The position numbers and the translations under genes were made by a program. From Phycisphaerae bacterium (GTDB lineage: Bacteria; Planctomycetota; Phycisphaerae; UBA1845; Fen-1342): a stretch of DNA of 64,000 nt. The notes beneath the pieces were generated by a model, which worked only from the letters and a program-made list of their open reading frames with translations, ran no database searches and was not told the origin of the DNA. The stretch is from the NCBI GenBank assembly GCA_963675745.2, contig CAXXWX010000006.1, forward strand, positions 32,001 through 96,000, in the 5' to 3' direction. Shown here in pieces: positions 1 to 64,000 of this stretch. Numbering within the stretch: position 1 is the first letter of the stretch; each line of letters opens with the position of its first letter.

Positions 1-666
1 CTCACCGCGCTGAATCGCCGCGAACGACAGCGCTGTGCCGAATTTCGGCGCGAGCACGCGCGTGATCAAACCGGCCTCTCCCATCGCCAATGCGGTGACG
101 TCACGCCGGCCGGTGTGCCGGCGTTGCTCAGCCAGCACGCGACATGCGTCGGTCGCATCGCGCGCCGTGAAGACCGCCTTGATCACCGCCGCCGGTGTCG
201 CCGCGAGCTGGTCAAAACAGGCGGTGAGATCGCCGGGAGTGTGGCGCAGGTCATGGTGAGATATAACCAACGCATTCCGATGACGGTGTGCGGCGGCGTC
301 CACCTCACAGATCAGCCCGATCTTCTGACGCAGGTTGGCCGAGCGCTGCCATGCGGCCAATTCGATATCCACATAGCCCGGCAACAGCAGACCCAGCTTC
401 AGTAACAGCGCTATGCGCTCATCGTCGCCGCCGTCCCAGTGACCGCCCTCGCTCGCCGACCGGATCGTGAGGATGAACGGCACGTCGTGCGGCTGGCTGA
501 GCAGAGTTTCGACGGCGGGGATATCACGCAGCATATCGACGCGCAGTTCAACGATCTCCGCTCCCGCCGCCACCGCCGCGCGCACCTGTTCTCCCAGCGC
601 TGGCGTGGCCTGTGTCAGCGGAACGGCCAGGAGAGTCTTGTGTCTGCCGGATCGTGTAGTGTTCAA
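1..666 (-). CDS. aroD: Type I 3-dehydroquinate dehydratase, 5' part; runs off the window and may be an AroD-AroE fusion
   Basis: Not in the ORF track. Manual minus-strand translation from TTG at 666 gives ...EIVELRVD...PFILTIRSASEGG...YVDIEL...LVISHHD...TP...VIKAVFTA...AMGEAGLITRVLAPKFG, which are DHQase-I motifs. The start overlaps the upstream stop (TTGA). Confidence 0.85.
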   Translation of the reverse strand, partial: MNTTRSGRHKTLLAVPLTQATPALGEQVRAAVAAGAEIVELRVDMLRDIPAVETLLSQPHDVPFILTIRSASEGGHWDGGDDERIALLLKLGLLLPGYVDIELAAWQRSANLRQKIGLICEVDAAAHRHRNALVISHHDLRHTPGDLTACFDQLAATPAAVIKAVFTARDATDACRVLAEQRRHTGRRDVTALAMGEAGLITRVLAPKFGTALSFAAIQRGE

Positions 667-1268
667 TAGTCTTCGAACAACTTCGCCAGGGGAGTGTGCA
701 GCACGCTGCAGATTCGCGCCAATGTCCAGGTCGTCGTGGCATTCTTGCCCAATTCGATCTGCGACAATTGAGCCGCGGTGATCCCGGCGCCGCCGGCCAC
801 GTCTTCCAGCGTACGCCCGGCGCGCTGACGCTCCGCCCGCAATCGAGTGCCCAACCGCCGATTGAAATCCTCCTCGGTGTATCCACGAATGCCGATTTCC
901 GCCAGTTGGCGCTCGATCGCCGTGAGCAGCAACTCCGGCTGGATCGGCTTGGTGAGCACGTCGCGGGCCCCGGCGCGAACCGCTTCCAACACCTGGGGCG
1001 TGTCCGGGAACGCGCTCATGGCGATGATGCGGGTCTTCGGCGACGACTGACTCAGCGCGGCAATCACGTCCGTGCCGGCCACATCCGGCATGCGCAAATC
1101 CACCAGGGCCAGCTCGCACGGAGCCCGCGCGGCCAGTGCCAGCCCCGCATGCGCCTCAGTAAAAGTCACAACTTCGTGCGCCGCTTCGGTCAGCCACGTG
1201 TATATAGAACGGCAGACCGATTCGTCGTCATCGATAACGAGTGTCCGGATGGGGATGCGTTTTTTCAT
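663..1268 (-). CDS. Response regulator: REC domain plus C-terminal XRE-family HTH
   Basis: VIDDD, LVDLRMP and TKP receiver motifs; C-terminal LGTRLRAERQRAGRTLEDVA..AGIT..QLSQIELG is an XRE helix-turn-helix. Confidence 0.88.
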   Translation of the reverse strand: MKKRIPIRTLVIDDDESVCRSIYTWLTEAAHEVVTFTEAHAGLALAARAPCELALVDLRMPDVAGTDVIAALSQSSPKTRIIAMSAFPDTPQVLEAVRAGARDVLTKPIQPELLLTAIERQLAEIGIRGYTEEDFNRRLGTRLRAERQRAGRTLEDVAGGAGITAAQLSQIELGKNATTTWTLARICSVLHTPLAKLFEDY

Positions 1269-1355
1269 GGTGAATCACGAGAATACCGTCGGTCAGCCGA
1301 GGGTATGAGCACGATTCGTGCGCACATACCCTCATTCAGCGTCCCATTGTCCGCT

Positions 1356-1375
1356 TTTGTACAAGTTTGTACAAA
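1356..1375. promoter_or_regulatory. Candidate operator: two tandem TTGTACAA palindromes forming a 20-bp near-palindrome
   Basis: TTTGTACAAGTTTGTACAAA in the divergent intergenic region between the REC-XRE gene and the secreted paralog pair. Confidence 0.45.
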
Positions 1376-1577
1376 TCAGCGCCCGCTCATAGTAGCGATT
1401 TCCGGGCGCCGCATACAATCGCAACCGTGTGCGGCGTTGCGTGTCAACCAGGTGAGACGCACCGCCGTCCCTGGCCGCCCGTGGCTGCCATCGTCTCCGG
1501 CAGCCACTGTATCGAAGGAGGCCCGCGGCGCATCGTTATTTCGGTCCGGTCAACCTCTGCCACGGAGGGTGCTGACA

Positions 1578-2597
1578 ATGACGCGCCTGACACTTTGGAT
1601 CGCCCTGCTCATCGTCGGCGCCACGCCGCACGTCAGCGGTGCCCAGACCACCGCCGGCGAAACTGAACGGCCATCCGAAGGCCTCTGGATCACAGAGCGC
1701 ATGTGGGACGGCATTACGAAGCGCGTTGCGAACCAACTCGCCGACCGCTACGGGTTTGACGAGGACCAGCGTTACCTGACCCGCCAGGTGCTTCGTGAGC
1801 GGGTCGTGCCGTGGTTCGAATCCAACCGCGCGGGCGTCCAGCCCGTGGTGAACTGGTATTTTGAAATGCTGCTCAATGACGAGCCACCCTCGGTGGACGA
1901 GGTCGCCGAATGGGCCAAGCAGGCGGGGCCATTGTTGGAGCAGTTTCGGACAATGTTGGTCGAGACGGGCGATGAGATGCGCGGCTTCATGACCGAGGAG
2001 CAGCAGGAGCAGATGGACATCGAGCTCCAGGCCGCCGGCGCCATGCTCGACATCGTCGATCGCCGAATCGGCGGCTGGGCCAGGCATCAGTATGACCCGG
2101 TCACCGACTGGTGGGAGAGCCCCAACCACGATCCCCACGGCGCTGGCCCACCTCCCGACCTGGCTGTCGACAACGGCGCGGATGCCGCCGAACAGCCCGA
2201 AACCGCGCGGCGCTTCGTACTCAAACCCGGTTTTGAGGACCCCTGGGAAACATACGTCAACGCGTTCATCAAACGCTATGCATTGAGCGAAGAACAGCAG
2301 GCTCTGGCCCGGCGAGTCCTGGTCGTCGTGGCCAACCAGCGCGATCGCTATCTGCTGCTCAAGGGACCCACGTTTGACTGGATCGAGCGCAAACTCGCCG
2401 CGGCAAAAGACGAATCAGAAACCAGGACCCTGATGGCGCGCTACGAGAAGCTCGTCCGGCCGCTGGACACCAAGTTCCAGATCCTCAAGGAGAAACTGCA
2501 CAAGCTGCCGACGCGCGAGCAGGTTCAGGCGGCGTCGGACAAGCCACCGCTGTCCGAACCGGAGCATTTGGCGCTCGGAGCCCTCGCCGAGCGCTGA
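1578..2597 (+). CDS. Secreted all-helical hypothetical protein (339 aa), paralog A
   Basis: ATG at 1578 after a GGAGGG RBS; signal peptide MTRLTLWIALLIVGATPHVSGA; clear similarity to the next ORF. Confidence 0.8.
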   Translation: MTRLTLWIALLIVGATPHVSGAQTTAGETERPSEGLWITERMWDGITKRVANQLADRYGFDEDQRYLTRQVLRERVVPWFESNRAGVQPVVNWYFEMLLNDEPPSVDEVAEWAKQAGPLLEQFRTMLVETGDEMRGFMTEEQQEQMDIELQAAGAMLDIVDRRIGGWARHQYDPVTDWWESPNHDPHGAGPPPDLAVDNGADAAEQPETARRFVLKPGFEDPWETYVNAFIKRYALSEEQQALARRVLVVVANQRDRYLLLKGPTFDWIERKLAAAKDESETRTLMARYEKLVRPLDTKFQILKEKLHKLPTREQVQAASDKPPLSEPEHLALGALAER

Positions 2598-2654
2598 CTA
2601 CCGGGCCGCGATGGTGTATCTTCCCGCATCGGCAAACGAAACGGAGGTATTTTC

Positions 2655-3674
2655 ATGTTGAAGGGATTCACGCGCTGGTCGCTCCTGCTGGCAGTAGCGC
2701 TGCTGCCCGCGGTCGCCGCAGCCCAGCCCACGATGTTCGAAGAGGAAGAAGAGCCCGAGCACATCGACGGCCCCTGGCTGACAAAGACCATGCAGGAACG
2801 CCTGATGAACAAGATGGCGGACGACGTTTCGCGCCGCTACGACTTTGATGAGGACCAGCGTTTCCTGACCCGCGAGCTGTTCCGTGAGCGCATACCGACG
2901 TGGCTCACTGAGAACCGCAGCAAGATCCAGCCGCTGGTCAACACTTACTTCGAGGCAATGCTGAACGATGAGCCGCCCGATCCGGCCGAGGTGGCGGTGT
3001 GGTCGGCGGAAGTGCTCCCGCTCATGGAAGACTTCACCGGCATGTTGGATGGCGTGGGCGACGGTATGCGCGAATACATGACCGAAGACCAGCAGATCAT
3101 TCTCGAAGGTGAGCTGGCCGCTTTCCACGCGGCTGAGCAACTGCTCGTCGGCCGCTTGAGGCACTGGGAACAGGGCGGCTATAACGCCGAAACCGACTGG
3201 CCCGAGAGCGAGGGTTTTCGCGAGGCCGAACGCGCGCGACACGCGGAAACCAACGACGCGATGCGCACGGCCCGCAAGGAAGCGGTCGGTGATGCGCTTG
3301 GGCGCGGCCCGATTCCACCGCCAAAGCAACTGAGTGACCCGTGGGCCAAGTACGTCGAGGAGTTCATCAAACGCTACGACCTGAATGCCGACCAGCAGGC
3401 CCAGGCCCGCAAGCTCTTGCAGCGCTACCAGGAACAGCGCGACAGCTATCTCATGCGCCGGGACGCGGACATTGATCGCGTGGAGGAAATGCTGCTCAAG
3501 GCCGAGACCGAGGAAGAGAAGGCCACCTGGATCGCCAAATACGAGAGCCTGGCCGAACCCGTCGAGACGAAGTTCCAGGTCTTGAAGGAGCGACTCAACA
3601 AGATCCCGACGCGCGCGCAGCGCGCCGCCGCCGCGGAACGCGAGAACGCCGAGAAGAAACCCAAACCTGAATGA
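2655..3674 (+). CDS. Secreted all-helical hypothetical protein (339 aa), paralog B
   Basis: GGAGG RBS; signal peptide ending AVAAA; shares FDEDQR, LNDEPP, DPW..YV..FIKRY and TKFQ.LKE.L.K.PTR blocks with paralog A. Confidence 0.85.
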   Translation: MLKGFTRWSLLLAVALLPAVAAAQPTMFEEEEEPEHIDGPWLTKTMQERLMNKMADDVSRRYDFDEDQRFLTRELFRERIPTWLTENRSKIQPLVNTYFEAMLNDEPPDPAEVAVWSAEVLPLMEDFTGMLDGVGDGMREYMTEDQQIILEGELAAFHAAEQLLVGRLRHWEQGGYNAETDWPESEGFREAERARHAETNDAMRTARKEAVGDALGRGPIPPPKQLSDPWAKYVEEFIKRYDLNADQQAQARKLLQRYQEQRDSYLMRRDADIDRVEEMLLKAETEEEKATWIAKYESLAEPVETKFQVLKERLNKIPTRAQRAAAAERENAEKKPKPE

Positions 3675-3700
3675 AAGCCCCGCCCGCCTGACCGTTGGCG

Positions 3701-3811
3701 CAAAAGCTGAGGATCCGAGCTCGCCGTAACTCGGACCCTCCAAGCCAGGCTGCCCGCTCTCTCGAGCGGTGACCCACAACCTTACCCGTGCATCGACTGT
3801 GCGTGGAAGGT
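3701..3811 (-). ncRNA. Riboswitch-like structured RNA with an overlapping intrinsic terminator
   Basis: P1 ACCUUCCA(3811-3804)/UGGAGGGU(3742-3735); GNRA-capped hairpin CCGCUC-GAGA-GAGCGG; 11-bp hairpin GAGGGUCCGAG/CUCGGAUCCUC followed by AGCUUUU, sharing bases with the P1 3' strand. G-U wobbles favour the minus strand. Confidence 0.5.
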
Positions 3812-4066
3812 GCATCAATTATTGAGGGAATATCCCCGGGCGATTTGTGAATCGTGCGGCGGCCGGGGGCCGGGGGTCCACCAGCGCAGAATGAAGCTGG
3901 GCGGCGGGGGACCTGCCGCGGTCCGGCAAACTGGCAAAAGCGGCCGGGGGGCGGGTTTTCCTTGACATACCGATAACGCGTATCCGATCAGGAGTAACGA
4001 TAGATCACGGTCGGCGAGCGCTGCCATTGTGCAGCGCGCGAGTTATCGGAGGTTCGGTAGCCTGAC

Positions 4067-5935
4067 ATGTCAGATCCCTGCGCTTCCCACCGCCACCCGC
4101 GGCACACATGGGCAAACCCGTGCCTGGTAGCGGCCCGAATCGGCCTGCTGGCCATCGTGGCGGCGACCCCGCTCAGTCATGCCGACGAGCCGGTCACCAC
4201 CACCCAACCAAGCGACACCTTTGAGCCGGCCGCGGAGGCCGCCAACGCCCCCAACGTGACAGTCAGCAACGTCGGACTGCTTGACGTAAATGTCCACGAC
4301 ACGCCCATCGCATCAGTGCTCGAGATGTTGAGCTACCAGGCACGCTCGAACATCGTCACGAGCACATCCGTCACCGGAAACATTTCCGCCAATCTCTACG
4401 ACGTGACCCTCGAAGCGGCCCTCGATGCCATCCTGATTCCCAACCAGCTCACCTATCGAAAGATGAACGGCGTGATCTACGTCGGGACGGTTCAAGAGAC
4501 CAATGCGAATGGACCGCTGCCACAGCCACGCGTCTTCGAGTTGAAGTATATCTCACGCGCCACGGCCGCCGCCGCCGTCGAATCCCTGCTCAGCGAGCGC
4601 GGGACTATCGCTGCCGCCGAAAGCCAGAGCAGCGGCAGCGGCAGTGGCGGTGCCGATTCCCTCTCGAGTGTCTTCGGCGAGGCCGGGGTTGATTATCTCA
4701 TCGTCATCGACACACCCGATCGCCTGAAGGCGATTGAACGCGTGATCGGCGAGATCGACGTGCGTCCCAAGCAGGTGCTGATAGAGGCAACCATCCTGCG
4801 CGCCACGCTTAACGAGGACAATCAGCTCGGCATTGACCTCACGCTGTTGAACGGGGTCGACTTCCAGGACGTTACAAGCACCAGTGACGCGGCCGCCAAC
4901 CTCCAAACCGGACAGGTCCCGCCCCGGCGCTTCGATAACACGACCTTCAACGTGAACACCGACCTGCTTGATGGGTTTCCCGGCAGCGGCTTCACCTTCG
5001 GGATTATCAAGAACAACGTGGCGGCGTTTGTGCGCGCCTTGGAGAGCGTCACCGACGTGTCCGTGCTGGCCCATCCCAAGGTCCTCGCACTGAATAAGCA
5101 CGAAGCCGAGATCATCGTCGGGCGGCGCGATGGCTATATAACCACGATGGTCACCGAGACCGCCGCGGTTCAGTCAGTTGAATTCCTCGAAACGGGCACG
5201 CAGATCCTGCTGCGCCCGGTGATCAATCCCGATGGGACCGTGCGATTGGACGTGCGCCCCAAGGACAGTAACGGCGGCCTGAACTCGTCAAACCTCCCCT
5301 TCGAGGAGACCACCGAGACCCACGTGCAACTGCTGCTCGATGATGGTCACACGGTCTTGATCGGCGGACTGTTTCGCGAGCGAACCGTCAGTTCGAAAAC
5401 ACAGGTACCCGTGCTCGGGGACGTTCCGATCCTCGGTCATCTCTTCAAGCGCTCGTCGGACCAAACCGTACGCGAAGAGGTCATCATTCTGTTGACGGTA
5501 CACGTCCTCAAGGAGACACCCGAAGAACAAGAGCAGTTCCGGGAGATCATGGAGGATATTGAACGCATCCGCGTCGGCAGCCGCCAGGGATTGATGGGCA
5601 CCGGGCGTGATCGCCTGGCGCAGGCCTTCTATCAGGAAGCGTTGTCACAAGCCGAGGCCGGCAAGTTCGACCTGGCGCTGTTGAACGCCCGCATGTCGCT
5701 GCACAACCAGCCGCGGCACTTGGGCGCATTCAAGCTCAAGGAGGAGCTGCTCGGCCGCCGCATGTGGGACGGCGGTTATTCGCGCAGCCAGACGGTTCTA
5801 CTGGATTTGCTGGACGGAGCCAGCGAGGCGACCGCCGGCGAGCCGGACGCCGGACACTTCGGCCATCCGCCGCTCGACCACCATCTGATGTCCGGGCACG
5901 CCGATGTCATTGAGAAGGGAGAGAAGTCACCATGA
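4067..5935 (+). CDS. Secretin (GspD/PilQ family) with N-terminal STN-like domain and C-terminal TPR-like extension
   Basis: IDVRPKQVLIEATI, VLAHPKVLALNKHEAEIIVG, GHTVLIGGL and VPVLGDVPILGHLFK secretin motifs. Confidence 0.93.
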   Translation: MSDPCASHRHPRHTWANPCLVAARIGLLAIVAATPLSHADEPVTTTQPSDTFEPAAEAANAPNVTVSNVGLLDVNVHDTPIASVLEMLSYQARSNIVTSTSVTGNISANLYDVTLEAALDAILIPNQLTYRKMNGVIYVGTVQETNANGPLPQPRVFELKYISRATAAAAVESLLSERGTIAAAESQSSGSGSGGADSLSSVFGEAGVDYLIVIDTPDRLKAIERVIGEIDVRPKQVLIEATILRATLNEDNQLGIDLTLLNGVDFQDVTSTSDAAANLQTGQVPPRRFDNTTFNVNTDLLDGFPGSGFTFGIIKNNVAAFVRALESVTDVSVLAHPKVLALNKHEAEIIVGRRDGYITTMVTETAAVQSVEFLETGTQILLRPVINPDGTVRLDVRPKDSNGGLNSSNLPFEETTETHVQLLLDDGHTVLIGGLFRERTVSSKTQVPVLGDVPILGHLFKRSSDQTVREEVIILLTVHVLKETPEEQEQFREIMEDIERIRVGSRQGLMGTGRDRLAQAFYQEALSQAEAGKFDLALLNARMSLHNQPRHLGAFKLKEELLGRRMWDGGYSRSQTVLLDLLDGASEATAGEPDAGHFGHPPLDHHLMSGHADVIEKGEKSP

Positions 5936-7026
5936 GATGGGCGTCTTGCGCAGCGCCGGCGGCCATGATGCTGGCCTTGAGCGTCCAATCCGGATGTCAC
6001 TCCCCCGCGACGCAGGCCACGGCACGGCAGGAGGCGGAGCGGCGCTGGAAGGTCGCCCGTGCCGACGTGAAGGCGCGCCTGGCAGCCGACCAGTTCGCCA
6101 TCGGCCGGGTTGAAGCCGCCGCCCTTCAGCTTGCCGAGGCGCAAGAGCTTGATCCGAACAACTTGTCGCTCAAGCTGATGGAGGCGCGTATCCTCCTGTC
6201 GAAAGGAGCGGCCGATCGTGCCGAGCGGATTCTGAAGACTCTGGAGTTGAAGCCCGCGCGCCAGGCGGAACGGGACTACCTGCTTGGAGTGATCCATCAG
6301 CAACGTCTGCGCTGGGAGCAAGCGGCCCAATGCTTCATCGCTGCCTGCGACCGCGATCCACACGAGGTTGCGTATCTGGCCGCCTCCGTGCAGGCGCTAC
6401 TTCAATTGGGACACGTGGCGCGCGCGCAGGAGTTGCTGGCGGCTCACGCGGATGCCATCGGCTGGACCGCCGCCTACCAGGCCGCAATGGCCGAGTGCCA
6501 CGAACAAACCGGGGACTGGGCCGAGGCGGCGAGCGCCTGGAAACGCGCATCCAGCACGCAAGAGGATCCCGTCGTGCTCGAACGCCTGGCATTGGCACAG
6601 TATCGCGCGGGACAATGGGAACGGGCGGCGGCAACGCTGCGCAGCCTCTTGCGTTTGGCAGGCGATGCTGACCAATCGTTCAACGTGCGCCTGCTGCTGG
6701 CCGAATGCCTCTTGGAGAGTGGTCAGACCATTGCCGCACGCGCCGAGCTGGAGGGGTTGCTCAAGACGGCTCCGAGCGATCCGCGCGCCTTGCACCTGCT
6801 GGCCCGCGTGCACGTCGAGGCCGGCGACCTGACGCGAGCCCTGGCAATTGTCAACGCCGGTCTCGCGACCACGCCGCACAACGTGCCTCTGCTGGAACTC
6901 GGCGCGGTTCTGGCATATCGCACTGGCGACAGCAAGCGGGCCGCGTGTATGGCCCACGCCTTGTCAGAGGCGACCGGGTCCGAACCCAACCCGATCGCCG
7001 CCCGCGTGCTTGAACTCACCAAATAA
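5932..7026 (+). CDS. TPR-repeat lipoprotein, candidate secretin pilotin
   Basis: Lipobox-like SVQSGC, multiple TPR helices, ATGA overlap with the secretin stop. Confidence 0.75.
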   Translation: MRWASCAAPAAMMLALSVQSGCHSPATQATARQEAERRWKVARADVKARLAADQFAIGRVEAAALQLAEAQELDPNNLSLKLMEARILLSKGAADRAERILKTLELKPARQAERDYLLGVIHQQRLRWEQAAQCFIAACDRDPHEVAYLAASVQALLQLGHVARAQELLAAHADAIGWTAAYQAAMAECHEQTGDWAEAASAWKRASSTQEDPVVLERLALAQYRAGQWERAAATLRSLLRLAGDADQSFNVRLLLAECLLESGQTIAARAELEGLLKTAPSDPRALHLLARVHVEAGDLTRALAIVNAGLATTPHNVPLLELGAVLAYRTGDSKRAACMAHALSEATGSEPNPIAARVLELTK

Positions 7027-7129
7027 GTGCTTGGGGGGCAGGTACTTCACCGCAAGGGAAAGCCGCGGGGCGAGCGACACCGTGTCGTGTCGATCGCCCG
7101 GCGGCCGGACCGCTGTGGACAAAAGTGCG

Positions 7130-7160
7130 GACGGGTCCGGCACCTGGTGCCGGGCCCGTC
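7130..7160. terminator. Strong hairpin between the convergent TPR and pilin genes
   Basis: GACGGGTCCGGCAC-CTG-GTGCCGGGCCCGTC, a 14-bp stem; the A4 run just to the left gives a short U-tract on the minus strand. Confidence 0.65.
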
Positions 7161-7193
7161 GGGCGGCCCTCTCACTTGGGATCAGCAAGTTTG

Positions 7194-7697
7194 CTAGTAA
7201 GTGTTGTAGGCGACGTTGGCCTCGTCCAGTTCCTCACTGTTGGCGAGAAACTCGCCGGTTGTGGGGTTGTACACCCAGCCTTCGCCGTCGGTGGTATCAA
7301 CATCCGGCGGCGAGTTTGCGCTGTCAATCAGCACGCCGGTCGGGTCGGTCGGGTTGCCCACCGGGCAGGGCGGGATGGCCAGCAGATAAGGGCCGTATTT
7401 GTGCGTTGCGTCACGGGCGCCTGCGGTGGCGCCGGTTACCGATGAGTACTTGAGCAGATGATCGCTGATGGTCCCGCCGTCATGTCCCGGGTACTTGTTG
7501 TTGTGCTCGGCCGCATACATATTGATGGCGTTGCGCATCACCGACAGGTTTCCCGAGAGGGCCGCATCGGAGGCTCCGGCGGAACCACGGCTCAAGCGTG
7601 GAATCGCCATCGCCGCCAGAATCCCGATAATCACGATCACCACAACAAGTTCGACAAGTGAGAAACCGCGCTGATTGGGGCGTTTCCGCGTGAGCAT
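7194..7697 (-). CDS. Type IV pilin / GspG-like major (pseudo)pilin 1
   Basis: Start MLTRKRPNQR then the class III cleavage/methylation site G|FSLVELVVVIVIIGILAAMAIP; YGPYL motif as in GspG. Confidence 0.9.
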   Translation of the reverse strand: MLTRKRPNQRGFSLVELVVVIVIIGILAAMAIPRLSRGSAGASDAALSGNLSVMRNAINMYAAEHNNKYPGHDGGTISDHLLKYSSVTGATAGARDATHKYGPYLLAIPPCPVGNPTDPTGVLIDSANSPPDVDTTDGEGWVYNPTTGEFLANSEELDEANVAYNTY

Positions 7698-7784
7698 TAC
7701 ACCAGTCTCCGAATGAGAGTGCCTCGTTCTTCCCGCCGACCGTTGCTGTGGTGGCTGGGACAGCATGTCTTGGTCATATGTCAG

Positions 7785-7810
7785 ATCGGTTGTCGCCAAT
7801 GGTGTCTTCA
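7785..7810 (-). promoter_or_regulatory. Sigma28-like promoter upstream of pilin 1
   Basis: Minus strand TGAAG-N15-ACCGAT. Confidence 0.5.
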
Positions 7811-7884
7811 TTAAGTATTGAGTGGATTCACGCGACGCCGCCCCGGACGGTCGGGACGTGAGCGGCCGTCGATCATATGTGGCG

Positions 7885-8430
7885 TCAGCGTCCACCGGCG
7901 CCGTCCACGTGCAGGACAACTTCGTCCTCTGACGACCGAAAAACCACGCTTTCGCGGCGAATCTGCGTCAACTTGTAACCGTCCACCACGGCCCCAAGCC
8001 GAATTACCCGGCGATCGATGATCGCCGCCGGTTCGGGACCGGCCAGCACACCATTCAGCTTGTGCTGCGCTGAAAAGAGAGTCTTCTTTGCCGCGAGCGG
8101 CTCCTCGGTTTGCCGGCGCGCGGAGATTTCCGGAGCGGGAGCCGTGGCGACAACCAACATCGTCTCCGATAACTCGAAAGGGTCACGCCGCAGCGCGCTC
8201 ATATCCAGCGGCGGCCGGTCATTCGGGCTACTCGACAGCGTGGCGATCAGAGTGTCCACGTCGATTACCGCGACTTCCGCAAGTGGTGGACCCGCATCAT
8301 CGACGGTCATGACGGCGGCATGCGCGGTGCGCGGGTGTGTGTCGCCGATGAACTGATCAACGACCCACGCGGCGACGACAATCCCCAGCCCGCCGAACAT
8401 GATTCTCTGCGATAGCGTCAGCTTCTTCAT
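7885..8430 (-). CDS. PilP/GspC-like assembly protein
   Basis: N-terminal TM, RRDPF motif and a beta-rich LNGVL...AIID...G..VDGYKL..I tail; last gene of the PilMNO run. Confidence 0.6.
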   Translation of the reverse strand: MKKLTLSQRIMFGGLGIVVAAWVVDQFIGDTHPRTAHAAVMTVDDAGPPLAEVAVIDVDTLIATLSSSPNDRPPLDMSALRRDPFELSETMLVVATAPAPEISARRQTEEPLAAKKTLFSAQHKLNGVLAGPEPAAIIDRRVIRLGAVVDGYKLTQIRRESVVFRSSEDEVVLHVDGAGGR

Positions 8431-9011
8431 GACGGGGTCCCCGATGGAGCAACCGTCGCGTCTGTCAGCAGATACAGCCGCAGGACCAGTGAAATACTGG
8501 GCGTTTGCGATTCATCATCGCCTTGACGGACGAGTGAATACTCGCGGATCGAGTGGTAAGGCTGCCGCCTGGCCAGTACATCCAGGAAACTGATCAGCGT
8601 GCGCATGTCGCCCCGTGCTTCGATGTGTACATCGGTGGCCAGATATTCATCCACCACCTCCGCGGGCCTCGGCAGCACGCTTTTGATTTCCAGCCCCACG
8701 GCGGCCGCGTGCTCGAGGACGGCGCCGAGGATGGTATTCAGATTGGCGGCGGATGGGGCGTTGCTCAGCTCCACGGCGACAACTTCACGCAGGCGGCGTG
8801 TCTCGTCGCTCAGCATCGTCAGACGCGCCGAAGTAATGTCCACGTGCGCCTGGGTGGTGGTGACGGCGTCGGCCACAGCGCGCATTTCACGCGCCTGACT
8901 CTGCTGGGGATGAACCAGCCCGACATACGTGGCGACGGCCATCACGCCGATAATCACGCAGGCCCACACATCCACGTCGTGAAATCGACGCGCGCGATGC
9001 CTGTTGCTCAT
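8427..9011 (-). CDS. pilO: PilO-like protein
   Basis: TM plus coiled coil plus ferredoxin-like domain (IEARGD...LISFLD); overlaps its neighbours by 4 bp. Confidence 0.75.
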   Translation of the reverse strand: MSNRHRARRFHDVDVWACVIIGVMAVATYVGLVHPQQSQAREMRAVADAVTTTQAHVDITSARLTMLSDETRRLREVVAVELSNAPSAANLNTILGAVLEHAAAVGLEIKSVLPRPAEVVDEYLATDVHIEARGDMRTLISFLDVLARRQPYHSIREYSLVRQGDDESQTPSISLVLRLYLLTDATVAPSGTPS

Positions 9012-9586
9012 GGCGCCACCTCCTCCAGTGGATCACACTGAAGTTGAAACGCGACGGCCACACCCGCGCGATACGGCTCACGTGTGGCACGCACGAGATT
9101 GACTTGCCGCCATTCGGATGTGTCTTGCATCGCGCGCATCATGCTGTCGAGTTCATGGTGATCCAGAGCGTGGCCGGTAACCGTTGCCGAGCGCGGCTGG
9201 GTACCGTCCGTGCCGCGTGCCATGGACACCCCGCGAACCTGGTCGAGGACGACACCCTCGGGCGTCAACTGCGCCAAGGTCAACAGACGCTGTGGCACCG
9301 GGTGCGTGCGGCGCAGACCTATCAAGGCGCCGGCCGCGGTGACGATTTCGTCATGGTCCGCCTGCGCGCTGCTGAGCTGCGCCGCCCTGTCCGCCTGGGT
9401 CTGCTGCGCCTCGGATAGTCGTGTCATCAATTGCCGCGCGGTGTGCAGCGTGTGCAGATAGTGTATCCCGGCGCAGGCCATCAGCGCACACATGCCAAGC
9501 CCCACACCCAGCCACATCTTCATGTGTGTTCGGCGGGACTGGGCGTCGAGGCAGTCAATCGGAATGAGGTTAACCACGTCCATCAC
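9008..9586 (-). CDS. pilN: PilN-like protein
   Basis: N-terminal VNLIP PilM-binding motif, TM, coiled coil, P.GV.L and TGHA motifs. Confidence 0.8.
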   Translation of the reverse strand: MMDVVNLIPIDCLDAQSRRTHMKMWLGVGLGMCALMACAGIHYLHTLHTARQLMTRLSEAQQTQADRAAQLSSAQADHDEIVTAAGALIGLRRTHPVPQRLLTLAQLTPEGVVLDQVRGVSMARGTDGTQPRSATVTGHALDHHELDSMMRAMQDTSEWRQVNLVRATREPYRAGVAVAFQLQCDPLEEVAP

Positions 9587-10689
9587 CGCGCCTCCAGATC
9601 CTGAATAGCGCCACCAAGGGCGGCGACGGCCTCAGTACCGATTGTGCGACCGCATACACCGGCCTCGACGGCAATGGGCGTGGTGTTGATGTCAAGCTCG
9701 CGTTGCATGTGTTCGCACAGCCCCGACAGATTCGCGCCCCCGCCGGCTAGAAACACGGCACCGACGCTGCACTCCGGATAGCTCTCCAGCACGTACGTGA
9801 GGCACAGCCGCGTGTCACGGACCAGGTGCTCGCTGGGTTCACGCAACGCCTTGTATACCGCCGTGGAGACATCCTCCGCGTTTTCCACCGCCATCGCACC
9901 GGGGCCGTTCGGCGCGGCGACGGCGGCGGCCAGTTCGCTGCCGCGCTTGAGCTGCTCGGCCTGGTCGTATGGCATATCGAATGCCTCGGCGATACGACGC
10001 GTACAGTGGTGTGCCCCGGTAGCCAGCGTACGGATGTACACCGGCACCTCGCCGACCAGAACAGTGATCACGGCGCGCCGCCAGCCAACGTCGACAACCG
10101 CCCAGACGTCACTCGCTTCGGGGTGATACTGTCGCATGGCGGCTTGCGCCAACGCCCGCGGTGTTACGTTGATGCGCTGCAAGAGAAACCCACGCTCGGC
10201 AAACTCGCCCACCCACCGCCGGGCGGCGGATGTCGGCAGGGCCACCGCCATGACGTTGAGTCCCTCGCGATGGCGCGGCGGCAGGGGCCAGTAGCGCACC
10301 TCCATATCGTTCGCCTCGGTACGCGTCTCGCGCGCGATTTCCCAGGCGAGAGCCTCCTCGATCTTCGCGGGGGCATAACTGAGGATCTTGGCCGGCAGCC
10401 GCACGGCATGGAAAGTCACCTCGGGCGGCGACAGCACCAGCGTGGCGCGCCGCCCGGCGAACCGGCCCTGAGTTGCCAGACGCGTCAGGCGATCCACATT
10501 CAGCTCGAGCTTGTGCGACTCGTCCGTTGACGGGTCGGGACGCAGTTCGATATTGAGTGCGTCATGCACCGCGAATCCGCCGCGGCGGCGCTTGACCTGG
10601 CAGGCGCGTATACTCGCCGCGCCCACGTCAAAGGCGATCGCCGATGTTCCTGATAGTGACCACGCGCACATGGCAGTTGATCTCCGCAA
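9583..10689 (-). CDS. pilM: PilM actin-like assembly protein
   Basis: IAFDVGAASIR, VVDVG and FLAGGGA actin-fold motifs. Confidence 0.85.
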   Translation of the reverse strand: MRRSTAMCAWSLSGTSAIAFDVGAASIRACQVKRRRGGFAVHDALNIELRPDPSTDESHKLELNVDRLTRLATQGRFAGRRATLVLSPPEVTFHAVRLPAKILSYAPAKIEEALAWEIARETRTEANDMEVRYWPLPPRHREGLNVMAVALPTSAARRWVGEFAERGFLLQRINVTPRALAQAAMRQYHPEASDVWAVVDVGWRRAVITVLVGEVPVYIRTLATGAHHCTRRIAEAFDMPYDQAEQLKRGSELAAAVAAPNGPGAMAVENAEDVSTAVYKALREPSEHLVRDTRLCLTYVLESYPECSVGAVFLAGGGANLSGLCEHMQRELDINTTPIAVEAGVCGRTIGTEAVAALGGAIQDLEAR

Positions 10690-10703
10690 CTGGCGCTCAG
10701 CGC

Positions 10704-11921
10704 TTAACCGGCCCCGGCCGCGATATCGAACAGCGGCAGAAACAGTGACATTGCCACCAGACCGACCACCACACCCATCACCGCCAGCATCAGCGGTTCA
10801 ACCAGGCGTGTGATGCCGGCGACCAATTGGGTGTTCTCGTCGTCGACCCACTGCGATACGAAATCGACCGCCTCGGAAAGCCGCCCGTTTTCTTCCCCCG
10901 TTGTGATCGCGGAAGCAATGATCGGGTCCACGTATTCAGAGTCAGCCAGCACGGCGCCGATCGATCCACCGGATGAGATGGACTCACGCACCTTGTCAAG
11001 CAGGCTTACAAAAACCTGGTTCGAGGCGGCGCCGCGCGACTGTTCAATCGCGTCCAGCAGCGGGACATTTGAGCGCAGCAGGGCCGCCCAGACCCGCAGC
11101 ACCTGGCCGGCCTGGAGGCGGCTCAGCAGGTGGCCGACCAGTGGCAGGCTTAGCAGCAATGGATCAAGGTGTTGACGGATCGCGGGTCGGCGCAGCGTAA
11201 CAATGATGATCACGAGGGCCAATGCGAACAGTATCACCAGCACCAACCAATACGCCCGCAGGAGATCTGAGGCGGCGAACATGACCTCGGTACTGAAGGG
11301 CAGCGCGGTCTGCAAACTCTCAAACAACATGCGAAAGCGGGGCACGACAAACCCGATCATGAGTCCGATCACGCCGATACACATCGTGCACAACACGACC
11401 GGGTAAAGCAGCGCGCCAATCACCGCCTTGCGCGTCTGGCGTTGCCGGTATGTAAGAGTCGATAACCTGTCAAAAGACTGCGGCAGAGTCGCCGTCGCCT
11501 CACCGGCGGCGATCATGCTGCAAAACACCGGGGAGAACACATCGGGGTGGTCACGCATCACTTCGGTGAGCGTCCCGCCGCCTTCAACGTGGTCGTGGAT
11601 ACTGCGGATCAGCGAGCGGAAAGCCGGCCTCTGAATCGGTTTGCTGACGGCATCGAGGGCCGGTACCAGGGCGGTGCCGGACTCGAGCAGCATCTTCATC
11701 TGCCGGGCGAACAGCAGTATGTCCTGTGTTCGCGGTCCGCGTTTGAGGCCGAGCGCGGGTGCATCGCCCCCCGCATCCCCTTTGCCGGCCTGTTCCAGAC
11801 GCATCACGAGCAAGCCGCGTTGGCGCAGCTCGTCCGCCGCGTCCTGCTGGCTGTCAGCATTGATCGCGTCGGTGACCAGTCCGCCACCATGGCTCATCGC
11901 TTCGTACTTGAACTGCGCCAT
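10704..11921 (-). CDS. pilC: PilC/GspF platform protein
   Basis: F.YEA...G start, AGEATATL, LLYP, TGEENGRL and LVEP motifs. Confidence 0.92.
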   Translation of the reverse strand: MAQFKYEAMSHGGGLVTDAINADSQQDAADELRQRGLLVMRLEQAGKGDAGGDAPALGLKRGPRTQDILLFARQMKMLLESGTALVPALDAVSKPIQRPAFRSLIRSIHDHVEGGGTLTEVMRDHPDVFSPVFCSMIAAGEATATLPQSFDRLSTLTYRQRQTRKAVIGALLYPVVLCTMCIGVIGLMIGFVVPRFRMLFESLQTALPFSTEVMFAASDLLRAYWLVLVILFALALVIIIVTLRRPAIRQHLDPLLLSLPLVGHLLSRLQAGQVLRVWAALLRSNVPLLDAIEQSRGAASNQVFVSLLDKVRESISSGGSIGAVLADSEYVDPIIASAITTGEENGRLSEAVDFVSQWVDDENTQLVAGITRLVEPLMLAVMGVVVGLVAMSLFLPLFDIAAGAG

Positions 11922-11933
11922 CGTTCCTCTGCG

Positions 11934-13688
11934 CTATGCAATTGCCGGGATCGGTTGCTGCACCTCGGCCCGTGTGCGGTTTTCAGCTTCGGCGTGCGTC
12001 ACGCGCAGCACTTCCTCCAACGTTGAGCGGCCGTCGATGACCAACTGCAAGCCTTCCTCGCGCAGCGGCCGCCAGCCGTGCCGGCGAACGACCTGGATCA
12101 GCCCGGACTCATCTGTCAGCGAATGGATCGCGGTGCGTACCTCGTCACTGACTTCGATGATTTCGAAAATTCCCAGGCGGCCGCGATATCCGCTGTCGTG
12201 GCAGTGTTTGCAACCCTCACCCTTGTAGCACACGCGATCGGGCTCATCCGCCCAGCCGGCGTCGCGCAATACCGCCTCGGACGGGTAGTACGACGTGCGA
12301 CATTGCGGGCAGATCGTGCGGGCCAGGCGTTGCGCAACAACCCCATTGAAGGCCGAGGCCAACAGGTAGCTCTCGATACCCATATCCGACAGGCGCACAA
12401 ACGCCCCGGGCGCGTTGTTGGTGTGCAGCGTCGACATCACCAGGTGACCGGTCAGCGCGGCCTGGATCGCAACGCGCGCGGTGGGCTCATCGCGTATTTC
12501 GCCGACCATCACCACATCGGGATCCTGTCGCAGAATCGAGCGCAAGGCGCGCGCGAAGGTCATCCCGATCGTGTCGTTGACCTGGATCTGGTTGATCAGA
12601 TCGAGCTGATACTCCACCGGGTCCTCGATGGTCACTATGTTCTTCTCGGGGGTGGCGAGTAGATCAAGAACCGAGTAGAGCGTGGTGGTCTTGCCGCTGC
12701 CGGTGGGACCGGTGACCAGCACAATGCCGTGCGGCTTCTGGATGATGCGCCGGAACGATTCGAACTGGTCAGCGCTCATCCCCAACATATCAAGCGAGAC
12801 CCGCAGCGCCGACTTATCGAGGATTCGCAAGACGATCTTCTCACCAACCAGCGTCGGCATCGAGGAAACGCGCAGATCGACGTCGCGCCCCTCGGCGACC
12901 ACGTGAACACGCCCTTCCTGGGGCAGACGCCGCTCGGCAATGTCCATCTTGCCAATGACCTTAATGCGCGAGATCACGGCGGCGTGCATCCCGGGCGGCG
13001 CGCTCATCAGCTCGCGCAGGCGCCCATCAATACGATAGCGAATGCGCGTGGATGACTTGGTCGGCTCAACGTGAATGTCACTGGCCCCGTCGCGAATCGC
13101 CGTCAGCACGGCGAGGTTGACCAGGTTGACCACCGGGCTGCCCTCGACCATGCGAGTCAGCTCGTGGGCCGGCTGTTCGTCAACCGTCTCGTTCTCGATG
13201 ACTTCGACGTTGGCCTCGGTCAGCGAGACGAGAAACGAGTCTATATCGACCTGCTCTCCGAGGTACTTCTCCTGGAACTCCTCGATGTTGCTCGGCAGGC
13301 TGAGCACCGAATTGATCTCACAGCCGGTAAGCCGCGTGAGCTGATCAATCGCGCGCAGCGACTGCGGTTCGGTCATGGCGACCGTCAGCCGATTGCCGAC
13401 CTTGAAGAGCGGCAGCGCCTTGAGGCGGGCGGCTTCCTCGTAGCTGAGCAGCCGGGCGACCTCGGGGTCGATCAGACCATGCCGCAGATAACAGGCGCGC
13501 ACGTGCAGGTGGTTGGCCAGCGCGCCCAACAGGGCCGTCGGGGAGAGCAGCTTCAGTTCGACGAGCGTCTCGCCCAGGCGCTTGTTATCACTGCCCTGGT
13601 GCTTGAGGGCGCGCTGCAGGTCGGCCTCGTCGATCAGGCCTTGTTCGATCAGCGTATTGCCAAGTTTGTTGCCGCGTTTCAGGCTCAT
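11934..13688 (-). CDS. pilB: PilB/GspE assembly ATPase with N-terminal MshEN c-di-GMP-binding domain
   Basis: GPTGSGKTT, TIEDPVE, LRQDPDVVMVGEIRD, GHLVMSTLH, CPQC..CKHC. N-terminus KLGNTLIEQGLIDEADLQRALKHQ-x5-RLGETLVELKLL. Start placed at ATG 13688. Confidence 0.93.
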   Translation of the reverse strand: MSLKRGNKLGNTLIEQGLIDEADLQRALKHQGSDNKRLGETLVELKLLSPTALLGALANHLHVRACYLRHGLIDPEVARLLSYEEAARLKALPLFKVGNRLTVAMTEPQSLRAIDQLTRLTGCEINSVLSLPSNIEEFQEKYLGEQVDIDSFLVSLTEANVEVIENETVDEQPAHELTRMVEGSPVVNLVNLAVLTAIRDGASDIHVEPTKSSTRIRYRIDGRLRELMSAPPGMHAAVISRIKVIGKMDIAERRLPQEGRVHVVAEGRDVDLRVSSMPTLVGEKIVLRILDKSALRVSLDMLGMSADQFESFRRIIQKPHGIVLVTGPTGSGKTTTLYSVLDLLATPEKNIVTIEDPVEYQLDLINQIQVNDTIGMTFARALRSILRQDPDVVMVGEIRDEPTARVAIQAALTGHLVMSTLHTNNAPGAFVRLSDMGIESYLLASAFNGVVAQRLARTICPQCRTSYYPSEAVLRDAGWADEPDRVCYKGEGCKHCHDSGYRGRLGIFEIIEVSDEVRTAIHSLTDESGLIQVVRRHGWRPLREEGLQLVIDGRSTLEEVLRVTHAEAENRTRAEVQQPIPAIA

Positions 13689-13692
13689 CAAT

Positions 13693-14028
13693 CTACTGCT
13701 TGTAGCTGCGGATCGCGTTGTCGACCGTATCGAACACATCCAGATGCGTGAGCACGTCGGTGAGAGCAAGTGCCTCGCGACAGGTTTCATCAAGCTGGGC
13801 CAGGCGCGGGCGGTTAAACGCATCAACCGTGCCGCAGATATCCAGCAGCGTCTCAATGCCGCCACTGTCAACAAAGGGCACCTGAGTCATGTCGAGCACG
13901 ACGCGCCCTTCCTTGGCGGACACTGTTTCGTCAACGGTCGCCCGAAAGTCGCCCAGCTCGTCGCGCGTCAGCGGCCCGTGCGGCACCACCACGGCGACCG
14001 TGCCATGCGACTGAACGTCGATCTTCAT
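13693..14028 (-). CDS. STAS-domain protein (anti-sigma-factor antagonist type)
   Basis: VVLDMTQVPFVDSGGI with the phosphorylatable Ser. Confidence 0.88.
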   Translation of the reverse strand: MKIDVQSHGTVAVVVPHGPLTRDELGDFRATVDETVSAKEGRVVLDMTQVPFVDSGGIETLLDICGTVDAFNRPRLAQLDETCREALALTDVLTHLDVFDTVDNAIRSYKQ

Positions 14029-15299
14029 CAGTCCGCTCCCGCCACAAGTTGGTCTTCGGTGGGCGCTGCGATTCGCTCACCGCGACGGCGCGCCGACTCT
14101 ATCGCGTCAAAGGCCTCCACCAGCAGCATGTCAAACGGCTTCGCGCCGGCGATGCCGGCGACCAGGCCGAGGCGCACTTGCACGTTTCCAGTACCCTCGC
14201 CGGCGCCGGCGATGGCCTGCTCGACACCCCTCAGCAGTTTCTGGGCGATGATCACGCCGAGCCCGCGATCAAGTCGACGCAGCACCATCACGAACCGATC
14301 GTCGGAGAAGCGCCCCACAATGTCATCGCTGCGAACGCGCTTCGACAGTTCACGGCCCGTGTGCTCAACCAGGGCGTCACGCGACGGCCAGAACCCGTGA
14401 TCATCAAGTCCGCGCAGACCTTCCAGGGCCAGCACCGCGACAACAACGGGCTCCTCATCTCCCTCTGGATCAGCCATGATCGTGGCGGCCTGTTCAAAGA
14501 AATCTTCGCGTGTCAATACTCCCGACGCCTTGTCGGTCACGCGGGCACGATCAAGCTCGGTGTCACGCTGTACGTTCAGCCAGAACACACTGATGATCGA
14601 CAATACCGTTTCACACAGATGGCGCTCATGGGCGCTCTTCTGCGGCAGGGCCGCGATCGTGATCAGGCCGACCGTCGTGTTGCGCGCGCGAACCGGCCAG
14701 ACAACCTGCCACTGCCGGTCCGGCTCTGTCGGCGCGTCCGTGTGTAAGATCGGCCTCCCGGTGCGTGCGACCATGCCGAGCACATCATCGTGCAGCTCGG
14801 CACAACACTCGCCGCCGTCGTCCGTATCAGAACGCCCGCTGTCCAATGCCGACAACGGGCAAAAGACGCCGTCGCGATTGCCCGGCCGCAGACAACGCGC
14901 TTTCGTGGCCTGCACGTAGTTGTCCAGCGTTTCCCTGACGAACTGGTCAAACGCCGGCCAGACATGCTGATCACTCGGCGCTTCGGCGTGCCACTTGGAG
15001 AAGTCCGCCACCAGACGCCGCGCAAGCGCGTTCTCGTCGATGGTGGCGTCATCGGCCGGATCACTGAGCGGCAGGGGTGCCGGCAACACCGAGCGCGACT
15101 CGCCTGAGAGCCGTGCGTTGGCGATTGCGAAGACGCCCGCGCCGAGTATTGCGTATCCCGCCACGGCGCCGCCGGTCAATATCAGCAGGTCAAAGGACGG
15201 CCACCATGTCGGCAGACTGAGTACGTGATAGGATGCCAGGATCAGCACGCCGCCGCCGATCAACCACAGTCCCGTGCCGGCTCTGCGCGAGCTTCTCAT
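14028..15299 (-). CDS. Membrane protein with GAF-like and degenerate GGDEF domain (I-site intact)
   Basis: Two N-terminal TMs; TDKASGVLTR; RSDD-IVGRF-SDDRF in place of RxxD-x5-GGDEF. Confidence 0.8.
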   Translation of the reverse strand: MRSSRRAGTGLWLIGGGVLILASYHVLSLPTWWPSFDLLILTGGAVAGYAILGAGVFAIANARLSGESRSVLPAPLPLSDPADDATIDENALARRLVADFSKWHAEAPSDQHVWPAFDQFVRETLDNYVQATKARCLRPGNRDGVFCPLSALDSGRSDTDDGGECCAELHDDVLGMVARTGRPILHTDAPTEPDRQWQVVWPVRARNTTVGLITIAALPQKSAHERHLCETVLSIISVFWLNVQRDTELDRARVTDKASGVLTREDFFEQAATIMADPEGDEEPVVVAVLALEGLRGLDDHGFWPSRDALVEHTGRELSKRVRSDDIVGRFSDDRFVMVLRRLDRGLGVIIAQKLLRGVEQAIAGAGEGTGNVQVRLGLVAGIAGAKPFDMLLVEAFDAIESARRRGERIAAPTEDQLVAGAD

Positions 15300-16555
15300 G
15301 GTTCGCCCCCTTCCGTTGACGGGAACATCTCCGCATACATGTCGGGATGTTCGGCGCGGAATCGCGCGAATGTCGCCATGAAGGCGTCCACAATGAGCGG
15401 ATCGAGCGTGTTACCGGCGAGCTCCTTTACGATTTCCAGCGACCGTTCGACGGAGAATGCCTGCCGGTACGAACGTGTCGAGCTGAGCGCATCGAACACG
15501 TCGACCACGTGGATGATGCTGGCGAACTGCGTGATCTCTGAACGTGACAGCCCATCGGGATAGCCGGAGCCATCCGGGTTCTCGTGATGATGCAGAACGC
15601 CGTCGAGGATCGGCTGCAGGCTCTCGATCGGTTTGAGAATCTCGTATCCCATGCGCGGGTGCTTCTTGATCTCATCGTATTCTTCGGTCGAGAGTTTCCC
15701 GGGCTTGTTGAGCACGTCCTCGCGGACGCCAATCTTCCCAATGTCGTGGAGCAGGCCCGACCACTCGATCTGGTCGAGCTGCTCGGCGGGCAGGCCGAGA
15801 TGCACGCCGGTCAGACGTGACATGAACCCGACACGTTCGGAGTGGCCGGAAGTGTAGTGGTCCTTCTTGTCGATCGCCGAGACCAATGCGCGTGTGGCCT
15901 CGATAGACATGCGCCGCAACTGCGTGTGCAATTGACTGTTGTTGATAAGGTTGCCGCCAAACGTCAGCAGCGCTTCCGCCATTTGCAGATCGCCGGAAAC
16001 AAACTCGGGCGCATCGGGTGGTCGCGTGGCCAGCACCAGGTCGTACGGCTCGGTCAGCCGCGGCAGCGGACAGATCAGGCAGTGGCCGTCCGGCATCTGG
16101 CGCACCGTGATCTTCTGGTGCTGAAAGGCATCGTGCATGACCGCTTGCCAGCCGTCACTGTATGTCTCGTGCCAGGTACCATCGACCACCCTGCCAGCTT
16201 GCACATCGTGGCGTCGCAGCGCGCCGTCGTGACTGACCGTGTCAAGCGTGCTCACCCTAAGCAGCTTGGCGATGCGGCGGAGGAGCAACCGCTCGAGTTC
16301 TTCCGGCCGTGTGACTCCTGCGATCTCCTTCGTGAAGTCGAACAAGAGGCTCAGTTGCTCGTAATTCTTGAGCACTTCCTCGGCCAATTGAACATTCTCA
16401 CTCAGGGCACCTTGCAGTTCGGCTGCGGTTGTCGCCGCGGCATTCAGCGCGCCAAACACCGCCGGAGGGCCCGGTGCTTGGCTCTCTGATACCGCCTCAT
16501 TCGCCGGCTGGGAGCACGGAATTGGTTCGAATGGGTCCATATGCATTGTCCTCAA
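15296..16555 (-). CDS. HD-GYP cyclic-dinucleotide phosphodiesterase with GAF-like N-terminus
   Basis: YTSGHSERV, LHDIGKIG, HPRMG, HHHENPDGSGYP, DVFDAL and RSYR motifs. Confidence 0.92.
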   Translation of the reverse strand: MRTMHMDPFEPIPCSQPANEAVSESQAPGPPAVFGALNAAATTAAELQGALSENVQLAEEVLKNYEQLSLLFDFTKEIAGVTRPEELERLLLRRIAKLLRVSTLDTVSHDGALRRHDVQAGRVVDGTWHETYSDGWQAVMHDAFQHQKITVRQMPDGHCLICPLPRLTEPYDLVLATRPPDAPEFVSGDLQMAEALLTFGGNLINNSQLHTQLRRMSIEATRALVSAIDKKDHYTSGHSERVGFMSRLTGVHLGLPAEQLDQIEWSGLLHDIGKIGVREDVLNKPGKLSTEEYDEIKKHPRMGYEILKPIESLQPILDGVLHHHENPDGSGYPDGLSRSEITQFASIIHVVDVFDALSSTRSYRQAFSVERSLEIVKELAGNTLDPLIVDAFMATFARFRAEHPDMYAEMFPSTEGGEP

Positions 16556-16586
16556 AACAACTGCAAACAGCGGGCGCAGGCACCAC

Positions 16587-16973
16587 CTACGGCAGCGCCT
16601 GCTCCGTCGAATCCGCTTCCATCTGGCTGATCAGATCCGCCAGGTTGGTCGGACTGAACGGCTTGGGTATCACGTGTACACCGCGAGTAGCGAGCGTCTC
16701 GCCGATTTCCCGGTGGTCCCAACGATTGGTCAGCACGACGATGCCGCGCGGTTGCACGGGATCATTACGTAGCGCTTCGAGCAGCTCGATCCCGTCCATC
16801 ACCGGCATGTTGACATCGGTAACCAGGATGTCGGGTATGTGCGTCCGGATGAGCTCCAGGGCCAGTTGCCCGTTCCACGCTTCGAAAACCGTATGTCCCT
16901 GGCGCGTGAGCCACAGCGAAATCACGCGCAGGATATGAGCGTCATCCTCGGCAATCACAATTCGGCAGGCCAT
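16587..16973 (-). CDS. Stand-alone response regulator receiver
   Basis: IAEDD, VTDVNMP and PKPF motifs. Confidence 0.9.
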   Translation of the reverse strand: MACRIVIAEDDAHILRVISLWLTRQGHTVFEAWNGQLALELIRTHIPDILVTDVNMPVMDGIELLEALRNDPVQPRGIVVLTNRWDHREIGETLATRGVHVIPKPFSPTNLADLISQMEADSTEQALP

Positions 16974-16982
16974 GCCAGTCTC

Positions 16983-18797
16983 CTACTTGCGCGCCTCTGC
17001 TTCCACCGGCAATTCGATCGTGAACGTCGAGCCCTTGTCCGGCTCGCTGTCGAGCGTGATATCGCCCCCGTGCAGCCGGGCCACCTCGCGCGCAATTGCC
17101 AGTCCCAATCCGGTGCCCTTGATCCCACGCACCTCTTCGCTGTCGGCGCGATAGAACTTGTCAAACACGCGTTCGTGGTCTCCCGGATCGATGCCGATGC
17201 CGGTGTCGCTCACGGCGATTTCGACACAGCGCTCCTGTGCCACCATCACCACCTCCACTCCGCCACCGGCGCGCGTGTACTTGATCGCATTGCCAATCAG
17301 GTTGTTCAGTAGAACCGCCAGCCGCTTCTTGTCGCCACGCACCGGCGGCACCTTCGGCGGGAGCTTCAAACGCAGCTCAACCTGCTTCTCGTCCGCCGCG
17401 GCCAGGTTGTCCTGTACCATCTCACGCAACAGACGCGCAATGTCGATGTTGTTCCACTCGATGCGCACCTTGCCGATCTCGAGCTGAGACAGGCTGAGAA
17501 TGTCCTCTATCAGCGCCGACAGCCGACGTGTCTCGCTGATGATTACGTTGTAACACTCCTTGCGCGTCTGCTCGTCATCAAAGTCGGGTTGACTGAGCGT
17601 CTCAGCGTAGGCCTGAATGTTAGTCAACGGCGTGCGCAGTTCGTGCGTAACGTGATAGAGGAAACTATCCTGGATTCGGCGGCTTTCAAACAGCGGGCTG
17701 ACATCCGAGACGAACAGCACCGGCTCATCGTCGTCGCCGGCCGCCGAACGCAGCATTTGCAGGCGAATCGTCATCGGGTGCTGCTCATCCCCGATGCGTC
17801 TGTCGAGGGCGTGCGCCTGGCTGCCGCTGGGACGTGCTTCCAGCAAAGGTTCCGCACTCTCCGCGCCGATCACGTCCTCCAGCGGACGCCCCACAATCCC
17901 GTCCGCTCCCCCACCAAGTAGCTGTGTCGCGCAGGCATTGGCGTACTTGACCTGCCGGTCATTGTTGACACGCACCACACCAACAGGCAGGCGATCCAAC
18001 AGCCGCCGTAACGAACGACTCTCGAAACGCGAAAGCGCGTCTTCCGGCGACGCGCCCGGACTCACCTGCTGTTCCAGTCGCGCCGCCTGCTGAATCAGTT
18101 GGTTCCAGCCATGCGCCGTCTCCCCCATCGAGTCACTCAGCCCCAACGCCAATAGCTCGCGCTCGATGCCGAGGGCATAGCGGTGCAGGTTGTCCTTGAC
18201 CGCTTCAATCGGTCGCACATGAGCGCGCAGATGGCGGCACAGCACCAGGTACAGCAACAAGGCAGAGAACAGCACCAGCGCTGTCATACCGATCAGAGTC
18301 GGGCGGTAGTCCCCCGCCCGCGCCAACGCCGGCCGGACCACTGCGGTCCCCAACGGCGCGCCGTCGGTACCGAGAACTGTGGCGCGGTATGCCTGATTCG
18401 GCGTTTCGTCTGATGCTGGCGCGGCGGCGGCCTGATCAGCCGTCGGTGCCGGTGGCCACGCGAAACGCACCGACCCCGCCGGGTCTGACCAGGTGATTGA
18501 TTGGAACGACCCCAGCGCGCCCAGGGCCCGATTCACATCGGCGGGCGGCTCGCCCTCGGCGGCGGCGGCCCCGAGAACCGCCGCTACCGCTTCAGCGAGC
18601 AGTTGGCCGCGCGCGGATTCGTGCAACTTCGCTTGTCGTGCCAGCATCAGGTTGGCCGCCAGCGCAACGGAGAGCGCGCCGGCGATAATGATCGCCCCAA
18701 TACCGACACCAACCGTGTCGGGGATTACTCGACCCCACTTCTGCTCGCGACGCGGCATGTTATCGGCGGCAGGTTCCTGATCAGACGCAATGGTCAT
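16983..18797 (-). CDS. Membrane PAS sensor histidine kinase
   Basis: Two TMs, PAS (LPVGVVRVN..YAN), HELRTPL, NLIGNAIKY, DTGIGI and GTGLGL. Confidence 0.93.
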   Translation of the reverse strand: MTIASDQEPAADNMPRREQKWGRVIPDTVGVGIGAIIIAGALSVALAANLMLARQAKLHESARGQLLAEAVAAVLGAAAAEGEPPADVNRALGALGSFQSITWSDPAGSVRFAWPPAPTADQAAAAPASDETPNQAYRATVLGTDGAPLGTAVVRPALARAGDYRPTLIGMTALVLFSALLLYLVLCRHLRAHVRPIEAVKDNLHRYALGIERELLALGLSDSMGETAHGWNQLIQQAARLEQQVSPGASPEDALSRFESRSLRRLLDRLPVGVVRVNNDRQVKYANACATQLLGGGADGIVGRPLEDVIGAESAEPLLEARPSGSQAHALDRRIGDEQHPMTIRLQMLRSAAGDDDEPVLFVSDVSPLFESRRIQDSFLYHVTHELRTPLTNIQAYAETLSQPDFDDEQTRKECYNVIISETRRLSALIEDILSLSQLEIGKVRIEWNNIDIARLLREMVQDNLAAADEKQVELRLKLPPKVPPVRGDKKRLAVLLNNLIGNAIKYTRAGGGVEVVMVAQERCVEIAVSDTGIGIDPGDHERVFDKFYRADSEEVRGIKGTGLGLAIAREVARLHGGDITLDSEPDKGSTFTIELPVEAEARK

Positions 18798-18851
18798 CGG
18801 CGCACCTTTCCCGTGCTTTCATACGCTGGCGCGAATACACACATGGGGGAT

Positions 18852-18877
18852 ATCGGAGCAGGTACGTCCATGCTTAA
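18852..18877 (-). promoter_or_regulatory. Sigma28-like promoter upstream of the kinase-to-pilP operon
   Basis: Minus strand TTAAG-N15-TCCGATA. Confidence 0.55.
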
Positions 18878-18941
18878 AGAGTGTCGCGCGACGGTCGGAA
18901 TGTGACGAATGTGCGCGTCCGGCGATTCGAGGCCGCCCGTC

Positions 18942-19496
18942 TCACCCGCCGGGGAGTGGAATCGCGCCACCACCATCCAACTGCTGGACTTCAGCGCCGC
19001 CGAGCAACACGCCCAAGTCCGCTGAGGCATCATTCAGCAGAAACTCGCCGGTTGTCGGGTTATAGACCCAACCACAGGGTTCGAGCGACCGCGCAATCGG
19101 TGGACTGGATGTGGAGTCGATCAGCACATCCGCGCTGCCGGCGTTTGCCCCAAGCGGTGCCGGTGGGATGGCGTGCAGGTATGGTCCGTATATGTAAGCG
19201 CCGCCACGCGTGTGCGCTGTGTCGCCAGCGCGCGTCGAGTATTGGGTGAGCTGGTCCGCGAATTCCTCAGCCGTCGGCCCTGGGAAGGCGTTCTCGTGTT
19301 CCAGGGCGTAGTACATGATCGCCGCCCGCACCGCCGACAGATCGCGGGCGGCGGCCGAGATCGACGCCCCCTGGCTTCCGCGGCTGAGTCGCGGAATCGC
19401 GATCGCCGCCAGCAGACCTATAATCACAATGACTACGATCAACTCGACCAGCGAGAAACCACGCCTGGCTGTACAGATAAGCTCAAACCGCCGCAT
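18942..19496 (-). CDS. Type IV pilin / GspG-like (pseudo)pilin 2, paralog of pilin 1
   Basis: RRG|FSLVELIVVIVIIGLLAAIAIPRLSRG, YGPYL and GWVYNPTTGEF shared with pilin 1. Confidence 0.9.
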   Translation of the reverse strand: MRRFELICTARRGFSLVELIVVIVIIGLLAAIAIPRLSRGSQGASISAAARDLSAVRAAIMYYALEHENAFPGPTAEEFADQLTQYSTRAGDTAHTRGGAYIYGPYLHAIPPAPLGANAGSADVLIDSTSSPPIARSLEPCGWVYNPTTGEFLLNDASADLGVLLGGAEVQQLDGGGAIPLPGG

Positions 19497-19524
19497 TGGA
19501 CACCAATGGCCCCGGTGCGCTTGT

Positions 19525-19550
19525 ATCGGTCAGCTTGTGCTGGTACTTGG
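19525..19550 (-). promoter_or_regulatory. Sigma28-like promoter upstream of pilin 2
   Basis: Minus strand CCAAG-N15-ACCGATA. Confidence 0.5.
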
Positions 19551-19655
19551 ATCTGTCGTTCTAGAGTCTGGGAATATTGTCGCCGACCAGCGTTGAGAAT
19601 GCCGTAAAACGCGGTGCCAAGACGCAACCTGCAAACGCCTTAGCCTCCGCCATTG

Positions 19656-19994
19656 TCAACCGGTGCTGTCGACGGCACCTCCGTCCGTGAGGGCCTCATC
19701 AGCCGAAGACTCGAGCGATGCAAACGCTCCCTCCACGAATCCGGTGAAGAGCGCGATCAGACCGGCCTGTAAGTTACCCACGGCGGCGTTGCGAAACTGC
19801 ACAAGGTTGTCCTCGGCGGTATCGTTGGAATCACAGCCGACGCTCGCCAGGCACAACGACGCCAACATGATGTACGTCACCGCCGATCGGCATGTACCCC
19901 GCCATGATTGCGCAAGAGTGTGTTTCTGATACGATCTGGTCATCGCTGGCGTCCTCGTCTGGGCTGCTGACACGTATACTCTCGTCTCGTTCAT
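19656..19994 (-). CDS. Small hypothetical lipoprotein-like protein (start uncertain)
   Basis: Hydrophobic stretch ending LASVGC; co-oriented with the pilus locus. Confidence 0.45.
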   Translation of the reverse strand: MNETRVYVSAAQTRTPAMTRSYQKHTLAQSWRGTCRSAVTYIMLASLCLASVGCDSNDTAEDNLVQFRNAAVGNLQAGLIALFTGFVEGAFASLESSADEALTDGGAVDSTG

Positions 19995-20074
19995 CGGCAG
20001 AATCGCCGACTGACTCGTTCAACGCGTCATGTCTGCGCCCGACTCGCCGGTGCCGATAAAAACAGGGGCCAGCC

Positions 20075-20605
20075 ATGCCACGCGCATCGACCAATCTGAC
20101 GTCGCGGATCTTCAAAACACGCATGGGACCGATGGCATTCGTTGCCGGCGATCGAGGGTTGCGCTGCGTGTATCTGCCGCTGCGCGACATCGATGCGCAA
20201 CGGGACGCACTGCACGCGGATTTTCCGGAGGCAGTCGAGGACCATCAGCTTGCGCCGAGTCTCGTGAGCGAGCTCACCAGGTATTTCGCCGGTGAGCGGG
20301 TGGACTTCAATGTCGAACTCGATTGGACAGGTCACAGCCCGTTCAACGTTCGCGTGTGGCAGGCCTGCCGCAAGGTCGGCTACGGGCACACTGTATCGTA
20401 CGGCGAGCTTGCGTCGCGCATCGGATGTCCGGGCGCGGCCCGCGCCGTTGGTGGAGCAATGGGCCGTAACCCGTTCCCGATCGTGGTGCCCTGCCACCGG
20501 GTGCTCAAGAGTGACGGCACGCTGGGCGGCTATTCTGGTCCGGGTGGCGTTGAGTGGAAGCGCCATCTGCTGGAATTGGAATCAACGGAGCGCGAACGGC
20601 TGTGA
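20075..20605 (+). CDS. ogt: Methylated-DNA-protein cysteine methyltransferase
   Basis: SYGELA, AARAVG and NP..IVVPCHRV motifs. Confidence 0.93.
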   Translation: MPRASTNLTSRIFKTRMGPMAFVAGDRGLRCVYLPLRDIDAQRDALHADFPEAVEDHQLAPSLVSELTRYFAGERVDFNVELDWTGHSPFNVRVWQACRKVGYGHTVSYGELASRIGCPGAARAVGGAMGRNPFPIVVPCHRVLKSDGTLGGYSGPGGVEWKRHLLELESTERERL

Positions 20606-20618
20606 AACTGCCTATTAC

Positions 20619-20715
20619 GGGTCCCCCACCCCTTGGGGTGGGGGACTGACTGTTGTATCGCGCAAGGCGGCCCGCCGGTCGTCATCCGTCCCCCACGGCA
20701 AGCCGTGGGGCACCC
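20619..20715. repeat. Inverted pair of 28-bp palindromic REP-like units
   Basis: 20619-20646 GGGTCCCCCACCCCTTGGGGTGGGGGAC; reverse complement of 20688-20715 GGGTGCCCCACGGCTTGCCGTGGGGGAC. Confidence 0.7.
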
Positions 20716-20736
20716 TTGCAATCGCACACCCGGCTC

Positions 20737-22899
20737 TTATGCATCCAGAACAGTGGCACGCGCGTTGTTGCGCGATATGAGTCGACGGGCGGCGCACAGC
20801 AGTATGCCGGTTGTCATCGCCAGCACGAGGATGGCGGCAATTGTCAGTGGCGCGGTGGCGGTACCGCCGGGGATATATACCCGCGTCAACAGCCGCACCA
20901 GCATCCAGATCGAAGTGGCGAACATGAAGATCGCCGGCAGCAACGTGTACCACAGCGGGCGCTGTTTCGCCGCCAGCCAGCAGGTGGCAACGAGCAGGGC
21001 CAGGGCCGCGAGCAGTTGGTTTGACGAGCCAAAAATCTTCCAGACGGCCTCGTAGCCGTTGGTCAACGCCAGCGCGAGCATCAGTACCACCGCGATGCCG
21101 GAGTTGACCCAGTAGTGTTGCAGCGTTCTCAGCAGGAAGCGCGCGGCGCCGCGGGTGGGGATCGGCGGTGCGGCAGATGGCTCGGGACGGAGGTCGGGGC
21201 GCTCGGCCGTCAGGCCGCCGGTGCCGATCATTTCGAGGGAAGCTGTGGTTGCGGCGTCTCTGCCAGAGGCCGGTCCCGCATGAGCGTTTTTTTCGGCGAA
21301 GACGTCGTAGCGGCCGAAGAATGTCGCCCAACCTTCCTCGATCATGTAACGCGTCAGGCGAATCGCCGTGTCGAGCGTCGTGACCAGGAAGCCCTCGAGC
21401 AGGAGCATGGCTCCCAGTGCGCCGGCGGCGATCGGCAAACCCAGGCCGATATGAGCCGTGTGCCCCACGCTCATCGCGAAAGTAAGCACGGCGTTGCCCT
21501 GGCCGCCGGGGACGCGATACAACTCGTAGTCCGTCATGGACAGGCCGACCAGCACACACGCCACCACGCAGACCGCCAGGAAGCACTCCAACAGCATGCC
21601 GTAGTAGCCGACGTGTCGCGCCGCGCACTCATGGCTGAGCTGCTTGCTGGTAGTGCCGCCGGCACAGAGGCTGTGGAATCCGCTGACGGCGCCGCAGGCG
21701 ATCATCACAAACAGCACCGGCCAGCCAGGGCCCAAGGCCGTGCTGGCGGCGGTCCAGTTGCTGGCGGGGATGCTGGTGCCCGCGGCGAGCGCGCCACCGC
21801 CGCGCAAACCCACACCAAGCAGTGCCACAACCAGGAATGCGATTCCGATGTACAGGATGTGAACGTTGATGAAGTCGCGGCTTTGCAGGAACAGCCACAC
21901 CGGCAGCCCGGCCGAGATCAGCACGTAAGCGCTGATCGCCATCTTCCAGGTGAACTGTGAGACCGGCATGGGCAACAGCGTGCCGATGAAGATCGACAGC
22001 GCGCAGATCCCAATGGCCAGCAGCGAACATATCCAGACGGGCACTTTGCGTTTCAGGTAGAGAAAGCCGATCAACGGCGAGAACAGCGTGATGACCACAA
22101 CGGACGTGGATGCAATGCCGCCGATCAAGGCCCGCTGCTCGTACACAACCACCCGAGGCTGACCTGACTGGTCGGCAGCTTCGCGCTGCACGGTATATGA
22201 ACGCGATCCGTCGGTGAGCCGCCAGCGTGTGCCATCATCGATCGTGGCCAGCACGGCGGCGTCCGAAAGCGGACGGTTTTGTTCGGCAAATCCCGCAGCC
22301 AAATCGGCAAGCAGGGGTTGTGTGGCCGAGTCGGCGACGTCGGCGCCTGATTCACACGCGAGGATCTGCCGGTCGCGCACGCGGAAGAGCTTCTGATCCG
22401 GAGTAATGTGCAAGGTCTCGACGGCGACCTCCGACGTAAGCGCCTTCGCAGAGAGATCCAGAAAAGCCGCACACACCAGCACCAGCAGCGCGACGAGCAT
22501 GCACAACATCATGACGAACGCGCCGCCGCCGATGTAACGTCTCGTGATGACGGCGAGATTCTTGCCGCCTTCGCGGAGTGAGATGTGTGTGGCCACGTAG
22601 TCATGGACGGCGCCGAGGAACACGCCGCCCAGCAGAATCCAAAGCAGGGCCGGCAGCCAGCCGTAGTAAATCGCCAGGATCGGTCCCACGATCGGCCCGG
22701 CACCGGCGATTGAGGCGTAGTGGTGTGCGAAAACGACCGGCGTGCGCGTGGGGACATAGTCGCGGCCGTCGTTTATGCGCACGGCCGGCGTTGGGCGGTC
22801 CGCGCGCTCTCCGAGCACGCGCGCGATAACGGGCGCGTAGTATCTGCCCCCCAGCCACAATGCCGCCGCGGAAACAAGCAGGATGAAGAGGATATTCAT
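20737..22899 (-). CDS. cstA: Carbon starvation protein A family transporter
   Basis: TPA..INDGRDYVP, HHYASIAGAGPIVGP, LPVWLFLQSRD, IACGAVSGFH, TTLDT..RL.RY and FG.SNQLLA motifs. Confidence 0.93.
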   Translation of the reverse strand: MNILFILLVSAAALWLGGRYYAPVIARVLGERADRPTPAVRINDGRDYVPTRTPVVFAHHYASIAGAGPIVGPILAIYYGWLPALLWILLGGVFLGAVHDYVATHISLREGGKNLAVITRRYIGGGAFVMMLCMLVALLVLVCAAFLDLSAKALTSEVAVETLHITPDQKLFRVRDRQILACESGADVADSATQPLLADLAAGFAEQNRPLSDAAVLATIDDGTRWRLTDGSRSYTVQREAADQSGQPRVVVYEQRALIGGIASTSVVVITLFSPLIGFLYLKRKVPVWICSLLAIGICALSIFIGTLLPMPVSQFTWKMAISAYVLISAGLPVWLFLQSRDFINVHILYIGIAFLVVALLGVGLRGGGALAAGTSIPASNWTAASTALGPGWPVLFVMIACGAVSGFHSLCAGGTTSKQLSHECAARHVGYYGMLLECFLAVCVVACVLVGLSMTDYELYRVPGGQGNAVLTFAMSVGHTAHIGLGLPIAAGALGAMLLLEGFLVTTLDTAIRLTRYMIEEGWATFFGRYDVFAEKNAHAGPASGRDAATTASLEMIGTGGLTAERPDLRPEPSAAPPIPTRGAARFLLRTLQHYWVNSGIAVVLMLALALTNGYEAVWKIFGSSNQLLAALALLVATCWLAAKQRPLWYTLLPAIFMFATSIWMLVRLLTRVYIPGGTATAPLTIAAILVLAMTTGILLCAARRLISRNNARATVLDA

Positions 22900-24203
22900 G
22901 CAGGCGTCCCTATTTGGCTCATCACGTCGAAATAGTTGGGGAAGCTCTTGGAGACACAGTCGGCGTCCCTGATGACGATGCCCGACGCGCGCAAACCGGC
23001 CAAGGCGAACGACATGGCCATGCGGTGGTCATCGTAGGTGGCGATTTCAGCGGGTGTGATCTCGGCGGGCGGCTTGACGGTAAGGCCGTCATCACGCGTT
23101 TCGACCACGGCCCCCAGCTTGGCCAGCTCGCGCGCCGTGGCGTCAATGCGGTCGGTCTCCTTGATACGCAGGTTGGCAACGTTGCGCACGTTAGTGGGAC
23201 CGTTGGCAAACAGGGCCGTGACGGCGAGTGTCTGCACCGTATCGGGCATGGCGTTCAGATCCTCATCAACGCCACACAACCGGCCGACCGGCGGCCCTTG
23301 CACTTCTAGGAAGTCCGGTCCTTCGCGAACCTCGCAGCCCATGCGTTCCAGCACATCCACGAAACGCGCGTCGCCTTGATGGCTGGCGCGGGTCAAACCG
23401 TCAACACGCACACAGCCGCCGGTGATGGCCGCCGCCGCCCATAGATAAGTCGCGCCGCTGGCGTCCGGCTCCACCTCGAAGTCGCCCGCACGATAGCGCT
23501 GTGAACTGGCCACCACGTAACGCGGCCCCGCACCCTCCAAGACCTCGACGCCCAGCGCCCGCATCACGTCGATTGTCATGTTGACATACGGGTGACTCGG
23601 TAGGCCGCCTTCGATGGCGATATAGACATCCTGGCAGGCGTAGGGTGCGACCATCAAAATGGCGCTGATGTACTGACTGGATGGCGGCTCGCGAAACTCG
23701 AGCTGCCCACCTTGCAGGCCGCGCGCCTCCATGGTCAGCGGTGGATAACCGGGCACGGCGTCATACCCGATCGCGCCGCCAATGTCGGTCAACGCGTCAA
23801 CGAGTTGACGGATTGGACGCTCGCGCATGCGCGGCGACCCATCCAGCCGATAGCGCCCGCGGCCCAGGCAAGCCAGCGCGGCCAGGAAACGCATCGTGGT
23901 TCCCGCGTTGCCGACGTCAATCTCGGCATCAACCGCCGGCAGAAATCCGCCTCCCCCCTCCAGGCTGATGGTCTCGCGAGCCGCGTCCGTCTCGACGCGC
24001 AAGCCAAGCGCGGAAAGTCCGGCCGCCATGCGCTCGGTGTCGTCACAGATGGCGGCACCGGTGATTGTGCTGTGTCCATCCGCGAGCGCGAGGCAGGTCA
24101 GGAAGCGATTGGTGAGGCTCTTTGATCCCGGCGGGCGGAGGCGCGCATTCACCGCGGCTCCCGGAGCGAGGATGACATCCGCACCTCTGTGCTCGACGCG
24201 CAC
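22896..24203 (-). CDS. aroA: 3-phosphoshikimate 1-carboxyvinyltransferase
   Basis: PGSKSLTNR, GNAGTTMRF, SSQYIS, LRIKETDRI and DHRMAM motifs. Confidence 0.96.
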   Translation of the reverse strand: MRVEHRGADVILAPGAAVNARLRPPGSKSLTNRFLTCLALADGHSTITGAAICDDTERMAAGLSALGLRVETDAARETISLEGGGGFLPAVDAEIDVGNAGTTMRFLAALACLGRGRYRLDGSPRMRERPIRQLVDALTDIGGAIGYDAVPGYPPLTMEARGLQGGQLEFREPPSSQYISAILMVAPYACQDVYIAIEGGLPSHPYVNMTIDVMRALGVEVLEGAGPRYVVASSQRYRAGDFEVEPDASGATYLWAAAAITGGCVRVDGLTRASHQGDARFVDVLERMGCEVREGPDFLEVQGPPVGRLCGVDEDLNAMPDTVQTLAVTALFANGPTNVRNVANLRIKETDRIDATARELAKLGAVVETRDDGLTVKPPAEITPAEIATYDDHRMAMSFALAGLRASGIVIRDADCVSKSFPNYFDVMSQIGTPA

Positions 24204-24223
24204 TGGAAATCTCCCTGGTCAGG

Positions 24224-25162
24224 CTAGGCGGCGGGCGCGAGGCGGTAGAGCACCTCCAGCGACCACTCCAGGGCAGGGCGCGCCACGCGCTCATTAGCGC
24301 CGTCACTCAAGCGGCCCAGCGTGACTTCTTCCGCCGTGCTTGCCAGCCAAATACGACAGCTCACGGTCCGATCGTCCGTGAGCCGGTACAGGGCTGGTCG
24401 CCCGTTTTGCGGCGCGGATCCGAGCGCGACCAGCGCCACATCGCCGGCGGCGAACATGGGTGTCATGGAATCATCGCCCAAGCGCACGCCGAACAGCCCG
24501 GGAAACGCGCGCGCCAGTTCGGCACTGCGCAGGAAGTCTCGCCGGCGCTCGTTGACCAGCACCTGGATCGTAGTCACCTCGCGCCAGTCACCCGCCGCGT
24601 ACTCCGTCTTGGGCTCAGCCAAGCGACTGCCGCTCTCGGCGACGATATTCGCGCCGGCCGTCAGGGCCGGAAGGGCTTCTGCTTGTACAAGCGACGCCTG
24701 TTCCAATTGTCGGCCGAGCGTACGGGGTACGTCATCGGGGTCGAAGATGGGCACCAGGTCGCCCTGATCGGGCATCGACAGCGCTCGCTCAGACGCCGGC
24801 CGCGCAGCACCTTTCTCCAGCAGCAGGTCCAGAAATGCCTCAACAGGGGATGCCAACGTTGGGTTGCTGTCGAGGGCGGCGGCCAGACGTGTGAGCAGAT
24901 TCTGATGCCGCGAACGCGTGCCGGAGATCACGACCGTGCCGCGCGCGGCGACGCCGGTCAGGAGCCACTGGAGGTCTTCACCGGTGAGCTCGCACATGCG
25001 CACCAGGGTCTCGCCGGGCGGAATACTGCCGCGTTCGAAGCGTTCATAGTCGCAAAGCGGCAGCCCGAGGCGCTCGGCGAAGACGGCTTTGCCGCGCGCG
25101 CCGAAGTGTTTGCGGCGCAGGTCCGCGATTCGTCGACCCAGTTCCCGCTCGGTACTACCCAC
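24224..25162 (-). CDS. XRE-family HTH regulator with C-terminal S24 (LexA/CI-like) domain
   Basis: LGRRIADLRRK..FAERLG..Y.RFERG..DLQWLLTG; GDDSMTPMF..GDVALV. Start placed at GTG 25162. Confidence 0.75.
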   Translation of the reverse strand: MGSTERELGRRIADLRRKHFGARGKAVFAERLGLPLCDYERFERGSIPPGETLVRMCELTGEDLQWLLTGVAARGTVVISGTRSRHQNLLTRLAAALDSNPTLASPVEAFLDLLLEKGAARPASERALSMPDQGDLVPIFDPDDVPRTLGRQLEQASLVQAEALPALTAGANIVAESGSRLAEPKTEYAAGDWREVTTIQVLVNERRRDFLRSAELARAFPGLFGVRLGDDSMTPMFAAGDVALVALGSAPQNGRPALYRLTDDRTVSCRIWLASTAEEVTLGRLSDGANERVARPALEWSLEVLYRLAPAA

Positions 25163-25362
25163 GTTGTGGTTACGCTCCAGCGCTGGCCTATACCTGTGGC
25201 ACCGGTTTTCAATCCGCGATCCGCGCAGATTACAGACCTGTGCCACCGTTCTGGATGAGGTTCCACGGATTTTACCGTATTTCGGCGGGGGATACGTAGC
25301 CGGTCACCGGCAAAAGATGCGAACGCGGCGGACAAGTGACCGTGAAATCCCGACCGGCGCCC

Positions 25363-26085
25363 CTACCGGGCAGGTTTCAGCTTGAGGCGAATCCGGCCGG
25401 CGGTAATCTCCAACTCCTCCAGCGTGAAGACCACGTCGCCATTGGGCCATATGAACTCGTTGACGTAGGCGAAATCGGCTTTGTCGCTCGCCAGGGCGCC
25501 GCTTTCGCGCGCCAGCCGCGGGGCGTCTATGACGCGCCTGATCCACGCTCGGGGCATCGAAAGCGAGCCGAGCTTCGCGGACGAGATGCGCAGAGCCACC
25601 TGATCGTCGGTGCGTGTAATCTCCAACACGCAGGAGATGATGAGTTCGAGTCCGCTACGCGGCAGCAGTGCGGCCACACGGATGTGGTTACCGTCGAGCA
25701 ACGAGATTTGCGGATATTCCAGCGGGTCAATGGTGACTGTGGCCACGTCGGGCATTTCTGAACGCGCGGTGATCCAGCGGTTCAGTTGCTGCTCGTCAAA
25801 CGTGAGCGTGATGGCGCGGCCGGCATTCAACGCCACCCCGATGCTATCAAGCGATTCGACAAGTGCGCGTTTGTCCTCGGGTAGACGCTCGTAATCGATC
25901 GTGATCGGCGAGAACCAGGCCGGGCGTCGCAGAAGCGAGCAACCCGCGACGATGGTGGCCAGGAACACTATGCCGCTGGTCGTCAACCACACGATGCGCA
26001 GTATGCGCCGCCAGCGTGGCCGGCCGGTTGAGCCACTTGTCTTTGCTTTGCGGGATGTCCGGGGCTGATGGCTGGTACGCGTCAC
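25363..26085 (-). CDS. Membrane-anchored hypothetical protein
   Basis: Basic N-terminus, single TM, T.DEQQLN.WI and G.L.MP lipid-binding-fold-like motifs. Confidence 0.6.
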   Translation of the reverse strand: MTRTSHQPRTSRKAKTSGSTGRPRWRRILRIVWLTTSGIVFLATIVAGCSLLRRPAWFSPITIDYERLPEDKRALVESLDSIGVALNAGRAITLTFDEQQLNRWITARSEMPDVATVTIDPLEYPQISLLDGNHIRVAALLPRSGLELIISCVLEITRTDDQVALRISSAKLGSLSMPRAWIRRVIDAPRLARESGALASDKADFAYVNEFIWPNGDVVFTLEELEITAGRIRLKLKPAR

Positions 26086-26111
26086 TGGCTGGGTGGCTTG
26101 TCGCTGCGGAC

Positions 26112-26651
26112 CTAGACGAGATCCTCGTCTTCGTCATCTTCTGCGTCGAGCAGATCTTCGACGGCCGACAACGGGTCCGAAAGGTCCAGCTCGTCGTCGG
26201 AGATTTCAAACAGATCATCCTCGGTGAGCGTCACCTCATCGTCAGCATCGTCATCGTCGTCATCGTTGCTGGCATCTTTGGCGGCTACGGTCGTCGGTGA
26301 TTCGGCGGCGTCAAGATCGACCAGATCCATGCGCGTATCTTCGGGTGTGATCTCCGCCGGCTCGCCGTCGATCTGCACCACGAACAGGGCCGGGCCGACC
26401 TTCAGGCAGTCGCCGGCGTGCAGTTCGGCTTCGGTAATCAGCTCCCCATTGATCTGAGTGCCGTTGGCGCTGCCCAGGTCCTTGACCGACAGGCTGTTCT
26501 CTCCGACCGTGATCGCACAATGCTGACGCGACACATCCGCCGTCTGCACGCGCAAACCACAATCCTGCCGGCGTCCGACGATCGTCTCGCCCGGCTGGAG
26601 GTTGAACTCGCGTCGCTGTTTTCCCTTAAAAATGACCAGCACGGCGTCCAT
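26112..26651 (-). CDS. FHA-domain protein with acidic tail
   Basis: VGR, VSRQH and DLGSANGT FHA motifs; D/E-rich C-terminus. Confidence 0.9.
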   Translation of the reverse strand: MDAVLVIFKGKQRREFNLQPGETIVGRRQDCGLRVQTADVSRQHCAITVGENSLSVKDLGSANGTQINGELITEAELHAGDCLKVGPALFVVQIDGEPAEITPEDTRMDLVDLDAAESPTTVAAKDASNDDDDDDADDEVTLTEDDLFEISDDELDLSDPLSAVEDLLDAEDDEDEDLV

Positions 26652-26787
26652 GACAGTCGTCCTTCATAGTCCGGCGACCCGGCAACCACCTCGCCCCGAC
26701 AATCCCACGTCGCTGACCATGCACTACAATACGCGTGGTCAACGATTCCGCTCCTCCGAATGCTACGCGAAACCGGTTGTAACGACA

Positions 26788-27924
26788 ATGCCGCAGGCGA
26801 TTACAGCCCTCTACGTACACGTCCCCTACTGCCGCAGGCTGTGCGGATATTGTGACTTCTATTCCGAGATGCTCAAGCGCGACGAGGTGCCCGAACTGCT
26901 GGCCGCAATGCAACGGGAACTCGGGGCGTACCGCGAACGCACCAACCTGCGGCCGGACACCATCTTCATCGGCGGCGGTACACCCACCGTGCTGCCCGCC
27001 GCGGCGCTCGACCGGCTGCTCCGAATCTGCCGGGTCGACTCCGCAGCCGACGCGGACATCGAGTTTACCGTCGAGGCCAACCCGGCCACGGTCTCGGACG
27101 AGATTGCCGCCGTGCTCAGCGGCGCCGGCGTCAACCGCGTATCGATCGGGGCACAGTCCTTTGCCGCGAATGAGCTGGCCACGCTCGACCGCGATCATGC
27201 TCCCGCGCGGGTCGCCGAGACTATCGCCACCTGCCGGGCGCACGGTATTCGCCGATTCAGCCTGGATCTGATCTTCGGGATTCCCGGGCAGACGCTGGCG
27301 AGTTGGCGGACCAGCCTGCGCACGGCTTTGACGCTCGATCCCGAGCACCTGTCATGTTACGGGCTCACATATGAACCTGGCACACGGCTGACGGAGCTGG
27401 TGCGCCGCGGCGCCGTCCGCCCAGTCGAGGCCGATCTGGGGGCGGACATGTACGAGGCGGCAATCGACGACCTCGCGGCCGCCGGCTTCACCCAATACGA
27501 GATCAGCAACTTCGCGCTGCCGGGGGCCGAGTGTCGTCACAATCTGCGGTATTGGCAGAACGAGCCATATGTAGGTATCGGGCCCGCCGCGGCCGGTTAT
27601 GTGGATGGGCTGCGGTACAAGAACGTGTCCGACACTGCTGCTTACGTACGCGCGCTCGGGGCCGGCGCGTCGCCACACGAAACGGCCGAGCGCCTTGATA
27701 CGCCGAAGCAAATGGGGGAGACGGCGATGTTGGGGCTGCGGCTGTGTGCGGGCGTGGATCGCGCCCGCTTCCGGGAGCGTTTTGCCCGCGACCCGGCGGA
27801 CGTCTTCTCAGACGCAATCTCGAAACACACCGACGCAGGGCTCCTCGAGATCGATGAGCAGGCCATTCGGCTCACCCGCCGGGGGATCCTGTTAGCCAAC
27901 CGCGTGATGATGGACTTCGTGTAG
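26788..27924 (+). CDS. hemW: Radical SAM heme chaperone HemW
   Basis: YVHVPYCRRLCGYCDF, GGGTP, YEISNF and HNLRYW motifs. Confidence 0.92.
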   Translation: MPQAITALYVHVPYCRRLCGYCDFYSEMLKRDEVPELLAAMQRELGAYRERTNLRPDTIFIGGGTPTVLPAAALDRLLRICRVDSAADADIEFTVEANPATVSDEIAAVLSGAGVNRVSIGAQSFAANELATLDRDHAPARVAETIATCRAHGIRRFSLDLIFGIPGQTLASWRTSLRTALTLDPEHLSCYGLTYEPGTRLTELVRRGAVRPVEADLGADMYEAAIDDLAAAGFTQYEISNFALPGAECRHNLRYWQNEPYVGIGPAAAGYVDGLRYKNVSDTAAYVRALGAGASPHETAERLDTPKQMGETAMLGLRLCAGVDRARFRERFARDPADVFSDAISKHTDAGLLEIDEQAIRLTRRGILLANRVMMDFV

Positions 27925-27987
27925 CAGGCGCGGGCCGCCACTGGGTGTTATGCGCTGGATTGACATGGCGTTGGCGTAATGCGCCGA

Positions 27988-29550
27988 TCAGGCGGCGACG
28001 CTGGTGGAGGGCTGATCGAGTGGAACGGGGCTCTCCGCTGCAATGCGGGGCTTCGCCGGCATGGCCGTCGGCCGGGAACCCCAGCCAAGCGAGATCAGAC
28101 CAATGGCGTACGCCAGCAGGAAAATCCCACCCACATAGTGATCAGCCACCAGGAAGAGACCCCATTGGGCGAGACATGCCACGCCGAGACTGATCTCAAT
28201 CAGCCACAATCGCGAGCGAATCGCGTTGTACGCGTGTTTGCGGCGCACGCGACCGGCACTGCCCGACTTGGGCGTCCGGATAAACTCGCCACCTTTTTGC
28301 CACAGGCCGACCAGGACGGCGTGAGCATTATTGACGGATAGTCCCAGGCCGAGCACGATCAGCTTTGGAATCTGGAGCAGGCCGCTCAGCCCGCCGCCGA
28401 CGCGCCAGCGTGCGTATACATATGAAGCCGACGGGGCCGCGATGACGATCGGCAGAATGGCCCAGAACGCACCCATCCACGCCTGCTGCACATCTGTGGG
28501 GATTTGCGTGAGGATGACACGCCCGCCGGCGGCCATCAACACCATGAAAATCGCGATTGAATATTGGGTCATGTGAAGGGTGGCTTCGATTTTCTGAAGC
28601 AGGCTCAGGCGCGAGCGCCACACAACCGGCAACAGCTTGACGGCGCATTGAATTGACCCGGTGGCCCAGCGACGCTGTTGGGTCTTCATGGCGTCGATGC
28701 TGGCGGGGATCTCCGCCGGGCACAACTCATCGTTGTGGTAGAGGATGTGCCAGCCCGCCATCTGGGCGCGGTATGACAAATCCAGATCTTCGGTAATCGT
28801 GTCGCCGGACCATCCACCAACCGCCGGATCTTCGATTGCCGCCTTGCGCCAGATGCCGCCGGTGCCGTTGAAGTTCAGGCAGAAGCCGAACGACGAGCGC
28901 GCGGTCTGTTCGAGGGCAAAATGGCCGTCCATGGCGAGCGCGAGCGACTGCGTCACCCAGGATTCACGCTGGTTCAGGTGCCCCCAACGGCCTTGAACGC
29001 AGCAGGCCATCGGGTCGGAGGCCAGCAACGGCACCATCCGCTTCAGGAAACCCGGGTCGGGGACGAAGTCGGCATCGAATACCGCGATCAACTCGCCGCG
29101 GGCCGTCTGCATCCCGTGCGCCAGCGCGCCGGCCTTGAAATCCGCGCGTGACGGCCGCCGCACGGCTTTGACGTCGTAGCCGGCGGCACGCAGCTCGGCG
29201 CAGACCTCATCCACGATCGCGCACGTACCATCGGTACTGTCATCCAAAACCTGAATCTCGTGGCGGCCTTTGGGGTATTCCATGCGCGCCGTGGCCTCGA
29301 TCACCCGCCGCGCGACTGCCAGCTCGTTATACAAAGGTAGCTGAGTGGTGACGATCGGCCAGTGCTCGTCCGGGGTCTGGCTCTGGTAGCGCGCGATGAC
29401 CTCGGTGTTCGTCCGGCTGGCTCGGCGTCCGCGCAGGTGCGCCAAAACCGCCAGCAATGCCAGATGCAGGCCATAGAGGCCGGGCACTACCATCAGAACC
29501 AGGAAAACGATTACGTATAGCGTGACCAGCAGGAGACTGTTCCTCGCCAA
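27988..29550 (-). CDS. Processive GT2 glycosyltransferase (CslA/cellulose-synthase-like)
   Basis: QLPLYNE, DDSTD, FKAGAL, FDADF, TEDLD and QQRRW motifs plus TMs. Confidence 0.9.
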   Translation of the reverse strand: MARNSLLLVTLYVIVFLVLMVVPGLYGLHLALLAVLAHLRGRRASRTNTEVIARYQSQTPDEHWPIVTTQLPLYNELAVARRVIEATARMEYPKGRHEIQVLDDSTDGTCAIVDEVCAELRAAGYDVKAVRRPSRADFKAGALAHGMQTARGELIAVFDADFVPDPGFLKRMVPLLASDPMACCVQGRWGHLNQRESWVTQSLALAMDGHFALEQTARSSFGFCLNFNGTGGIWRKAAIEDPAVGGWSGDTITEDLDLSYRAQMAGWHILYHNDELCPAEIPASIDAMKTQQRRWATGSIQCAVKLLPVVWRSRLSLLQKIEATLHMTQYSIAIFMVLMAAGGRVILTQIPTDVQQAWMGAFWAILPIVIAAPSASYVYARWRVGGGLSGLLQIPKLIVLGLGLSVNNAHAVLVGLWQKGGEFIRTPKSGSAGRVRRKHAYNAIRSRLWLIEISLGVACLAQWGLFLVADHYVGGIFLLAYAIGLISLGWGSRPTAMPAKPRIAAESPVPLDQPSTSVAA

Positions 29551-29803
29551 ACAGATTCAGACCGCGCCTAGGTTGTTGCCGCCCATTCCGTGAATCTGAC
29601 TCTAGTTACGAGACCCCGGGGTGTCAACCGCGCGCAGCGCCACCGCCTGCTGCTGGCGACCGTGCAACAGCGAGCTCGGGGCAGGCGGCTGGCCCGCAAG
29701 TCGGTTGAGGGCGGACCGCCCGGAACACGCAGCTTCGCTCATCAATGCTCGGCGGTTATACTCGGTCGCGCACCCAGTGAACCGGCGTGTCGAGGCCCGT
29801 GGA

Positions 29804-30250
29804 ATGCCCGAACTTGACCCTGTAACAACCTACCTGGTTCTCGGTTCGATTGCGGTGATTGTCTTCGTGGTGGCGTCGGTCGTCTGGCGGCGTGTGCAAT
29901 CCGCCGCGGCCCGGGCCCGCCACCAGGCCGAGCTTCGCCGGCGTCAGGCAACGCAGGAGCGGGAGTTGGAAGCGCAGCACCAGCTCGCGGATCAGATTCT
30001 CGCCACGAGCTCAACCGCCGAGATCGTCGGCTTCAGCGTGGTCCGCCAAATCGAGGCTGTTTTTACCGATGGTCACAAGACGCCGGCGGCGGCAATTGAC
30101 ACGCTAAAGGCCCTTGCCGCTCGCAAGGGTGCCAATGCGCTGCTGAACCTGGTCGGCGAGCGTCAGCCGGGCGGCGCATGCACGGCACACGCCGACGCCG
30201 TCATCGTCAAAACGCTGGATGCCCCCGACCCGCCCGGCCGGCGGCGTTGA
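29804..30250 (+). CDS. Membrane protein with YbjQ-like C-terminal domain
   Basis: TM, coiled coil, then A..TLKALAARKGANALLNL...ADAVIV. Confidence 0.55.
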   Translation: MPELDPVTTYLVLGSIAVIVFVVASVVWRRVQSAAARARHQAELRRRQATQERELEAQHQLADQILATSSTAEIVGFSVVRQIEAVFTDGHKTPAAAIDTLKALAARKGANALLNLVGERQPGGACTAHADAVIVKTLDAPDPPGRRR

Positions 30251-30336
30251 CAATCGAGGGGCGGCCCCTAGAGTCTGGCGTGGGCGACGGTGCCAGGAGC
30301 TTGTGGCTCGGCCGGGCCGCCACAGCGAGGTTATCC

Positions 30337-31590
30337 GTGCAACTGCCACGCCAATTGGCCGGGTTCGCGCGCCCGTCGGGGGTAATCAAGGGCGATTACG
30401 AAGATTTCGTCGTCGACGAGGTGCCGCTCTATAACCCCCAGGGTTCGGGCACGCACACGTATTTCCTGATGCAGAAGGCGGGCCTCAGCACCGCTCAGGC
30501 GGTAAACGACATCGCCATCGCGCTAAACGTGCGCCGGCGTGATATCGGTTTTGCCGGACTGAAAGACGCGCGGGCGGTGACGCGCCAGTGGCTGTCGATT
30601 GAGCACGTGGATCCCGAGCGCGTCCGCTCACTCGTGATTCCCCGGATCGATATCCTCGAAGTAAGCCAGCACCGCAATAAGCTGCGTATCGGCCACCTGG
30701 CGGGGAATCGCTTCCAGATCCGCGTGCGCCAGACCGCGGTGGAGCGTATCGCCGAATTGCAGGACCAGCTCGCCGAGTTGGCCCGTCTGGGTGTGCCAAA
30801 CTCCTTTGGCGAGCAGCGGTTCGGTACGCGCGGCGACACCTGGAAGATCGGCCGCGCGATTATCAAGCGCCGGCCAGACGAAGCGGTGGACCTGACGCTC
30901 GGTCGGCCGGCGGCCACCGATCACGGCAGCGTGCGCCGGGCGCGCGAGCTCTATGAGTCGGGTCACTATGGGGAGGCCATCCGCCACTGGCCCAGCATGT
31001 TCCGCGAGCAGCGGCAGGCGCTGCGGGCATTGGTCAGATCGCATGGCAAGAAACAGCGCGCCTTGCACGCGATCGACAAGCGCACGCGACAGTTCTACGT
31101 TTCGGCGTATCAGTCATACCTGTTCAACCGCGTGGTTGCCGAACGCATCGCCGGCGGCCTGGGGCGGCTGATGGACGGGGATCTGGCGTGGATTCATCAC
31201 AACGGCGCCGTCTTTCGGGTACATGCTGCCAACGACGAGCAGGCCCGTGCCGACGCCTGGGAGATCAGCCCGTCCGGCCCGTTGTTCGGCCCGCGCATGA
31301 CGCAGGCCGAAGGCGCGGTGGGAGAGCTCGAAGCACGAATCCTCGCCGGAGAAGGCCTGGCAAGCGACGCGTTTGGGGCTGTCAAGCTGAACGTCAAGGG
31401 GGGACGCCGACCATTGCGCTTCCGTTTGTCGGACGCGAAAATCGGGCTTGGCGCTGATCACGCCGGAGCCTATCTTGAGCTGTGCTTCACCCTCCCGCGC
31501 GGCTGCTATGCCACGAATGTCCTGTGGGAATTGTTTGATGTACGTGCGGGCGGCCCCACGAAGCCGGAACGCGAGGAACCGGAGGCATAA
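30337..31590 (+). CDS. truD: tRNA pseudouridine(13) synthase
   Basis: EDFVVDE, FAGLKDARAVTRQW, GNRF.I, FGEQRFG, SAYQSYLFN and F.LPRGCYAT motifs. Confidence 0.95.
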   Translation: MQLPRQLAGFARPSGVIKGDYEDFVVDEVPLYNPQGSGTHTYFLMQKAGLSTAQAVNDIAIALNVRRRDIGFAGLKDARAVTRQWLSIEHVDPERVRSLVIPRIDILEVSQHRNKLRIGHLAGNRFQIRVRQTAVERIAELQDQLAELARLGVPNSFGEQRFGTRGDTWKIGRAIIKRRPDEAVDLTLGRPAATDHGSVRRARELYESGHYGEAIRHWPSMFREQRQALRALVRSHGKKQRALHAIDKRTRQFYVSAYQSYLFNRVVAERIAGGLGRLMDGDLAWIHHNGAVFRVHAANDEQARADAWEISPSGPLFGPRMTQAEGAVGELEARILAGEGLASDAFGAVKLNVKGGRRPLRFRLSDAKIGLGADHAGAYLELCFTLPRGCYATNVLWELFDVRAGGPTKPEREEPEA

Positions 31591-31654
31591 GCGGGCCATT
31601 CCCGACGACCGCGGTGTGTCGCGGCGCACATGACCACCTTCACCGGGCAACACC

Positions 31655-32971
31655 ATGGCACCGGCCGATCAGTTTCCCTGGGATGCGCTGCTGCAGAAGC
31701 TCCGCGCGCAATTCCCCGAGCTCTACCGCGCCTGGTTTGATGAGCTGCCCCCCGGCGTGCTCGAGCGCGGGGAGTTGCACATCAATGTCGGTGACGCGGC
31801 CAAGGCGCAGTTTCTGCGCGAGCAGTGCGGTCGGGCGTTCATCAGCGCGGCGATGAGCCTGACCGGGTATATGTTGACAGTGCGGTTTCTGCCGGATGAC
31901 AACAGCGTGGACCTGGCGGTCGCGCATGATGAGCCGGCTATCGCGCCGACCACGCTGAGCCCGGACTATACATTCGATCAATTCGTGGTCGGCCCGTCGA
32001 ACCGCCTGGCTCACGCCGCCTCGCGCGCGGTGTGCAGCCAGCCCGGCACGCTTTACAACCCGTTGTTCATTCACGGGGCATCCGGGCTGGGAAAGACGCA
32101 CCTTTTGCAGGCCATCTGTGCCGAGATGGCCAAGGCGGGTTCGGACGTCAAGTGCGTGTATATGAGTTGCGAGACGTTTGTGAACGAGTTCATCCGGGCC
32201 ATCGAGCACGGCCGGCTGCCGGAGTTCCGCGGGGCCGCGCGCACCGGCGATGTGCTGGCGATCGATGACGTCCAGTTCCTGGCCAATCGCGAATCCAGCC
32301 AGGAAGAGCTCTTCCACACCTTCAACGTGCTATACCAGAACCGCCACCAGTTGATACTCAGCGCCGATTCACGCCCCAGTGACATCCCCACACTCGAGGA
32401 CCGGCTTGTCAGCCGCTTCAATTGGGGCCTTGTCACCCAGATTGACCCGCCAAACCGCGAGACGCGGCACGCGATCCTGCAAAAGAAGGCCCGGCTGCGG
32501 GGCTGTGAAGTGTCCGACGAGATCCTCGACTACATCGCCCAGCGCGTCGACGACAATATCCGCGTGTTGGAAGGTGCCCTGACCAGGCTGATCAGTGAAC
32601 GCCAGATCGCCGACACGCCGCTGACAATCGCGACAGCCCAGCAGGTGCTGGATGACTTCCAGGGCGTCGAGCCCAAACCACTCCAGGTCAGCCACATCCT
32701 GCAGACCATTGCCCAGCACTATGGCATCAAGCTCTCAGAGCTGGTGGGCCGAAAACGGTCCCGCTCGGTGGCGCTTCCCAGGCAGATCGCGATGTACCTC
32801 TCGCGCAAGTTGACCCCCTTGAGCCTCGAGGAAATTGGAGGGCACCTCGGCGGGCGTGACCACTCGACCGTCCTCCACGCCGAACGCGTCATCGAGGCAG
32901 CCCGGACGAGTGACCCGCGGATGGCTGACACGCTGGCCCGTCTGACGCGTCAATTGCTGGCTCACCACTAA
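31655..32971 (+). CDS. dnaA: Chromosomal replication initiator DnaA
   Basis: YTFDQFVVG.SN, YNPLFIHGASGLGKTHL, IDDVQFL and GGRDHSTV motifs. Confidence 0.97.
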   Translation: MAPADQFPWDALLQKLRAQFPELYRAWFDELPPGVLERGELHINVGDAAKAQFLREQCGRAFISAAMSLTGYMLTVRFLPDDNSVDLAVAHDEPAIAPTTLSPDYTFDQFVVGPSNRLAHAASRAVCSQPGTLYNPLFIHGASGLGKTHLLQAICAEMAKAGSDVKCVYMSCETFVNEFIRAIEHGRLPEFRGAARTGDVLAIDDVQFLANRESSQEELFHTFNVLYQNRHQLILSADSRPSDIPTLEDRLVSRFNWGLVTQIDPPNRETRHAILQKKARLRGCEVSDEILDYIAQRVDDNIRVLEGALTRLISERQIADTPLTIATAQQVLDDFQGVEPKPLQVSHILQTIAQHYGIKLSELVGRKRSRSVALPRQIAMYLSRKLTPLSLEEIGGHLGGRDHSTVLHAERVIEAARTSDPRMADTLARLTRQLLAHH

Positions 32972-33334
32972 CACTCCGGCCGCCCAGCGGTTATCATGTG
33001 CCCGTGGAGCCGGCCGCCACCGGCCTGGTGTCGGCGAATTGGTCACCTCGCTGTCGGGCGCGTCGATTCTGTCAAGTGACCGGCGACGCATGTGACACCC
33101 CGGCGCCTGGGTGGAAACCATGCGACCAGCGTGGTTTACGCGGCACGGCGCAAGCCTGTCACAGGATTGACAGGCCTTATTATGAAGACGATGAAATAAG
33201 TTATTTAGTCTTCATCTTCATAAGCAGATGGCAGCGGTTGTTGTGTAGTGGGATAAAGACGTGTGATTTCCAGGTACGCGTGCGGCGCGCCCGGCGGGAC
33301 CGGGGGCGTGACGCCAGGGTGAGAACAGAATCCA
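32972..33334. other. Putative replication origin (oriC)
   Basis: dnaA-dnaN intergenic region; degenerate tandem boxes followed by GGCC and NAN trinucleotide repeats (TAT TAT GAA GAC GAT GAA) within an AT-rich patch at about 33177-33225. Confidence 0.75.
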
Positions 33335-34459
33335 ATGAAGACAAGATTGCCGCGCCAGGAGTTCCAGGAGGCACTCGCCGCGATTACGACGGTCACGCCT
33401 ACTCGCACGACCAAGCCTATTCTGAGTTGCGTGATGCTGGCGACGAGCGGGGAACGTGTCGAACTCAGTGGCACGGACGGTGAGGCCGCCCTGCATGTCA
33501 GCATGGTCAGCATCGCCATCGAGGAGACCGGGCAGGTAGTGGTGCCGGCGGATCGCCTGTTGGGCATCATCAAGGAGCTGGACGACGTCGAGATCGCCCT
33601 GGAGGCCGATGATCGAACGTGTGTGATTCGCGGCGAGGGCAGCGAGTTCAAAATCTTCGTGATGAATCCCGCGGATTTCCCGCCGATACCGGCGTTTGAG
33701 GGCGAGCCGGACCTGGCTGTCAGCGGTCATGAACTGCGGCGTATGATCAGCCTCACGATGTACGCCGCCGCGCGCGAGACCAGTCGCTACGCGATAAACG
33801 GGGTGCTGTGGGACAAGCACGGGAAGAAGATGTTCCTGGTGGCCACCGATGGGCGCCGATTGGCGCGTGCCGGCGGTAGCCTGGCGGACGCGCGCGGGGG
33901 AGATTTTCAGCTCATCATGCCGACCAAGGCGCTGAGCGCGTTCGAGCGGGTCTTCCCCCCGCCGCGCGACGGCGACAACTGGACAGTCGAGGTGCGCGTG
34001 CTGCCGACGCAGGTCATTCTGCGCAGCGAGGACCGCGTACTGGCGACGGCGCTGGTCGAAGGCAATTTCCCAAACTATGAGGACGTGATCCCGAAGGACA
34101 ACGACAAGCGCGCCGAACTTGACGCGGGCGATTTTCACGCGGCGATCAAGCGGGCGGCCCTGCTGACCACGGAAGATTCGCGAGCCGTGCGGTTGGCCTT
34201 CAGCAAAGATCGCCTGGTGATTAACGCGAATTCGCCGGAAGAAGGGGAAGCACGTCTGGAGCTTGGCATCAAGTATGACTGCGATCCAGTCGAGATCGGC
34301 TTCAACCCGACGTTCATAGGCGACGCTCTGCGCGTCGTGCCATATGAGCGGGTTTTCATCGAGCTGCAAGAGAGCTTTCGACCGGGCATCATTTGCGGCG
34401 AAGATAAGAACCAGTTCCTGTGCGTCATCATGCCCGTCTCGCTTTCGCCCGGGCGCTAG
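33335..34459 (+). CDS. dnaN: DNA polymerase III beta clamp
   Basis: KPILS, RYAINGV, VATDGRRLA, GNFPNY, IGFN and VIMPV motifs. Confidence 0.96.
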   Translation: MKTRLPRQEFQEALAAITTVTPTRTTKPILSCVMLATSGERVELSGTDGEAALHVSMVSIAIEETGQVVVPADRLLGIIKELDDVEIALEADDRTCVIRGEGSEFKIFVMNPADFPPIPAFEGEPDLAVSGHELRRMISLTMYAAARETSRYAINGVLWDKHGKKMFLVATDGRRLARAGGSLADARGGDFQLIMPTKALSAFERVFPPPRDGDNWTVEVRVLPTQVILRSEDRVLATALVEGNFPNYEDVIPKDNDKRAELDAGDFHAAIKRAALLTTEDSRAVRLAFSKDRLVINANSPEEGEARLELGIKYDCDPVEIGFNPTFIGDALRVVPYERVFIELQESFRPGIICGEDKNQFLCVIMPVSLSPGR

Positions 34460-34467
34460 GGTGACGT

Positions 34468-34830
34468 GTGATGACGGAACGTCAGTTACGCCAGACCTTG
34501 TCAAACCGGACGCGAACTGGTCCGGGGGCGCTATTCAGCGAGCAATGTGTAGCCGAGGTGCTCACAGGCGCGTCACGCGTGCTCCATACGCTTGAGGACG
34601 CCGGCGCGGCGTGGGCGCGGATCGCGGAACCGGCCTGGCTGGCGCGTACCGAAGTAACAGCCTTCCGTGACCACACGCTGTCGATATCTGTTAACGGCAG
34701 CACGCTGCGCTACGACCTGGCACGGCGCGGCGCGGCGCTACAGCGACGGCTGGCCCGCTATGTTCACGGTATCGCGCGCGTGCAGTTTATACCGGCGGCC
34801 ATGCCCGAGGAGGGGACGACGGCGCAGTAG
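34468..34830 (+). CDS. DUF721 / DciA-like protein
   Basis: W..IA....ART.V..FRD.TL.I.V pattern and position between dnaN and gyrB. Confidence 0.65.
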   Translation: MMTERQLRQTLSNRTRTGPGALFSEQCVAEVLTGASRVLHTLEDAGAAWARIAEPAWLARTEVTAFRDHTLSISVNGSTLRYDLARRGAALQRRLARYVHGIARVQFIPAAMPEEGTTAQ

Positions 34831-34851
34831 CCCCCGCCGAGGAGTTGGAAG

Positions 34852-37293
34852 TTGCCCATCGATACACCTGCCTCTGAATACGACGAGAACAGCATCGTAG
34901 TGCTCGAAGGTGTCGAGCATGTGCGCAAGCGGCCGGCGATGTATATCGGTGACACGGGGCTGCGCGGCCTGCACCACCTGGTGTACGAGGTGGTGGACAA
35001 CTCCGTGGACGAGGCGATGGCCGGCGTCTGCGACCGCATCGCCGTCATCATCGGTTCTGACGGCAGTATCAGCATTGAGGACAACGGGCGCGGCATCCCG
35101 GTCAAGACCAAGGAGGAGCAGGGTCTCTCGGCGCTGGAGATCTGCCTGACCCAGCTCAACGCCGGCGGCAAATTCGAGCACGGGTCGTACAAGGTCTCGG
35201 GTGGTTTGCACGGCGTGGGTGTGAGCGTTGTCAACGCCCTCTCGCGCTGGCTCAAGGCGCGCGTGTGGCGGCACGGCAAGATATGGGAAATGGAGTTCGA
35301 GCGCGGCCGCACCGTCGGTGAGTTGCGCGAGGTCGGCGACACCAATCGCACCGGCACGTATATCCACTTCATGCCGGATGACCAGATATTCGCCCAGACT
35401 GATTTTCACTACGACATTCTCGCCAAGCGTCTGCGCGAGCTGGCCTACCTGAACGCGGGGGTGAAGATCCCCTTCACGGATGAGCGCAGCGATCAGGAGG
35501 AGGTCTTTTACGCCGAGCACGGGCTGCGCGAATTCGTCGAGCACCTGAACGCGGGCAAGACGGTATTGCACGAACCGGTGGTCTTCCAGAACACGGACGA
35601 GGCCGGCGGGCTCGTGTGTGATGTGGCCTTTCAATACACCGACGGCTACAGCGAAACGACGATGTCGTTCGCCAACAACATCAACACCGTCGAAGGCGGC
35701 ACGCACCTGTCCGGTTTTCGCAGTGCCCTGACCCGCGCACTGAACAACCACGCGCGCAAGCGCAACCTGTTCAAAGCCAACGACCCGGTTCCCAGTGGCG
35801 ACGATATCCGCGAGGGGTTGATCGCCGTTGTCTCCGTCAAGGTATCGGAGCCGCAGTTCGAGGGGCAGACCAAGACCAAGCTCGGCAACAGCGATGTGGG
35901 CACGTTTGTCGAATCCAGTGTCAACGATCGTCTGAGCAGCTATCTGGAGGAACACCCGGCCGAGGCCAAGCGCGTGATCGGGAAGGCCGTGCAGGCCGCG
36001 GTCGCTCGCGAAGCCGCGCGCAAGGCCCGCGAGACTGCGCGCAAGACGGCGCTGAGTGGGGGAGGGATGTCGCGCAAGCTCGTCGACTGCTCGAGCCGCG
36101 ATGTCGAGTCGACCGAGATTTTCATTGTCGAGGGTGACTCGGCGGCCGGATCGGCCAAGGGTCACCGCGATGCGCGTACACAGGCGATCCTGCCGATCCG
36201 CGGCAAGATCCTCAATGTCGAAAAGGCCCGCCTGCACAAGATCCTCGGACACAACGAAATCGTCGAGATCATCAAAGCCATCGGCACCGGGCTGGGCAAG
36301 GAAGAGTTCGACATCAGCAAGCTGCGTTACGGCAAGATCATTCTCATGACCGACGCCGACGTTGACGGCTCGCACATCCGCACTTTGCTGCTGACGTTTC
36401 TGTTCCGGCATATGCGGCCGTTGATCGAGGCCGGGCGGATATTCATCGCCCAGCCCCCCCTGTTTCAACTGATCAAAGGCAAGCGCTCAGAGTATCTCGT
36501 CGATGACGCCGCACTGAACGCCCGGCTGACTGAACTGGGTATCGAGGATACGGAGCTGTTAATTCAGCGGTCCGGCGAGGCGCCGCACGTGGTGGATGCC
36601 GCTCAGTTGCGTGGTCTCCTGCCGCTGCTGGAGCATATTGAAGCTCAGGCCCGCACGCTGGGACGCCGTGGGATCCTCTTCGAGCCGTTCATGAAGACGT
36701 ACTATCGCGCGGGGCGGCTGCCGATCCTGCGTGCCCTGCTCCCCGAGAGCGAGCACTATTTCTACGCGTTGGAGGAGTACGACGAGTTCAAGGAGCGCCA
36801 CACGTCGGAGGGCACATCGTTCGTGAAGAACGAGTTGCCCGAGACACGCGCGCTGGAGGAGAGTTTTCAGCGGCTGGGTGACTACTCCTGCACGGTCGAT
36901 GACCTGTTCCTGCGGCGCGAGGAACAGATCACCGGCGAGCTGACGCCGGCCATTTTCGTTGTGCGCAATCAGCAGCGGGAGCCGCGCGAGCTGGACAATC
37001 TGCGCGGGCTCCCCGCCGGTATCCGCGCGATCGGCATGCACGGCTGGGAGCTGCGCCGCTTCAAGGGTCTCGGTGAGATGAACAAGGAGCAGTTGTGGGC
37101 AACCACGATGGACCCCGAGAACCGCGTATTGCTGAAGGTGATCGTCGGCGAAACCGATGACGACCCGGAACAGGCCGATATCGACGCCGTCGAGGCCGAT
37201 CGTATCTTCAGCATTCTGATGGGCGAGAACGTGGAAGCCCGGCGGGAATTCATCGAGACCAACGCGATACACGTGAAGAATCTTGACATTTGA
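34852..37293 (+). CDS. gyrB: DNA gyrase subunit B (long form with TOPRIM insertion)
   Basis: VRKRPAMYIG, EVVDNSVDE, SGGLHGVG, VEGDSA, DADVDG and RFKGLGEM motifs. Confidence 0.97.
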   Translation: MPIDTPASEYDENSIVVLEGVEHVRKRPAMYIGDTGLRGLHHLVYEVVDNSVDEAMAGVCDRIAVIIGSDGSISIEDNGRGIPVKTKEEQGLSALEICLTQLNAGGKFEHGSYKVSGGLHGVGVSVVNALSRWLKARVWRHGKIWEMEFERGRTVGELREVGDTNRTGTYIHFMPDDQIFAQTDFHYDILAKRLRELAYLNAGVKIPFTDERSDQEEVFYAEHGLREFVEHLNAGKTVLHEPVVFQNTDEAGGLVCDVAFQYTDGYSETTMSFANNINTVEGGTHLSGFRSALTRALNNHARKRNLFKANDPVPSGDDIREGLIAVVSVKVSEPQFEGQTKTKLGNSDVGTFVESSVNDRLSSYLEEHPAEAKRVIGKAVQAAVAREAARKARETARKTALSGGGMSRKLVDCSSRDVESTEIFIVEGDSAAGSAKGHRDARTQAILPIRGKILNVEKARLHKILGHNEIVEIIKAIGTGLGKEEFDISKLRYGKIILMTDADVDGSHIRTLLLTFLFRHMRPLIEAGRIFIAQPPLFQLIKGKRSEYLVDDAALNARLTELGIEDTELLIQRSGEAPHVVDAAQLRGLLPLLEHIEAQARTLGRRGILFEPFMKTYYRAGRLPILRALLPESEHYFYALEEYDEFKERHTSEGTSFVKNELPETRALEESFQRLGDYSCTVDDLFLRREEQITGELTPAIFVVRNQQREPRELDNLRGLPAGIRAIGMHGWELRRFKGLGEMNKEQLWATTMDPENRVLLKVIVGETDDDPEQADIDAVEADRIFSILMGENVEARREFIETNAIHVKNLDI

Positions 37294-37319
37294 GGCGCCA
37301 GCGCTGGCGGAGCACAGGA

Positions 37320-37493
37320 ATGAACAAGACCATTCAGCTAATGATACTGGCTATCATCATCCTTCTCATCGCGGTTGGAGTCATCGTCGCCTTGACTTAC
37401 GAGCCCGACCGGTCGATCCCGCAGACAACCGAGTTGCAGTCGGCTGAGCCCTCCAGGCCGTCGCGCGCGATACCCGACGACGATGGCGAGTAG
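37320..37493 (+). CDS. Small single-TM hypothetical protein
   Basis: MNKTIQLMILAIIILLIAVGVIVAL. Confidence 0.45.
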   Translation: MNKTIQLMILAIIILLIAVGVIVALTYEPDRSIPQTTELQSAEPSRPSRAIPDDDGE

Positions 37494-37558
37494 GCATGTT
37501 CGGCGCCGGCGCGCGGATTGAACGTCGGCGGCGCGTAAGTTAACATAGCTGGTCTGGC

Positions 37559-37642
37559 GCCGAAGTGGCGGAACTGGCAGACGCGCGGGATTCAAAATCC
37601 CGTCCTGGCAACAGGGTGAGGGTTCGAGTCCCTCCTTCGGCA
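37559..37642 (+). tRNA. tRNA-Leu (anticodon CAA), CCA not encoded
   Basis: Acceptor GCCGAAG/CTTCGGC, D-arm TGGCGGAACTGGCAGACGC, anticodon stem CGGGA-TTCAAAA-TCCCG, long variable arm, T-loop GGTTCGAGTCC. Confidence 0.96.
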
Positions 37643-37743
37643 ATCATCAGGTCGTATCGCGCCGGGCCAAATGGGGCTCCTGGCACGGCCCCGCACTGAA
37701 GCGGAGTTGGTGGGTTTGCCACGTAACACCCAGCCTGCCCAGC

Positions 37744-39903
37744 GTGTTGGCGACTGATCTGCTGTGCGACGGAGAGTCTCCCTTGGCCCGCCCGGAAAAG
37801 AAACGCTCACGGGGCACGCGGCCGACCGCCGCGCCCGAGCGCGAGGCACTCGAAAAGCCGCCGTCAGCCGTCCCCCTTCCGGGGTATCTCAAGTATCTGC
37901 AAGTCGGCGTCATCCTGCTGTTTGTGGTGGCGTGTGCGCACGGGGTGCTGGAGGTGCACTCCTCGACCGACACCTGGATCGGTCTGGCCGCCGGCCGCGC
38001 CATCTTCTCCGAGCCGGAGTTTCCCGTTGCCGACACTTTCAGCTACACGTTCAACGGCGACACCTGGTTCAATCAGAACTGGCTGAGCCACGTCTACTTC
38101 TGGATTCTCTACGACTACATCGGCCCCGATTGGGTCGTTTACGGCACGTGGTTTCTTGGCGCGATCACGTTCGTCAGCGTTTTGCTGGCAACCAGGCTGC
38201 GCTGCGGTTCGTGGTTTGCCGCCACGCTGGCAGCGGCGGTGGTTGCTTTTGCCACGCGCGACTGGCTCAGCGCCCGACCCGCGACCACGCAGTTCGCTTG
38301 TATTTCCGTACTGTGGCTGGCGCTGATGGCGCTGTGGTCACAAGGAGAGCGCCGACGCTGGTGGCCGCTGCTCATCATCCTGCTGGATTTCCTGGCATGG
38401 ACGCACGCGCACGGCAGCTTCATCTTCGGCTATATGCTGATCGTTATGTTCCTGGGTTGTGCGCTGCTGCCCTGGATCGCCAGGGGCATCTGGGGCCGGC
38501 AACTCGACATCCAACCCGGCACCGCACTCTGGCAATTGGGCGTTGTGGTGGCGCTGGCGCTGGTTACCGCCGTGCTGGGGATCGTGCTCAGCCCCTACGG
38601 CGTCGATAATTTCACGCACCCGTTGCTGGTGACCGAGAGCAAGGTATTCAGGCAGGTCTCCGAGTGGCGGCCGCCCTATCTCAGCGCGAATTTCCCACAT
38701 GTCGGGCGCTTCTGGACCGCGTTTGGTATTGCGGTGGCGGCGCCGGTCATCGCCTTGATCCTGCTCGCGGTGGACCGAGCGACGCTCGCCGGCGCTGGAG
38801 CGCAGAACAAGCGGCGCAGCGTGCGGCCATGGTACCTGGGGGCTGAACTAACCCTATTCGATATCGCCGCGGTCGCCGGCGGGTTGTACATGGTGATGTT
38901 TGCGCGCCGCTTCGCACCGATTTTCTACATCCTCTCCACGCCGGCGCTGGTCGCCTGGATCATGTTGATCGTGCGACGGATGTCCGCGCAGATGCGCTTA
39001 ATGGCACGCGCGGGGCTGGTTTTTGCGGCATGTATCGCGGCGGTGGCACTCGGAAAATGGACATTCCAGTTGGCCCGCCACGAGCTTTACACGATCAACC
39101 CACCCGATCGCCACTACAACCTGCTCGAGCGTGTCACGCGTTTCGATCACACGCCCCAGGAAGCGCTGGAGTTCATCAGCCATAACAAGCTGTCTGTAAA
39201 CGTGATGGCGGAGTGGACGCAGGCCGGGTTGATCATGTTCTTCGCGCCGACGGCGAAGGTGTTTATCGACGGGCGCTCACAGCAGGTTTATGACGAGAAG
39301 CACTATCTGCTCTACACGGCGCTGTTGAACTTCCCGCCTGAACACGAGTCCAAAGTCGTTGAATTGCTGGCTTCGAAGGGCACGGAGATGGTCTTGCTGC
39401 GCCGCACGCCGGCAACGATGCGCCTGATGAACGCGGTGGCGCACGCCAAGGACTGGCACATCATATACCGCTCGCAATACGCCTTCATGTTCGTGCAGCG
39501 GGACGGGCGGTTTGAGCAGACGCTGGCGATGCGCGAGCGCGCCGGTGACTTGTGGTGGCCCGACACGCCGGAAGGCCTGGCGGCGCGGGGGCGTCTGCTG
39601 GTTACCACGGAGCCGGCTGAAACGGTCCGCGGGGCCGCGCTCGGGATGGCGGCCATCGAGCGCAAACCGGAAGTCGGGCTGGCCGGCTATGCCTGGATTT
39701 GCGGGGCGATGCTGCGTGACGCCCGCGCCGACGAGGCACTGGAGTACCTGCGCACCGAACGTGCCAGGCTGGCAACGCGACCGCCGGATATGCGCCAGGA
39801 TGTACACGCGGCGTTGCTCAAGGAAATCGCGCGCTGCGAGCAATACGTCGGCAATTGGAAAGCGGCTCAGCGCAGAGGTACCGCTCCGGCCAGACAGCCC
39901 TGA
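37744..39903 (+). CDS. Polytopic membrane protein, possible GT-C-fold glycosyltransferase, with C-terminal helical domain
   Basis: DTW..L..GR, DTFSYT, W.NQNWL, ARP, W...HGSF, SEW.P and FIDGR motifs; many TMs. True start may be TTG near 37783. Confidence 0.6.
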   Translation: MLATDLLCDGESPLARPEKKRSRGTRPTAAPEREALEKPPSAVPLPGYLKYLQVGVILLFVVACAHGVLEVHSSTDTWIGLAAGRAIFSEPEFPVADTFSYTFNGDTWFNQNWLSHVYFWILYDYIGPDWVVYGTWFLGAITFVSVLLATRLRCGSWFAATLAAAVVAFATRDWLSARPATTQFACISVLWLALMALWSQGERRRWWPLLIILLDFLAWTHAHGSFIFGYMLIVMFLGCALLPWIARGIWGRQLDIQPGTALWQLGVVVALALVTAVLGIVLSPYGVDNFTHPLLVTESKVFRQVSEWRPPYLSANFPHVGRFWTAFGIAVAAPVIALILLAVDRATLAGAGAQNKRRSVRPWYLGAELTLFDIAAVAGGLYMVMFARRFAPIFYILSTPALVAWIMLIVRRMSAQMRLMARAGLVFAACIAAVALGKWTFQLARHELYTINPPDRHYNLLERVTRFDHTPQEALEFISHNKLSVNVMAEWTQAGLIMFFAPTAKVFIDGRSQQVYDEKHYLLYTALLNFPPEHESKVVELLASKGTEMVLLRRTPATMRLMNAVAHAKDWHIIYRSQYAFMFVQRDGRFEQTLAMRERAGDLWWPDTPEGLAARGRLLVTTEPAETVRGAALGMAAIERKPEVGLAGYAWICGAMLRDARADEALEYLRTERARLATRPPDMRQDVHAALLKEIARCEQYVGNWKAAQRRGTAPARQP

Positions 39904-39957
39904 TCGCGGACCAGCGCCCGGCATTCCGAACCCACTGCACTCCATATACGGTGAATC

Positions 39958-40995
39958 ATGGATAGAACCGTCGACCTTAGAAGCGACACCGTCACCAAGC
40001 CGTCCGCGGAAATGCGCGCGGCGATCGCGGCGGCCGAAGTCGGTGATGACGTGCTCGGTGATGACCCGACCGTCAACCGTTTGCAGCAGCGCTGTGCGGA
40101 ATTGCTGGGCAAGGAAGCGGCCGTATTCGTTCCATCCGGCACGATGGCCAATGCGCTGGCGATTCGCAGTGCCACCGAGCCCGGCGACGAGTTGATCATC
40201 GATGAAACCACCCACAGCTACAACTATGAGACCGGTGCGCCGGCGGCGCTGGCCGGTTGCAGCTTCCGCCTGTTCCACGCGCCGCGCGGCATCTTCGATG
40301 CGGGCGACGTTGAGGCTGCATACCGGCCGCCATCCGACCATTTCGCGCGTTCGCGCATGGTGATCGCGGAGAACACCAACAATCGCGGCGGCGGCAGCAT
40401 CTGGCCGGTCGAACGTATGGCGCGGATTCGCGAGGTTGCGACGCGCCTCGGGCTGCATGTCCACATGGACGGCGCGCGTCTGATGAACGCTTGTGTCGCC
40501 AAGGGCTGTGCGCCGACTGATTACACGCGTCATGTTGACAGCGTGTCGATGTGTTTCTCGAAGGGCCTCGGCGCGCCGGTCGGGTCGATTCTCGCAGGCC
40601 CCGAGCACTTCATCGAACGGGCTCACCGTTTTCGCAAAATGTTTGGCGGTGCGATGCGCCAGGCGGGGCTGCTGGCGGCGGCGGCCCTCTATGCGCTCGA
40701 CCACAATGTGCAGCGCCTGGCGGAGGATCACGCCAACGCCAGGCGCCTCGCCGACGCCATCGCCGCCCTGCCGGGCATCAGCCTCGACCCGCAAACCGTC
40801 GAGACCAACATCGTGATTTTCGGCGTCGCGCCGGAGTTGGGCGGCGGCCCCGCATTCGCCCGGAAACTGCACGACAGCGGCATCCGCGTCCTGACCGAGC
40901 TGACAGGAAATATCCGCGCCGTCACACATCTTGACGTGGACCGCGCGCAGATCGATCGGACAATCGGAGTCTTCGAGAAACTCTGCCGGCCGTAA
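39958..40995 (+). CDS. ltaE: Low-specificity L-threonine aldolase
   Basis: DLRSDTVT.P, PSGTMAN, HMDGARL, CFSKGLGAPVGS and GGAMRQAG motifs. Confidence 0.95.
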   Translation: MDRTVDLRSDTVTKPSAEMRAAIAAAEVGDDVLGDDPTVNRLQQRCAELLGKEAAVFVPSGTMANALAIRSATEPGDELIIDETTHSYNYETGAPAALAGCSFRLFHAPRGIFDAGDVEAAYRPPSDHFARSRMVIAENTNNRGGGSIWPVERMARIREVATRLGLHVHMDGARLMNACVAKGCAPTDYTRHVDSVSMCFSKGLGAPVGSILAGPEHFIERAHRFRKMFGGAMRQAGLLAAAALYALDHNVQRLAEDHANARRLADAIAALPGISLDPQTVETNIVIFGVAPELGGGPAFARKLHDSGIRVLTELTGNIRAVTHLDVDRAQIDRTIGVFEKLCRP

Positions 40996-41016
40996 TCACC
41001 GACGGCTGTATGCACG

Positions 41017-41658
41017 GTGACCGCGATGGATGTCGATCTCCAGCAACTGCCCATCCCGGACTGGGGACTGCAATGTCCCCAATGTGAATACCCGCTCTAT
41101 GGACTACCGACGCACCGCTGTCCGGAGTGCGGCACGATCATCGACGTGGCGTCCCTGATCCGCACCTGGACGCGCCTGCGGGACCCGCTGTTCACGGGAC
41201 ACGAGCTGCCGATTCCCGAATACGGCATGTTGTGCTCGGCCTGCGGCTGCACACTGGATAATTCGCCGACGCTGGCGTGCCGGGGCTGTGGGCGCGATGT
41301 GTCGGACCAGCTCACGCCGCCCAAAACGCCGTGGTTTCGCGTCCACAGTAGTATTTGTCGGCGCTTCACAATCCCGCAGGTGGGAATGCTGCTGGAAGCT
41401 GAGCTGATTCCCTTTCTGCTCAGCGACGAGCGCTCGGTAATCGAGATTCACGCGGGCGGTGCGGCGATTGGCGGGCGGCTGAGTGTGCCGAGCGAGTTCT
41501 ATTTCGACCTGCTCTGGCTGCTGGAGCGCGAACGGCGCAAGAACGAAGCGGCCCCGGCGCGCGGCGCGCACGCCGCCTGGGACTGCCAGGCCTGTGGCGA
41601 GCACAACCCGGCGAATTTCGACATCTGCTGGAACTGCGGCACGGCGTGCGAAACCTAA
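41017..41658 (+). CDS. Multi zinc-ribbon protein with DUF2007-like domain and RanBP2-type finger
   Basis: CPQC..CPECG, CSAC..CRGCG, LL.AE.IP and WDCQACGEHNPANFDICWNCG motifs. Confidence 0.7.
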   Translation: MTAMDVDLQQLPIPDWGLQCPQCEYPLYGLPTHRCPECGTIIDVASLIRTWTRLRDPLFTGHELPIPEYGMLCSACGCTLDNSPTLACRGCGRDVSDQLTPPKTPWFRVHSSICRRFTIPQVGMLLEAELIPFLLSDERSVIEIHAGGAAIGGRLSVPSEFYFDLLWLLERERRKNEAAPARGAHAAWDCQACGEHNPANFDICWNCGTACET

Positions 41659-42074
41659 TCCCCCATGACCTGCACCACGACTTTGCGCTGGCGCCCGCGC
41701 GTGTCAAAGTCGATGAGGATGATCTGCTGCCAGGTTCCGAGCGTCAGGCGCCCATCAACGATCGGCACGGTGAGTGACGGACCCAACGCCGATGCGCGCA
41801 CGTGGGCGTGGCCGTTGTCGTCGTGCCAGGTTTCTTCGTGCTTGTAGTAAATATCCGCGGGGGCGATCCGCTCGTAGAACGCCTCCAGGTCGTGGGTGAG
41901 CAATCCCGGTTCGGATTCGGTTGTTGTAATGGCGGCGGTCGACCCGATCACGAACACGGTCGCCGCACCCGCCCTGATCCCCGACTGTCCGACGATCCGG
42001 GTAACTTGCTCGTTGATATCGATCACGTGCGCATTGCCGCGCGTTTTGACATCGATTTGCCCGGTGTGAACCAT
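41655..42074 (-). CDS. yjbQ: YjbQ (UPF0047) family protein
   Basis: STAAITT.E.EP, DNGHAH and LGTWQQI..IDFD motifs. Confidence 0.9.
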   Translation of the reverse strand: MVHTGQIDVKTRGNAHVIDINEQVTRIVGQSGIRAGAATVFVIGSTAAITTTESEPGLLTHDLEAFYERIAPADIYYKHEETWHDDNGHAHVRASALGPSLTVPIVDGRLTLGTWQQIILIDFDTRGRQRKVVVQVMGD

Positions 42075-42199
42075 CTGTTTTCCTCGATTTGGTTGGCGCC
42101 TCGTGGTTCGAGCGCTGGTTGGGTACAATAATACGGGCAATCTGTGATTCCAGACAAAGCGGATGCGGGGCCAGGGCGTCTTTTGAGATCGGGGTCATC

Positions 42200-43357
42200 A
42201 TGGGAACAGAGCTAACAGACGATCACCAGTTGCTGGTCGACGCGGTGCGCGATTATGCGCGGGCCGAGCTGATCACGCGCGACGGCGAGTGGGATCGCAC
42301 CGAGACGTCGTGCTGCACCGAACTGTCCCAATTGTACGAATTGGGGCTGATGGGGCTGCGCGTGCCGGAGTCCAACGGCGGCATCGAGTGTCCGATGGTG
42401 CCGTATGCCCACATCATCAGGGAATTGGCCTATGCCTCACCCGCCGTCGCCGTAACCGTCAGCGTTCACTCGATGGTCTGCGAAGCAATCAAGATGTTCG
42501 CCACTGAGGCCAATCGCGGCGAGCTGCTCTCGAGCCTGGCGACCGGGGGGCACCTGTCCGCGTTTGCGATCAGCGAAGCCAACAGTGGCAGCGATCCGGC
42601 CTCAGCGCGAACGCGTGCGGAGAAGGTCGACGGCGGTTGGCGGCTCAACGGCGCGAAAATGTGGGTCACGAACGGCATGACCGGTCGCTGGTTCATCGTG
42701 CTGGCGCGCACCAGCTATCGCGAGGATGCTCGCGACTTGTCAATGTTCCTCATGGACGCCGAGCAGGATGGCGTAACGCGCCGACCGATTCACGGGAAGA
42801 TGGGCATTCGCGGGTCGGAGACGGCCGAACTCAGTCTCGAGAATGTCATCGTGCCCGACGACCATCTGTTGGGCCGGCCGGGTCAAGGTCTGAGTATCGC
42901 ATTATCGGCTCTCGATGGCGGGCGCATCGGCATAGCCGCCCAAGCCACGGGGATCGCTGAAGCCTGTCTCGATCTGATGGTCGCCTATGTGCGCGAGCGG
43001 GAACAATTCAAGCGGCCGATCTCGGAGTTTCAGGCTATCCAGTGGATGATTGCTGACAGCGAGACCGAGATATCCGCCGCCCGACTGCTCTTCGAACAGG
43101 CGGCCGACTTGAAGGAGTCCGGCAAGCCTTTCACGCGCGAATCAGCCATGGCCAAGCTCTATGCCAGCGAAATGGCGAACCGCGTGGCATATCGCGCGGT
43201 GCAGGCCCATGGCGGTTATGGTTTCGTAAACGAGTTTCGTGTTGAGCAGCTCTACCGTGATGCCCGTGTCACCACCATTTACGAAGGGACCAGCGAGATC
43301 CAGCGTTTCGTGATCGCCCGCGACGTGATAAAGGCCGGTGAGCTGGCGCCGCGCTGA
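42200..43357 (+). CDS. Acyl-CoA dehydrogenase
   Basis: SEANSGSD, LNGAKMWVTN, KMGIRGS, LDGGRIGIA and IYEGTSEIQ motifs. Confidence 0.95.
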   Translation: MGTELTDDHQLLVDAVRDYARAELITRDGEWDRTETSCCTELSQLYELGLMGLRVPESNGGIECPMVPYAHIIRELAYASPAVAVTVSVHSMVCEAIKMFATEANRGELLSSLATGGHLSAFAISEANSGSDPASARTRAEKVDGGWRLNGAKMWVTNGMTGRWFIVLARTSYREDARDLSMFLMDAEQDGVTRRPIHGKMGIRGSETAELSLENVIVPDDHLLGRPGQGLSIALSALDGGRIGIAAQATGIAEACLDLMVAYVREREQFKRPISEFQAIQWMIADSETEISAARLLFEQAADLKESGKPFTRESAMAKLYASEMANRVAYRAVQAHGGYGFVNEFRVEQLYRDARVTTIYEGTSEIQRFVIARDVIKAGELAPR

Positions 43358-43381
43358 GCGCCTGGATTCAAAGCGGGGCGA

Positions 43382-43609
43382 TTAGAGCACAAGTGGTCCG
43401 TCCCGGCTGATGGCGCCGCGGTAGGCGTCGACGATTCCGAAGATCCAGACGATCGGCAGCAGCACGAATCCGATCAGCAGGAAGCACAGGAATCCGTTGA
43501 TTATCTGGATCAGCATCAGGAGCAGGCCCTTGAAGATCTGCCCGTTGTAGATCTGCCCTAGTCCGGTGATGAAGAAGCTCAGGACGGCGGCGATGCCCGG
43601 GTCTTTCAT
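43382..43609 (-). CDS. Small TM2-like membrane protein
   Basis: KDPGIAAVLSFFITGLGQIYNGQ...KG...WIFGIVDAY. Confidence 0.8.
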   Translation of the reverse strand: MKDPGIAAVLSFFITGLGQIYNGQIFKGLLLMLIQIINGFLCFLLIGFVLLPIVWIFGIVDAYRGAISRDGPLVL

Positions 43610-43927
43610 GTTAGACCTCCCTCTTCCGTGTCTGCCGACAAGCCGGTCGGCACGCATGGGAGTATTCGGACCAGAAACGCGTATATTTCCGCCTCATAAC
43701 CGGTTGCCGGCCGTGAAAACCGCCGCGGCGCTTGTATGGGTGCGTGATCGCGGAATAATCGAACATGCATAGCGTGTGGCGGCGTCCGGGCAGCCCTGTT
43801 GGACGGTCGCGACACGACACGTTCATTGGAGTACCGCGGATCGATGGGTACGAAACGTAAAAGAGCCGGAGTCGGCTGGGGTGCTACCAGCGCTACGGGT
43901 GGTGGCGGCTGGGGCGCCGGTGGCTTT

Positions 43928-44980
43928 GTGGCCCCGCAACCGACGCAGGATCTGAACGTTGCCCGGACCGAGCCGCTGGTTTCCCCGCGTGACGCCAAAC
44001 GCGATTTGCCCATGACCGTCCCAGCCAACCGCACGGTCGTCGAGAGCCGCGAGACCATCAAGTCGATTCTCAGCGGCACCGATCCCAGAATGCTGGTGAT
44101 TGTGGGGCCCTGCTCGATCCACGACGAGGGCCTTGCCATCGAGTACGCACGCCGCCTGGCCGAGCTGCATCGTGAAGTCTGCGATCGGCTTTTTCTCGTC
44201 ATGCGGGTCTATTTCGAAAAGCCACGCACAACCGTCGGGTGGAAAGGCTTGATCAACGACCCGCACCTGAACGGGACGTTCGATATGGACCTGGGGATTC
44301 GCCAGGCGCGGCGAATACTGCTGGCGCTGGCGGAAACGGGCGTCGCCGCCGGTACGGAAATGCTCGAGCCGATTTCACCCCAGTACATCGCCGACCTGAT
44401 CAGTTGGTCGGCCATCGGCGCGCGCACCACCGAATCGCAGACCCACCGCCAGATGGCCAGCGGCCTGTCGATGCCGGTGGGGTTCAAGAACGGTACCGAC
44501 GGCAACCTGCAAATCGTCCTGGACGCCATGAATTCGGCGCGCCACGCGCACGGTTTTCTCGGCATCGATGAGGACGGACGCACCGCGACAATCCGCACGC
44601 GTGGCAACGCGTGGGGGCATCTGATTCTCCGGGGCGGCACGCGCGGGCCGAACTATGACGCCGCCAATGTCGCAGTCGCGCTCGAGGCTCTACGTAAGGC
44701 CAGGTTGCCCGATGTCGTGATGGTCGATGTCAGTCACGCGAACTCCGAGAAAAAGTGTGCAAACCAGGGCCGTGTCTGGCGTAACGTGATCGAACAGCGC
44801 CAAGCCGGCAATCCACGCATCATCGGTGCCATGCTGGAAAGCAACCTCTGCGCGGGCAATCAGAAACTGGGAGACGACCCGGCCGCGCTGAAATACGGCG
44901 TTTCAATCACCGACGAGTGCATAGGTTGGGAAGAAACCGAAGAACTGCTCCGCGAGGCGGCCCGCTCACTGACGCGCTGA
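43928..44980 (+). CDS. Class I-alpha DAHP synthase (AroF/G/H family)
   Basis: GPCSIHD, RVYFEKPRTTVGWKG, IGARTTESQ.HR, DVSHANS and YGVSITD.C motifs. Start placed at GTG 43928; an upstream in-frame ATG also exists. Confidence 0.95.
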   Translation: MAPQPTQDLNVARTEPLVSPRDAKRDLPMTVPANRTVVESRETIKSILSGTDPRMLVIVGPCSIHDEGLAIEYARRLAELHREVCDRLFLVMRVYFEKPRTTVGWKGLINDPHLNGTFDMDLGIRQARRILLALAETGVAAGTEMLEPISPQYIADLISWSAIGARTTESQTHRQMASGLSMPVGFKNGTDGNLQIVLDAMNSARHAHGFLGIDEDGRTATIRTRGNAWGHLILRGGTRGPNYDAANVAVALEALRKARLPDVVMVDVSHANSEKKCANQGRVWRNVIEQRQAGNPRIIGAMLESNLCAGNQKLGDDPAALKYGVSITDECIGWEETEELLREAARSLTR

Positions 44981-45040
44981 CATCCGCCTCATGCCCGATA
45001 CCGGCGTCCCGGGATAACCCACGTCCAATCTGCCGCGTGT

Positions 45041-45469
45041 TCAGGGGGCCGCGTCCAGAGGCGGCGCATCGCCTCTGATCGGGATCGGCCGGCGATCATC
45101 ATCCACCGCCACGAACACGAGTGTGGCGGTGGTTACACGTATGGACTTGCCGGGCCGATCGAACCGCTCAGCTTCGACATCGACACGGATGGTGATTGAC
45201 GTGCGCCCGGTCCGCACCGCCGTGGCGTAGAAGCTCAGCACGTCACCGACGAAGACCGGCTCGTGGAAGACGACTTCATCCATCGCCACGGTCACGACGC
45301 GCGCGCACGTGTGCCGCCGCGCACCAATGGCTCCGGCCTGGTCGATATAGCTCAGCAATACGCCGCCGAAAATCGTGCCGTGGGCGTTGGTGTCGCGGGG
45401 CATCATGGTGACGCGAATGGCGGGGCATTCATGCCGTGGCGTTTGGTCGTGAGTTTGGTCAGTCGGCAT
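45041..45469 (-). CDS. Acyl-CoA thioesterase (YciA hot-dog fold)
   Basis: MPRDTNAHGTIFGG, GRTSI and FVAVD motifs. Confidence 0.9.
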   Translation of the reverse strand: MPTDQTHDQTPRHECPAIRVTMMPRDTNAHGTIFGGVLLSYIDQAGAIGARRHTCARVVTVAMDEVVFHEPVFVGDVLSFYATAVRTGRTSITIRVDVEAERFDRPGKSIRVTTATLVFVAVDDDRRPIPIRGDAPPLDAAP

Positions 45470-46490
45470 TAGTGTCTGCCTGTGCCGCGGGGTGGTTCTC
45501 CAGGGCCTGAGTTGTCGCCGCAATCACGCGCGGCACCACATCATCCCAGTTTCCAGGTGGAGTGGCGCCGGCGGCGCGGTGATGGCCGCCGCCGCCGAAT
45601 TGCCGCGCGATCGCCGCCACATCGAGCCACCGCTTGCTGCGCAGATTAACGCGTACGGACCCGTCGGCGTGTTCCGTGAACATGATAGTGGCCTCGAGCC
45701 CGGCCAGTGTCGATGCGACGTTGACCAGATCCTCGGTCATGCTGTGGTCGGCGCCGGCCGCGCTGAAATCCGCCAGGCGCAGCCGCAGCACAGCCAGCCG
45801 CCCGTCGGCCATGAGTTCCATCGACGACAGCAATCGGCCCATCAGGGCCAACTTGGCACGCGGTTCGCGCTCGTGTACGCCCTGGTAAATGTGCTGGCTA
45901 TCCGCGCCGGCATCAATCAAGGTCGCCGCGGCTCTCAACGTCCGCGCGTCGGTGTTTGAATAACGAAACCAGCCGGTATCGGTGGCAACGCCGACGTAGA
46001 GGGCCGTCGCGATCTGATCATCCAACGGCGCCGCGACGGTCTCCACCCATTCGGCCAGCAGTACGCAGGTAGCGGCGGCGGAAACGTCGCACAACCGCAG
46101 ATCCTCCGACCGTGTTCCGATTGAATCGGCGGTCGCGTGATGATCGACTACCAGCGTTGGTGGTGGGGCGGTGAGCAGTCCGCCGGCCGGTTCAAGCTGC
46201 GCCAGCGCACACGTGTCCAGTATGATCAGTGCGTCGCATGTGCTGGCCACCTCCGCGCTCACATCTTCCCAGAGCCACCAGGGAACCGCGTCGCGCAACA
46301 ACTCGTAGCGGGCCGGGAAGTCATCGAAGAGCGTCGCGCGCGGATCCTGACCGCGCTTTGCCAGCACGCGTGTTATTGCGGCCAACGCGCCCAGCGCGTC
46401 ACCGTCAGCCCGCCGGTGAGAAACCAGCAACGGCCGCGAATATCTACGCAACCATTCGTCCATCCGCCGATAGTCGTCTTGGGTGATCAT
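45459..46490 (-). CDS. nrnA: DHH/DHHA1 phosphoesterase (NrnA-like)
   Basis: H..ADGDA, VDHH, TDTGWF and GGGGH..AAG motifs. Confidence 0.88.
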   Translation of the reverse strand: MITQDDYRRMDEWLRRYSRPLLVSHRRADGDALGALAAITRVLAKRGQDPRATLFDDFPARYELLRDAVPWWLWEDVSAEVASTCDALIILDTCALAQLEPAGGLLTAPPPTLVVDHHATADSIGTRSEDLRLCDVSAAATCVLLAEWVETVAAPLDDQIATALYVGVATDTGWFRYSNTDARTLRAAATLIDAGADSQHIYQGVHEREPRAKLALMGRLLSSMELMADGRLAVLRLRLADFSAAGADHSMTEDLVNVASTLAGLEATIMFTEHADGSVRVNLRSKRWLDVAAIARQFGGGGHHRAAGATPPGNWDDVVPRVIAATTQALENHPAAQADTNAD

Positions 46491-46519
46491 GGCTGGTATT
46501 GTAGTGCCGAGTTGAATAC

Positions 46520-47620
46520 ATGATACGACTTGGGCGGTTCATAGCGGCCGACAATCGGACGGACCAGGCCTTGGCGACGCTCGCGCAACTGTTGGACAGA
46601 GAGAACTACCGGCCGTGTGACTGGGATCTGGTCACCGATGCGGCCGGCCGCGACTACTGGATAGAGAATTTCATAGCGCACCTGGACGTGCAGATGGAGA
46701 TGATCAGCGCGAGCTATCCCGATGCCGACGATGAGCGACTGGCGGCGTTGCGTCGGGATTATGTGGCCCTGATGAACTCGTTGCGTGATGCGCCGGCCCG
46801 TTTCGGTCGGCTGGATGTTCTGATGCTTGACGAACTGCGCCAGGAACTGCTGGTGCGGCATGGGTTCCCGGATCCATTCAAACGCGTTAAAGAGCGTGAG
46901 AATGCGGCGGCGCTGGCGCTACTGCCGCGCCTGCTGGCCGAAATCGACGCCATGCCGCCCGCCGAGCGTCCGGCGCGTCTGGTGGAAGGCCTGCTGGCCG
47001 GGAACATCTTTGACCTGGGTTCAATGCCGACCGTGGAGCGGTACAACAGCGGCGAGGCGGATTTCTGGCACAGCCTGGTGTCGCTCCCGGCGCGTCCGTG
47101 GTTTCGCGATGATCTGGACAACTGGCAGCGGCGCATTGCGTCGCGCGCCGCTTACCGCCACGTGCTGTTCTTCGTCGATAACGCCGGGGGGGATATTGTC
47201 CTGGGTTGCCTGCCGCTCGCGCGCATGCTGATGCAAAGCGGGGCGCGCGTGACATTGGCGGCCAATTCGCTGGCGGCCCTGAACGATATCACGGCGGATG
47301 AACTGCTTGCACTGATCGGGCAGGCGGCTGAGAGTGATGCGGCGTTTGCCGATCCGCGTTTGCGCGTGGTCGCAACCGGCAACCGGGCCCCGCTGATAGA
47401 CCTTACCAATCTTACGGCTGAATGTGTGGCGACGTCGGCCGACGCGGACTTGATTATCCTGCACGGAATGGGGCGATCCATCGAAAGCAATTACCGGGCA
47501 GGCTTTCAGTGTGACGCCCTGTGGACCGCGGTCGTCAAGGACGAGGCGGTCGCCCGGCACATTGGCGCAGAGCTATTCGACTGCGTATTTCGCTTCGAGG
47601 CCGGCCGCTCTACCCGCTAG
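46520..47620 (+). CDS. DUF89/ARMT1-like damage-control phosphatase (PANK4-type)
   Basis: DPFK..KEREN, LAGNIFDLG, FVDNAGGD, ALND and GMGRSIESN motifs. Confidence 0.88.
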   Translation: MIRLGRFIAADNRTDQALATLAQLLDRENYRPCDWDLVTDAAGRDYWIENFIAHLDVQMEMISASYPDADDERLAALRRDYVALMNSLRDAPARFGRLDVLMLDELRQELLVRHGFPDPFKRVKERENAAALALLPRLLAEIDAMPPAERPARLVEGLLAGNIFDLGSMPTVERYNSGEADFWHSLVSLPARPWFRDDLDNWQRRIASRAAYRHVLFFVDNAGGDIVLGCLPLARMLMQSGARVTLAANSLAALNDITADELLALIGQAAESDAAFADPRLRVVATGNRAPLIDLTNLTAECVATSADADLIILHGMGRSIESNYRAGFQCDALWTAVVKDEAVARHIGAELFDCVFRFEAGRSTR

Positions 47621-49016
47621 CCAGCCCATCGCCGGCGTAGCCGATCAGGAACAGGAACTGGCTCTGCGTGATCACCGGCACGTATGTGGCGCGGGCACGG
47701 TCGATCAACTCGTTGAAGCTCGAACGATCGAGGGCCCGGGCTTCGACCTGCTCCATGATCACTGGTGTGGCCTCTTCACCCGGCGGCAGGTCCGGTACGA
47801 ATGGCGCCGTGCCGACGATGACGAAGTCAGTCGTCTCATCCAGTTCGTCGACGACCTGCCCGCCCCACTGCCGGATCATGTTGATCACTGTCTCACGCCC
47901 GCCGCCGGCGTCGGCCGTTCCGTCGTAATCCAGATCAAAATCACCACGGACCACGAACTTGGGCAGCCGATTCCGCTCAAACGCGATGTTCACAACGTAA
48001 TCGCCCTCGATAATCGGGTGGGAAGGCGTGGTGCGTGTGACACGGCACTCGGCGGTGTCGGGCATCATCGATTCGATCTCTAACGAAGCCTTGCCGCGCA
48101 CGCCGCGCGGCACGTCAACGGGCGAAAAAACCTCAAAGCCCATGCCGACCTTGAGTCCGTCGTTCTCGCCAAGGTTGATGTACACGAGTTCGCTGCCGGG
48201 GATGGCCCGCAGGATCTTGCCGTCGGCCTTGGTCAGGATCGCCTGGGGATCGAGTCCGGGCGGCTGGATTTCGAGAATCTTCTGCCGCAGGTCTTCGACC
48301 AGAGCGTCGAGGCGGGCGATTTCGCGGTCTTTGACCTGACCGCCGCGCTCGATCTCAACGCGCATCTGCTGCAAGGCCTGGGTGGCCCGGTCGAGGTTAT
48401 CTTGCAGGGCGTCGCGCGAGCCCTCGGTTTCGGACAAGGCCGTCGCGTGCTGCTGCTCGAGCTGAGCGCCGCGCTCTTTGAGCCCTTCGACTTCCTCCTG
48501 AAACTCGTCGCCGATGGCCTTGGCCTGCTCGGTGAGATCGACAACCTTCTGTTGGGCGTCGGCAAGCTGCCGGGCCAGATCGCCACTGCGGCGTCGCTCT
48601 TCGGCCAGCAGGCTGGACAGCCGGCTGAATCCACCGATAAGCGTGTCACCGGGGTTGATCAAGCCCTCGTGCATACGGGCGGCGTTGGCGATCGCCCGGT
48701 CGGCCTGGTGCTTGACCGAGGGGAACACGGCCTGCTCGGTCCCGTTGATGAGCATGCCGTAGCCCTGCAGATAGCCGTCCATCACCGTGAAGACCTTTGT
48801 GCGCCGGTTCCGGGCTTCGTCGCGATAGAATTGCGGCGCCCGGCCATACTCGTCCAGTTGAGTCTGGACTTGATCGGCCTGGTCTTTGAGCTTGTTGTTT
48901 TGGGTCAATTGCAGGATAAACGCGCCGAGAGAGAGCACGCTCACGATCACGAACGCGATCAGTCCGTAATGCAAACCGGTAAGTCCGCCGCCGCGGCTCG
49001 CTGGTCGACCAGCCAT
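47610..49016 (-). CDS. Membrane-anchored coiled-coil protein with C-terminal BRCT-like domain
   Basis: TM, long coiled coil, DG.I...VYINLG..DGL..G..F.V beta domain, then I.QWGG.V.....TDFVIVG. Confidence 0.7.
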   Translation of the reverse strand: MAGRPASRGGGLTGLHYGLIAFVIVSVLSLGAFILQLTQNNKLKDQADQVQTQLDEYGRAPQFYRDEARNRRTKVFTVMDGYLQGYGMLINGTEQAVFPSVKHQADRAIANAARMHEGLINPGDTLIGGFSRLSSLLAEERRRSGDLARQLADAQQKVVDLTEQAKAIGDEFQEEVEGLKERGAQLEQQHATALSETEGSRDALQDNLDRATQALQQMRVEIERGGQVKDREIARLDALVEDLRQKILEIQPPGLDPQAILTKADGKILRAIPGSELVYINLGENDGLKVGMGFEVFSPVDVPRGVRGKASLEIESMMPDTAECRVTRTTPSHPIIEGDYVVNIAFERNRLPKFVVRGDFDLDYDGTADAGGGRETVINMIRQWGGQVVDELDETTDFVIVGTAPFVPDLPPGEEATPVIMEQVEARALDRSSFNELIDRARATYVPVITQSQFLFLIGYAGDGLASG

Positions 49017-49250
49017 GCGCCATACTCCTTCACGCGAATATCCACCGCCCGACTTCCGGTGACTCCGCTGCGGCGCGCACCGCCACACGCAATCCGGAGT
49101 CGCCGGAGCGCTTGCGACCGGCAAGTATCTTGTGAACCGGGGCCGATGTCAAAAGCCAAAAACCGCCCGTGCGCTCCCGACGGAGCCCTTGACCGCGATC
49201 GCCAAACGGTGATCATGCGGGCGGCAGAGCCAGTGGCGGAAGCGAGTACC

Positions 49251-49529
49251 ATGGCAAAGTCCTCAAAACGTCCCAGCTTCGAAGAAGCCATGCAACGCCT
49301 CGACGAGATTGTCGAGGGCATGGAGTCGGGTGAGATCGGCATCGAGGAGTCGATCTCGCGCTATGAAGAAGCCATGAAACTGGCCGCGCACTGCCGCAAA
49401 ATCCTCGATACGGTCGAGCAACGCATCCAGAAAATCCAGACGGTCGCCGGCTCTACGCCCCGCGCGGTGCCGTTCACTCCCGCATCGTCGCCGGAAAACG
49501 ATCCCACGGATGAGGAAGCCGAACCCTGA
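49251..49529 (+). CDS. xseB: Exodeoxyribonuclease VII small subunit
   Basis: SFEEAMQRLDEIVEGMESG....EESI..YEE...L...C...L...EQRI. Confidence 0.92.
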   Translation: MAKSSKRPSFEEAMQRLDEIVEGMESGEIGIEESISRYEEAMKLAAHCRKILDTVEQRIQKIQTVAGSTPRAVPFTPASSPENDPTDEEAEP

Positions 49530-49561
49530 TCAGGCCCGCAATCCTCTCACTTTCCCGCTTT

Positions 49562-50311
49562 GTGCGGCTTGCGGGTCACAGCCTGCTCGATGCCGCCCTG
49601 CCGCAAACATGTGTAATCAGCAATGAGTGGCTGCCGTCCGGCACCGGCCAGGTAAGCCCGGAGGCGCGCGATGCGCTCGAAGCCCGGGCGGTGCAGTCGT
49701 ATTGCCCGCGCTGCGCCCGAAGCGCTCGCCCGGAGACCATGTATGACGGCGGGTGTGGCGGCTGCCGGAAGGAGCGGTTTTGGAACGTCGCCGAAATTGT
49801 ACGCATCGGCGCCTATGACGCCGTCTTGCGCGGCCCACTTTTGAAGCTGAAGTATGCCGGGCGTGAGGGTTGCGCCCGCTATCTGGCGGACATGCTGGCC
49901 CGGCCGTTGCGCCGACGGCCCTGGACCGGGGAGTTGGACGCGCTGGTTCCAGTGCCCAGCCACTGGATTCGTCGATGGCAACGCCCGTGTGACCACGCCA
50001 CCGTGCTGGCCGCCGAGGTTTCGAAGCGGATCGGCATTCCGGTGATGAATGCGGTTCGGCGGGTCAAGTATGGTCCGAGCCAGGTGCGTGCGACAACCGT
50101 GGCGCAGCGGTTCGAGAACGTCGCCGGCTGTTTCGGCATGCGCCGGCGGCACGATGTGGGCGACATGTCGGTCTGCATTGTGGATAACCTCGTTACCAGC
50201 GGGGCGACCTTGCACGAGGTCTCGAAGGTGTTGCGTGCGGCGGGCGCCAAACGCATCTACGCCGCCGTGGCCGCCCGGACCACTAATGTCCGCGCGCCGC
50301 AACCGACATAG
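49562..50311 (+). CDS. comF: ComF-family protein (zinc finger plus PRTase-like domain)
   Basis: CPRC..CGGC, LKY, VPVP.H..R and VDN..TSGAT motifs. Confidence 0.85.
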   Translation: MRLAGHSLLDAALPQTCVISNEWLPSGTGQVSPEARDALEARAVQSYCPRCARSARPETMYDGGCGGCRKERFWNVAEIVRIGAYDAVLRGPLLKLKYAGREGCARYLADMLARPLRRRPWTGELDALVPVPSHWIRRWQRPCDHATVLAAEVSKRIGIPVMNAVRRVKYGPSQVRATTVAQRFENVAGCFGMRRRHDVGDMSVCIVDNLVTSGATLHEVSKVLRAAGAKRIYAAVAARTTNVRAPQPT

Positions 50312-50355
50312 TACGGATGGTGGTTTGAATGACGCTACTCCCGCCGCTTTCGCGT

Positions 50356-51771
50356 TCAGTGCGGCTGGCTGGGTAAGGGCGCGAACTTGGTCCGCCTGCT
50401 CACGACCAGCGGCTTCTTGCCCGACTCGTAACGCACGCCCGACCAACGCAAACGATCAAAATCGTACGTGCGTACGGCTTGCAGCAGGCAGACGTACAGA
50501 TCGGGCTCCAGGCGATCGTTGAAGATTCGTTTGCCCGAGACGTAGATTTCCACCGGCTCGTCCCAGTCGATCATGCCGTCGCCGACCCAGATTGTGACCT
50601 GACGGACTTTCTTGCGGGCCACGGCTATTTTCTGCCCGTCAACCTTGCCGGTAAGTCGGGCGACGCGCCCGGTGATGGTGCGGATGAACGCGGCCTGGTA
50701 GTCGTTCGGGTCCTGGGGATTTTCCTCGGCGGTGAATACGACCTGGATCACGCCTTCCCCGCCGAGCACGTTACCAACCCAATCATCGGCCTCGAGCCAG
50801 TGGCAATGCGATTCGGCCGGCGCACGAAAGCGCTTGTCGACCGTACGCGGATACTGGGTTCGGCGGCGCGTGAGCAGTTTGCGCATTGCGTCGCGCGGCG
50901 GGTCTATGTTGCTGTGCGCGCCGTCAGGGAACTCATGCCACGCGACCGGCAGGCCCAGCCCGTCAGCCGCCGCGGTGATACGCTGGTTTGCCCCCGCGAT
51001 ACCTCCGGTCGGGCTCTGCTGATGATTCGCCCCAAGCGTATCGTGGGCCCCCCAGGTCGCAAAGACGTACGTATTTGAGAGATTCTGTAAGAAGATGTCG
51101 GCAAGAAAGTCGCGTGGGAGATTTAAACACCCGGCGATCGGCATCACACCGGCGAACTCCTCCGGCATTACGACGGCTTGCGCCCAACTGGCATGCCCGC
51201 CCATCGAATAGCCGGTGGCATACACGCGGTCGCTGTTGATGTTGATGAGCTGCTTGATGCCGCGCAGCAGCGCGCGATGTTGGAACAGTGGAGGACGCCC
51301 CAGGTCAACGCGCGTCTCGGTGTAGCCGTCCGGCGCTGCAATGACGTACCGGTCCGCCGCCGTGCCGAGGGCCTGCCGATAGTAGCCAATGATCCACTCC
51401 CCGGTGCCACCTTGGCCATGCAAGGCATAGATCAGTGGCCAGGCCTGTTGCGGGTCGTAACCCGGCGGGATGCGCAAAGCTACCGTCATGCTCTTGTTGG
51501 TATCAGGTACCGGCAACTGGATGCGATGCTGCCCGGGCTCGTAGTCCTCAAACAGGCCGGCCCGGTGCAGCCAGTCGCTGAGCGTGCTACGGCTGTAAGC
51601 CGGATCGGATTCGATGAGCTCGACGATTCGCGCGCGGCGGGTGGCGTTTTCGGTGTCGAAAAACGACTTCAGATGCCGCAGAACGTCGCCCTCGTCAGCA
51701 GGTGCCGTCGGGGCTATCAACAGCGCTGCCAACCAGCACGTATTCGTCAGCACGGCGTGTCGAAAACGCAT
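50356..51771 (-). CDS. Secreted alpha/beta hydrolase (esterase/peptidase-like)
   Basis: Signal peptide, PL..ALHG, GYSMGG nucleophile elbow, G..D and H residues. Confidence 0.8.
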   Translation of the reverse strand: MRFRHAVLTNTCWLAALLIAPTAPADEGDVLRHLKSFFDTENATRRARIVELIESDPAYSRSTLSDWLHRAGLFEDYEPGQHRIQLPVPDTNKSMTVALRIPPGYDPQQAWPLIYALHGQGGTGEWIIGYYRQALGTAADRYVIAAPDGYTETRVDLGRPPLFQHRALLRGIKQLININSDRVYATGYSMGGHASWAQAVVMPEEFAGVMPIAGCLNLPRDFLADIFLQNLSNTYVFATWGAHDTLGANHQQSPTGGIAGANQRITAAADGLGLPVAWHEFPDGAHSNIDPPRDAMRKLLTRRRTQYPRTVDKRFRAPAESHCHWLEADDWVGNVLGGEGVIQVVFTAEENPQDPNDYQAAFIRTITGRVARLTGKVDGQKIAVARKKVRQVTIWVGDGMIDWDEPVEIYVSGKRIFNDRLEPDLYVCLLQAVRTYDFDRLRWSGVRYESGKKPLVVSRRTKFAPLPSQPH

Positions 51772-52076
51772 GACAACTCCCGGGTGCGTGTTCGGCACAT
51801 TGTAGCACGTTCGCACGGCGCGCCCCGGCGGACCCCGGGCGGTTGTGGGCCGCCGGCGGGGCGCAGCCTGTCAATTGTCGGCAATTGTCGCCTGAGCGAG
51901 CGGCAACGTACCACAGGTTGAAACACGTGACTGCGAATACTGGCTTGCGGCGGCCGAATACCAGTACGCGTGTTGCCGAATCGAGCGCGCTGCGGGCCGT
52001 GCGCAAGTCACGCGCCGGCACAACGCACACGTTTTGAATACAGATCACAGTCACCAGATCAACCGGAGAATCAGTC

Positions 52077-55000
52077 ATGTCGCCGCGAACCACCGTACCG
52101 CGATTAGTCGCCGTGGGAGTCGTTGTCCTTGCCGCCGGTCTACCGGTCGCCGGAGCGAAAACTCCCGCCGACAAGTTCTACGAAGGGTATTACCTGGAAA
52201 CGGTCGCGCAAGACTACGCGGCCGCGGCGGATTTGTATCGAGAAGTCACCAGCGCCGACCAGGCCGCACCGGGAATCCAGGCCAAGGCACGCGCACGGCT
52301 GGCGATCTGCCGCGAGGATCTGGCGTGTCAGGATTTCACGCGCCTGATGCCGCCCGCACCGCTGGCATATGTCGAGATGAACCGACCGGGCGAGCGGGTC
52401 CGCAAGCTGCTTGGTCAACTCGGTCTGCTGGCCGATGAGAATGGCGGGGCCCCGGCCGCCGACCAGATCGCGATCCGGCCGGCGGTGATCGACACCCTGC
52501 TGGGTGTGCGCGGGGCGGCCGTTGCGATTACCGGTTTCGACCCGATGACGCAGATGCCATCGGGTGTGCTGGTCTTTCACCCCGGCAACATTGATCTGGT
52601 GCGCAGCGCTATCGAGTCGGCGCTCCCCGTTGCCGCCGAGCCGGTCAGCCCGATCGGGGGTTTCGCCACCTATCGCGTCGACGAAAAGGTATTCGTCACA
52701 CTGACGGCGCGGCTCGTCATTGTCAGCACGACCGAAATGCAGATCGAAGAGGTGCTCGCACGGCTTGCCGGCGATGACACGGAGTCATTGGCGACCAACC
52801 GCGATCTGGACGACATCCGGCCGGGCCACGATGACGCCCTGCTGCTCTTCTTTGTGAATCCCAAGCCGCTTATGCCGATGATCAACGCGATGCTCACAGC
52901 GGCCGCCGCCCAGGAGCCGGAGCTCGCGACCGTGCAGGCCCTGCTGGACATCGGCAGTCTGCGCTCGTTCAGCGGGCGCTTCGACCTCAGTGACCGGGGG
53001 TTGCTGTTCGAGCTCAGCCTGCGTTTGGACAAGGACCATCACAACCTGGTGTACAACTTCCTGCGCGGACCGGCCATCGACCCCGAGACGCTGCGCTGCA
53101 TCCCGCCGGATGCGGCCTTTGTCGTCGCGGGAGCGTTGAACCACGCGCCCGAGGATTATGACGCCCTGCCGCCGATCAAGCGCGAAGGCCGGCCGATCGT
53201 GACGTATCTCGATCTTGGACGGGAGATCTTCGCGAACATCAACGGCGTGGCATTGGCCGCCCTGCCACCTACTGAAGCCAAGCCGCGCGGAGACGAGCCG
53301 ATTCCCGACATCGCGTTGGTGATAACGGTCAACGATCCGAAGATGTCGCGAGTGCTCTGGAACCAGATCCTCGGCTTGGGCAGCCTGGCGTCGGGTGCGG
53401 CAAGCATGCGCGGCCAAACCCACAAAATCGACGGCGTCAGTGTGCAGAGCTACAGCTTCGAGGACAAGGTGACCGTCTTCTTCGCCACCGCCGGGCACCA
53501 CCTGCTCGTCGGCACATCCGAGTCGGCGATGGCCCGCTCGATTGCGGCGATGAAGGGGGAGTCGGTGCTCGATGAGCCGGCTTTCGAGGAACCGGTGGCG
53601 CGCCTGAATGGCCACACGAGCTTCGCGGCGTTTATGCATCCCGCGCGCTGTGCCGAGATCGGCAAGTTGTACATGTCGGCGCGCGAAGTTGCCGAGATGG
53701 AGCAGTTCATCGCGCCGATGACCGATACGGTTGCGTCGGTGATGGTGACGCATTCCGATCAACTGCTGCGCCTGACCGCTGCGGTGACCGGGATTCCTGA
53801 CGTGGGCGAGGTGGTTGCAAAAGCGATTGCCAGAGAGCGCGTCAAGAACAAGCTCTCTCGCGCCAAGGCTGCAGGAGATTGGAAGACGGCGGGACGGATC
53901 TACGACCGCATGCTGGCCGAGCGGCCCGGTGATCCGGACCTACTGCGCGGCAAGTTCGACGTTCTCGCCATACACAAACGAGACCACGACCAGGCCCTGG
54001 CGCTGGCGGATGAGCTTCTGAAACAGTGGTCCGACAACGCCCATCAACTTAACAGCTTCTCATGGGCGCTGCTGACCAGTGATGTCTACGGCAAGCAATA
54101 CACCGACGTTGCGCTGCGGCTCAGTCGGCGTTGCAACGAGCTGACCGAACACAAAGTCGCCGCGTATGTGGATACGCTCGCCGAGGCCTGCCAGCAGAAC
54201 GGCGATATCGAGCAGGCCCTGGAACTCCGCAAGCAGGCACTCGACCTGGTCGGCTCGAGCTATGCCGGCGACCGGCCGGACTATGCGACGCGCTACATTG
54301 CGACGCTGCACGCAGCGGGGCGGGATGGGCAAGCGGCGGCGTTTGCCGAGCAGGCGCTCGGCGATATCAGGGATCAGTTCGGCAATCGAGGTGCAGAGAT
54401 GTTGTCAGTCGTTACAAGCTGGGGAGCCGGGCTGTCCAACGCCGGCTATCCCGCTTATGCCGTGCCTCTGTATCGCGAGGCGCTCGAAATCACTCGCGAG
54501 CAGCAGGGGCCCGCATCGCCCGCGACCGCCGCAGCGCACAACGCGCTTGGCGTCATGTGTTCGTGGAGTGGAGACCCGGCAACCGCCGCCGACGAGTACC
54601 GCGTGGCGCTGGGGGCCTACCGCGAATTGGAAGGAGACGAGAGTCTCAACACCAGTCAGGCGCGGACGAACCTGGCGGGCACGTTGGCGGAATTACAAGA
54701 GCTCGACGAAGCCGAGGAATTGGCGCGCGACGCGGTTGCCGCCTTGCGTAAGTTGCGCGGCGACGATCACTTCAACACGGCCGAGGCTCTGCGCACGCTC
54801 GGGTGCATCCTGGTCGAGCAAGGCAAGCTGGCTGAGGCTGAGGACGCTTTGCGCAATGCGCGCGCGAGCTTGAGTCGCTTGAATCTGGCGAGCAGCGATC
54901 GCTGGCGGATCGGGCGCGCCGAGGGCTGGCTCGGGCGCTGTCTGGTCGAACAGGGTCGCTTTGCCGAGGCAGAGCCGCTGCTGCTTGGCGCCTACCAAGC

Positions 55001-55163
55001 ACTGCACCAGTCGCGCGGCGATGCGTTCTCCGATACCCGCACCGTGCTTAGACACGTGGTTGCTCTGTATGATGCATGGGACAAACCTGATCAGGCTGCC
55101 CAGTGGCAAACGAAGTTGCCGCTCGCGGAGAAGTCATTAACCACGCGCGGGCCGGACAGCTAG
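52077..55163 (+). CDS. Large secreted protein: DUF3352-like N-terminal region plus TPR array
   Basis: Signal peptide; beta-rich duplicated region; C-terminal kinesin-light-chain-type TPRs (G.DH..TA..L..LG). Confidence 0.65.
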   Translation: MSPRTTVPRLVAVGVVVLAAGLPVAGAKTPADKFYEGYYLETVAQDYAAAADLYREVTSADQAAPGIQAKARARLAICREDLACQDFTRLMPPAPLAYVEMNRPGERVRKLLGQLGLLADENGGAPAADQIAIRPAVIDTLLGVRGAAVAITGFDPMTQMPSGVLVFHPGNIDLVRSAIESALPVAAEPVSPIGGFATYRVDEKVFVTLTARLVIVSTTEMQIEEVLARLAGDDTESLATNRDLDDIRPGHDDALLLFFVNPKPLMPMINAMLTAAAAQEPELATVQALLDIGSLRSFSGRFDLSDRGLLFELSLRLDKDHHNLVYNFLRGPAIDPETLRCIPPDAAFVVAGALNHAPEDYDALPPIKREGRPIVTYLDLGREIFANINGVALAALPPTEAKPRGDEPIPDIALVITVNDPKMSRVLWNQILGLGSLASGAASMRGQTHKIDGVSVQSYSFEDKVTVFFATAGHHLLVGTSESAMARSIAAMKGESVLDEPAFEEPVARLNGHTSFAAFMHPARCAEIGKLYMSAREVAEMEQFIAPMTDTVASVMVTHSDQLLRLTAAVTGIPDVGEVVAKAIARERVKNKLSRAKAAGDWKTAGRIYDRMLAERPGDPDLLRGKFDVLAIHKRDHDQALALADELLKQWSDNAHQLNSFSWALLTSDVYGKQYTDVALRLSRRCNELTEHKVAAYVDTLAEACQQNGDIEQALELRKQALDLVGSSYAGDRPDYATRYIATLHAAGRDGQAAAFAEQALGDIRDQFGNRGAEMLSVVTSWGAGLSNAGYPAYAVPLYREALEITREQQGPASPATAAAHNALGVMCSWSGDPATAADEYRVALGAYRELEGDESLNTSQARTNLAGTLAELQELDEAEELARDAVAALRKLRGDDHFNTAEALRTLGCILVEQGKLAEAEDALRNARASLSRLNLASSDRWRIGRAEGWLGRCLVEQGRFAEAEPLLLGAYQALHQSRGDAFSDTRTVLRHVVALYDAWDKPDQAAQWQTKLPLAEKSLTTRGPDS

Positions 55164-55385
55164 CGCCGCCTCCCCATCGAGCGTAGTAGCCGACCCCCGA
55201 GTCGGCCGTGCTCCAGCGCCGGTGTGCCCGAGGAGGCTTCGCGCGAGAGATCCTGCGGTTGGCCCTGCTGTCGGCCGTTGTGGATACACAGAGTTTGGGT
55301 CGGGTGGGTGTGTGGCCCACCAATACCGCCGCGGCTGGCAATGGACGCTGGCCGCGGCGGTTACTTCTGTTTGCGTCGGGCCGGA

Positions 55386-56069
55386 TTACTGGCGATTCAG
55401 CCGCTCGACCATCCTCATGAGGCGCAGGGCCAATTGGCGCTTGCTCATCAACGGCAGTGGCTGCCACTCGCCGCCGCGTGCGAGCACTTCAACGCGGCTG
55501 CGCGCCGTGCCAATCGCGGCCGGTGCGTTGAGCACGATCGCATCGAGGCCCTTTTCGCGCAGTTTCTTCTCGGCGTTACGGCGCGGCTGGCGATCCTCGA
55601 GCGCGAAGCCGATCACGGTTTGACCTTTGCGGCGCGTGCGGCTCAGGCGCGCGAGGATATCGGGCGTCTGCTTGAGTATGAGTGAAAGCTCGCGGCCGGT
55701 CTTCTTTCGCTTGTGCGGCATGACACGTGCGGGCACATAATCCGCGACCGCGGCGGCCATGATGAGACAGTCGTGGTCGTGCCAGACATTGCGGCATGCC
55801 TGCCACATCTCGCGTGCGGAAACGACGGCGATCGGCTGTACGCCGGGCGGCAATGTCAGCGCCACGGGACCGTGTACCAGCGTCACCGCGTGACCGCGAC
55901 GCACGGCCGCCTCAGCCAGCGCGAACCCCATCTGCCCGGAGGAGTCATTGGACAGGTAGCGAACCGGGTCGAGGTACTCGCGCGTCGGGCCGGCGGTGAT
56001 CAAAATACGCGTCGGGTGCTTGTCGGCGTCGGACGGCCGACGAGAACGTCGGCCGCTACGAGTGCTCAT
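55386..56069 (-). CDS. coaB: Phosphopantothenate-cysteine ligase (stand-alone CoaB)
   Basis: ITAGPTREYLDPVRYLSN.SSG.MG, AAAVADY and GFALE motifs. Confidence 0.92.
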   Translation of the reverse strand: MSTRSGRRSRRPSDADKHPTRILITAGPTREYLDPVRYLSNDSSGQMGFALAEAAVRRGHAVTLVHGPVALTLPPGVQPIAVVSAREMWQACRNVWHDHDCLIMAAAVADYVPARVMPHKRKKTGRELSLILKQTPDILARLSRTRRKGQTVIGFALEDRQPRRNAEKKLREKGLDAIVLNAPAAIGTARSRVEVLARGGEWQPLPLMSKRQLALRLMRMVERLNRQ

Positions 56070-56709
56070 TCGCGTGTCTCGGTGGCTGCGAGCGGAGTTG
56101 CTGCTGAACGACATCGAGAATGTGCTCGGGCTCACTCATGCGCCCCGGCCCCACGCCGCCGCACGCCAGCCAGCCGTCCTCCGGTCCGACCAGCAGCGTG
56201 CCTCTCTCGCGCAGCAGTGTAACGTTGCGCTGCACGGCCGGGTGCCGCCACATGCGGGTGTTCATGGCCGGCGCCACCAGCACCGGGCAATCCGCGCCGA
56301 GCAGCAGTGTGCTGACGAGATCGTCGGCGATCCCCCCGGCGAGCTTGCCGATAACGTTGGCGGTCGCCGGCGCAACCACGATCAGGTCGGCGCGCTCGCT
56401 GAGCGCGAGATGCTGCATGTTGGAGTCGCCCACGGGCTTCCACATGCTGGTATGCACTTGCCGCCCGCTGAGCGCGCGAAAAGTGAGCGGTCCGACGAAG
56501 CGGCGGGCGTTGCGCGTCATGGTGACCGTCACGCCCGCGCCGCGCTGCACCAGGTGCGAGACGAGGGCGGCGGTCTTGTAGGCCGCCACGCCTCCGGTTA
56601 CACAGATCACGACTTCGTAGCCGCTGAGTGCGGGCTGCCGGCTGGGTTCGGCTGGTGGGGTCTGATCAGGTGGGTTTGACGTCGGCAAGGCCTGAAGCCT
56701 CGTAGTCAA
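56056..56709 (-). CDS. coaC: Phosphopantothenoylcysteine decarboxylase (stand-alone CoaC); start uncertain
   Basis: TGGVAAYK, APATAN, PAMN..MW and LACG..G.GRM motifs. Confidence 0.92.
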   Translation of the reverse strand: MTTRLQALPTSNPPDQTPPAEPSRQPALSGYEVVICVTGGVAAYKTAALVSHLVQRGAGVTVTMTRNARRFVGPLTFRALSGRQVHTSMWKPVGDSNMQHLALSERADLIVVAPATANVIGKLAGGIADDLVSTLLLGADCPVLVAPAMNTRMWRHPAVQRNVTLLRERGTLLVGPEDGWLACGGVGPGRMSEPEHILDVVQQQLRSQPPRHANEHS

Positions 56710-56890
56710 TCTTGATCTTACCTTCGGCGATTTCCTGGATCACAACTTCCATGTCGGTCTTGCCCGTCGGATCGACCAGCGGTCGCGCGCCCTGCATGAT
56801 TTCGAGCCAGCGCTTCTGAATCAAAGCGGTGAACTTGAATCGGCCGCCGACCTGGGCAATTACATCGTCGCTTAGCAGTGGATGGAGCAT
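56666..56890 (-). CDS. rpoZ: RNA polymerase omega subunit
   Basis: VGGRFKFTALIQKR...GARPLV...EI.EGKI; located between gmk and coaC. Confidence 0.85.
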   Translation of the reverse strand: MLHPLLSDDVIAQVGGRFKFTALIQKRWLEIMQGARPLVDPTGKTDMEVVIQEIAEGKIKIDYEASGLADVKPT

Positions 56891-56904
56891 ACCGTACCTG
56901 TTCC

Positions 56905-57471
56905 CTAGCTGATAATGTCTATAACGCGGCTGATAGTCTCTTCTAGTATATCGTTGGTCACGAAGTATTGGTAGTGACCGCTGCCGCGGGCAAACGCGAT
57001 CTCTCCGTCGGCTTCCTCCAGCCGCTTGTGTTGCAGGGCCTCCGATTCCGTGTGCCGGCCCGCCAGGCGCGCCTGAAGCGTCTCCATGGTCGGCGGCAGC
57101 ACGAAAACACGCAGCGATTCGGGCATCTGCTCGGCGACCTGGGCCCCGCCCTGCACATCTATCTCCATCACCATGATCTCGCCACGCTCCAGAGCTTCCT
57201 CGACCGGCTGGCGCGGTGTGCCGTAGATGTGACCAACGTACTCGGCGTGTTCCAGCAGCTCGCCCGCCGCGATCATCCGGTTGATCTCGTCGCGCGAGAC
57301 GAAGCGATATTCGCCGCCGTCCTTTTCCTGGCCGCGTGGCGGCCGGGTGGTCACCGAGACCGACCAACGCGCGTTGGGCACGCGCTCAAGCAGCGCGTTG
57401 CAGATCGAGGTCTTTCCGGCCCCGGATGGGCCGCTGATCACCACCAGTTTTCCACGCTTCGGTTGGGCCAT
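56905..57471 (-). CDS. gmk: Guanylate kinase
   Basis: SGPSGAGKT, TTR.PR..E.DG..Y.FV, YGTP and EIDVQG motifs. Confidence 0.96.
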   Translation of the reverse strand: MAQPKRGKLVVISGPSGAGKTSICNALLERVPNARWSVSVTTRPPRGQEKDGGEYRFVSRDEINRMIAAGELLEHAEYVGHIYGTPRQPVEEALERGEIMVMEIDVQGGAQVAEQMPESLRVFVLPPTMETLQARLAGRHTESEALQHKRLEEADGEIAFARGSGHYQYFVTNDILEETISRVIDIIS

Positions 57472-57562
57472 GGTCTGGGTTGCCTAAAGGTCCTATAGAC
57501 AATTCTGTAGCGGACTGCGCCTCGCAGGCCGTTTGCGCTAAAGGGTGTTTCCGGGATACGCC

Positions 57563-57955
57563 CTAGCTCGTCGATTGCAGTGCGCTGAGTGTGCTCAGTC
57601 GGCGCTGCTGGAGAACGCGTTCGGCGCTGCCGACGTCGGCCTCGTCCAGTGCGCGCCGGGCGTTTTCGACCACCTCCGCCGTAACCTGCTCGGCGAGCAG
57701 CGCATTGGGCGTGAGGACGGCCACATCATTGTCGTGTACCTGGGCAAAGCCACCGTCGATGAACACCCGCCGTGCGTGGCCATCTGTTTCGTAGCGAAGC
57801 TGGCCGATGCCGAGTTCGCACATCAGGGGGGCGCGCAGGTTCAACACGCCGATCTCGCCGTCGTGAGCCGGAATCACCACCGCGGTTGCCGTCTCGCGCA
57901 CAACCTCGCGCTCGGGCGTGATTACCACCAGGTTGATGTTCTTGGACTCGGCCAT
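57563..57955 (-). CDS. atpC: F1F0 ATP synthase epsilon subunit
   Basis: VITPER, P..DGEIGVL, GGFAQV..N.V.VL and C-terminal helices. Confidence 0.9.
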   Translation of the reverse strand: MAESKNINLVVITPEREVVRETATAVVIPAHDGEIGVLNLRAPLMCELGIGQLRYETDGHARRVFIDGGFAQVHDNDVAVLTPNALLAEQVTAEVVENARRALDEADVGSAERVLQQRRLSTLSALQSTS

Positions 57956-58029
57956 GGCGTTTGGGCTTGTATCTGGAATCCCGGGGCTAGTCAAGTTCGG
58001 CGGCGAAGCGCTGGGCTTGCCAGCGGTCG

Positions 58030-58341
58030 TCAGTCATCCGCTTTCGACGTATTGGTGCCGGTTGTCGCGCCGGCCTTGTTGTCCGCGGTGCTTTTCTTGT
58101 CGTCTGTTTTGGGCTCGCCTGTCTTTTTTTCGGCCTCGGCCGCTTTTTTGTAGGACTCGCTACGATAATCGGTCTGGTAGAACCCGGAACCCTTGAATAT
58201 GAGCCCGGCACCGGTCCCGATCAAGCGTTCGAGCTTGCGCGCGCCACACACCGGGCACTTCTTCAGCACGGGTGCCGTGATCGACTGGAACTCCTCAAAC
58301 TGGTGGCCACACGCGCTGCACGCATAGTCATACGTTGGCAT
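58030..58341 (-). CDS. FmdB-family zinc-ribbon regulator
   Basis: MPTYDYACSACGH...CPVCG...FKGSGFYQTDY. Confidence 0.9.
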   Translation of the reverse strand: MPTYDYACSACGHQFEEFQSITAPVLKKCPVCGARKLERLIGTGAGLIFKGSGFYQTDYRSESYKKAAEAEKKTGEPKTDDKKSTADNKAGATTGTNTSKADD

Positions 58342-58949
58342 CAGTCTTCCTCCGGCGCGTTGTCGTCGGTATCCGCATCGGCCGGGGCCTTGCCACTGGA
58401 GACAATCACGCGTGTCGAGCGAATGACGCGGCCGAGCATAACATAGCCGCGCTGCAATTCCTGGAGCACGATTCCAGCCTCATGGTCATCGCTGGGCTGC
58501 TGCATCATCGCCTCGTGGAAGTGCGGGTCGAACTTCTTGCCGACGGCCTCAATCGGCTTTATGTGCCGTCCATCGAGCACTTTGAGGAAGTGCTCGTATA
58601 CGATGCGTACGCCGTCGGCGAGTGCCTCCTGATTAGCGCCGTCCCTGGCCGATTGCAGCGTGCGTTCCAGATCGTCCAGCACGATGAGCAATTCGCGGGC
58701 GAAGTCGGCCTCGGCGTATTTGAGCGCGTCCGCCTTTTCACGTTGGGCGCGCTGATGTGTGTTGCGCACCTCCGCGGCCAGACGCATATTCTCGTCCTGG
58801 AGCTTCGCACAGCGCTGCCGAGCGGCCTCGAGCGGATCAGGCTCGTCGCCCGCCTCCGCCTCGACTGACGGCTCCGCGGGCGACACGTCATCCGCCGCCG
58901 CGCGCTTCGTGTCCTGTTCAAGGTCAGACGATTTCGCGTCGTCCATCAC
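58341..58949 (-). CDS. grpE: Nucleotide exchange factor GrpE
   Basis: R.AAE..N, DDLER, FDP.FHEA and GY....RVIR motifs. Confidence 0.95.
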   Translation of the reverse strand: MMDDAKSSDLEQDTKRAAADDVSPAEPSVEAEAGDEPDPLEAARQRCAKLQDENMRLAAEVRNTHQRAQREKADALKYAEADFARELLIVLDDLERTLQSARDGANQEALADGVRIVYEHFLKVLDGRHIKPIEAVGKKFDPHFHEAMMQQPSDDHEAGIVLQELQRGYVMLGRVIRSTRVIVSSGKAPADADTDDNAPEED

Positions 58950-59062
58950 TTCGTGTTCCTCAGGCGCGGTGGCCGCCCCTTGTGGCGGCCGTTGGTGTCC
59001 GAGTGATCATTGGCGCTCGCCGGCCACTTCTCATTATGTATGCCGCATGCGCCGTCATCCCG

Positions 59063-60217
59063 CTAACCCTGATCATCACCGGCACCGGTGAGATAGTCTT
59101 TCAAACGCTCGAAAAACCCCTTCGATTCAGGCAAAACGTGCCTGTCCTCGGTCTCCGCGAACTTCCGCAAAAGCTCCTTCTGATGGGCGGCGAGCTTCTT
59201 GGGCGTCTCGATAATCACCTGCACGATTTCACGCCCGCGACGACCGCTGCGCATGTTTGGCAGCCCTTTGCCCGACAGCTCGAACAACTCGCCGTATTGC
59301 GTGCCCGCTCTGATGCGCAGCGGCGTGGTACCGGTGAGCGTCGGCACATCCACTTGGGCGCCCAGGGCCGCCTGCGTGAAACTGATCGGCAGTCGACAGA
59401 TCAGGTCGTCACCCTGCCGTTCAAAAAACTCATGCTCCTTCACGCGCACCACACACAGCAGGTCGCCGCGCGCGCTGCCGAGCGGACCCGGCTCTCCCTC
59501 GCCAGGCAAGCGAATGCTCTGGCCTTCGTGGATGCCGGCCGGGACTTTGACGTTGAGCACGCGCTCTTTCTTGGCGCGCCCGGAACCGTGACAGGCGCGA
59601 CAGGCCTTCTCGATGACCTGTCCGCGGCCGTGGCAATTCGGACACTCAACCACGGTGCGCGTGACAAGAAACCCCATCGAGCGCTGCTGCTCAACCTGGC
59701 CATACCCGCCGCAGGTCTGGCAGGTCTTGCGGTCCGTGCCGGGCTCGGCGCCGCTGCCCGCGCAGACATCGCAGAAGTCGTTGCGCAACACGCGCAGCGT
59801 CTTGGTCACACCGGTGGCGACGTCTTTGAGGTCCAACTCGACCACCGTCTGGACGCTGACGCCGCGCGTAGCGCGTGACCGGCCACCGAAGGCTCCGCCA
59901 AACGCATCGCCGAACAGATCGCTGAAGACGCTGAAGATGTCGTCGGCGCGCATGTGCGAGAAATCGTGCAGCCCGACACCTTCAAGCCCGGCATGGCCGT
60001 AGCGGTCATAGCGCTGCCGTTTCTCGGGATCCGAGAGAACCTCGTAGGCTTCGGATGCCTCCTTGAATTTCTCCTCGGCCCCCGGCTCCTTGTTGCGGTC
60101 GGGGTGGTACTTCAGCGCAGCCTGGCGGTACGCTCGCTTGATCTCGTCGGGCGAGACGGATCGCTCGACGCCGAGCACATCGTAGTAGTCGCGCTTTTCA
60201 GCCACACCGGTACTCAT
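59063..60217 (-). CDS. dnaJ: Chaperone DnaJ
   Basis: DYYDVLG, HPD and four CxxCxGxG repeats. Confidence 0.97.
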
Positions 60218-60290
60218 CGTTGTTGTCGCGGTCGCGCGTCTCGTCGGCCCTCACATGGTCGCTCGTAACTGGCCGAACGTCACAAGACAA

Positions 60291-60313
60291 CAGGGGCGTG
60301 AGCCACGCCCCTG
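60291..60313. terminator. Hairpin downstream of groEL (before dnaJ)
   Basis: CAGGGGCGTG-AGC-CACGCCCCTG, a perfect 10-bp stem. Confidence 0.55.
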
Positions 60314-60341
60314 CCGTGCGGTTGCCGTACTTGCAGCGCGG

Positions 60342-61958
60342 CTAGTGGGTCGCGCCCTCAACGTTCTTCTCCGCGTCCTCCTTGTACTCCGTACAGAGGA
60401 CATCGGTTGTGAGCATGAGGCCGGCCACACTGGCGGCGTTTTGTAGCGCCACACGCGCCACCTTTGCCGGATCGATGATGCCGGCTGTGAACATATCGAC
60501 GTATTCGTCGGTGGCCGCGTCATAGCCGATGTTCTTGCCCTGCGACAGGATCTCATCCACGACCACGCCGCCATCCTGGCCGGCATTGTCGGCGATCTGC
60601 CGCGCCGGGTACTCGAGGGCCTTGGCGATGATCTGGTAGCCGAGCCGCTCGTCGCCTTCGATGGTGCGCAGCGCGTCGTTGATCGGCTTGATCGCGTGCA
60701 GGAATACCACGCCCCCGCCGACCACAACACCCTCTTCGGCGGCGGCCTTGGTGGCATGGAAAGCGTCATCGACAAGGTCTTTGCGTTCCTTGACCTCGAT
60801 CTCGGTGGACCCGCCGACCTTCACGAGCGCCACGCCCCCGGTGAGTTTTGCCAGGCGCTCCTGGAGTTTCTCGCCGTCATAGTCGCTGGTGGTCTTCTCG
60901 ATCTGCTTGCGAATCTGCTCGATGCGCGAGTTGATCTCTTTCTTCTTGCCGGCCCCTTCGATGAGCATGGTGTTGTCTTTGTCGATCACCACGCGCTTGG
61001 CGGTGCCCATCATGTCGAGCGTGACACTCTCGAGTTTCAGGCCCTGGTCCTCGCTGATAAACGTACCGCCGGTCAGGGCGGCGATGTCACCGAGCATGGC
61101 CTTGCGCCGATCGCCAAAGCCGGGCGCCTTGACGGCGGCCACCTTCAGCACTCCGCGCAGTTTGTTCACGACCAACGCCGCCAGCGCCTCGCCCTCGACA
61201 TCTTCAGCGATGATCAGCAACGGTCTGCCGATGTTGGCGGTCTTCTCGAGCACGGGCAGAAGATCGCGCAGCGCGCCGATCTTCTTCTCGTAAATGAGAA
61301 TGGCCGGGTCTTCAAGAACGGCCTCGAGCGCGTTGGGGTCGGTGATGAAATACGGGGAGATGAAGCCCTTGTCGAAGGCCATGCCTTCCACATGCTCCCA
61401 GGTGGTCTCGGTGCTCTTGCCTTCCTCGACCTCGACCACGCCGTCCTTGCCGACCTTGGCAAACGCCTCGGCCAGCATCTTGCCGACTTCCTTGTCGCCG
61501 TTGGCGCTGATTGTGCCGACCTTGGCTATGTCGTCCTTACCTTTGACAGCCACGGCCTGTTTCTTGATGCACTCGACGGCGATTTCAACGGCCTTATCTA
61601 TGCCGCGTTTCACTGCCATCGGTGCGGCGCCGGCCGTGATGTGCTTGATACCCTCGGCGAGGATGGCCTCGGCGAGAACGGTGGCGGTTGTCGTCCCGTC
61701 GCCGGCGACGTCAGACGTCTTGCTGGCGACTTCGTTGACGAGCTTCGCGCCCATGTTGCGGAACGGATCGGGCAGGTCGATTTCCTTGGAGACGGTTACG
61801 CCGTCCTTGGTGACGCGCGGCGCGCCCCACGACTTTTGCAGCAGGACATTGTGTCCGACAGGGCCGAGCGTGGACTTGACCGCGCGGCTGAGTTGGCGGA
61901 CACCGTCCAGCAATTCGGCGCGGGCCCGTTCCTGATTCAACAGTTGCTTAGCTGGCAT
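60342..61958 (-). CDS. groL: Chaperonin GroEL (copy without GGM tail)
   Basis: [14 protein letters not shown] and [10 protein letters not shown] motifs; ends EGATH. Confidence 0.97.
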
Positions 61959-61982
61959 CTAGCGCTCCCTTTGGTCGCTTGT

Positions 61983-62109
61983 AATGCAGAATGCGGAATG
62001 CTGAATGCAGAAACTCGCAACGCAAGCAGCACGACTATTCATGCACCGTCAGTGAGGTAAACACCTCACGGACGGTAGTTTCTGCATTCATCATTCATCA
62101 TTCATCAAT
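61983..62109. repeat. Heptamer tandem repeats in inverted arrangement around an inner hairpin
   Basis: (AATGCNG)x4-AAACT ... AGTTT-CTGCATT-(CATCATT)x2-CATCAAT; inner ACCGTC-A-GTGAGGT-AAAC-ACCTCAC-G-GACGGT. Confidence 0.8.
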
Positions 62110-62110
62110 C

Positions 62111-62425
62111 TCACACTTGTACCGCCAACACGTCGCTCTCGCGGATGACGACGAGCGTATCGCCGTCGATTTCGACCTCGGTGCCGCTGTACTTGCCGTA
62201 GAACACGCGGTCGCCGAGCTTGAGCGACATCTTCCCGCGCTCGCCGGTCTTTTCGATCAGTTTGCCGGGGCCCAGCGCTACGACTTTGCCCTGATTGGGC
62301 TTTTCGCGGGCGGCCTCGGGCAGCACAATCCCGCCGGCAGTGACTTCCTCAGCCTCGAACGGCTGCACAACAACGCGATCATCCAACGGACGAATTGTGA
62401 CTTTCTTAGCAGTGGCTGTTGCCAT
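62111..62425 (-). CDS. groS: Co-chaperonin GroES
   Basis: RPLDDRV, TAGGIVLP, KYSGTEV and RESDVLA motifs. Confidence 0.97.
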   Translation of the reverse strand: MATATAKKVTIRPLDDRVVVQPFEAEEVTAGGIVLPEAAREKPNQGKVVALGPGKLIEKTGERGKMSLKLGDRVFYGKYSGTEVEIDGDTLVVIRESDVLAVQV

Positions 62426-62463
62426 GTCTAGAGCTCTCCAGTGTTACGATGAATACCAGGACA

Positions 62464-62563
62464 AGAAGTCAGAAGTAAGAAGTTGGAAGTAAGAAACGCG
62501 CTGGCGTGGCGATGTTGCTCAATGCTGCAGTTTCTGACTTCATACTTCATACTTCTTACTTTC
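62464..62563. repeat. Second heptamer inverted-repeat element
   Basis: AGAAGTC AGAAGTA AGAAGTT GGAAGTA AGAAAC ... GTTTCT GACTTCA TACTTCA TACTTCT TACTTTC. Confidence 0.8.

Positions 62564-64000
<1,437 letters not shown>

Follow-up and report, generated by a model that had tools for sequence, protein, structure and literature searches.

A STAS protein and candidate c-di-GMP signalling genes form a conserved cassette with the motor gene of a probable type IVa-like filament in Phycisphaerae

The window analysed here, a stretch of 64,000 nucleotides from a Phycisphaerae bacterium, contains a locus that probably specifies a c-di-GMP-gated type IVa-like filament with a STAS protein as an adaptor on its motor. 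The locus would build a filament of the type IVa kind and includes no retraction motor in cis. Control of the extension ATPase PilB would act on its N-terminal domain through two inputs. The first would be a dedicated STAS protein docked on the ND1 subdomain of PilB, the surface used by PilZ in Xanthomonas, with the conserved Ser55 in the middle of the interface. A kinase encoded at another site in the genome would phosphorylate Ser55 and so free the STAS protein, a switch modelled on other STAS proteins. The second would be c-di-GMP bound to the adjacent MshEN motif, as that motif suggests. The kinase of the locus would phosphorylate the stand-alone receiver, which, judged from gene order alone, most likely tunes the HD-GYP phosphodiesterase and local c-di-GMP. 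Nucleotide binding, phosphotransfer and the direction of the effect are what we infer.

All genes of the locus lie at the positions and in the order given by the sequence-only reading of this DNA, and their Pfam and NCBIfam families agree with it (Table 1). The minus-strand run from the histidine kinase through the receiver, HD-GYP, degenerate GGDEF, STAS, PilB, PilC, PilM, PilN and PilO genes to the PilP-like gene is confirmed. It is flanked, as had been proposed, by two paralogous pilin genes (53–56% identical; the upstream copy lies 144 bp and the downstream copy 187 bp away), and the secretin–TPR pair faces it convergently with 167 bp between the stop codons. The start of PilB, previously placed at 13874, is corrected to the ATG at 13688, and the corrected start of the downstream pilin is 7697. 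In the signalling part, 9 bp separate the kinase and receiver genes, and overlaps of 4 bp (HD-GYP/GGDEF) and 1 bp (GGDEF/STAS) follow. The gap between the receiver and HD-GYP genes is 31 bp to a TTG and 46 bp to an ATG at 16540, which has a better-spaced Shine-Dalgarno sequence and is probably the start. In the machine part, the spacing is 4 bp (STAS–PilB), 12 bp (PilB–PilC) and 14 bp (PilC–PilM), followed by three overlaps of 4 bp. An Rfam search of window positions 1–30000 gave no structured RNA or riboswitch match up to an E-value of 1, and promoter and terminator scans gave no more hits than chance would (2 vs. 3.2 and 8 vs. 11.0).

Table 1 Genes of the filament locus, with positions in the window and the supporting matches.
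Feature	Position	Strand	Support
Secretin, PilQ-like	4067..5935	+	Pfam STN, Secretin_N, Secretin
TPR lipoprotein, probable secretin pilotin	5932..7026	+	Pfam TPR matches; pilotin role inferred
Major pilin/pseudopilin, downstream copy, 167 aa	7194..7697	-	Pfam N_methyl, 40 bits
PilP/GspC-like protein	7885..8430	-	Weak GspC_delta match alone, E 0.009
PilO-like	8427..9011	-	Pfam PilO, 22.6 bits, barely above cut-off
PilN-like	9008..9586	-	Pfam PilN, 29.9 bits
PilM	9583..10689	-	Pfam PilM_2, 65.6 bits
PilC/GspF platform	10704..11921	-	Pfam T2SSF, two domains
PilB extension ATPase, 584 aa	11934..13688	-	T2SSE and MshEN
STAS protein, 111 residues, predicted PilB adaptor	13693..14028	-	Pfam STAS
Membrane-anchored GAF and degenerate GGDEF	14028..15299	-	GGDEF, 33 bits; two TM helices
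Coiled coil, GAF-like and HD-GYP phosphodiesterase	15296..16555	-	Pfam HD_5, 111 bits
Single-domain receiver (REC)	16587..16973	-	Pfam; D53, T82, K104 conserved
Membrane histidine kinase, 2 TM	16983..18797	-	PAS, HisKA (H385, ExxT), HATPase_c
Second pilin, upstream copy	18942..19496	-	N_methyl; genus-level duplication

The cassette is kept in Phycisphaerae, a class of mostly uncultured planctomycetes, with gene order maintained across families at 30–60% protein identity. The expectation that the signalling genes adjoin pil genes in relatives holds far above chance: degenerate GGDEF, STAS and PilB genes follow each other in 53 of 62 named loci, and four of the nine exceptions are contig ends; because kin are not independent, conservation counts such as these are overstated. 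The fixed core consists of the kinase, STAS and PilB, and HD-GYP and the dead GGDEF are accessory. Among non-redundant STAS–PilB loci, the kinase is present in 80 of 80, HD-GYP in 64 and a dead GGDEF in at most 50; in nine of these loci, a search of the same strand out to 5.5 kb finds the kinase alone. The HD-GYP, receiver and GGDEF genes are movable or lost in some loci, and in one genome (G028) a clear HD-GYP orthologue is missing (best E-value 6.5e-44, residues 184–393). The kinase never leaves the STAS–PilB pair, and in several lineages it directly abuts STAS (L164–L170, L175, L178, L204). Many relatives have the secretin linked to the cassette, convergent or upstream, and the position of the PilP/GspC-like gene is conserved.

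The STAS gene, one list item among others in the sequence-only reading, is the most tightly linked part of the cassette. It immediately precedes PilB in 99 of 101 partly redundant locus records, the remaining two being contig ends, and in 29 of 29 loci outside the order. Within the order, 180 of 201 genomes carry the family, nearly always in single copy. Of 20 STAS-negative genomes tested, 17 are also without the PilB subfamily of the cassette; contig ends account for two of the other three, and a STAS with an insertion for the third. Satellite copies of the cassette without PilB are also without STAS (L119, L121, L122, L130, L053, L055, L056, L058), including those that bear GGDEF, and duplicated signalling modules retain a pilin gene behind them. 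In a sample of the phylum, the STAS family is present in 20 of 28 genomes of the same class vs. 8 of 372 others; therefore, the cassette is class-centred with a few other families, and a phylum-wide distribution was rejected. The plasmid collection gave no STAS match, and an atlas search returned generic STAS clusters alone. No STAS–PilB fusion occurs in the Pfam content of the 120 PilB relatives listed, nor was one found among proteins of 213–2000 residues in a weak search that gave two STAS-only matches of 231–234 residues.

Ser55 is the sole invariant column of the STAS protein (73 of 73 sequences). It lies in a DSxG motif, the canonical phospho-site context, which aligns with TM1442 and is the phospho-serine signature of anti-anti-sigma factors of the SpoIIAA/RsbV type. 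The complex of STAS with PilB is predicted with a score of 0.74, and the best of three controls scored 0.00. Of 157 solved complexes in a benchmark, 116 reached this mark, and so did 2 of 215 mismatched pairs; these figures apply only roughly to STAS–PilB, for which own alignments were used. At least 80% of contacts agree between runs, with a partner pLDDT of at least 82. STAS is predicted to dock through Ser55 on ND1, where a family-specific patch of PilB (R69–P75, F95, V97, T102) forms the predicted interface; the other four PilBs of the genome are without the RHGL patch. Conservation at the interface is complete for D74 and F95 of PilB (73 of 73), as for Ser55, and reaches 72 of 73 for D54 and T90 of STAS. 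F95, V97, T102 and N126 of PilB align with F101, R103, F108 and E132 of Xanthomonas citri PilB, in a numbering whose offset was inferred from the construct, and the text available of PMC8389850 lists these four residues at the PilZ interface. The predicted contacts would map to the ND1 surface around F101/F108. At a sister locus of the same genome, a PilZ gene occupies the STAS slot and overlaps the start of its PilB. Of the top 30 covarying pairs between PilB residues 1–200 and STAS, four lie within the residue sets of the predicted interface, against an expectation of 0.39 (Neff 47). Since the calculation shares its alignments with the model and takes no account of phylogeny, it is not counted as independent. 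The pass of the prediction may partly reflect likeness to solved structures, because both predicted faces are known binding faces: the helix face of STAS in the complexes of SpoIIAA and MlaB, and PilB ND1 in 7LKM. In the STAS protein MlaB, binding to an ATPase goes through Thr52, the counterpart of Ser55, and is weakened by a phosphomimic (PMC7367683, in part).

Residues 8–60 of PilB match the MshEN profile NF053729 with 55.9 bits (cut-off 38), fit two copies of RLGxxLxxxGxxxxxxLxxxLxxQ with a five-residue spacer and align gap-free to 5HTL. Across 73 sequences, the Leu/Gly core is near-invariant and the first Gln is kept. The PilB of the window has Lys at position 8, equivalent to Arg9 of MshE; across the 73, Lys occurs there 45 times, Arg 16 times and Gln 10 times. 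The R9A exchange in MshE lowers binding by 83% (PMC4624772, in part). The motif is shared by four PilBs of the genome. In the PilB of the locus, it may bind c-di-GMP. The degenerate GGDEF protein has the loop SDDRF with an RxxD motif five residues ahead. Among 150 representatives of its family, the A-site is dead, with a variable loop and no Asp at the first metal position; the protein lacks the GG(D/E)EF loop and metal-binding Asp and is therefore not classed as a diguanylate cyclase. RxxD is retained in 143 of the 150, the secondary I-site position is Lys in 96 and Gln in 40 and not Arg, and the protein is a putative c-di-GMP receptor of the RxxD type. As read from tree topology, GGDEF was lost in several separate branches in which STAS persists. 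In the distant lineages f30 and f63, intact GGEEF cyclases fill the slot in seven of seven loci checked, which bring together a c-di-GMP source, sink and receptor motif. The slot would hold an accessory module at the membrane, which is an active cyclase in the distant lineages and a dead RxxD-type receptor in this order, and which others have lost. Orthology of the degenerate proteins to the intact cyclases found no support in a GAF-only test (the GAF parts of the cyclases score 0.4–8.8 bits on the family profile vs. 19.3 for an unrelated control).

The HD-GYP protein conserves HD, HHExxDGxGYP, KPG and RxYR and is a candidate phosphodiesterase; the meaning of RxY(K/R) is treated in the text available of bioRxiv 10.1101/2021.11.05.467447. 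The motifs of the kinase and receiver are also intact. No active cyclase was found in the locus, and Pfam and genome family searches revealed no anti-sigma or other serine kinase, PP2C phosphatase or sigma factor linked to STAS there. Elsewhere, the genome encodes three intact diguanylate cyclases, three RsbW-like and seven SpoIIE proteins, five PilT above cut-off and a PilD-type prepilin peptidase (contig C19), the last two also being absent from the locus; the RsbW-like genes on C19 and C26 adjoin STAS genes of their own. It has four HD-GYP proteins and no EAL match (91% complete). cGAMP was rejected as the signal: all three cyclases retain the guanine-binding Asp, and HD-GYP has RxYR. The proposed self-contained circuit stands in its conserved linkage, intact HD-GYP, kinase and receiver, and retained RxxD; however, the locus is not self-contained, because cyclase, serine kinase, PilT and peptidase are encoded in trans. 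Its two proposed receptors keep RxxD and the MshEN motif, but the GGDEF effector is dispensable and Lys replaces Arg9.

Type IVa pili have PilB, PilC, PilM, PilN and PilO, a secretin, a PilP lipoprotein, PilT, minor pilins and PilD. PilB, PilC, PilM/N/O and the secretin exceed their Pfam cut-offs here and form this core. On NCBIfam profiles, PilB scores 593 bits, below the cut-off of 676, and the secretin is best on PilQ (TIGR02515, 199 bits, below cut-off), with 123 bits vs. a cut-off of 250 on MshL. The locus is not an MSHA locus: there is no MshM-type AAA gene, and in contrast to the order mshN-mshE-mshG, the gene ahead of the ATPase encodes STAS and not a TPR protein. The PilP-like protein has a hydrophobic N-terminal segment, and the TPR lipoprotein has an N-terminal GC motif; 19 of 24 homologues fit a relaxed lipobox. 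The upstream pilin copy is present in this genome and one genome of the same genus (L031) only, among the loci surveyed; further pilin paralogues are at C19 and C21, and no minor-pilin set lies between 4067 and 19496. A possible, if doubtful, alternative is a type II secretion machine that builds a short pseudopilus in place of a surface pilus, with the control logic unchanged. The pilin scores best on GspG (44.7 bits vs. a cut-off of 88.9), the platform protein scores best on GspF, PilT is absent in cis, and the model of the downstream pilin (pLDDT 91) is nearest to EpsG (Z 6.7; rmsd 3.4 over 96 aligned residues) and PulG (Z 5.8), at Z values below 8, which do not discriminate. By contrast, GspE, GspF, GspG and GspD profiles all stay below their curated cut-offs, full-length PilM takes the place of GspL, PilN and PilO are separate, the PilQ-type secretin has an STN domain, no GspH–K set is seen in the locus, and in relatives from f2 and f30 a PilT-like gene lies between those of PilB and PilC (L171, L196–L198).

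The STAS protein could instead be a constitutive chaperone or stabiliser of PilB, comparable to MlaB with MlaF and PilZ with the PilB N-domain, its serine being structural and not a phospho-switch. We regard this as rather unlikely. In its favour, the cassette has no cognate serine kinase or phosphatase, MlaB needs Thr52 with no phosphorylation reported in the text available of PMC7367683, and X. citri PilB12–163 folds upon PilZ binding (PMC8389850, in part); against it, Ser55 is uniquely invariant within a phospho-site, RsbW-like and SpoIIE proteins are present in the genome, and the kinase gene always stays with STAS and PilB. It is quite improbable that the main partner of STAS is the kinase or the GGDEF protein and the PilB contact a modelling artefact, an idea that draws on the lineages in which the kinase abuts STAS and on phosphorylated HsbA, which binds the cyclase HsbD (PMC5085249, in part). 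Against it, STAS persists without GGDEF, is absent from GGDEF satellites without PilB, and unrelated partners score 0.00 on PilB. The signalling genes might also be merely co-transcribed with the machine, with cell-wide c-di-GMP turnover and an ungated motor. Mobility of the HD-GYP, receiver and GGDEF genes, Lys in place of Arg9, and a genome without EAL matches, in which four HD-GYP proteins may act globally, speak for this; the gene order kept at such divergence, the joint source, sink and receptor motif in f30/f63 and the pilin gene kept behind duplicated modules make it unlikely. Within the preferred reading of a gated motor with a STAS adaptor, we tentatively entertain partner switching rewired from sigma factor to motor. 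Unphosphorylated STAS would clamp ND1, phospho-serine would free it for the GGDEF-slot protein or the kinase, c-di-GMP on MshEN would complete an AND gate over filament assembly, and satellite kinase–HD-GYP–GGDEF–pilin cassettes would plug alternative sensors and pilins into this one machine.

The cassette may best be read as a functional analogue of the PdeK–PdeR–FimX–PilZ–PilB system of Xanthomonas, assembled from other parts. As in that system (PMC8389850, PMC11656802, each in part), the cassette would lead from a sensor kinase through a receiver-controlled c-di-GMP phosphodiesterase and a degenerate GGDEF protein to an ND1 adaptor, and four residues of the PilZ interface correspond to predicted contacts of STAS. 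However, the regulators are not homologous: HD-GYP and a separate receiver replace REC-EAL, a membrane GAF–GGDEF replaces FimX (GGDEF-EAL), and STAS replaces PilZ; PilB keeps an MshEN motif that X. citri PilB lacks, and all genes share one operon with the machine. MshEN-bearing ATPases also include Thermus PilF and Myxococcus PilB. Vibrio cholerae MshE has the same tandem 24-residue motif with a five-residue spacer (PMC5013675, PMC4624772, each in part). By contrast with MshE, the family here mostly has Lys for Arg9, no MshM-type gene is present, and dedicated STAS and signalling genes precede the ATPase. In MlaB–MlaF, as predicted here, a STAS protein binds an ATPase with a conserved phospho-site residue at the interface centre, but the ATPase belongs to an ABC transporter and MlaB is a shortened STAS (PMC7367683, in part), without a linked kinase or c-di-GMP genes. 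Pseudomonas HsbA is a phosphorylatable anti-anti-sigma STAS protein tied to the GGDEF protein HsbD and pilus output; however, it binds the cyclase, has its own kinase/phosphatase HsbR and makes no PilB contact in the text available of PMC5085249. Here, STAS tracks PilB and not the GGDEF gene. PelD-type receptors combine TM helices, GAF and a dead GGDEF with RxxD, like the degenerate GGDEF protein. PelD lies in a polysaccharide operon, whereas the protein described here lies in a filament operon; RxxD is mentioned for PelD-type receptors in part of PMC4624772, and PelD is not among the matches listed of a fold search, which excludes nothing.

Known cofactors of PilB are PilZ, FimX, CpiA and phage peptides, and a 2024 review of these cofactors contains neither "STAS" nor "HD-GYP". 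No description of the cassette was found in the literature searched, in line with the earlier statement that no such operon was known. STAS acting on PilB, as modelled, would be an undescribed way to switch pilus motors. If true, the same motor surface has been recruited twice by unrelated folds, PilZ and STAS, and Ser/Thr partner switching is tied directly to type IV filament assembly. The small soluble pair of PilB 1–165 and the 111-residue STAS would offer a way into N-domain control of the motor, and the cassette would give a first entry to the study of c-di-GMP output in Phycisphaerae.

The run of genes proposed by the sequence-only reading is confirmed: a kinase, a receiver, an HD-GYP protein, a membrane-anchored GAF protein with a degenerate GGDEF domain, a STAS protein, PilB, PilC, PilM, PilN, PilO, a PilP-like protein and a pilin follow one another on the minus strand, and the proposed flanks, a second pilin upstream of the run and a convergent secretin-TPR pair, are also present. 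The signalling cassette of this locus is real and conserved. The locus and genome counts used to describe it are descriptions and not tests, since related genomes are not independent.

Features of the filament locus, its surroundings and related loci (numbers for loci outside the window are those of the locus named)
Feature	Location	Strand	Description
Filament locus	window 4067..19496		type IV filament genes with signalling cassette
Degenerate GGDEF protein	window 14028..15299	-	membrane-anchored GAF + GGDEF
STAS	window 13693..14028	-	Ser55 in DSxG
PilB	window 11934..13688	-	start at 13688, 4 bp past the STAS stop
Regulator	window 663-1268	-	REC-HTH(XRE), between the Tad locus and the filament locus
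Exported protein	window 696-2597	+	helical; true start further in
Exported protein	window 2655-3674	+	helical; tandem paralogue of the preceding
Small ORF	window 19656-19994	-	lipoprotein-like signal, upstream of first pilin
L211	same genome, C6:16000-33000, 4741-14823		Tad/Flp pilus locus adjoining the left edge of the window: Flp, A24 peptidase, CpaB, secretin, AAA_31, CpaF, TadB
L063	same genome, C11:22000-41900, 2528-13744		sister locus: secretin, TPR, small Tyr/Asp-rich ORF, PilZ, PilB, PilC, ExeA-like AAA, pilins
L053	same genome, C19, 6397-8491		paralogue of the degenerate GGDEF protein ahead of a pilin paralogue
L119, L121, L122, L130, L055, L056, L058			satellite cassettes: kinase or receiver, HD-GYP, degenerate GGDEF protein, pilin-like gene

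Among 62 records matching the profile of the degenerate GGDEF protein, 60 are titled Phycisphaerae or Planctomycetota/Planctomycetales, and the other two, both short contigs from bins assigned to other phyla, are probably misbinned. The STAS gene follows in 56 of the 62 named loci; the six others comprise a contig end, four satellite cassettes and a partial gene that no STAS follows. PilB comes after STAS in 53 of these 56 loci, and the remaining three are contig ends. Within the order sample of 201 genomes, which counts the window's own, 130 have the degenerate GGDEF family, and none of the 42 belonging to family f2 does. A strict first look at 400 other genomes in the phylum sample had no match, which gives a floor. 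The STAS family is spread wider, occurring in 180 of the 201 genomes and, in the phylum sample, in 20 of 28 genomes of the same class and 8 of 372 others; in all 29 loci from the phylum sample it stands immediately before PilB. A related PilB is also listed for Fontivita pretiosa, a cultured member of the Phycisphaerae.

The genes upstream were scored by script in 80 non-redundant STAS-PilB loci, each with at least 5.5 kb of upstream sequence, which gave counts of 79 for the kinase, 69 for the receiver, 63 for HD-GYP and 55 for a GGDEF gene. Two script artefacts (the kinase of L167 and the HD-GYP of L203) correct the counts to 80 of 80 for the kinase and 64 of 80 for HD-GYP, and because five of the 55 GGDEF genes encode intact cyclases, a dead GGDEF is present in at most 50 of 80. 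Loci lacking the GGDEF gene are nested in GGDEF-bearing clades of the PilB tree at several separate points (L186, L199, L201, L203, L205 and L202/L204), which points to its repeated loss. In three genomes where HD-GYP is missing in cis, a strong orthologue is encoded at another site (E from 1e-84 to 2e-89). Given these counts and the movable HD-GYP and GGDEF genes, the fixed core consists of kinase, STAS and PilB. Some loci are irregular: L060 of genome G015 is an eroded or frameshifted copy without PilB-PilO and with the degenerate GGDEF and STAS genes broken, and L046 of G033 has a split HD-GYP in a frameshifted or eroded copy. The PilM-PilN or PilB-PilC frames of L077, L090 and L103 continue without an intervening stop and may be in-frame overlaps or true fusions.

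STAS and the PilB subfamily are lost together. Of the 21 STAS-negative genomes in the order sample, 20 were tested with the N-terminal ND1 subdomain of PilB as query, and 17 have no subfamily-level match; the other three are explained by two contig ends and one STAS carrying an insertion. Ser55 is the sole invariant column of STAS (73/73). The complex of PilB(1-568) and STAS, predicted from 73 paired alignment rows alongside three controls, scored 0.74, and the best control scored 0.00; solved complexes pass the score mark in 116 of 157 cases and mismatched pairs in 2 of 215, a calibration that is only rough for self-made alignments. At least 80% of contacts are common across runs and the partner pLDDT is at least 82. 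The prediction thus supports, but does not show, binding of STAS to PilB. The predicted interface joins PilB residues 64-77, 94-102, 126 and 128 to STAS residues 22, 51-62 and 82-92, with Ser55 contacted by F95 and D74 of PilB. The PilB interface residues are conserved within the subfamily, and their RHGL patch is missing from the other four PilBs of the genome. In an alignment to the Xanthomonas citri PilB chain (7LKM), F95, V97, T102 and N126 correspond to F101, R103, F108 and E132; the numbering offset of ten was deduced from the construct used (12-163) and checked against the residue letters. These four X. citri residues lie at the PilZ interface, and the F101A/F108A double mutant loses PilZ (PMC8389850). 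Each of the two faces is already known to bind partners in solved complexes, so this likeness may account for some of the score; a STAS-PilB complex was not among the structure matches listed. Evidence independent of the model comes from the sister locus on contig C11, whose secretin is 41% identical: a PilZ gene, with RxxxR and NxSxxG motifs, overlaps the PilB start by 4 bp, so that the slot before the motor gene holds PilZ there and STAS in the window. The PilB of the sister locus has no passing MshEN motif.

PilB of the window bears the 53-residue MshEN motif (defined in PMC5013675), as four PilBs of its genome do. The position of MshEN Arg9 is Lys in 45 of 73 PilBs, and R9A removes 83% of c-di-GMP binding by MshE (PMC4624772); c-di-GMP binding by the motor is therefore likely but not certain. 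The signalling proteins retain their functional residues: H385 with the ExxT motif and ATP-binding boxes in the kinase (conserved in 82 sequences), D53, T82 and K104 in the receiver (27 sequences), and HD, HHExxDGxGYP and RxYR, the c-di-GMP specificity motif (10.1101/2021.11.05.467447), in the HD-GYP protein. The predicted fold of the degenerate GGDEF protein (pLDDT 83.5) combines a pair of membrane helices with a GAF domain (fold matches at Z about 13) and a GGDEF domain (Z about 21). The active loop is dead and differs among 150 family representatives (SDDRF in 52, DGSRF in 19, ADDRF in 15), of which 143 retain RxxD; a second conserved RRxD follows the loop.

Most likely, a signal passing through kinase and receiver to HD-GYP would set the local level of c-di-GMP, which MshEN on PilB would read, as would the degenerate GGDEF protein in the order of the window. 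STAS would act as an adaptor on ND1, adjoining MshEN, and would probably be switched by Ser55 phosphorylation, by analogy with other STAS proteins, in which phosphorylation breaks partner binding (PMC7367683). The kinase may also act on the REC-HTH(XRE) regulator. The circuit had been proposed to be self-contained, which does not hold, as the intact cyclases, serine kinases and phosphatases of the genome all lie outside the locus. The assembly (5.2 Mb, 91% complete) encodes three intact cyclases, four HD-GYP, three RsbW-like, seven SpoIIE and eight STAS proteins, and has no EAL match. It contains at least six filament ATPase loci, counting the Tad locus, C11, C26 and two on C27, and five PilT-family genes.

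The cassette resembles the Xanthomonas PdeK-PdeR/FimX/PilZ/PilB chain in its working (PMC11656802) but is not a member of that system, since the folds of its adaptor, its receptor and its phosphodiesterase differ. Neither STAS nor HD-GYP occurs as a term in that review. No description of the cassette was found in the open-access literature; the supplementary MshEN tables of PMC5013675 may list such operons. The evidence on filament class is divided: PilMNO and a secretin of the PilQ type speak for type IVa, as do the PilT-like genes that some relatives carry in cis, whereas the pilin leans to GspG of type II secretion. The tandem exported proteins immediately upstream of the secretin are 39% identical, of unassigned family, and have a third paralogue elsewhere on C6. 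The small ORF before the first pilin has no Pfam match and no counterpart in the related loci compared.

The gene string recurs in families f30 and f63, where all seven loci checked include a membrane GAF-GGDEF protein with an intact GGEEF, which places c-di-GMP source, sink and receptor motif in one operon there. These cyclases occupy the slot of the degenerate GGDEF protein, which may or may not derive from them. Several genomes have satellite cassettes that include neither STAS nor PilB; G021 (92% complete) has one and no match to STAS or the subfamily PilB. The C19 paralogue in the window's own genome has extra membrane helices and no RxxD, and the pilin that it precedes has an atypical leader. 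Together, the satellites and this paralogue indicate that the signalling module keeps its association with pilin genes in copies that lie away from the machine.
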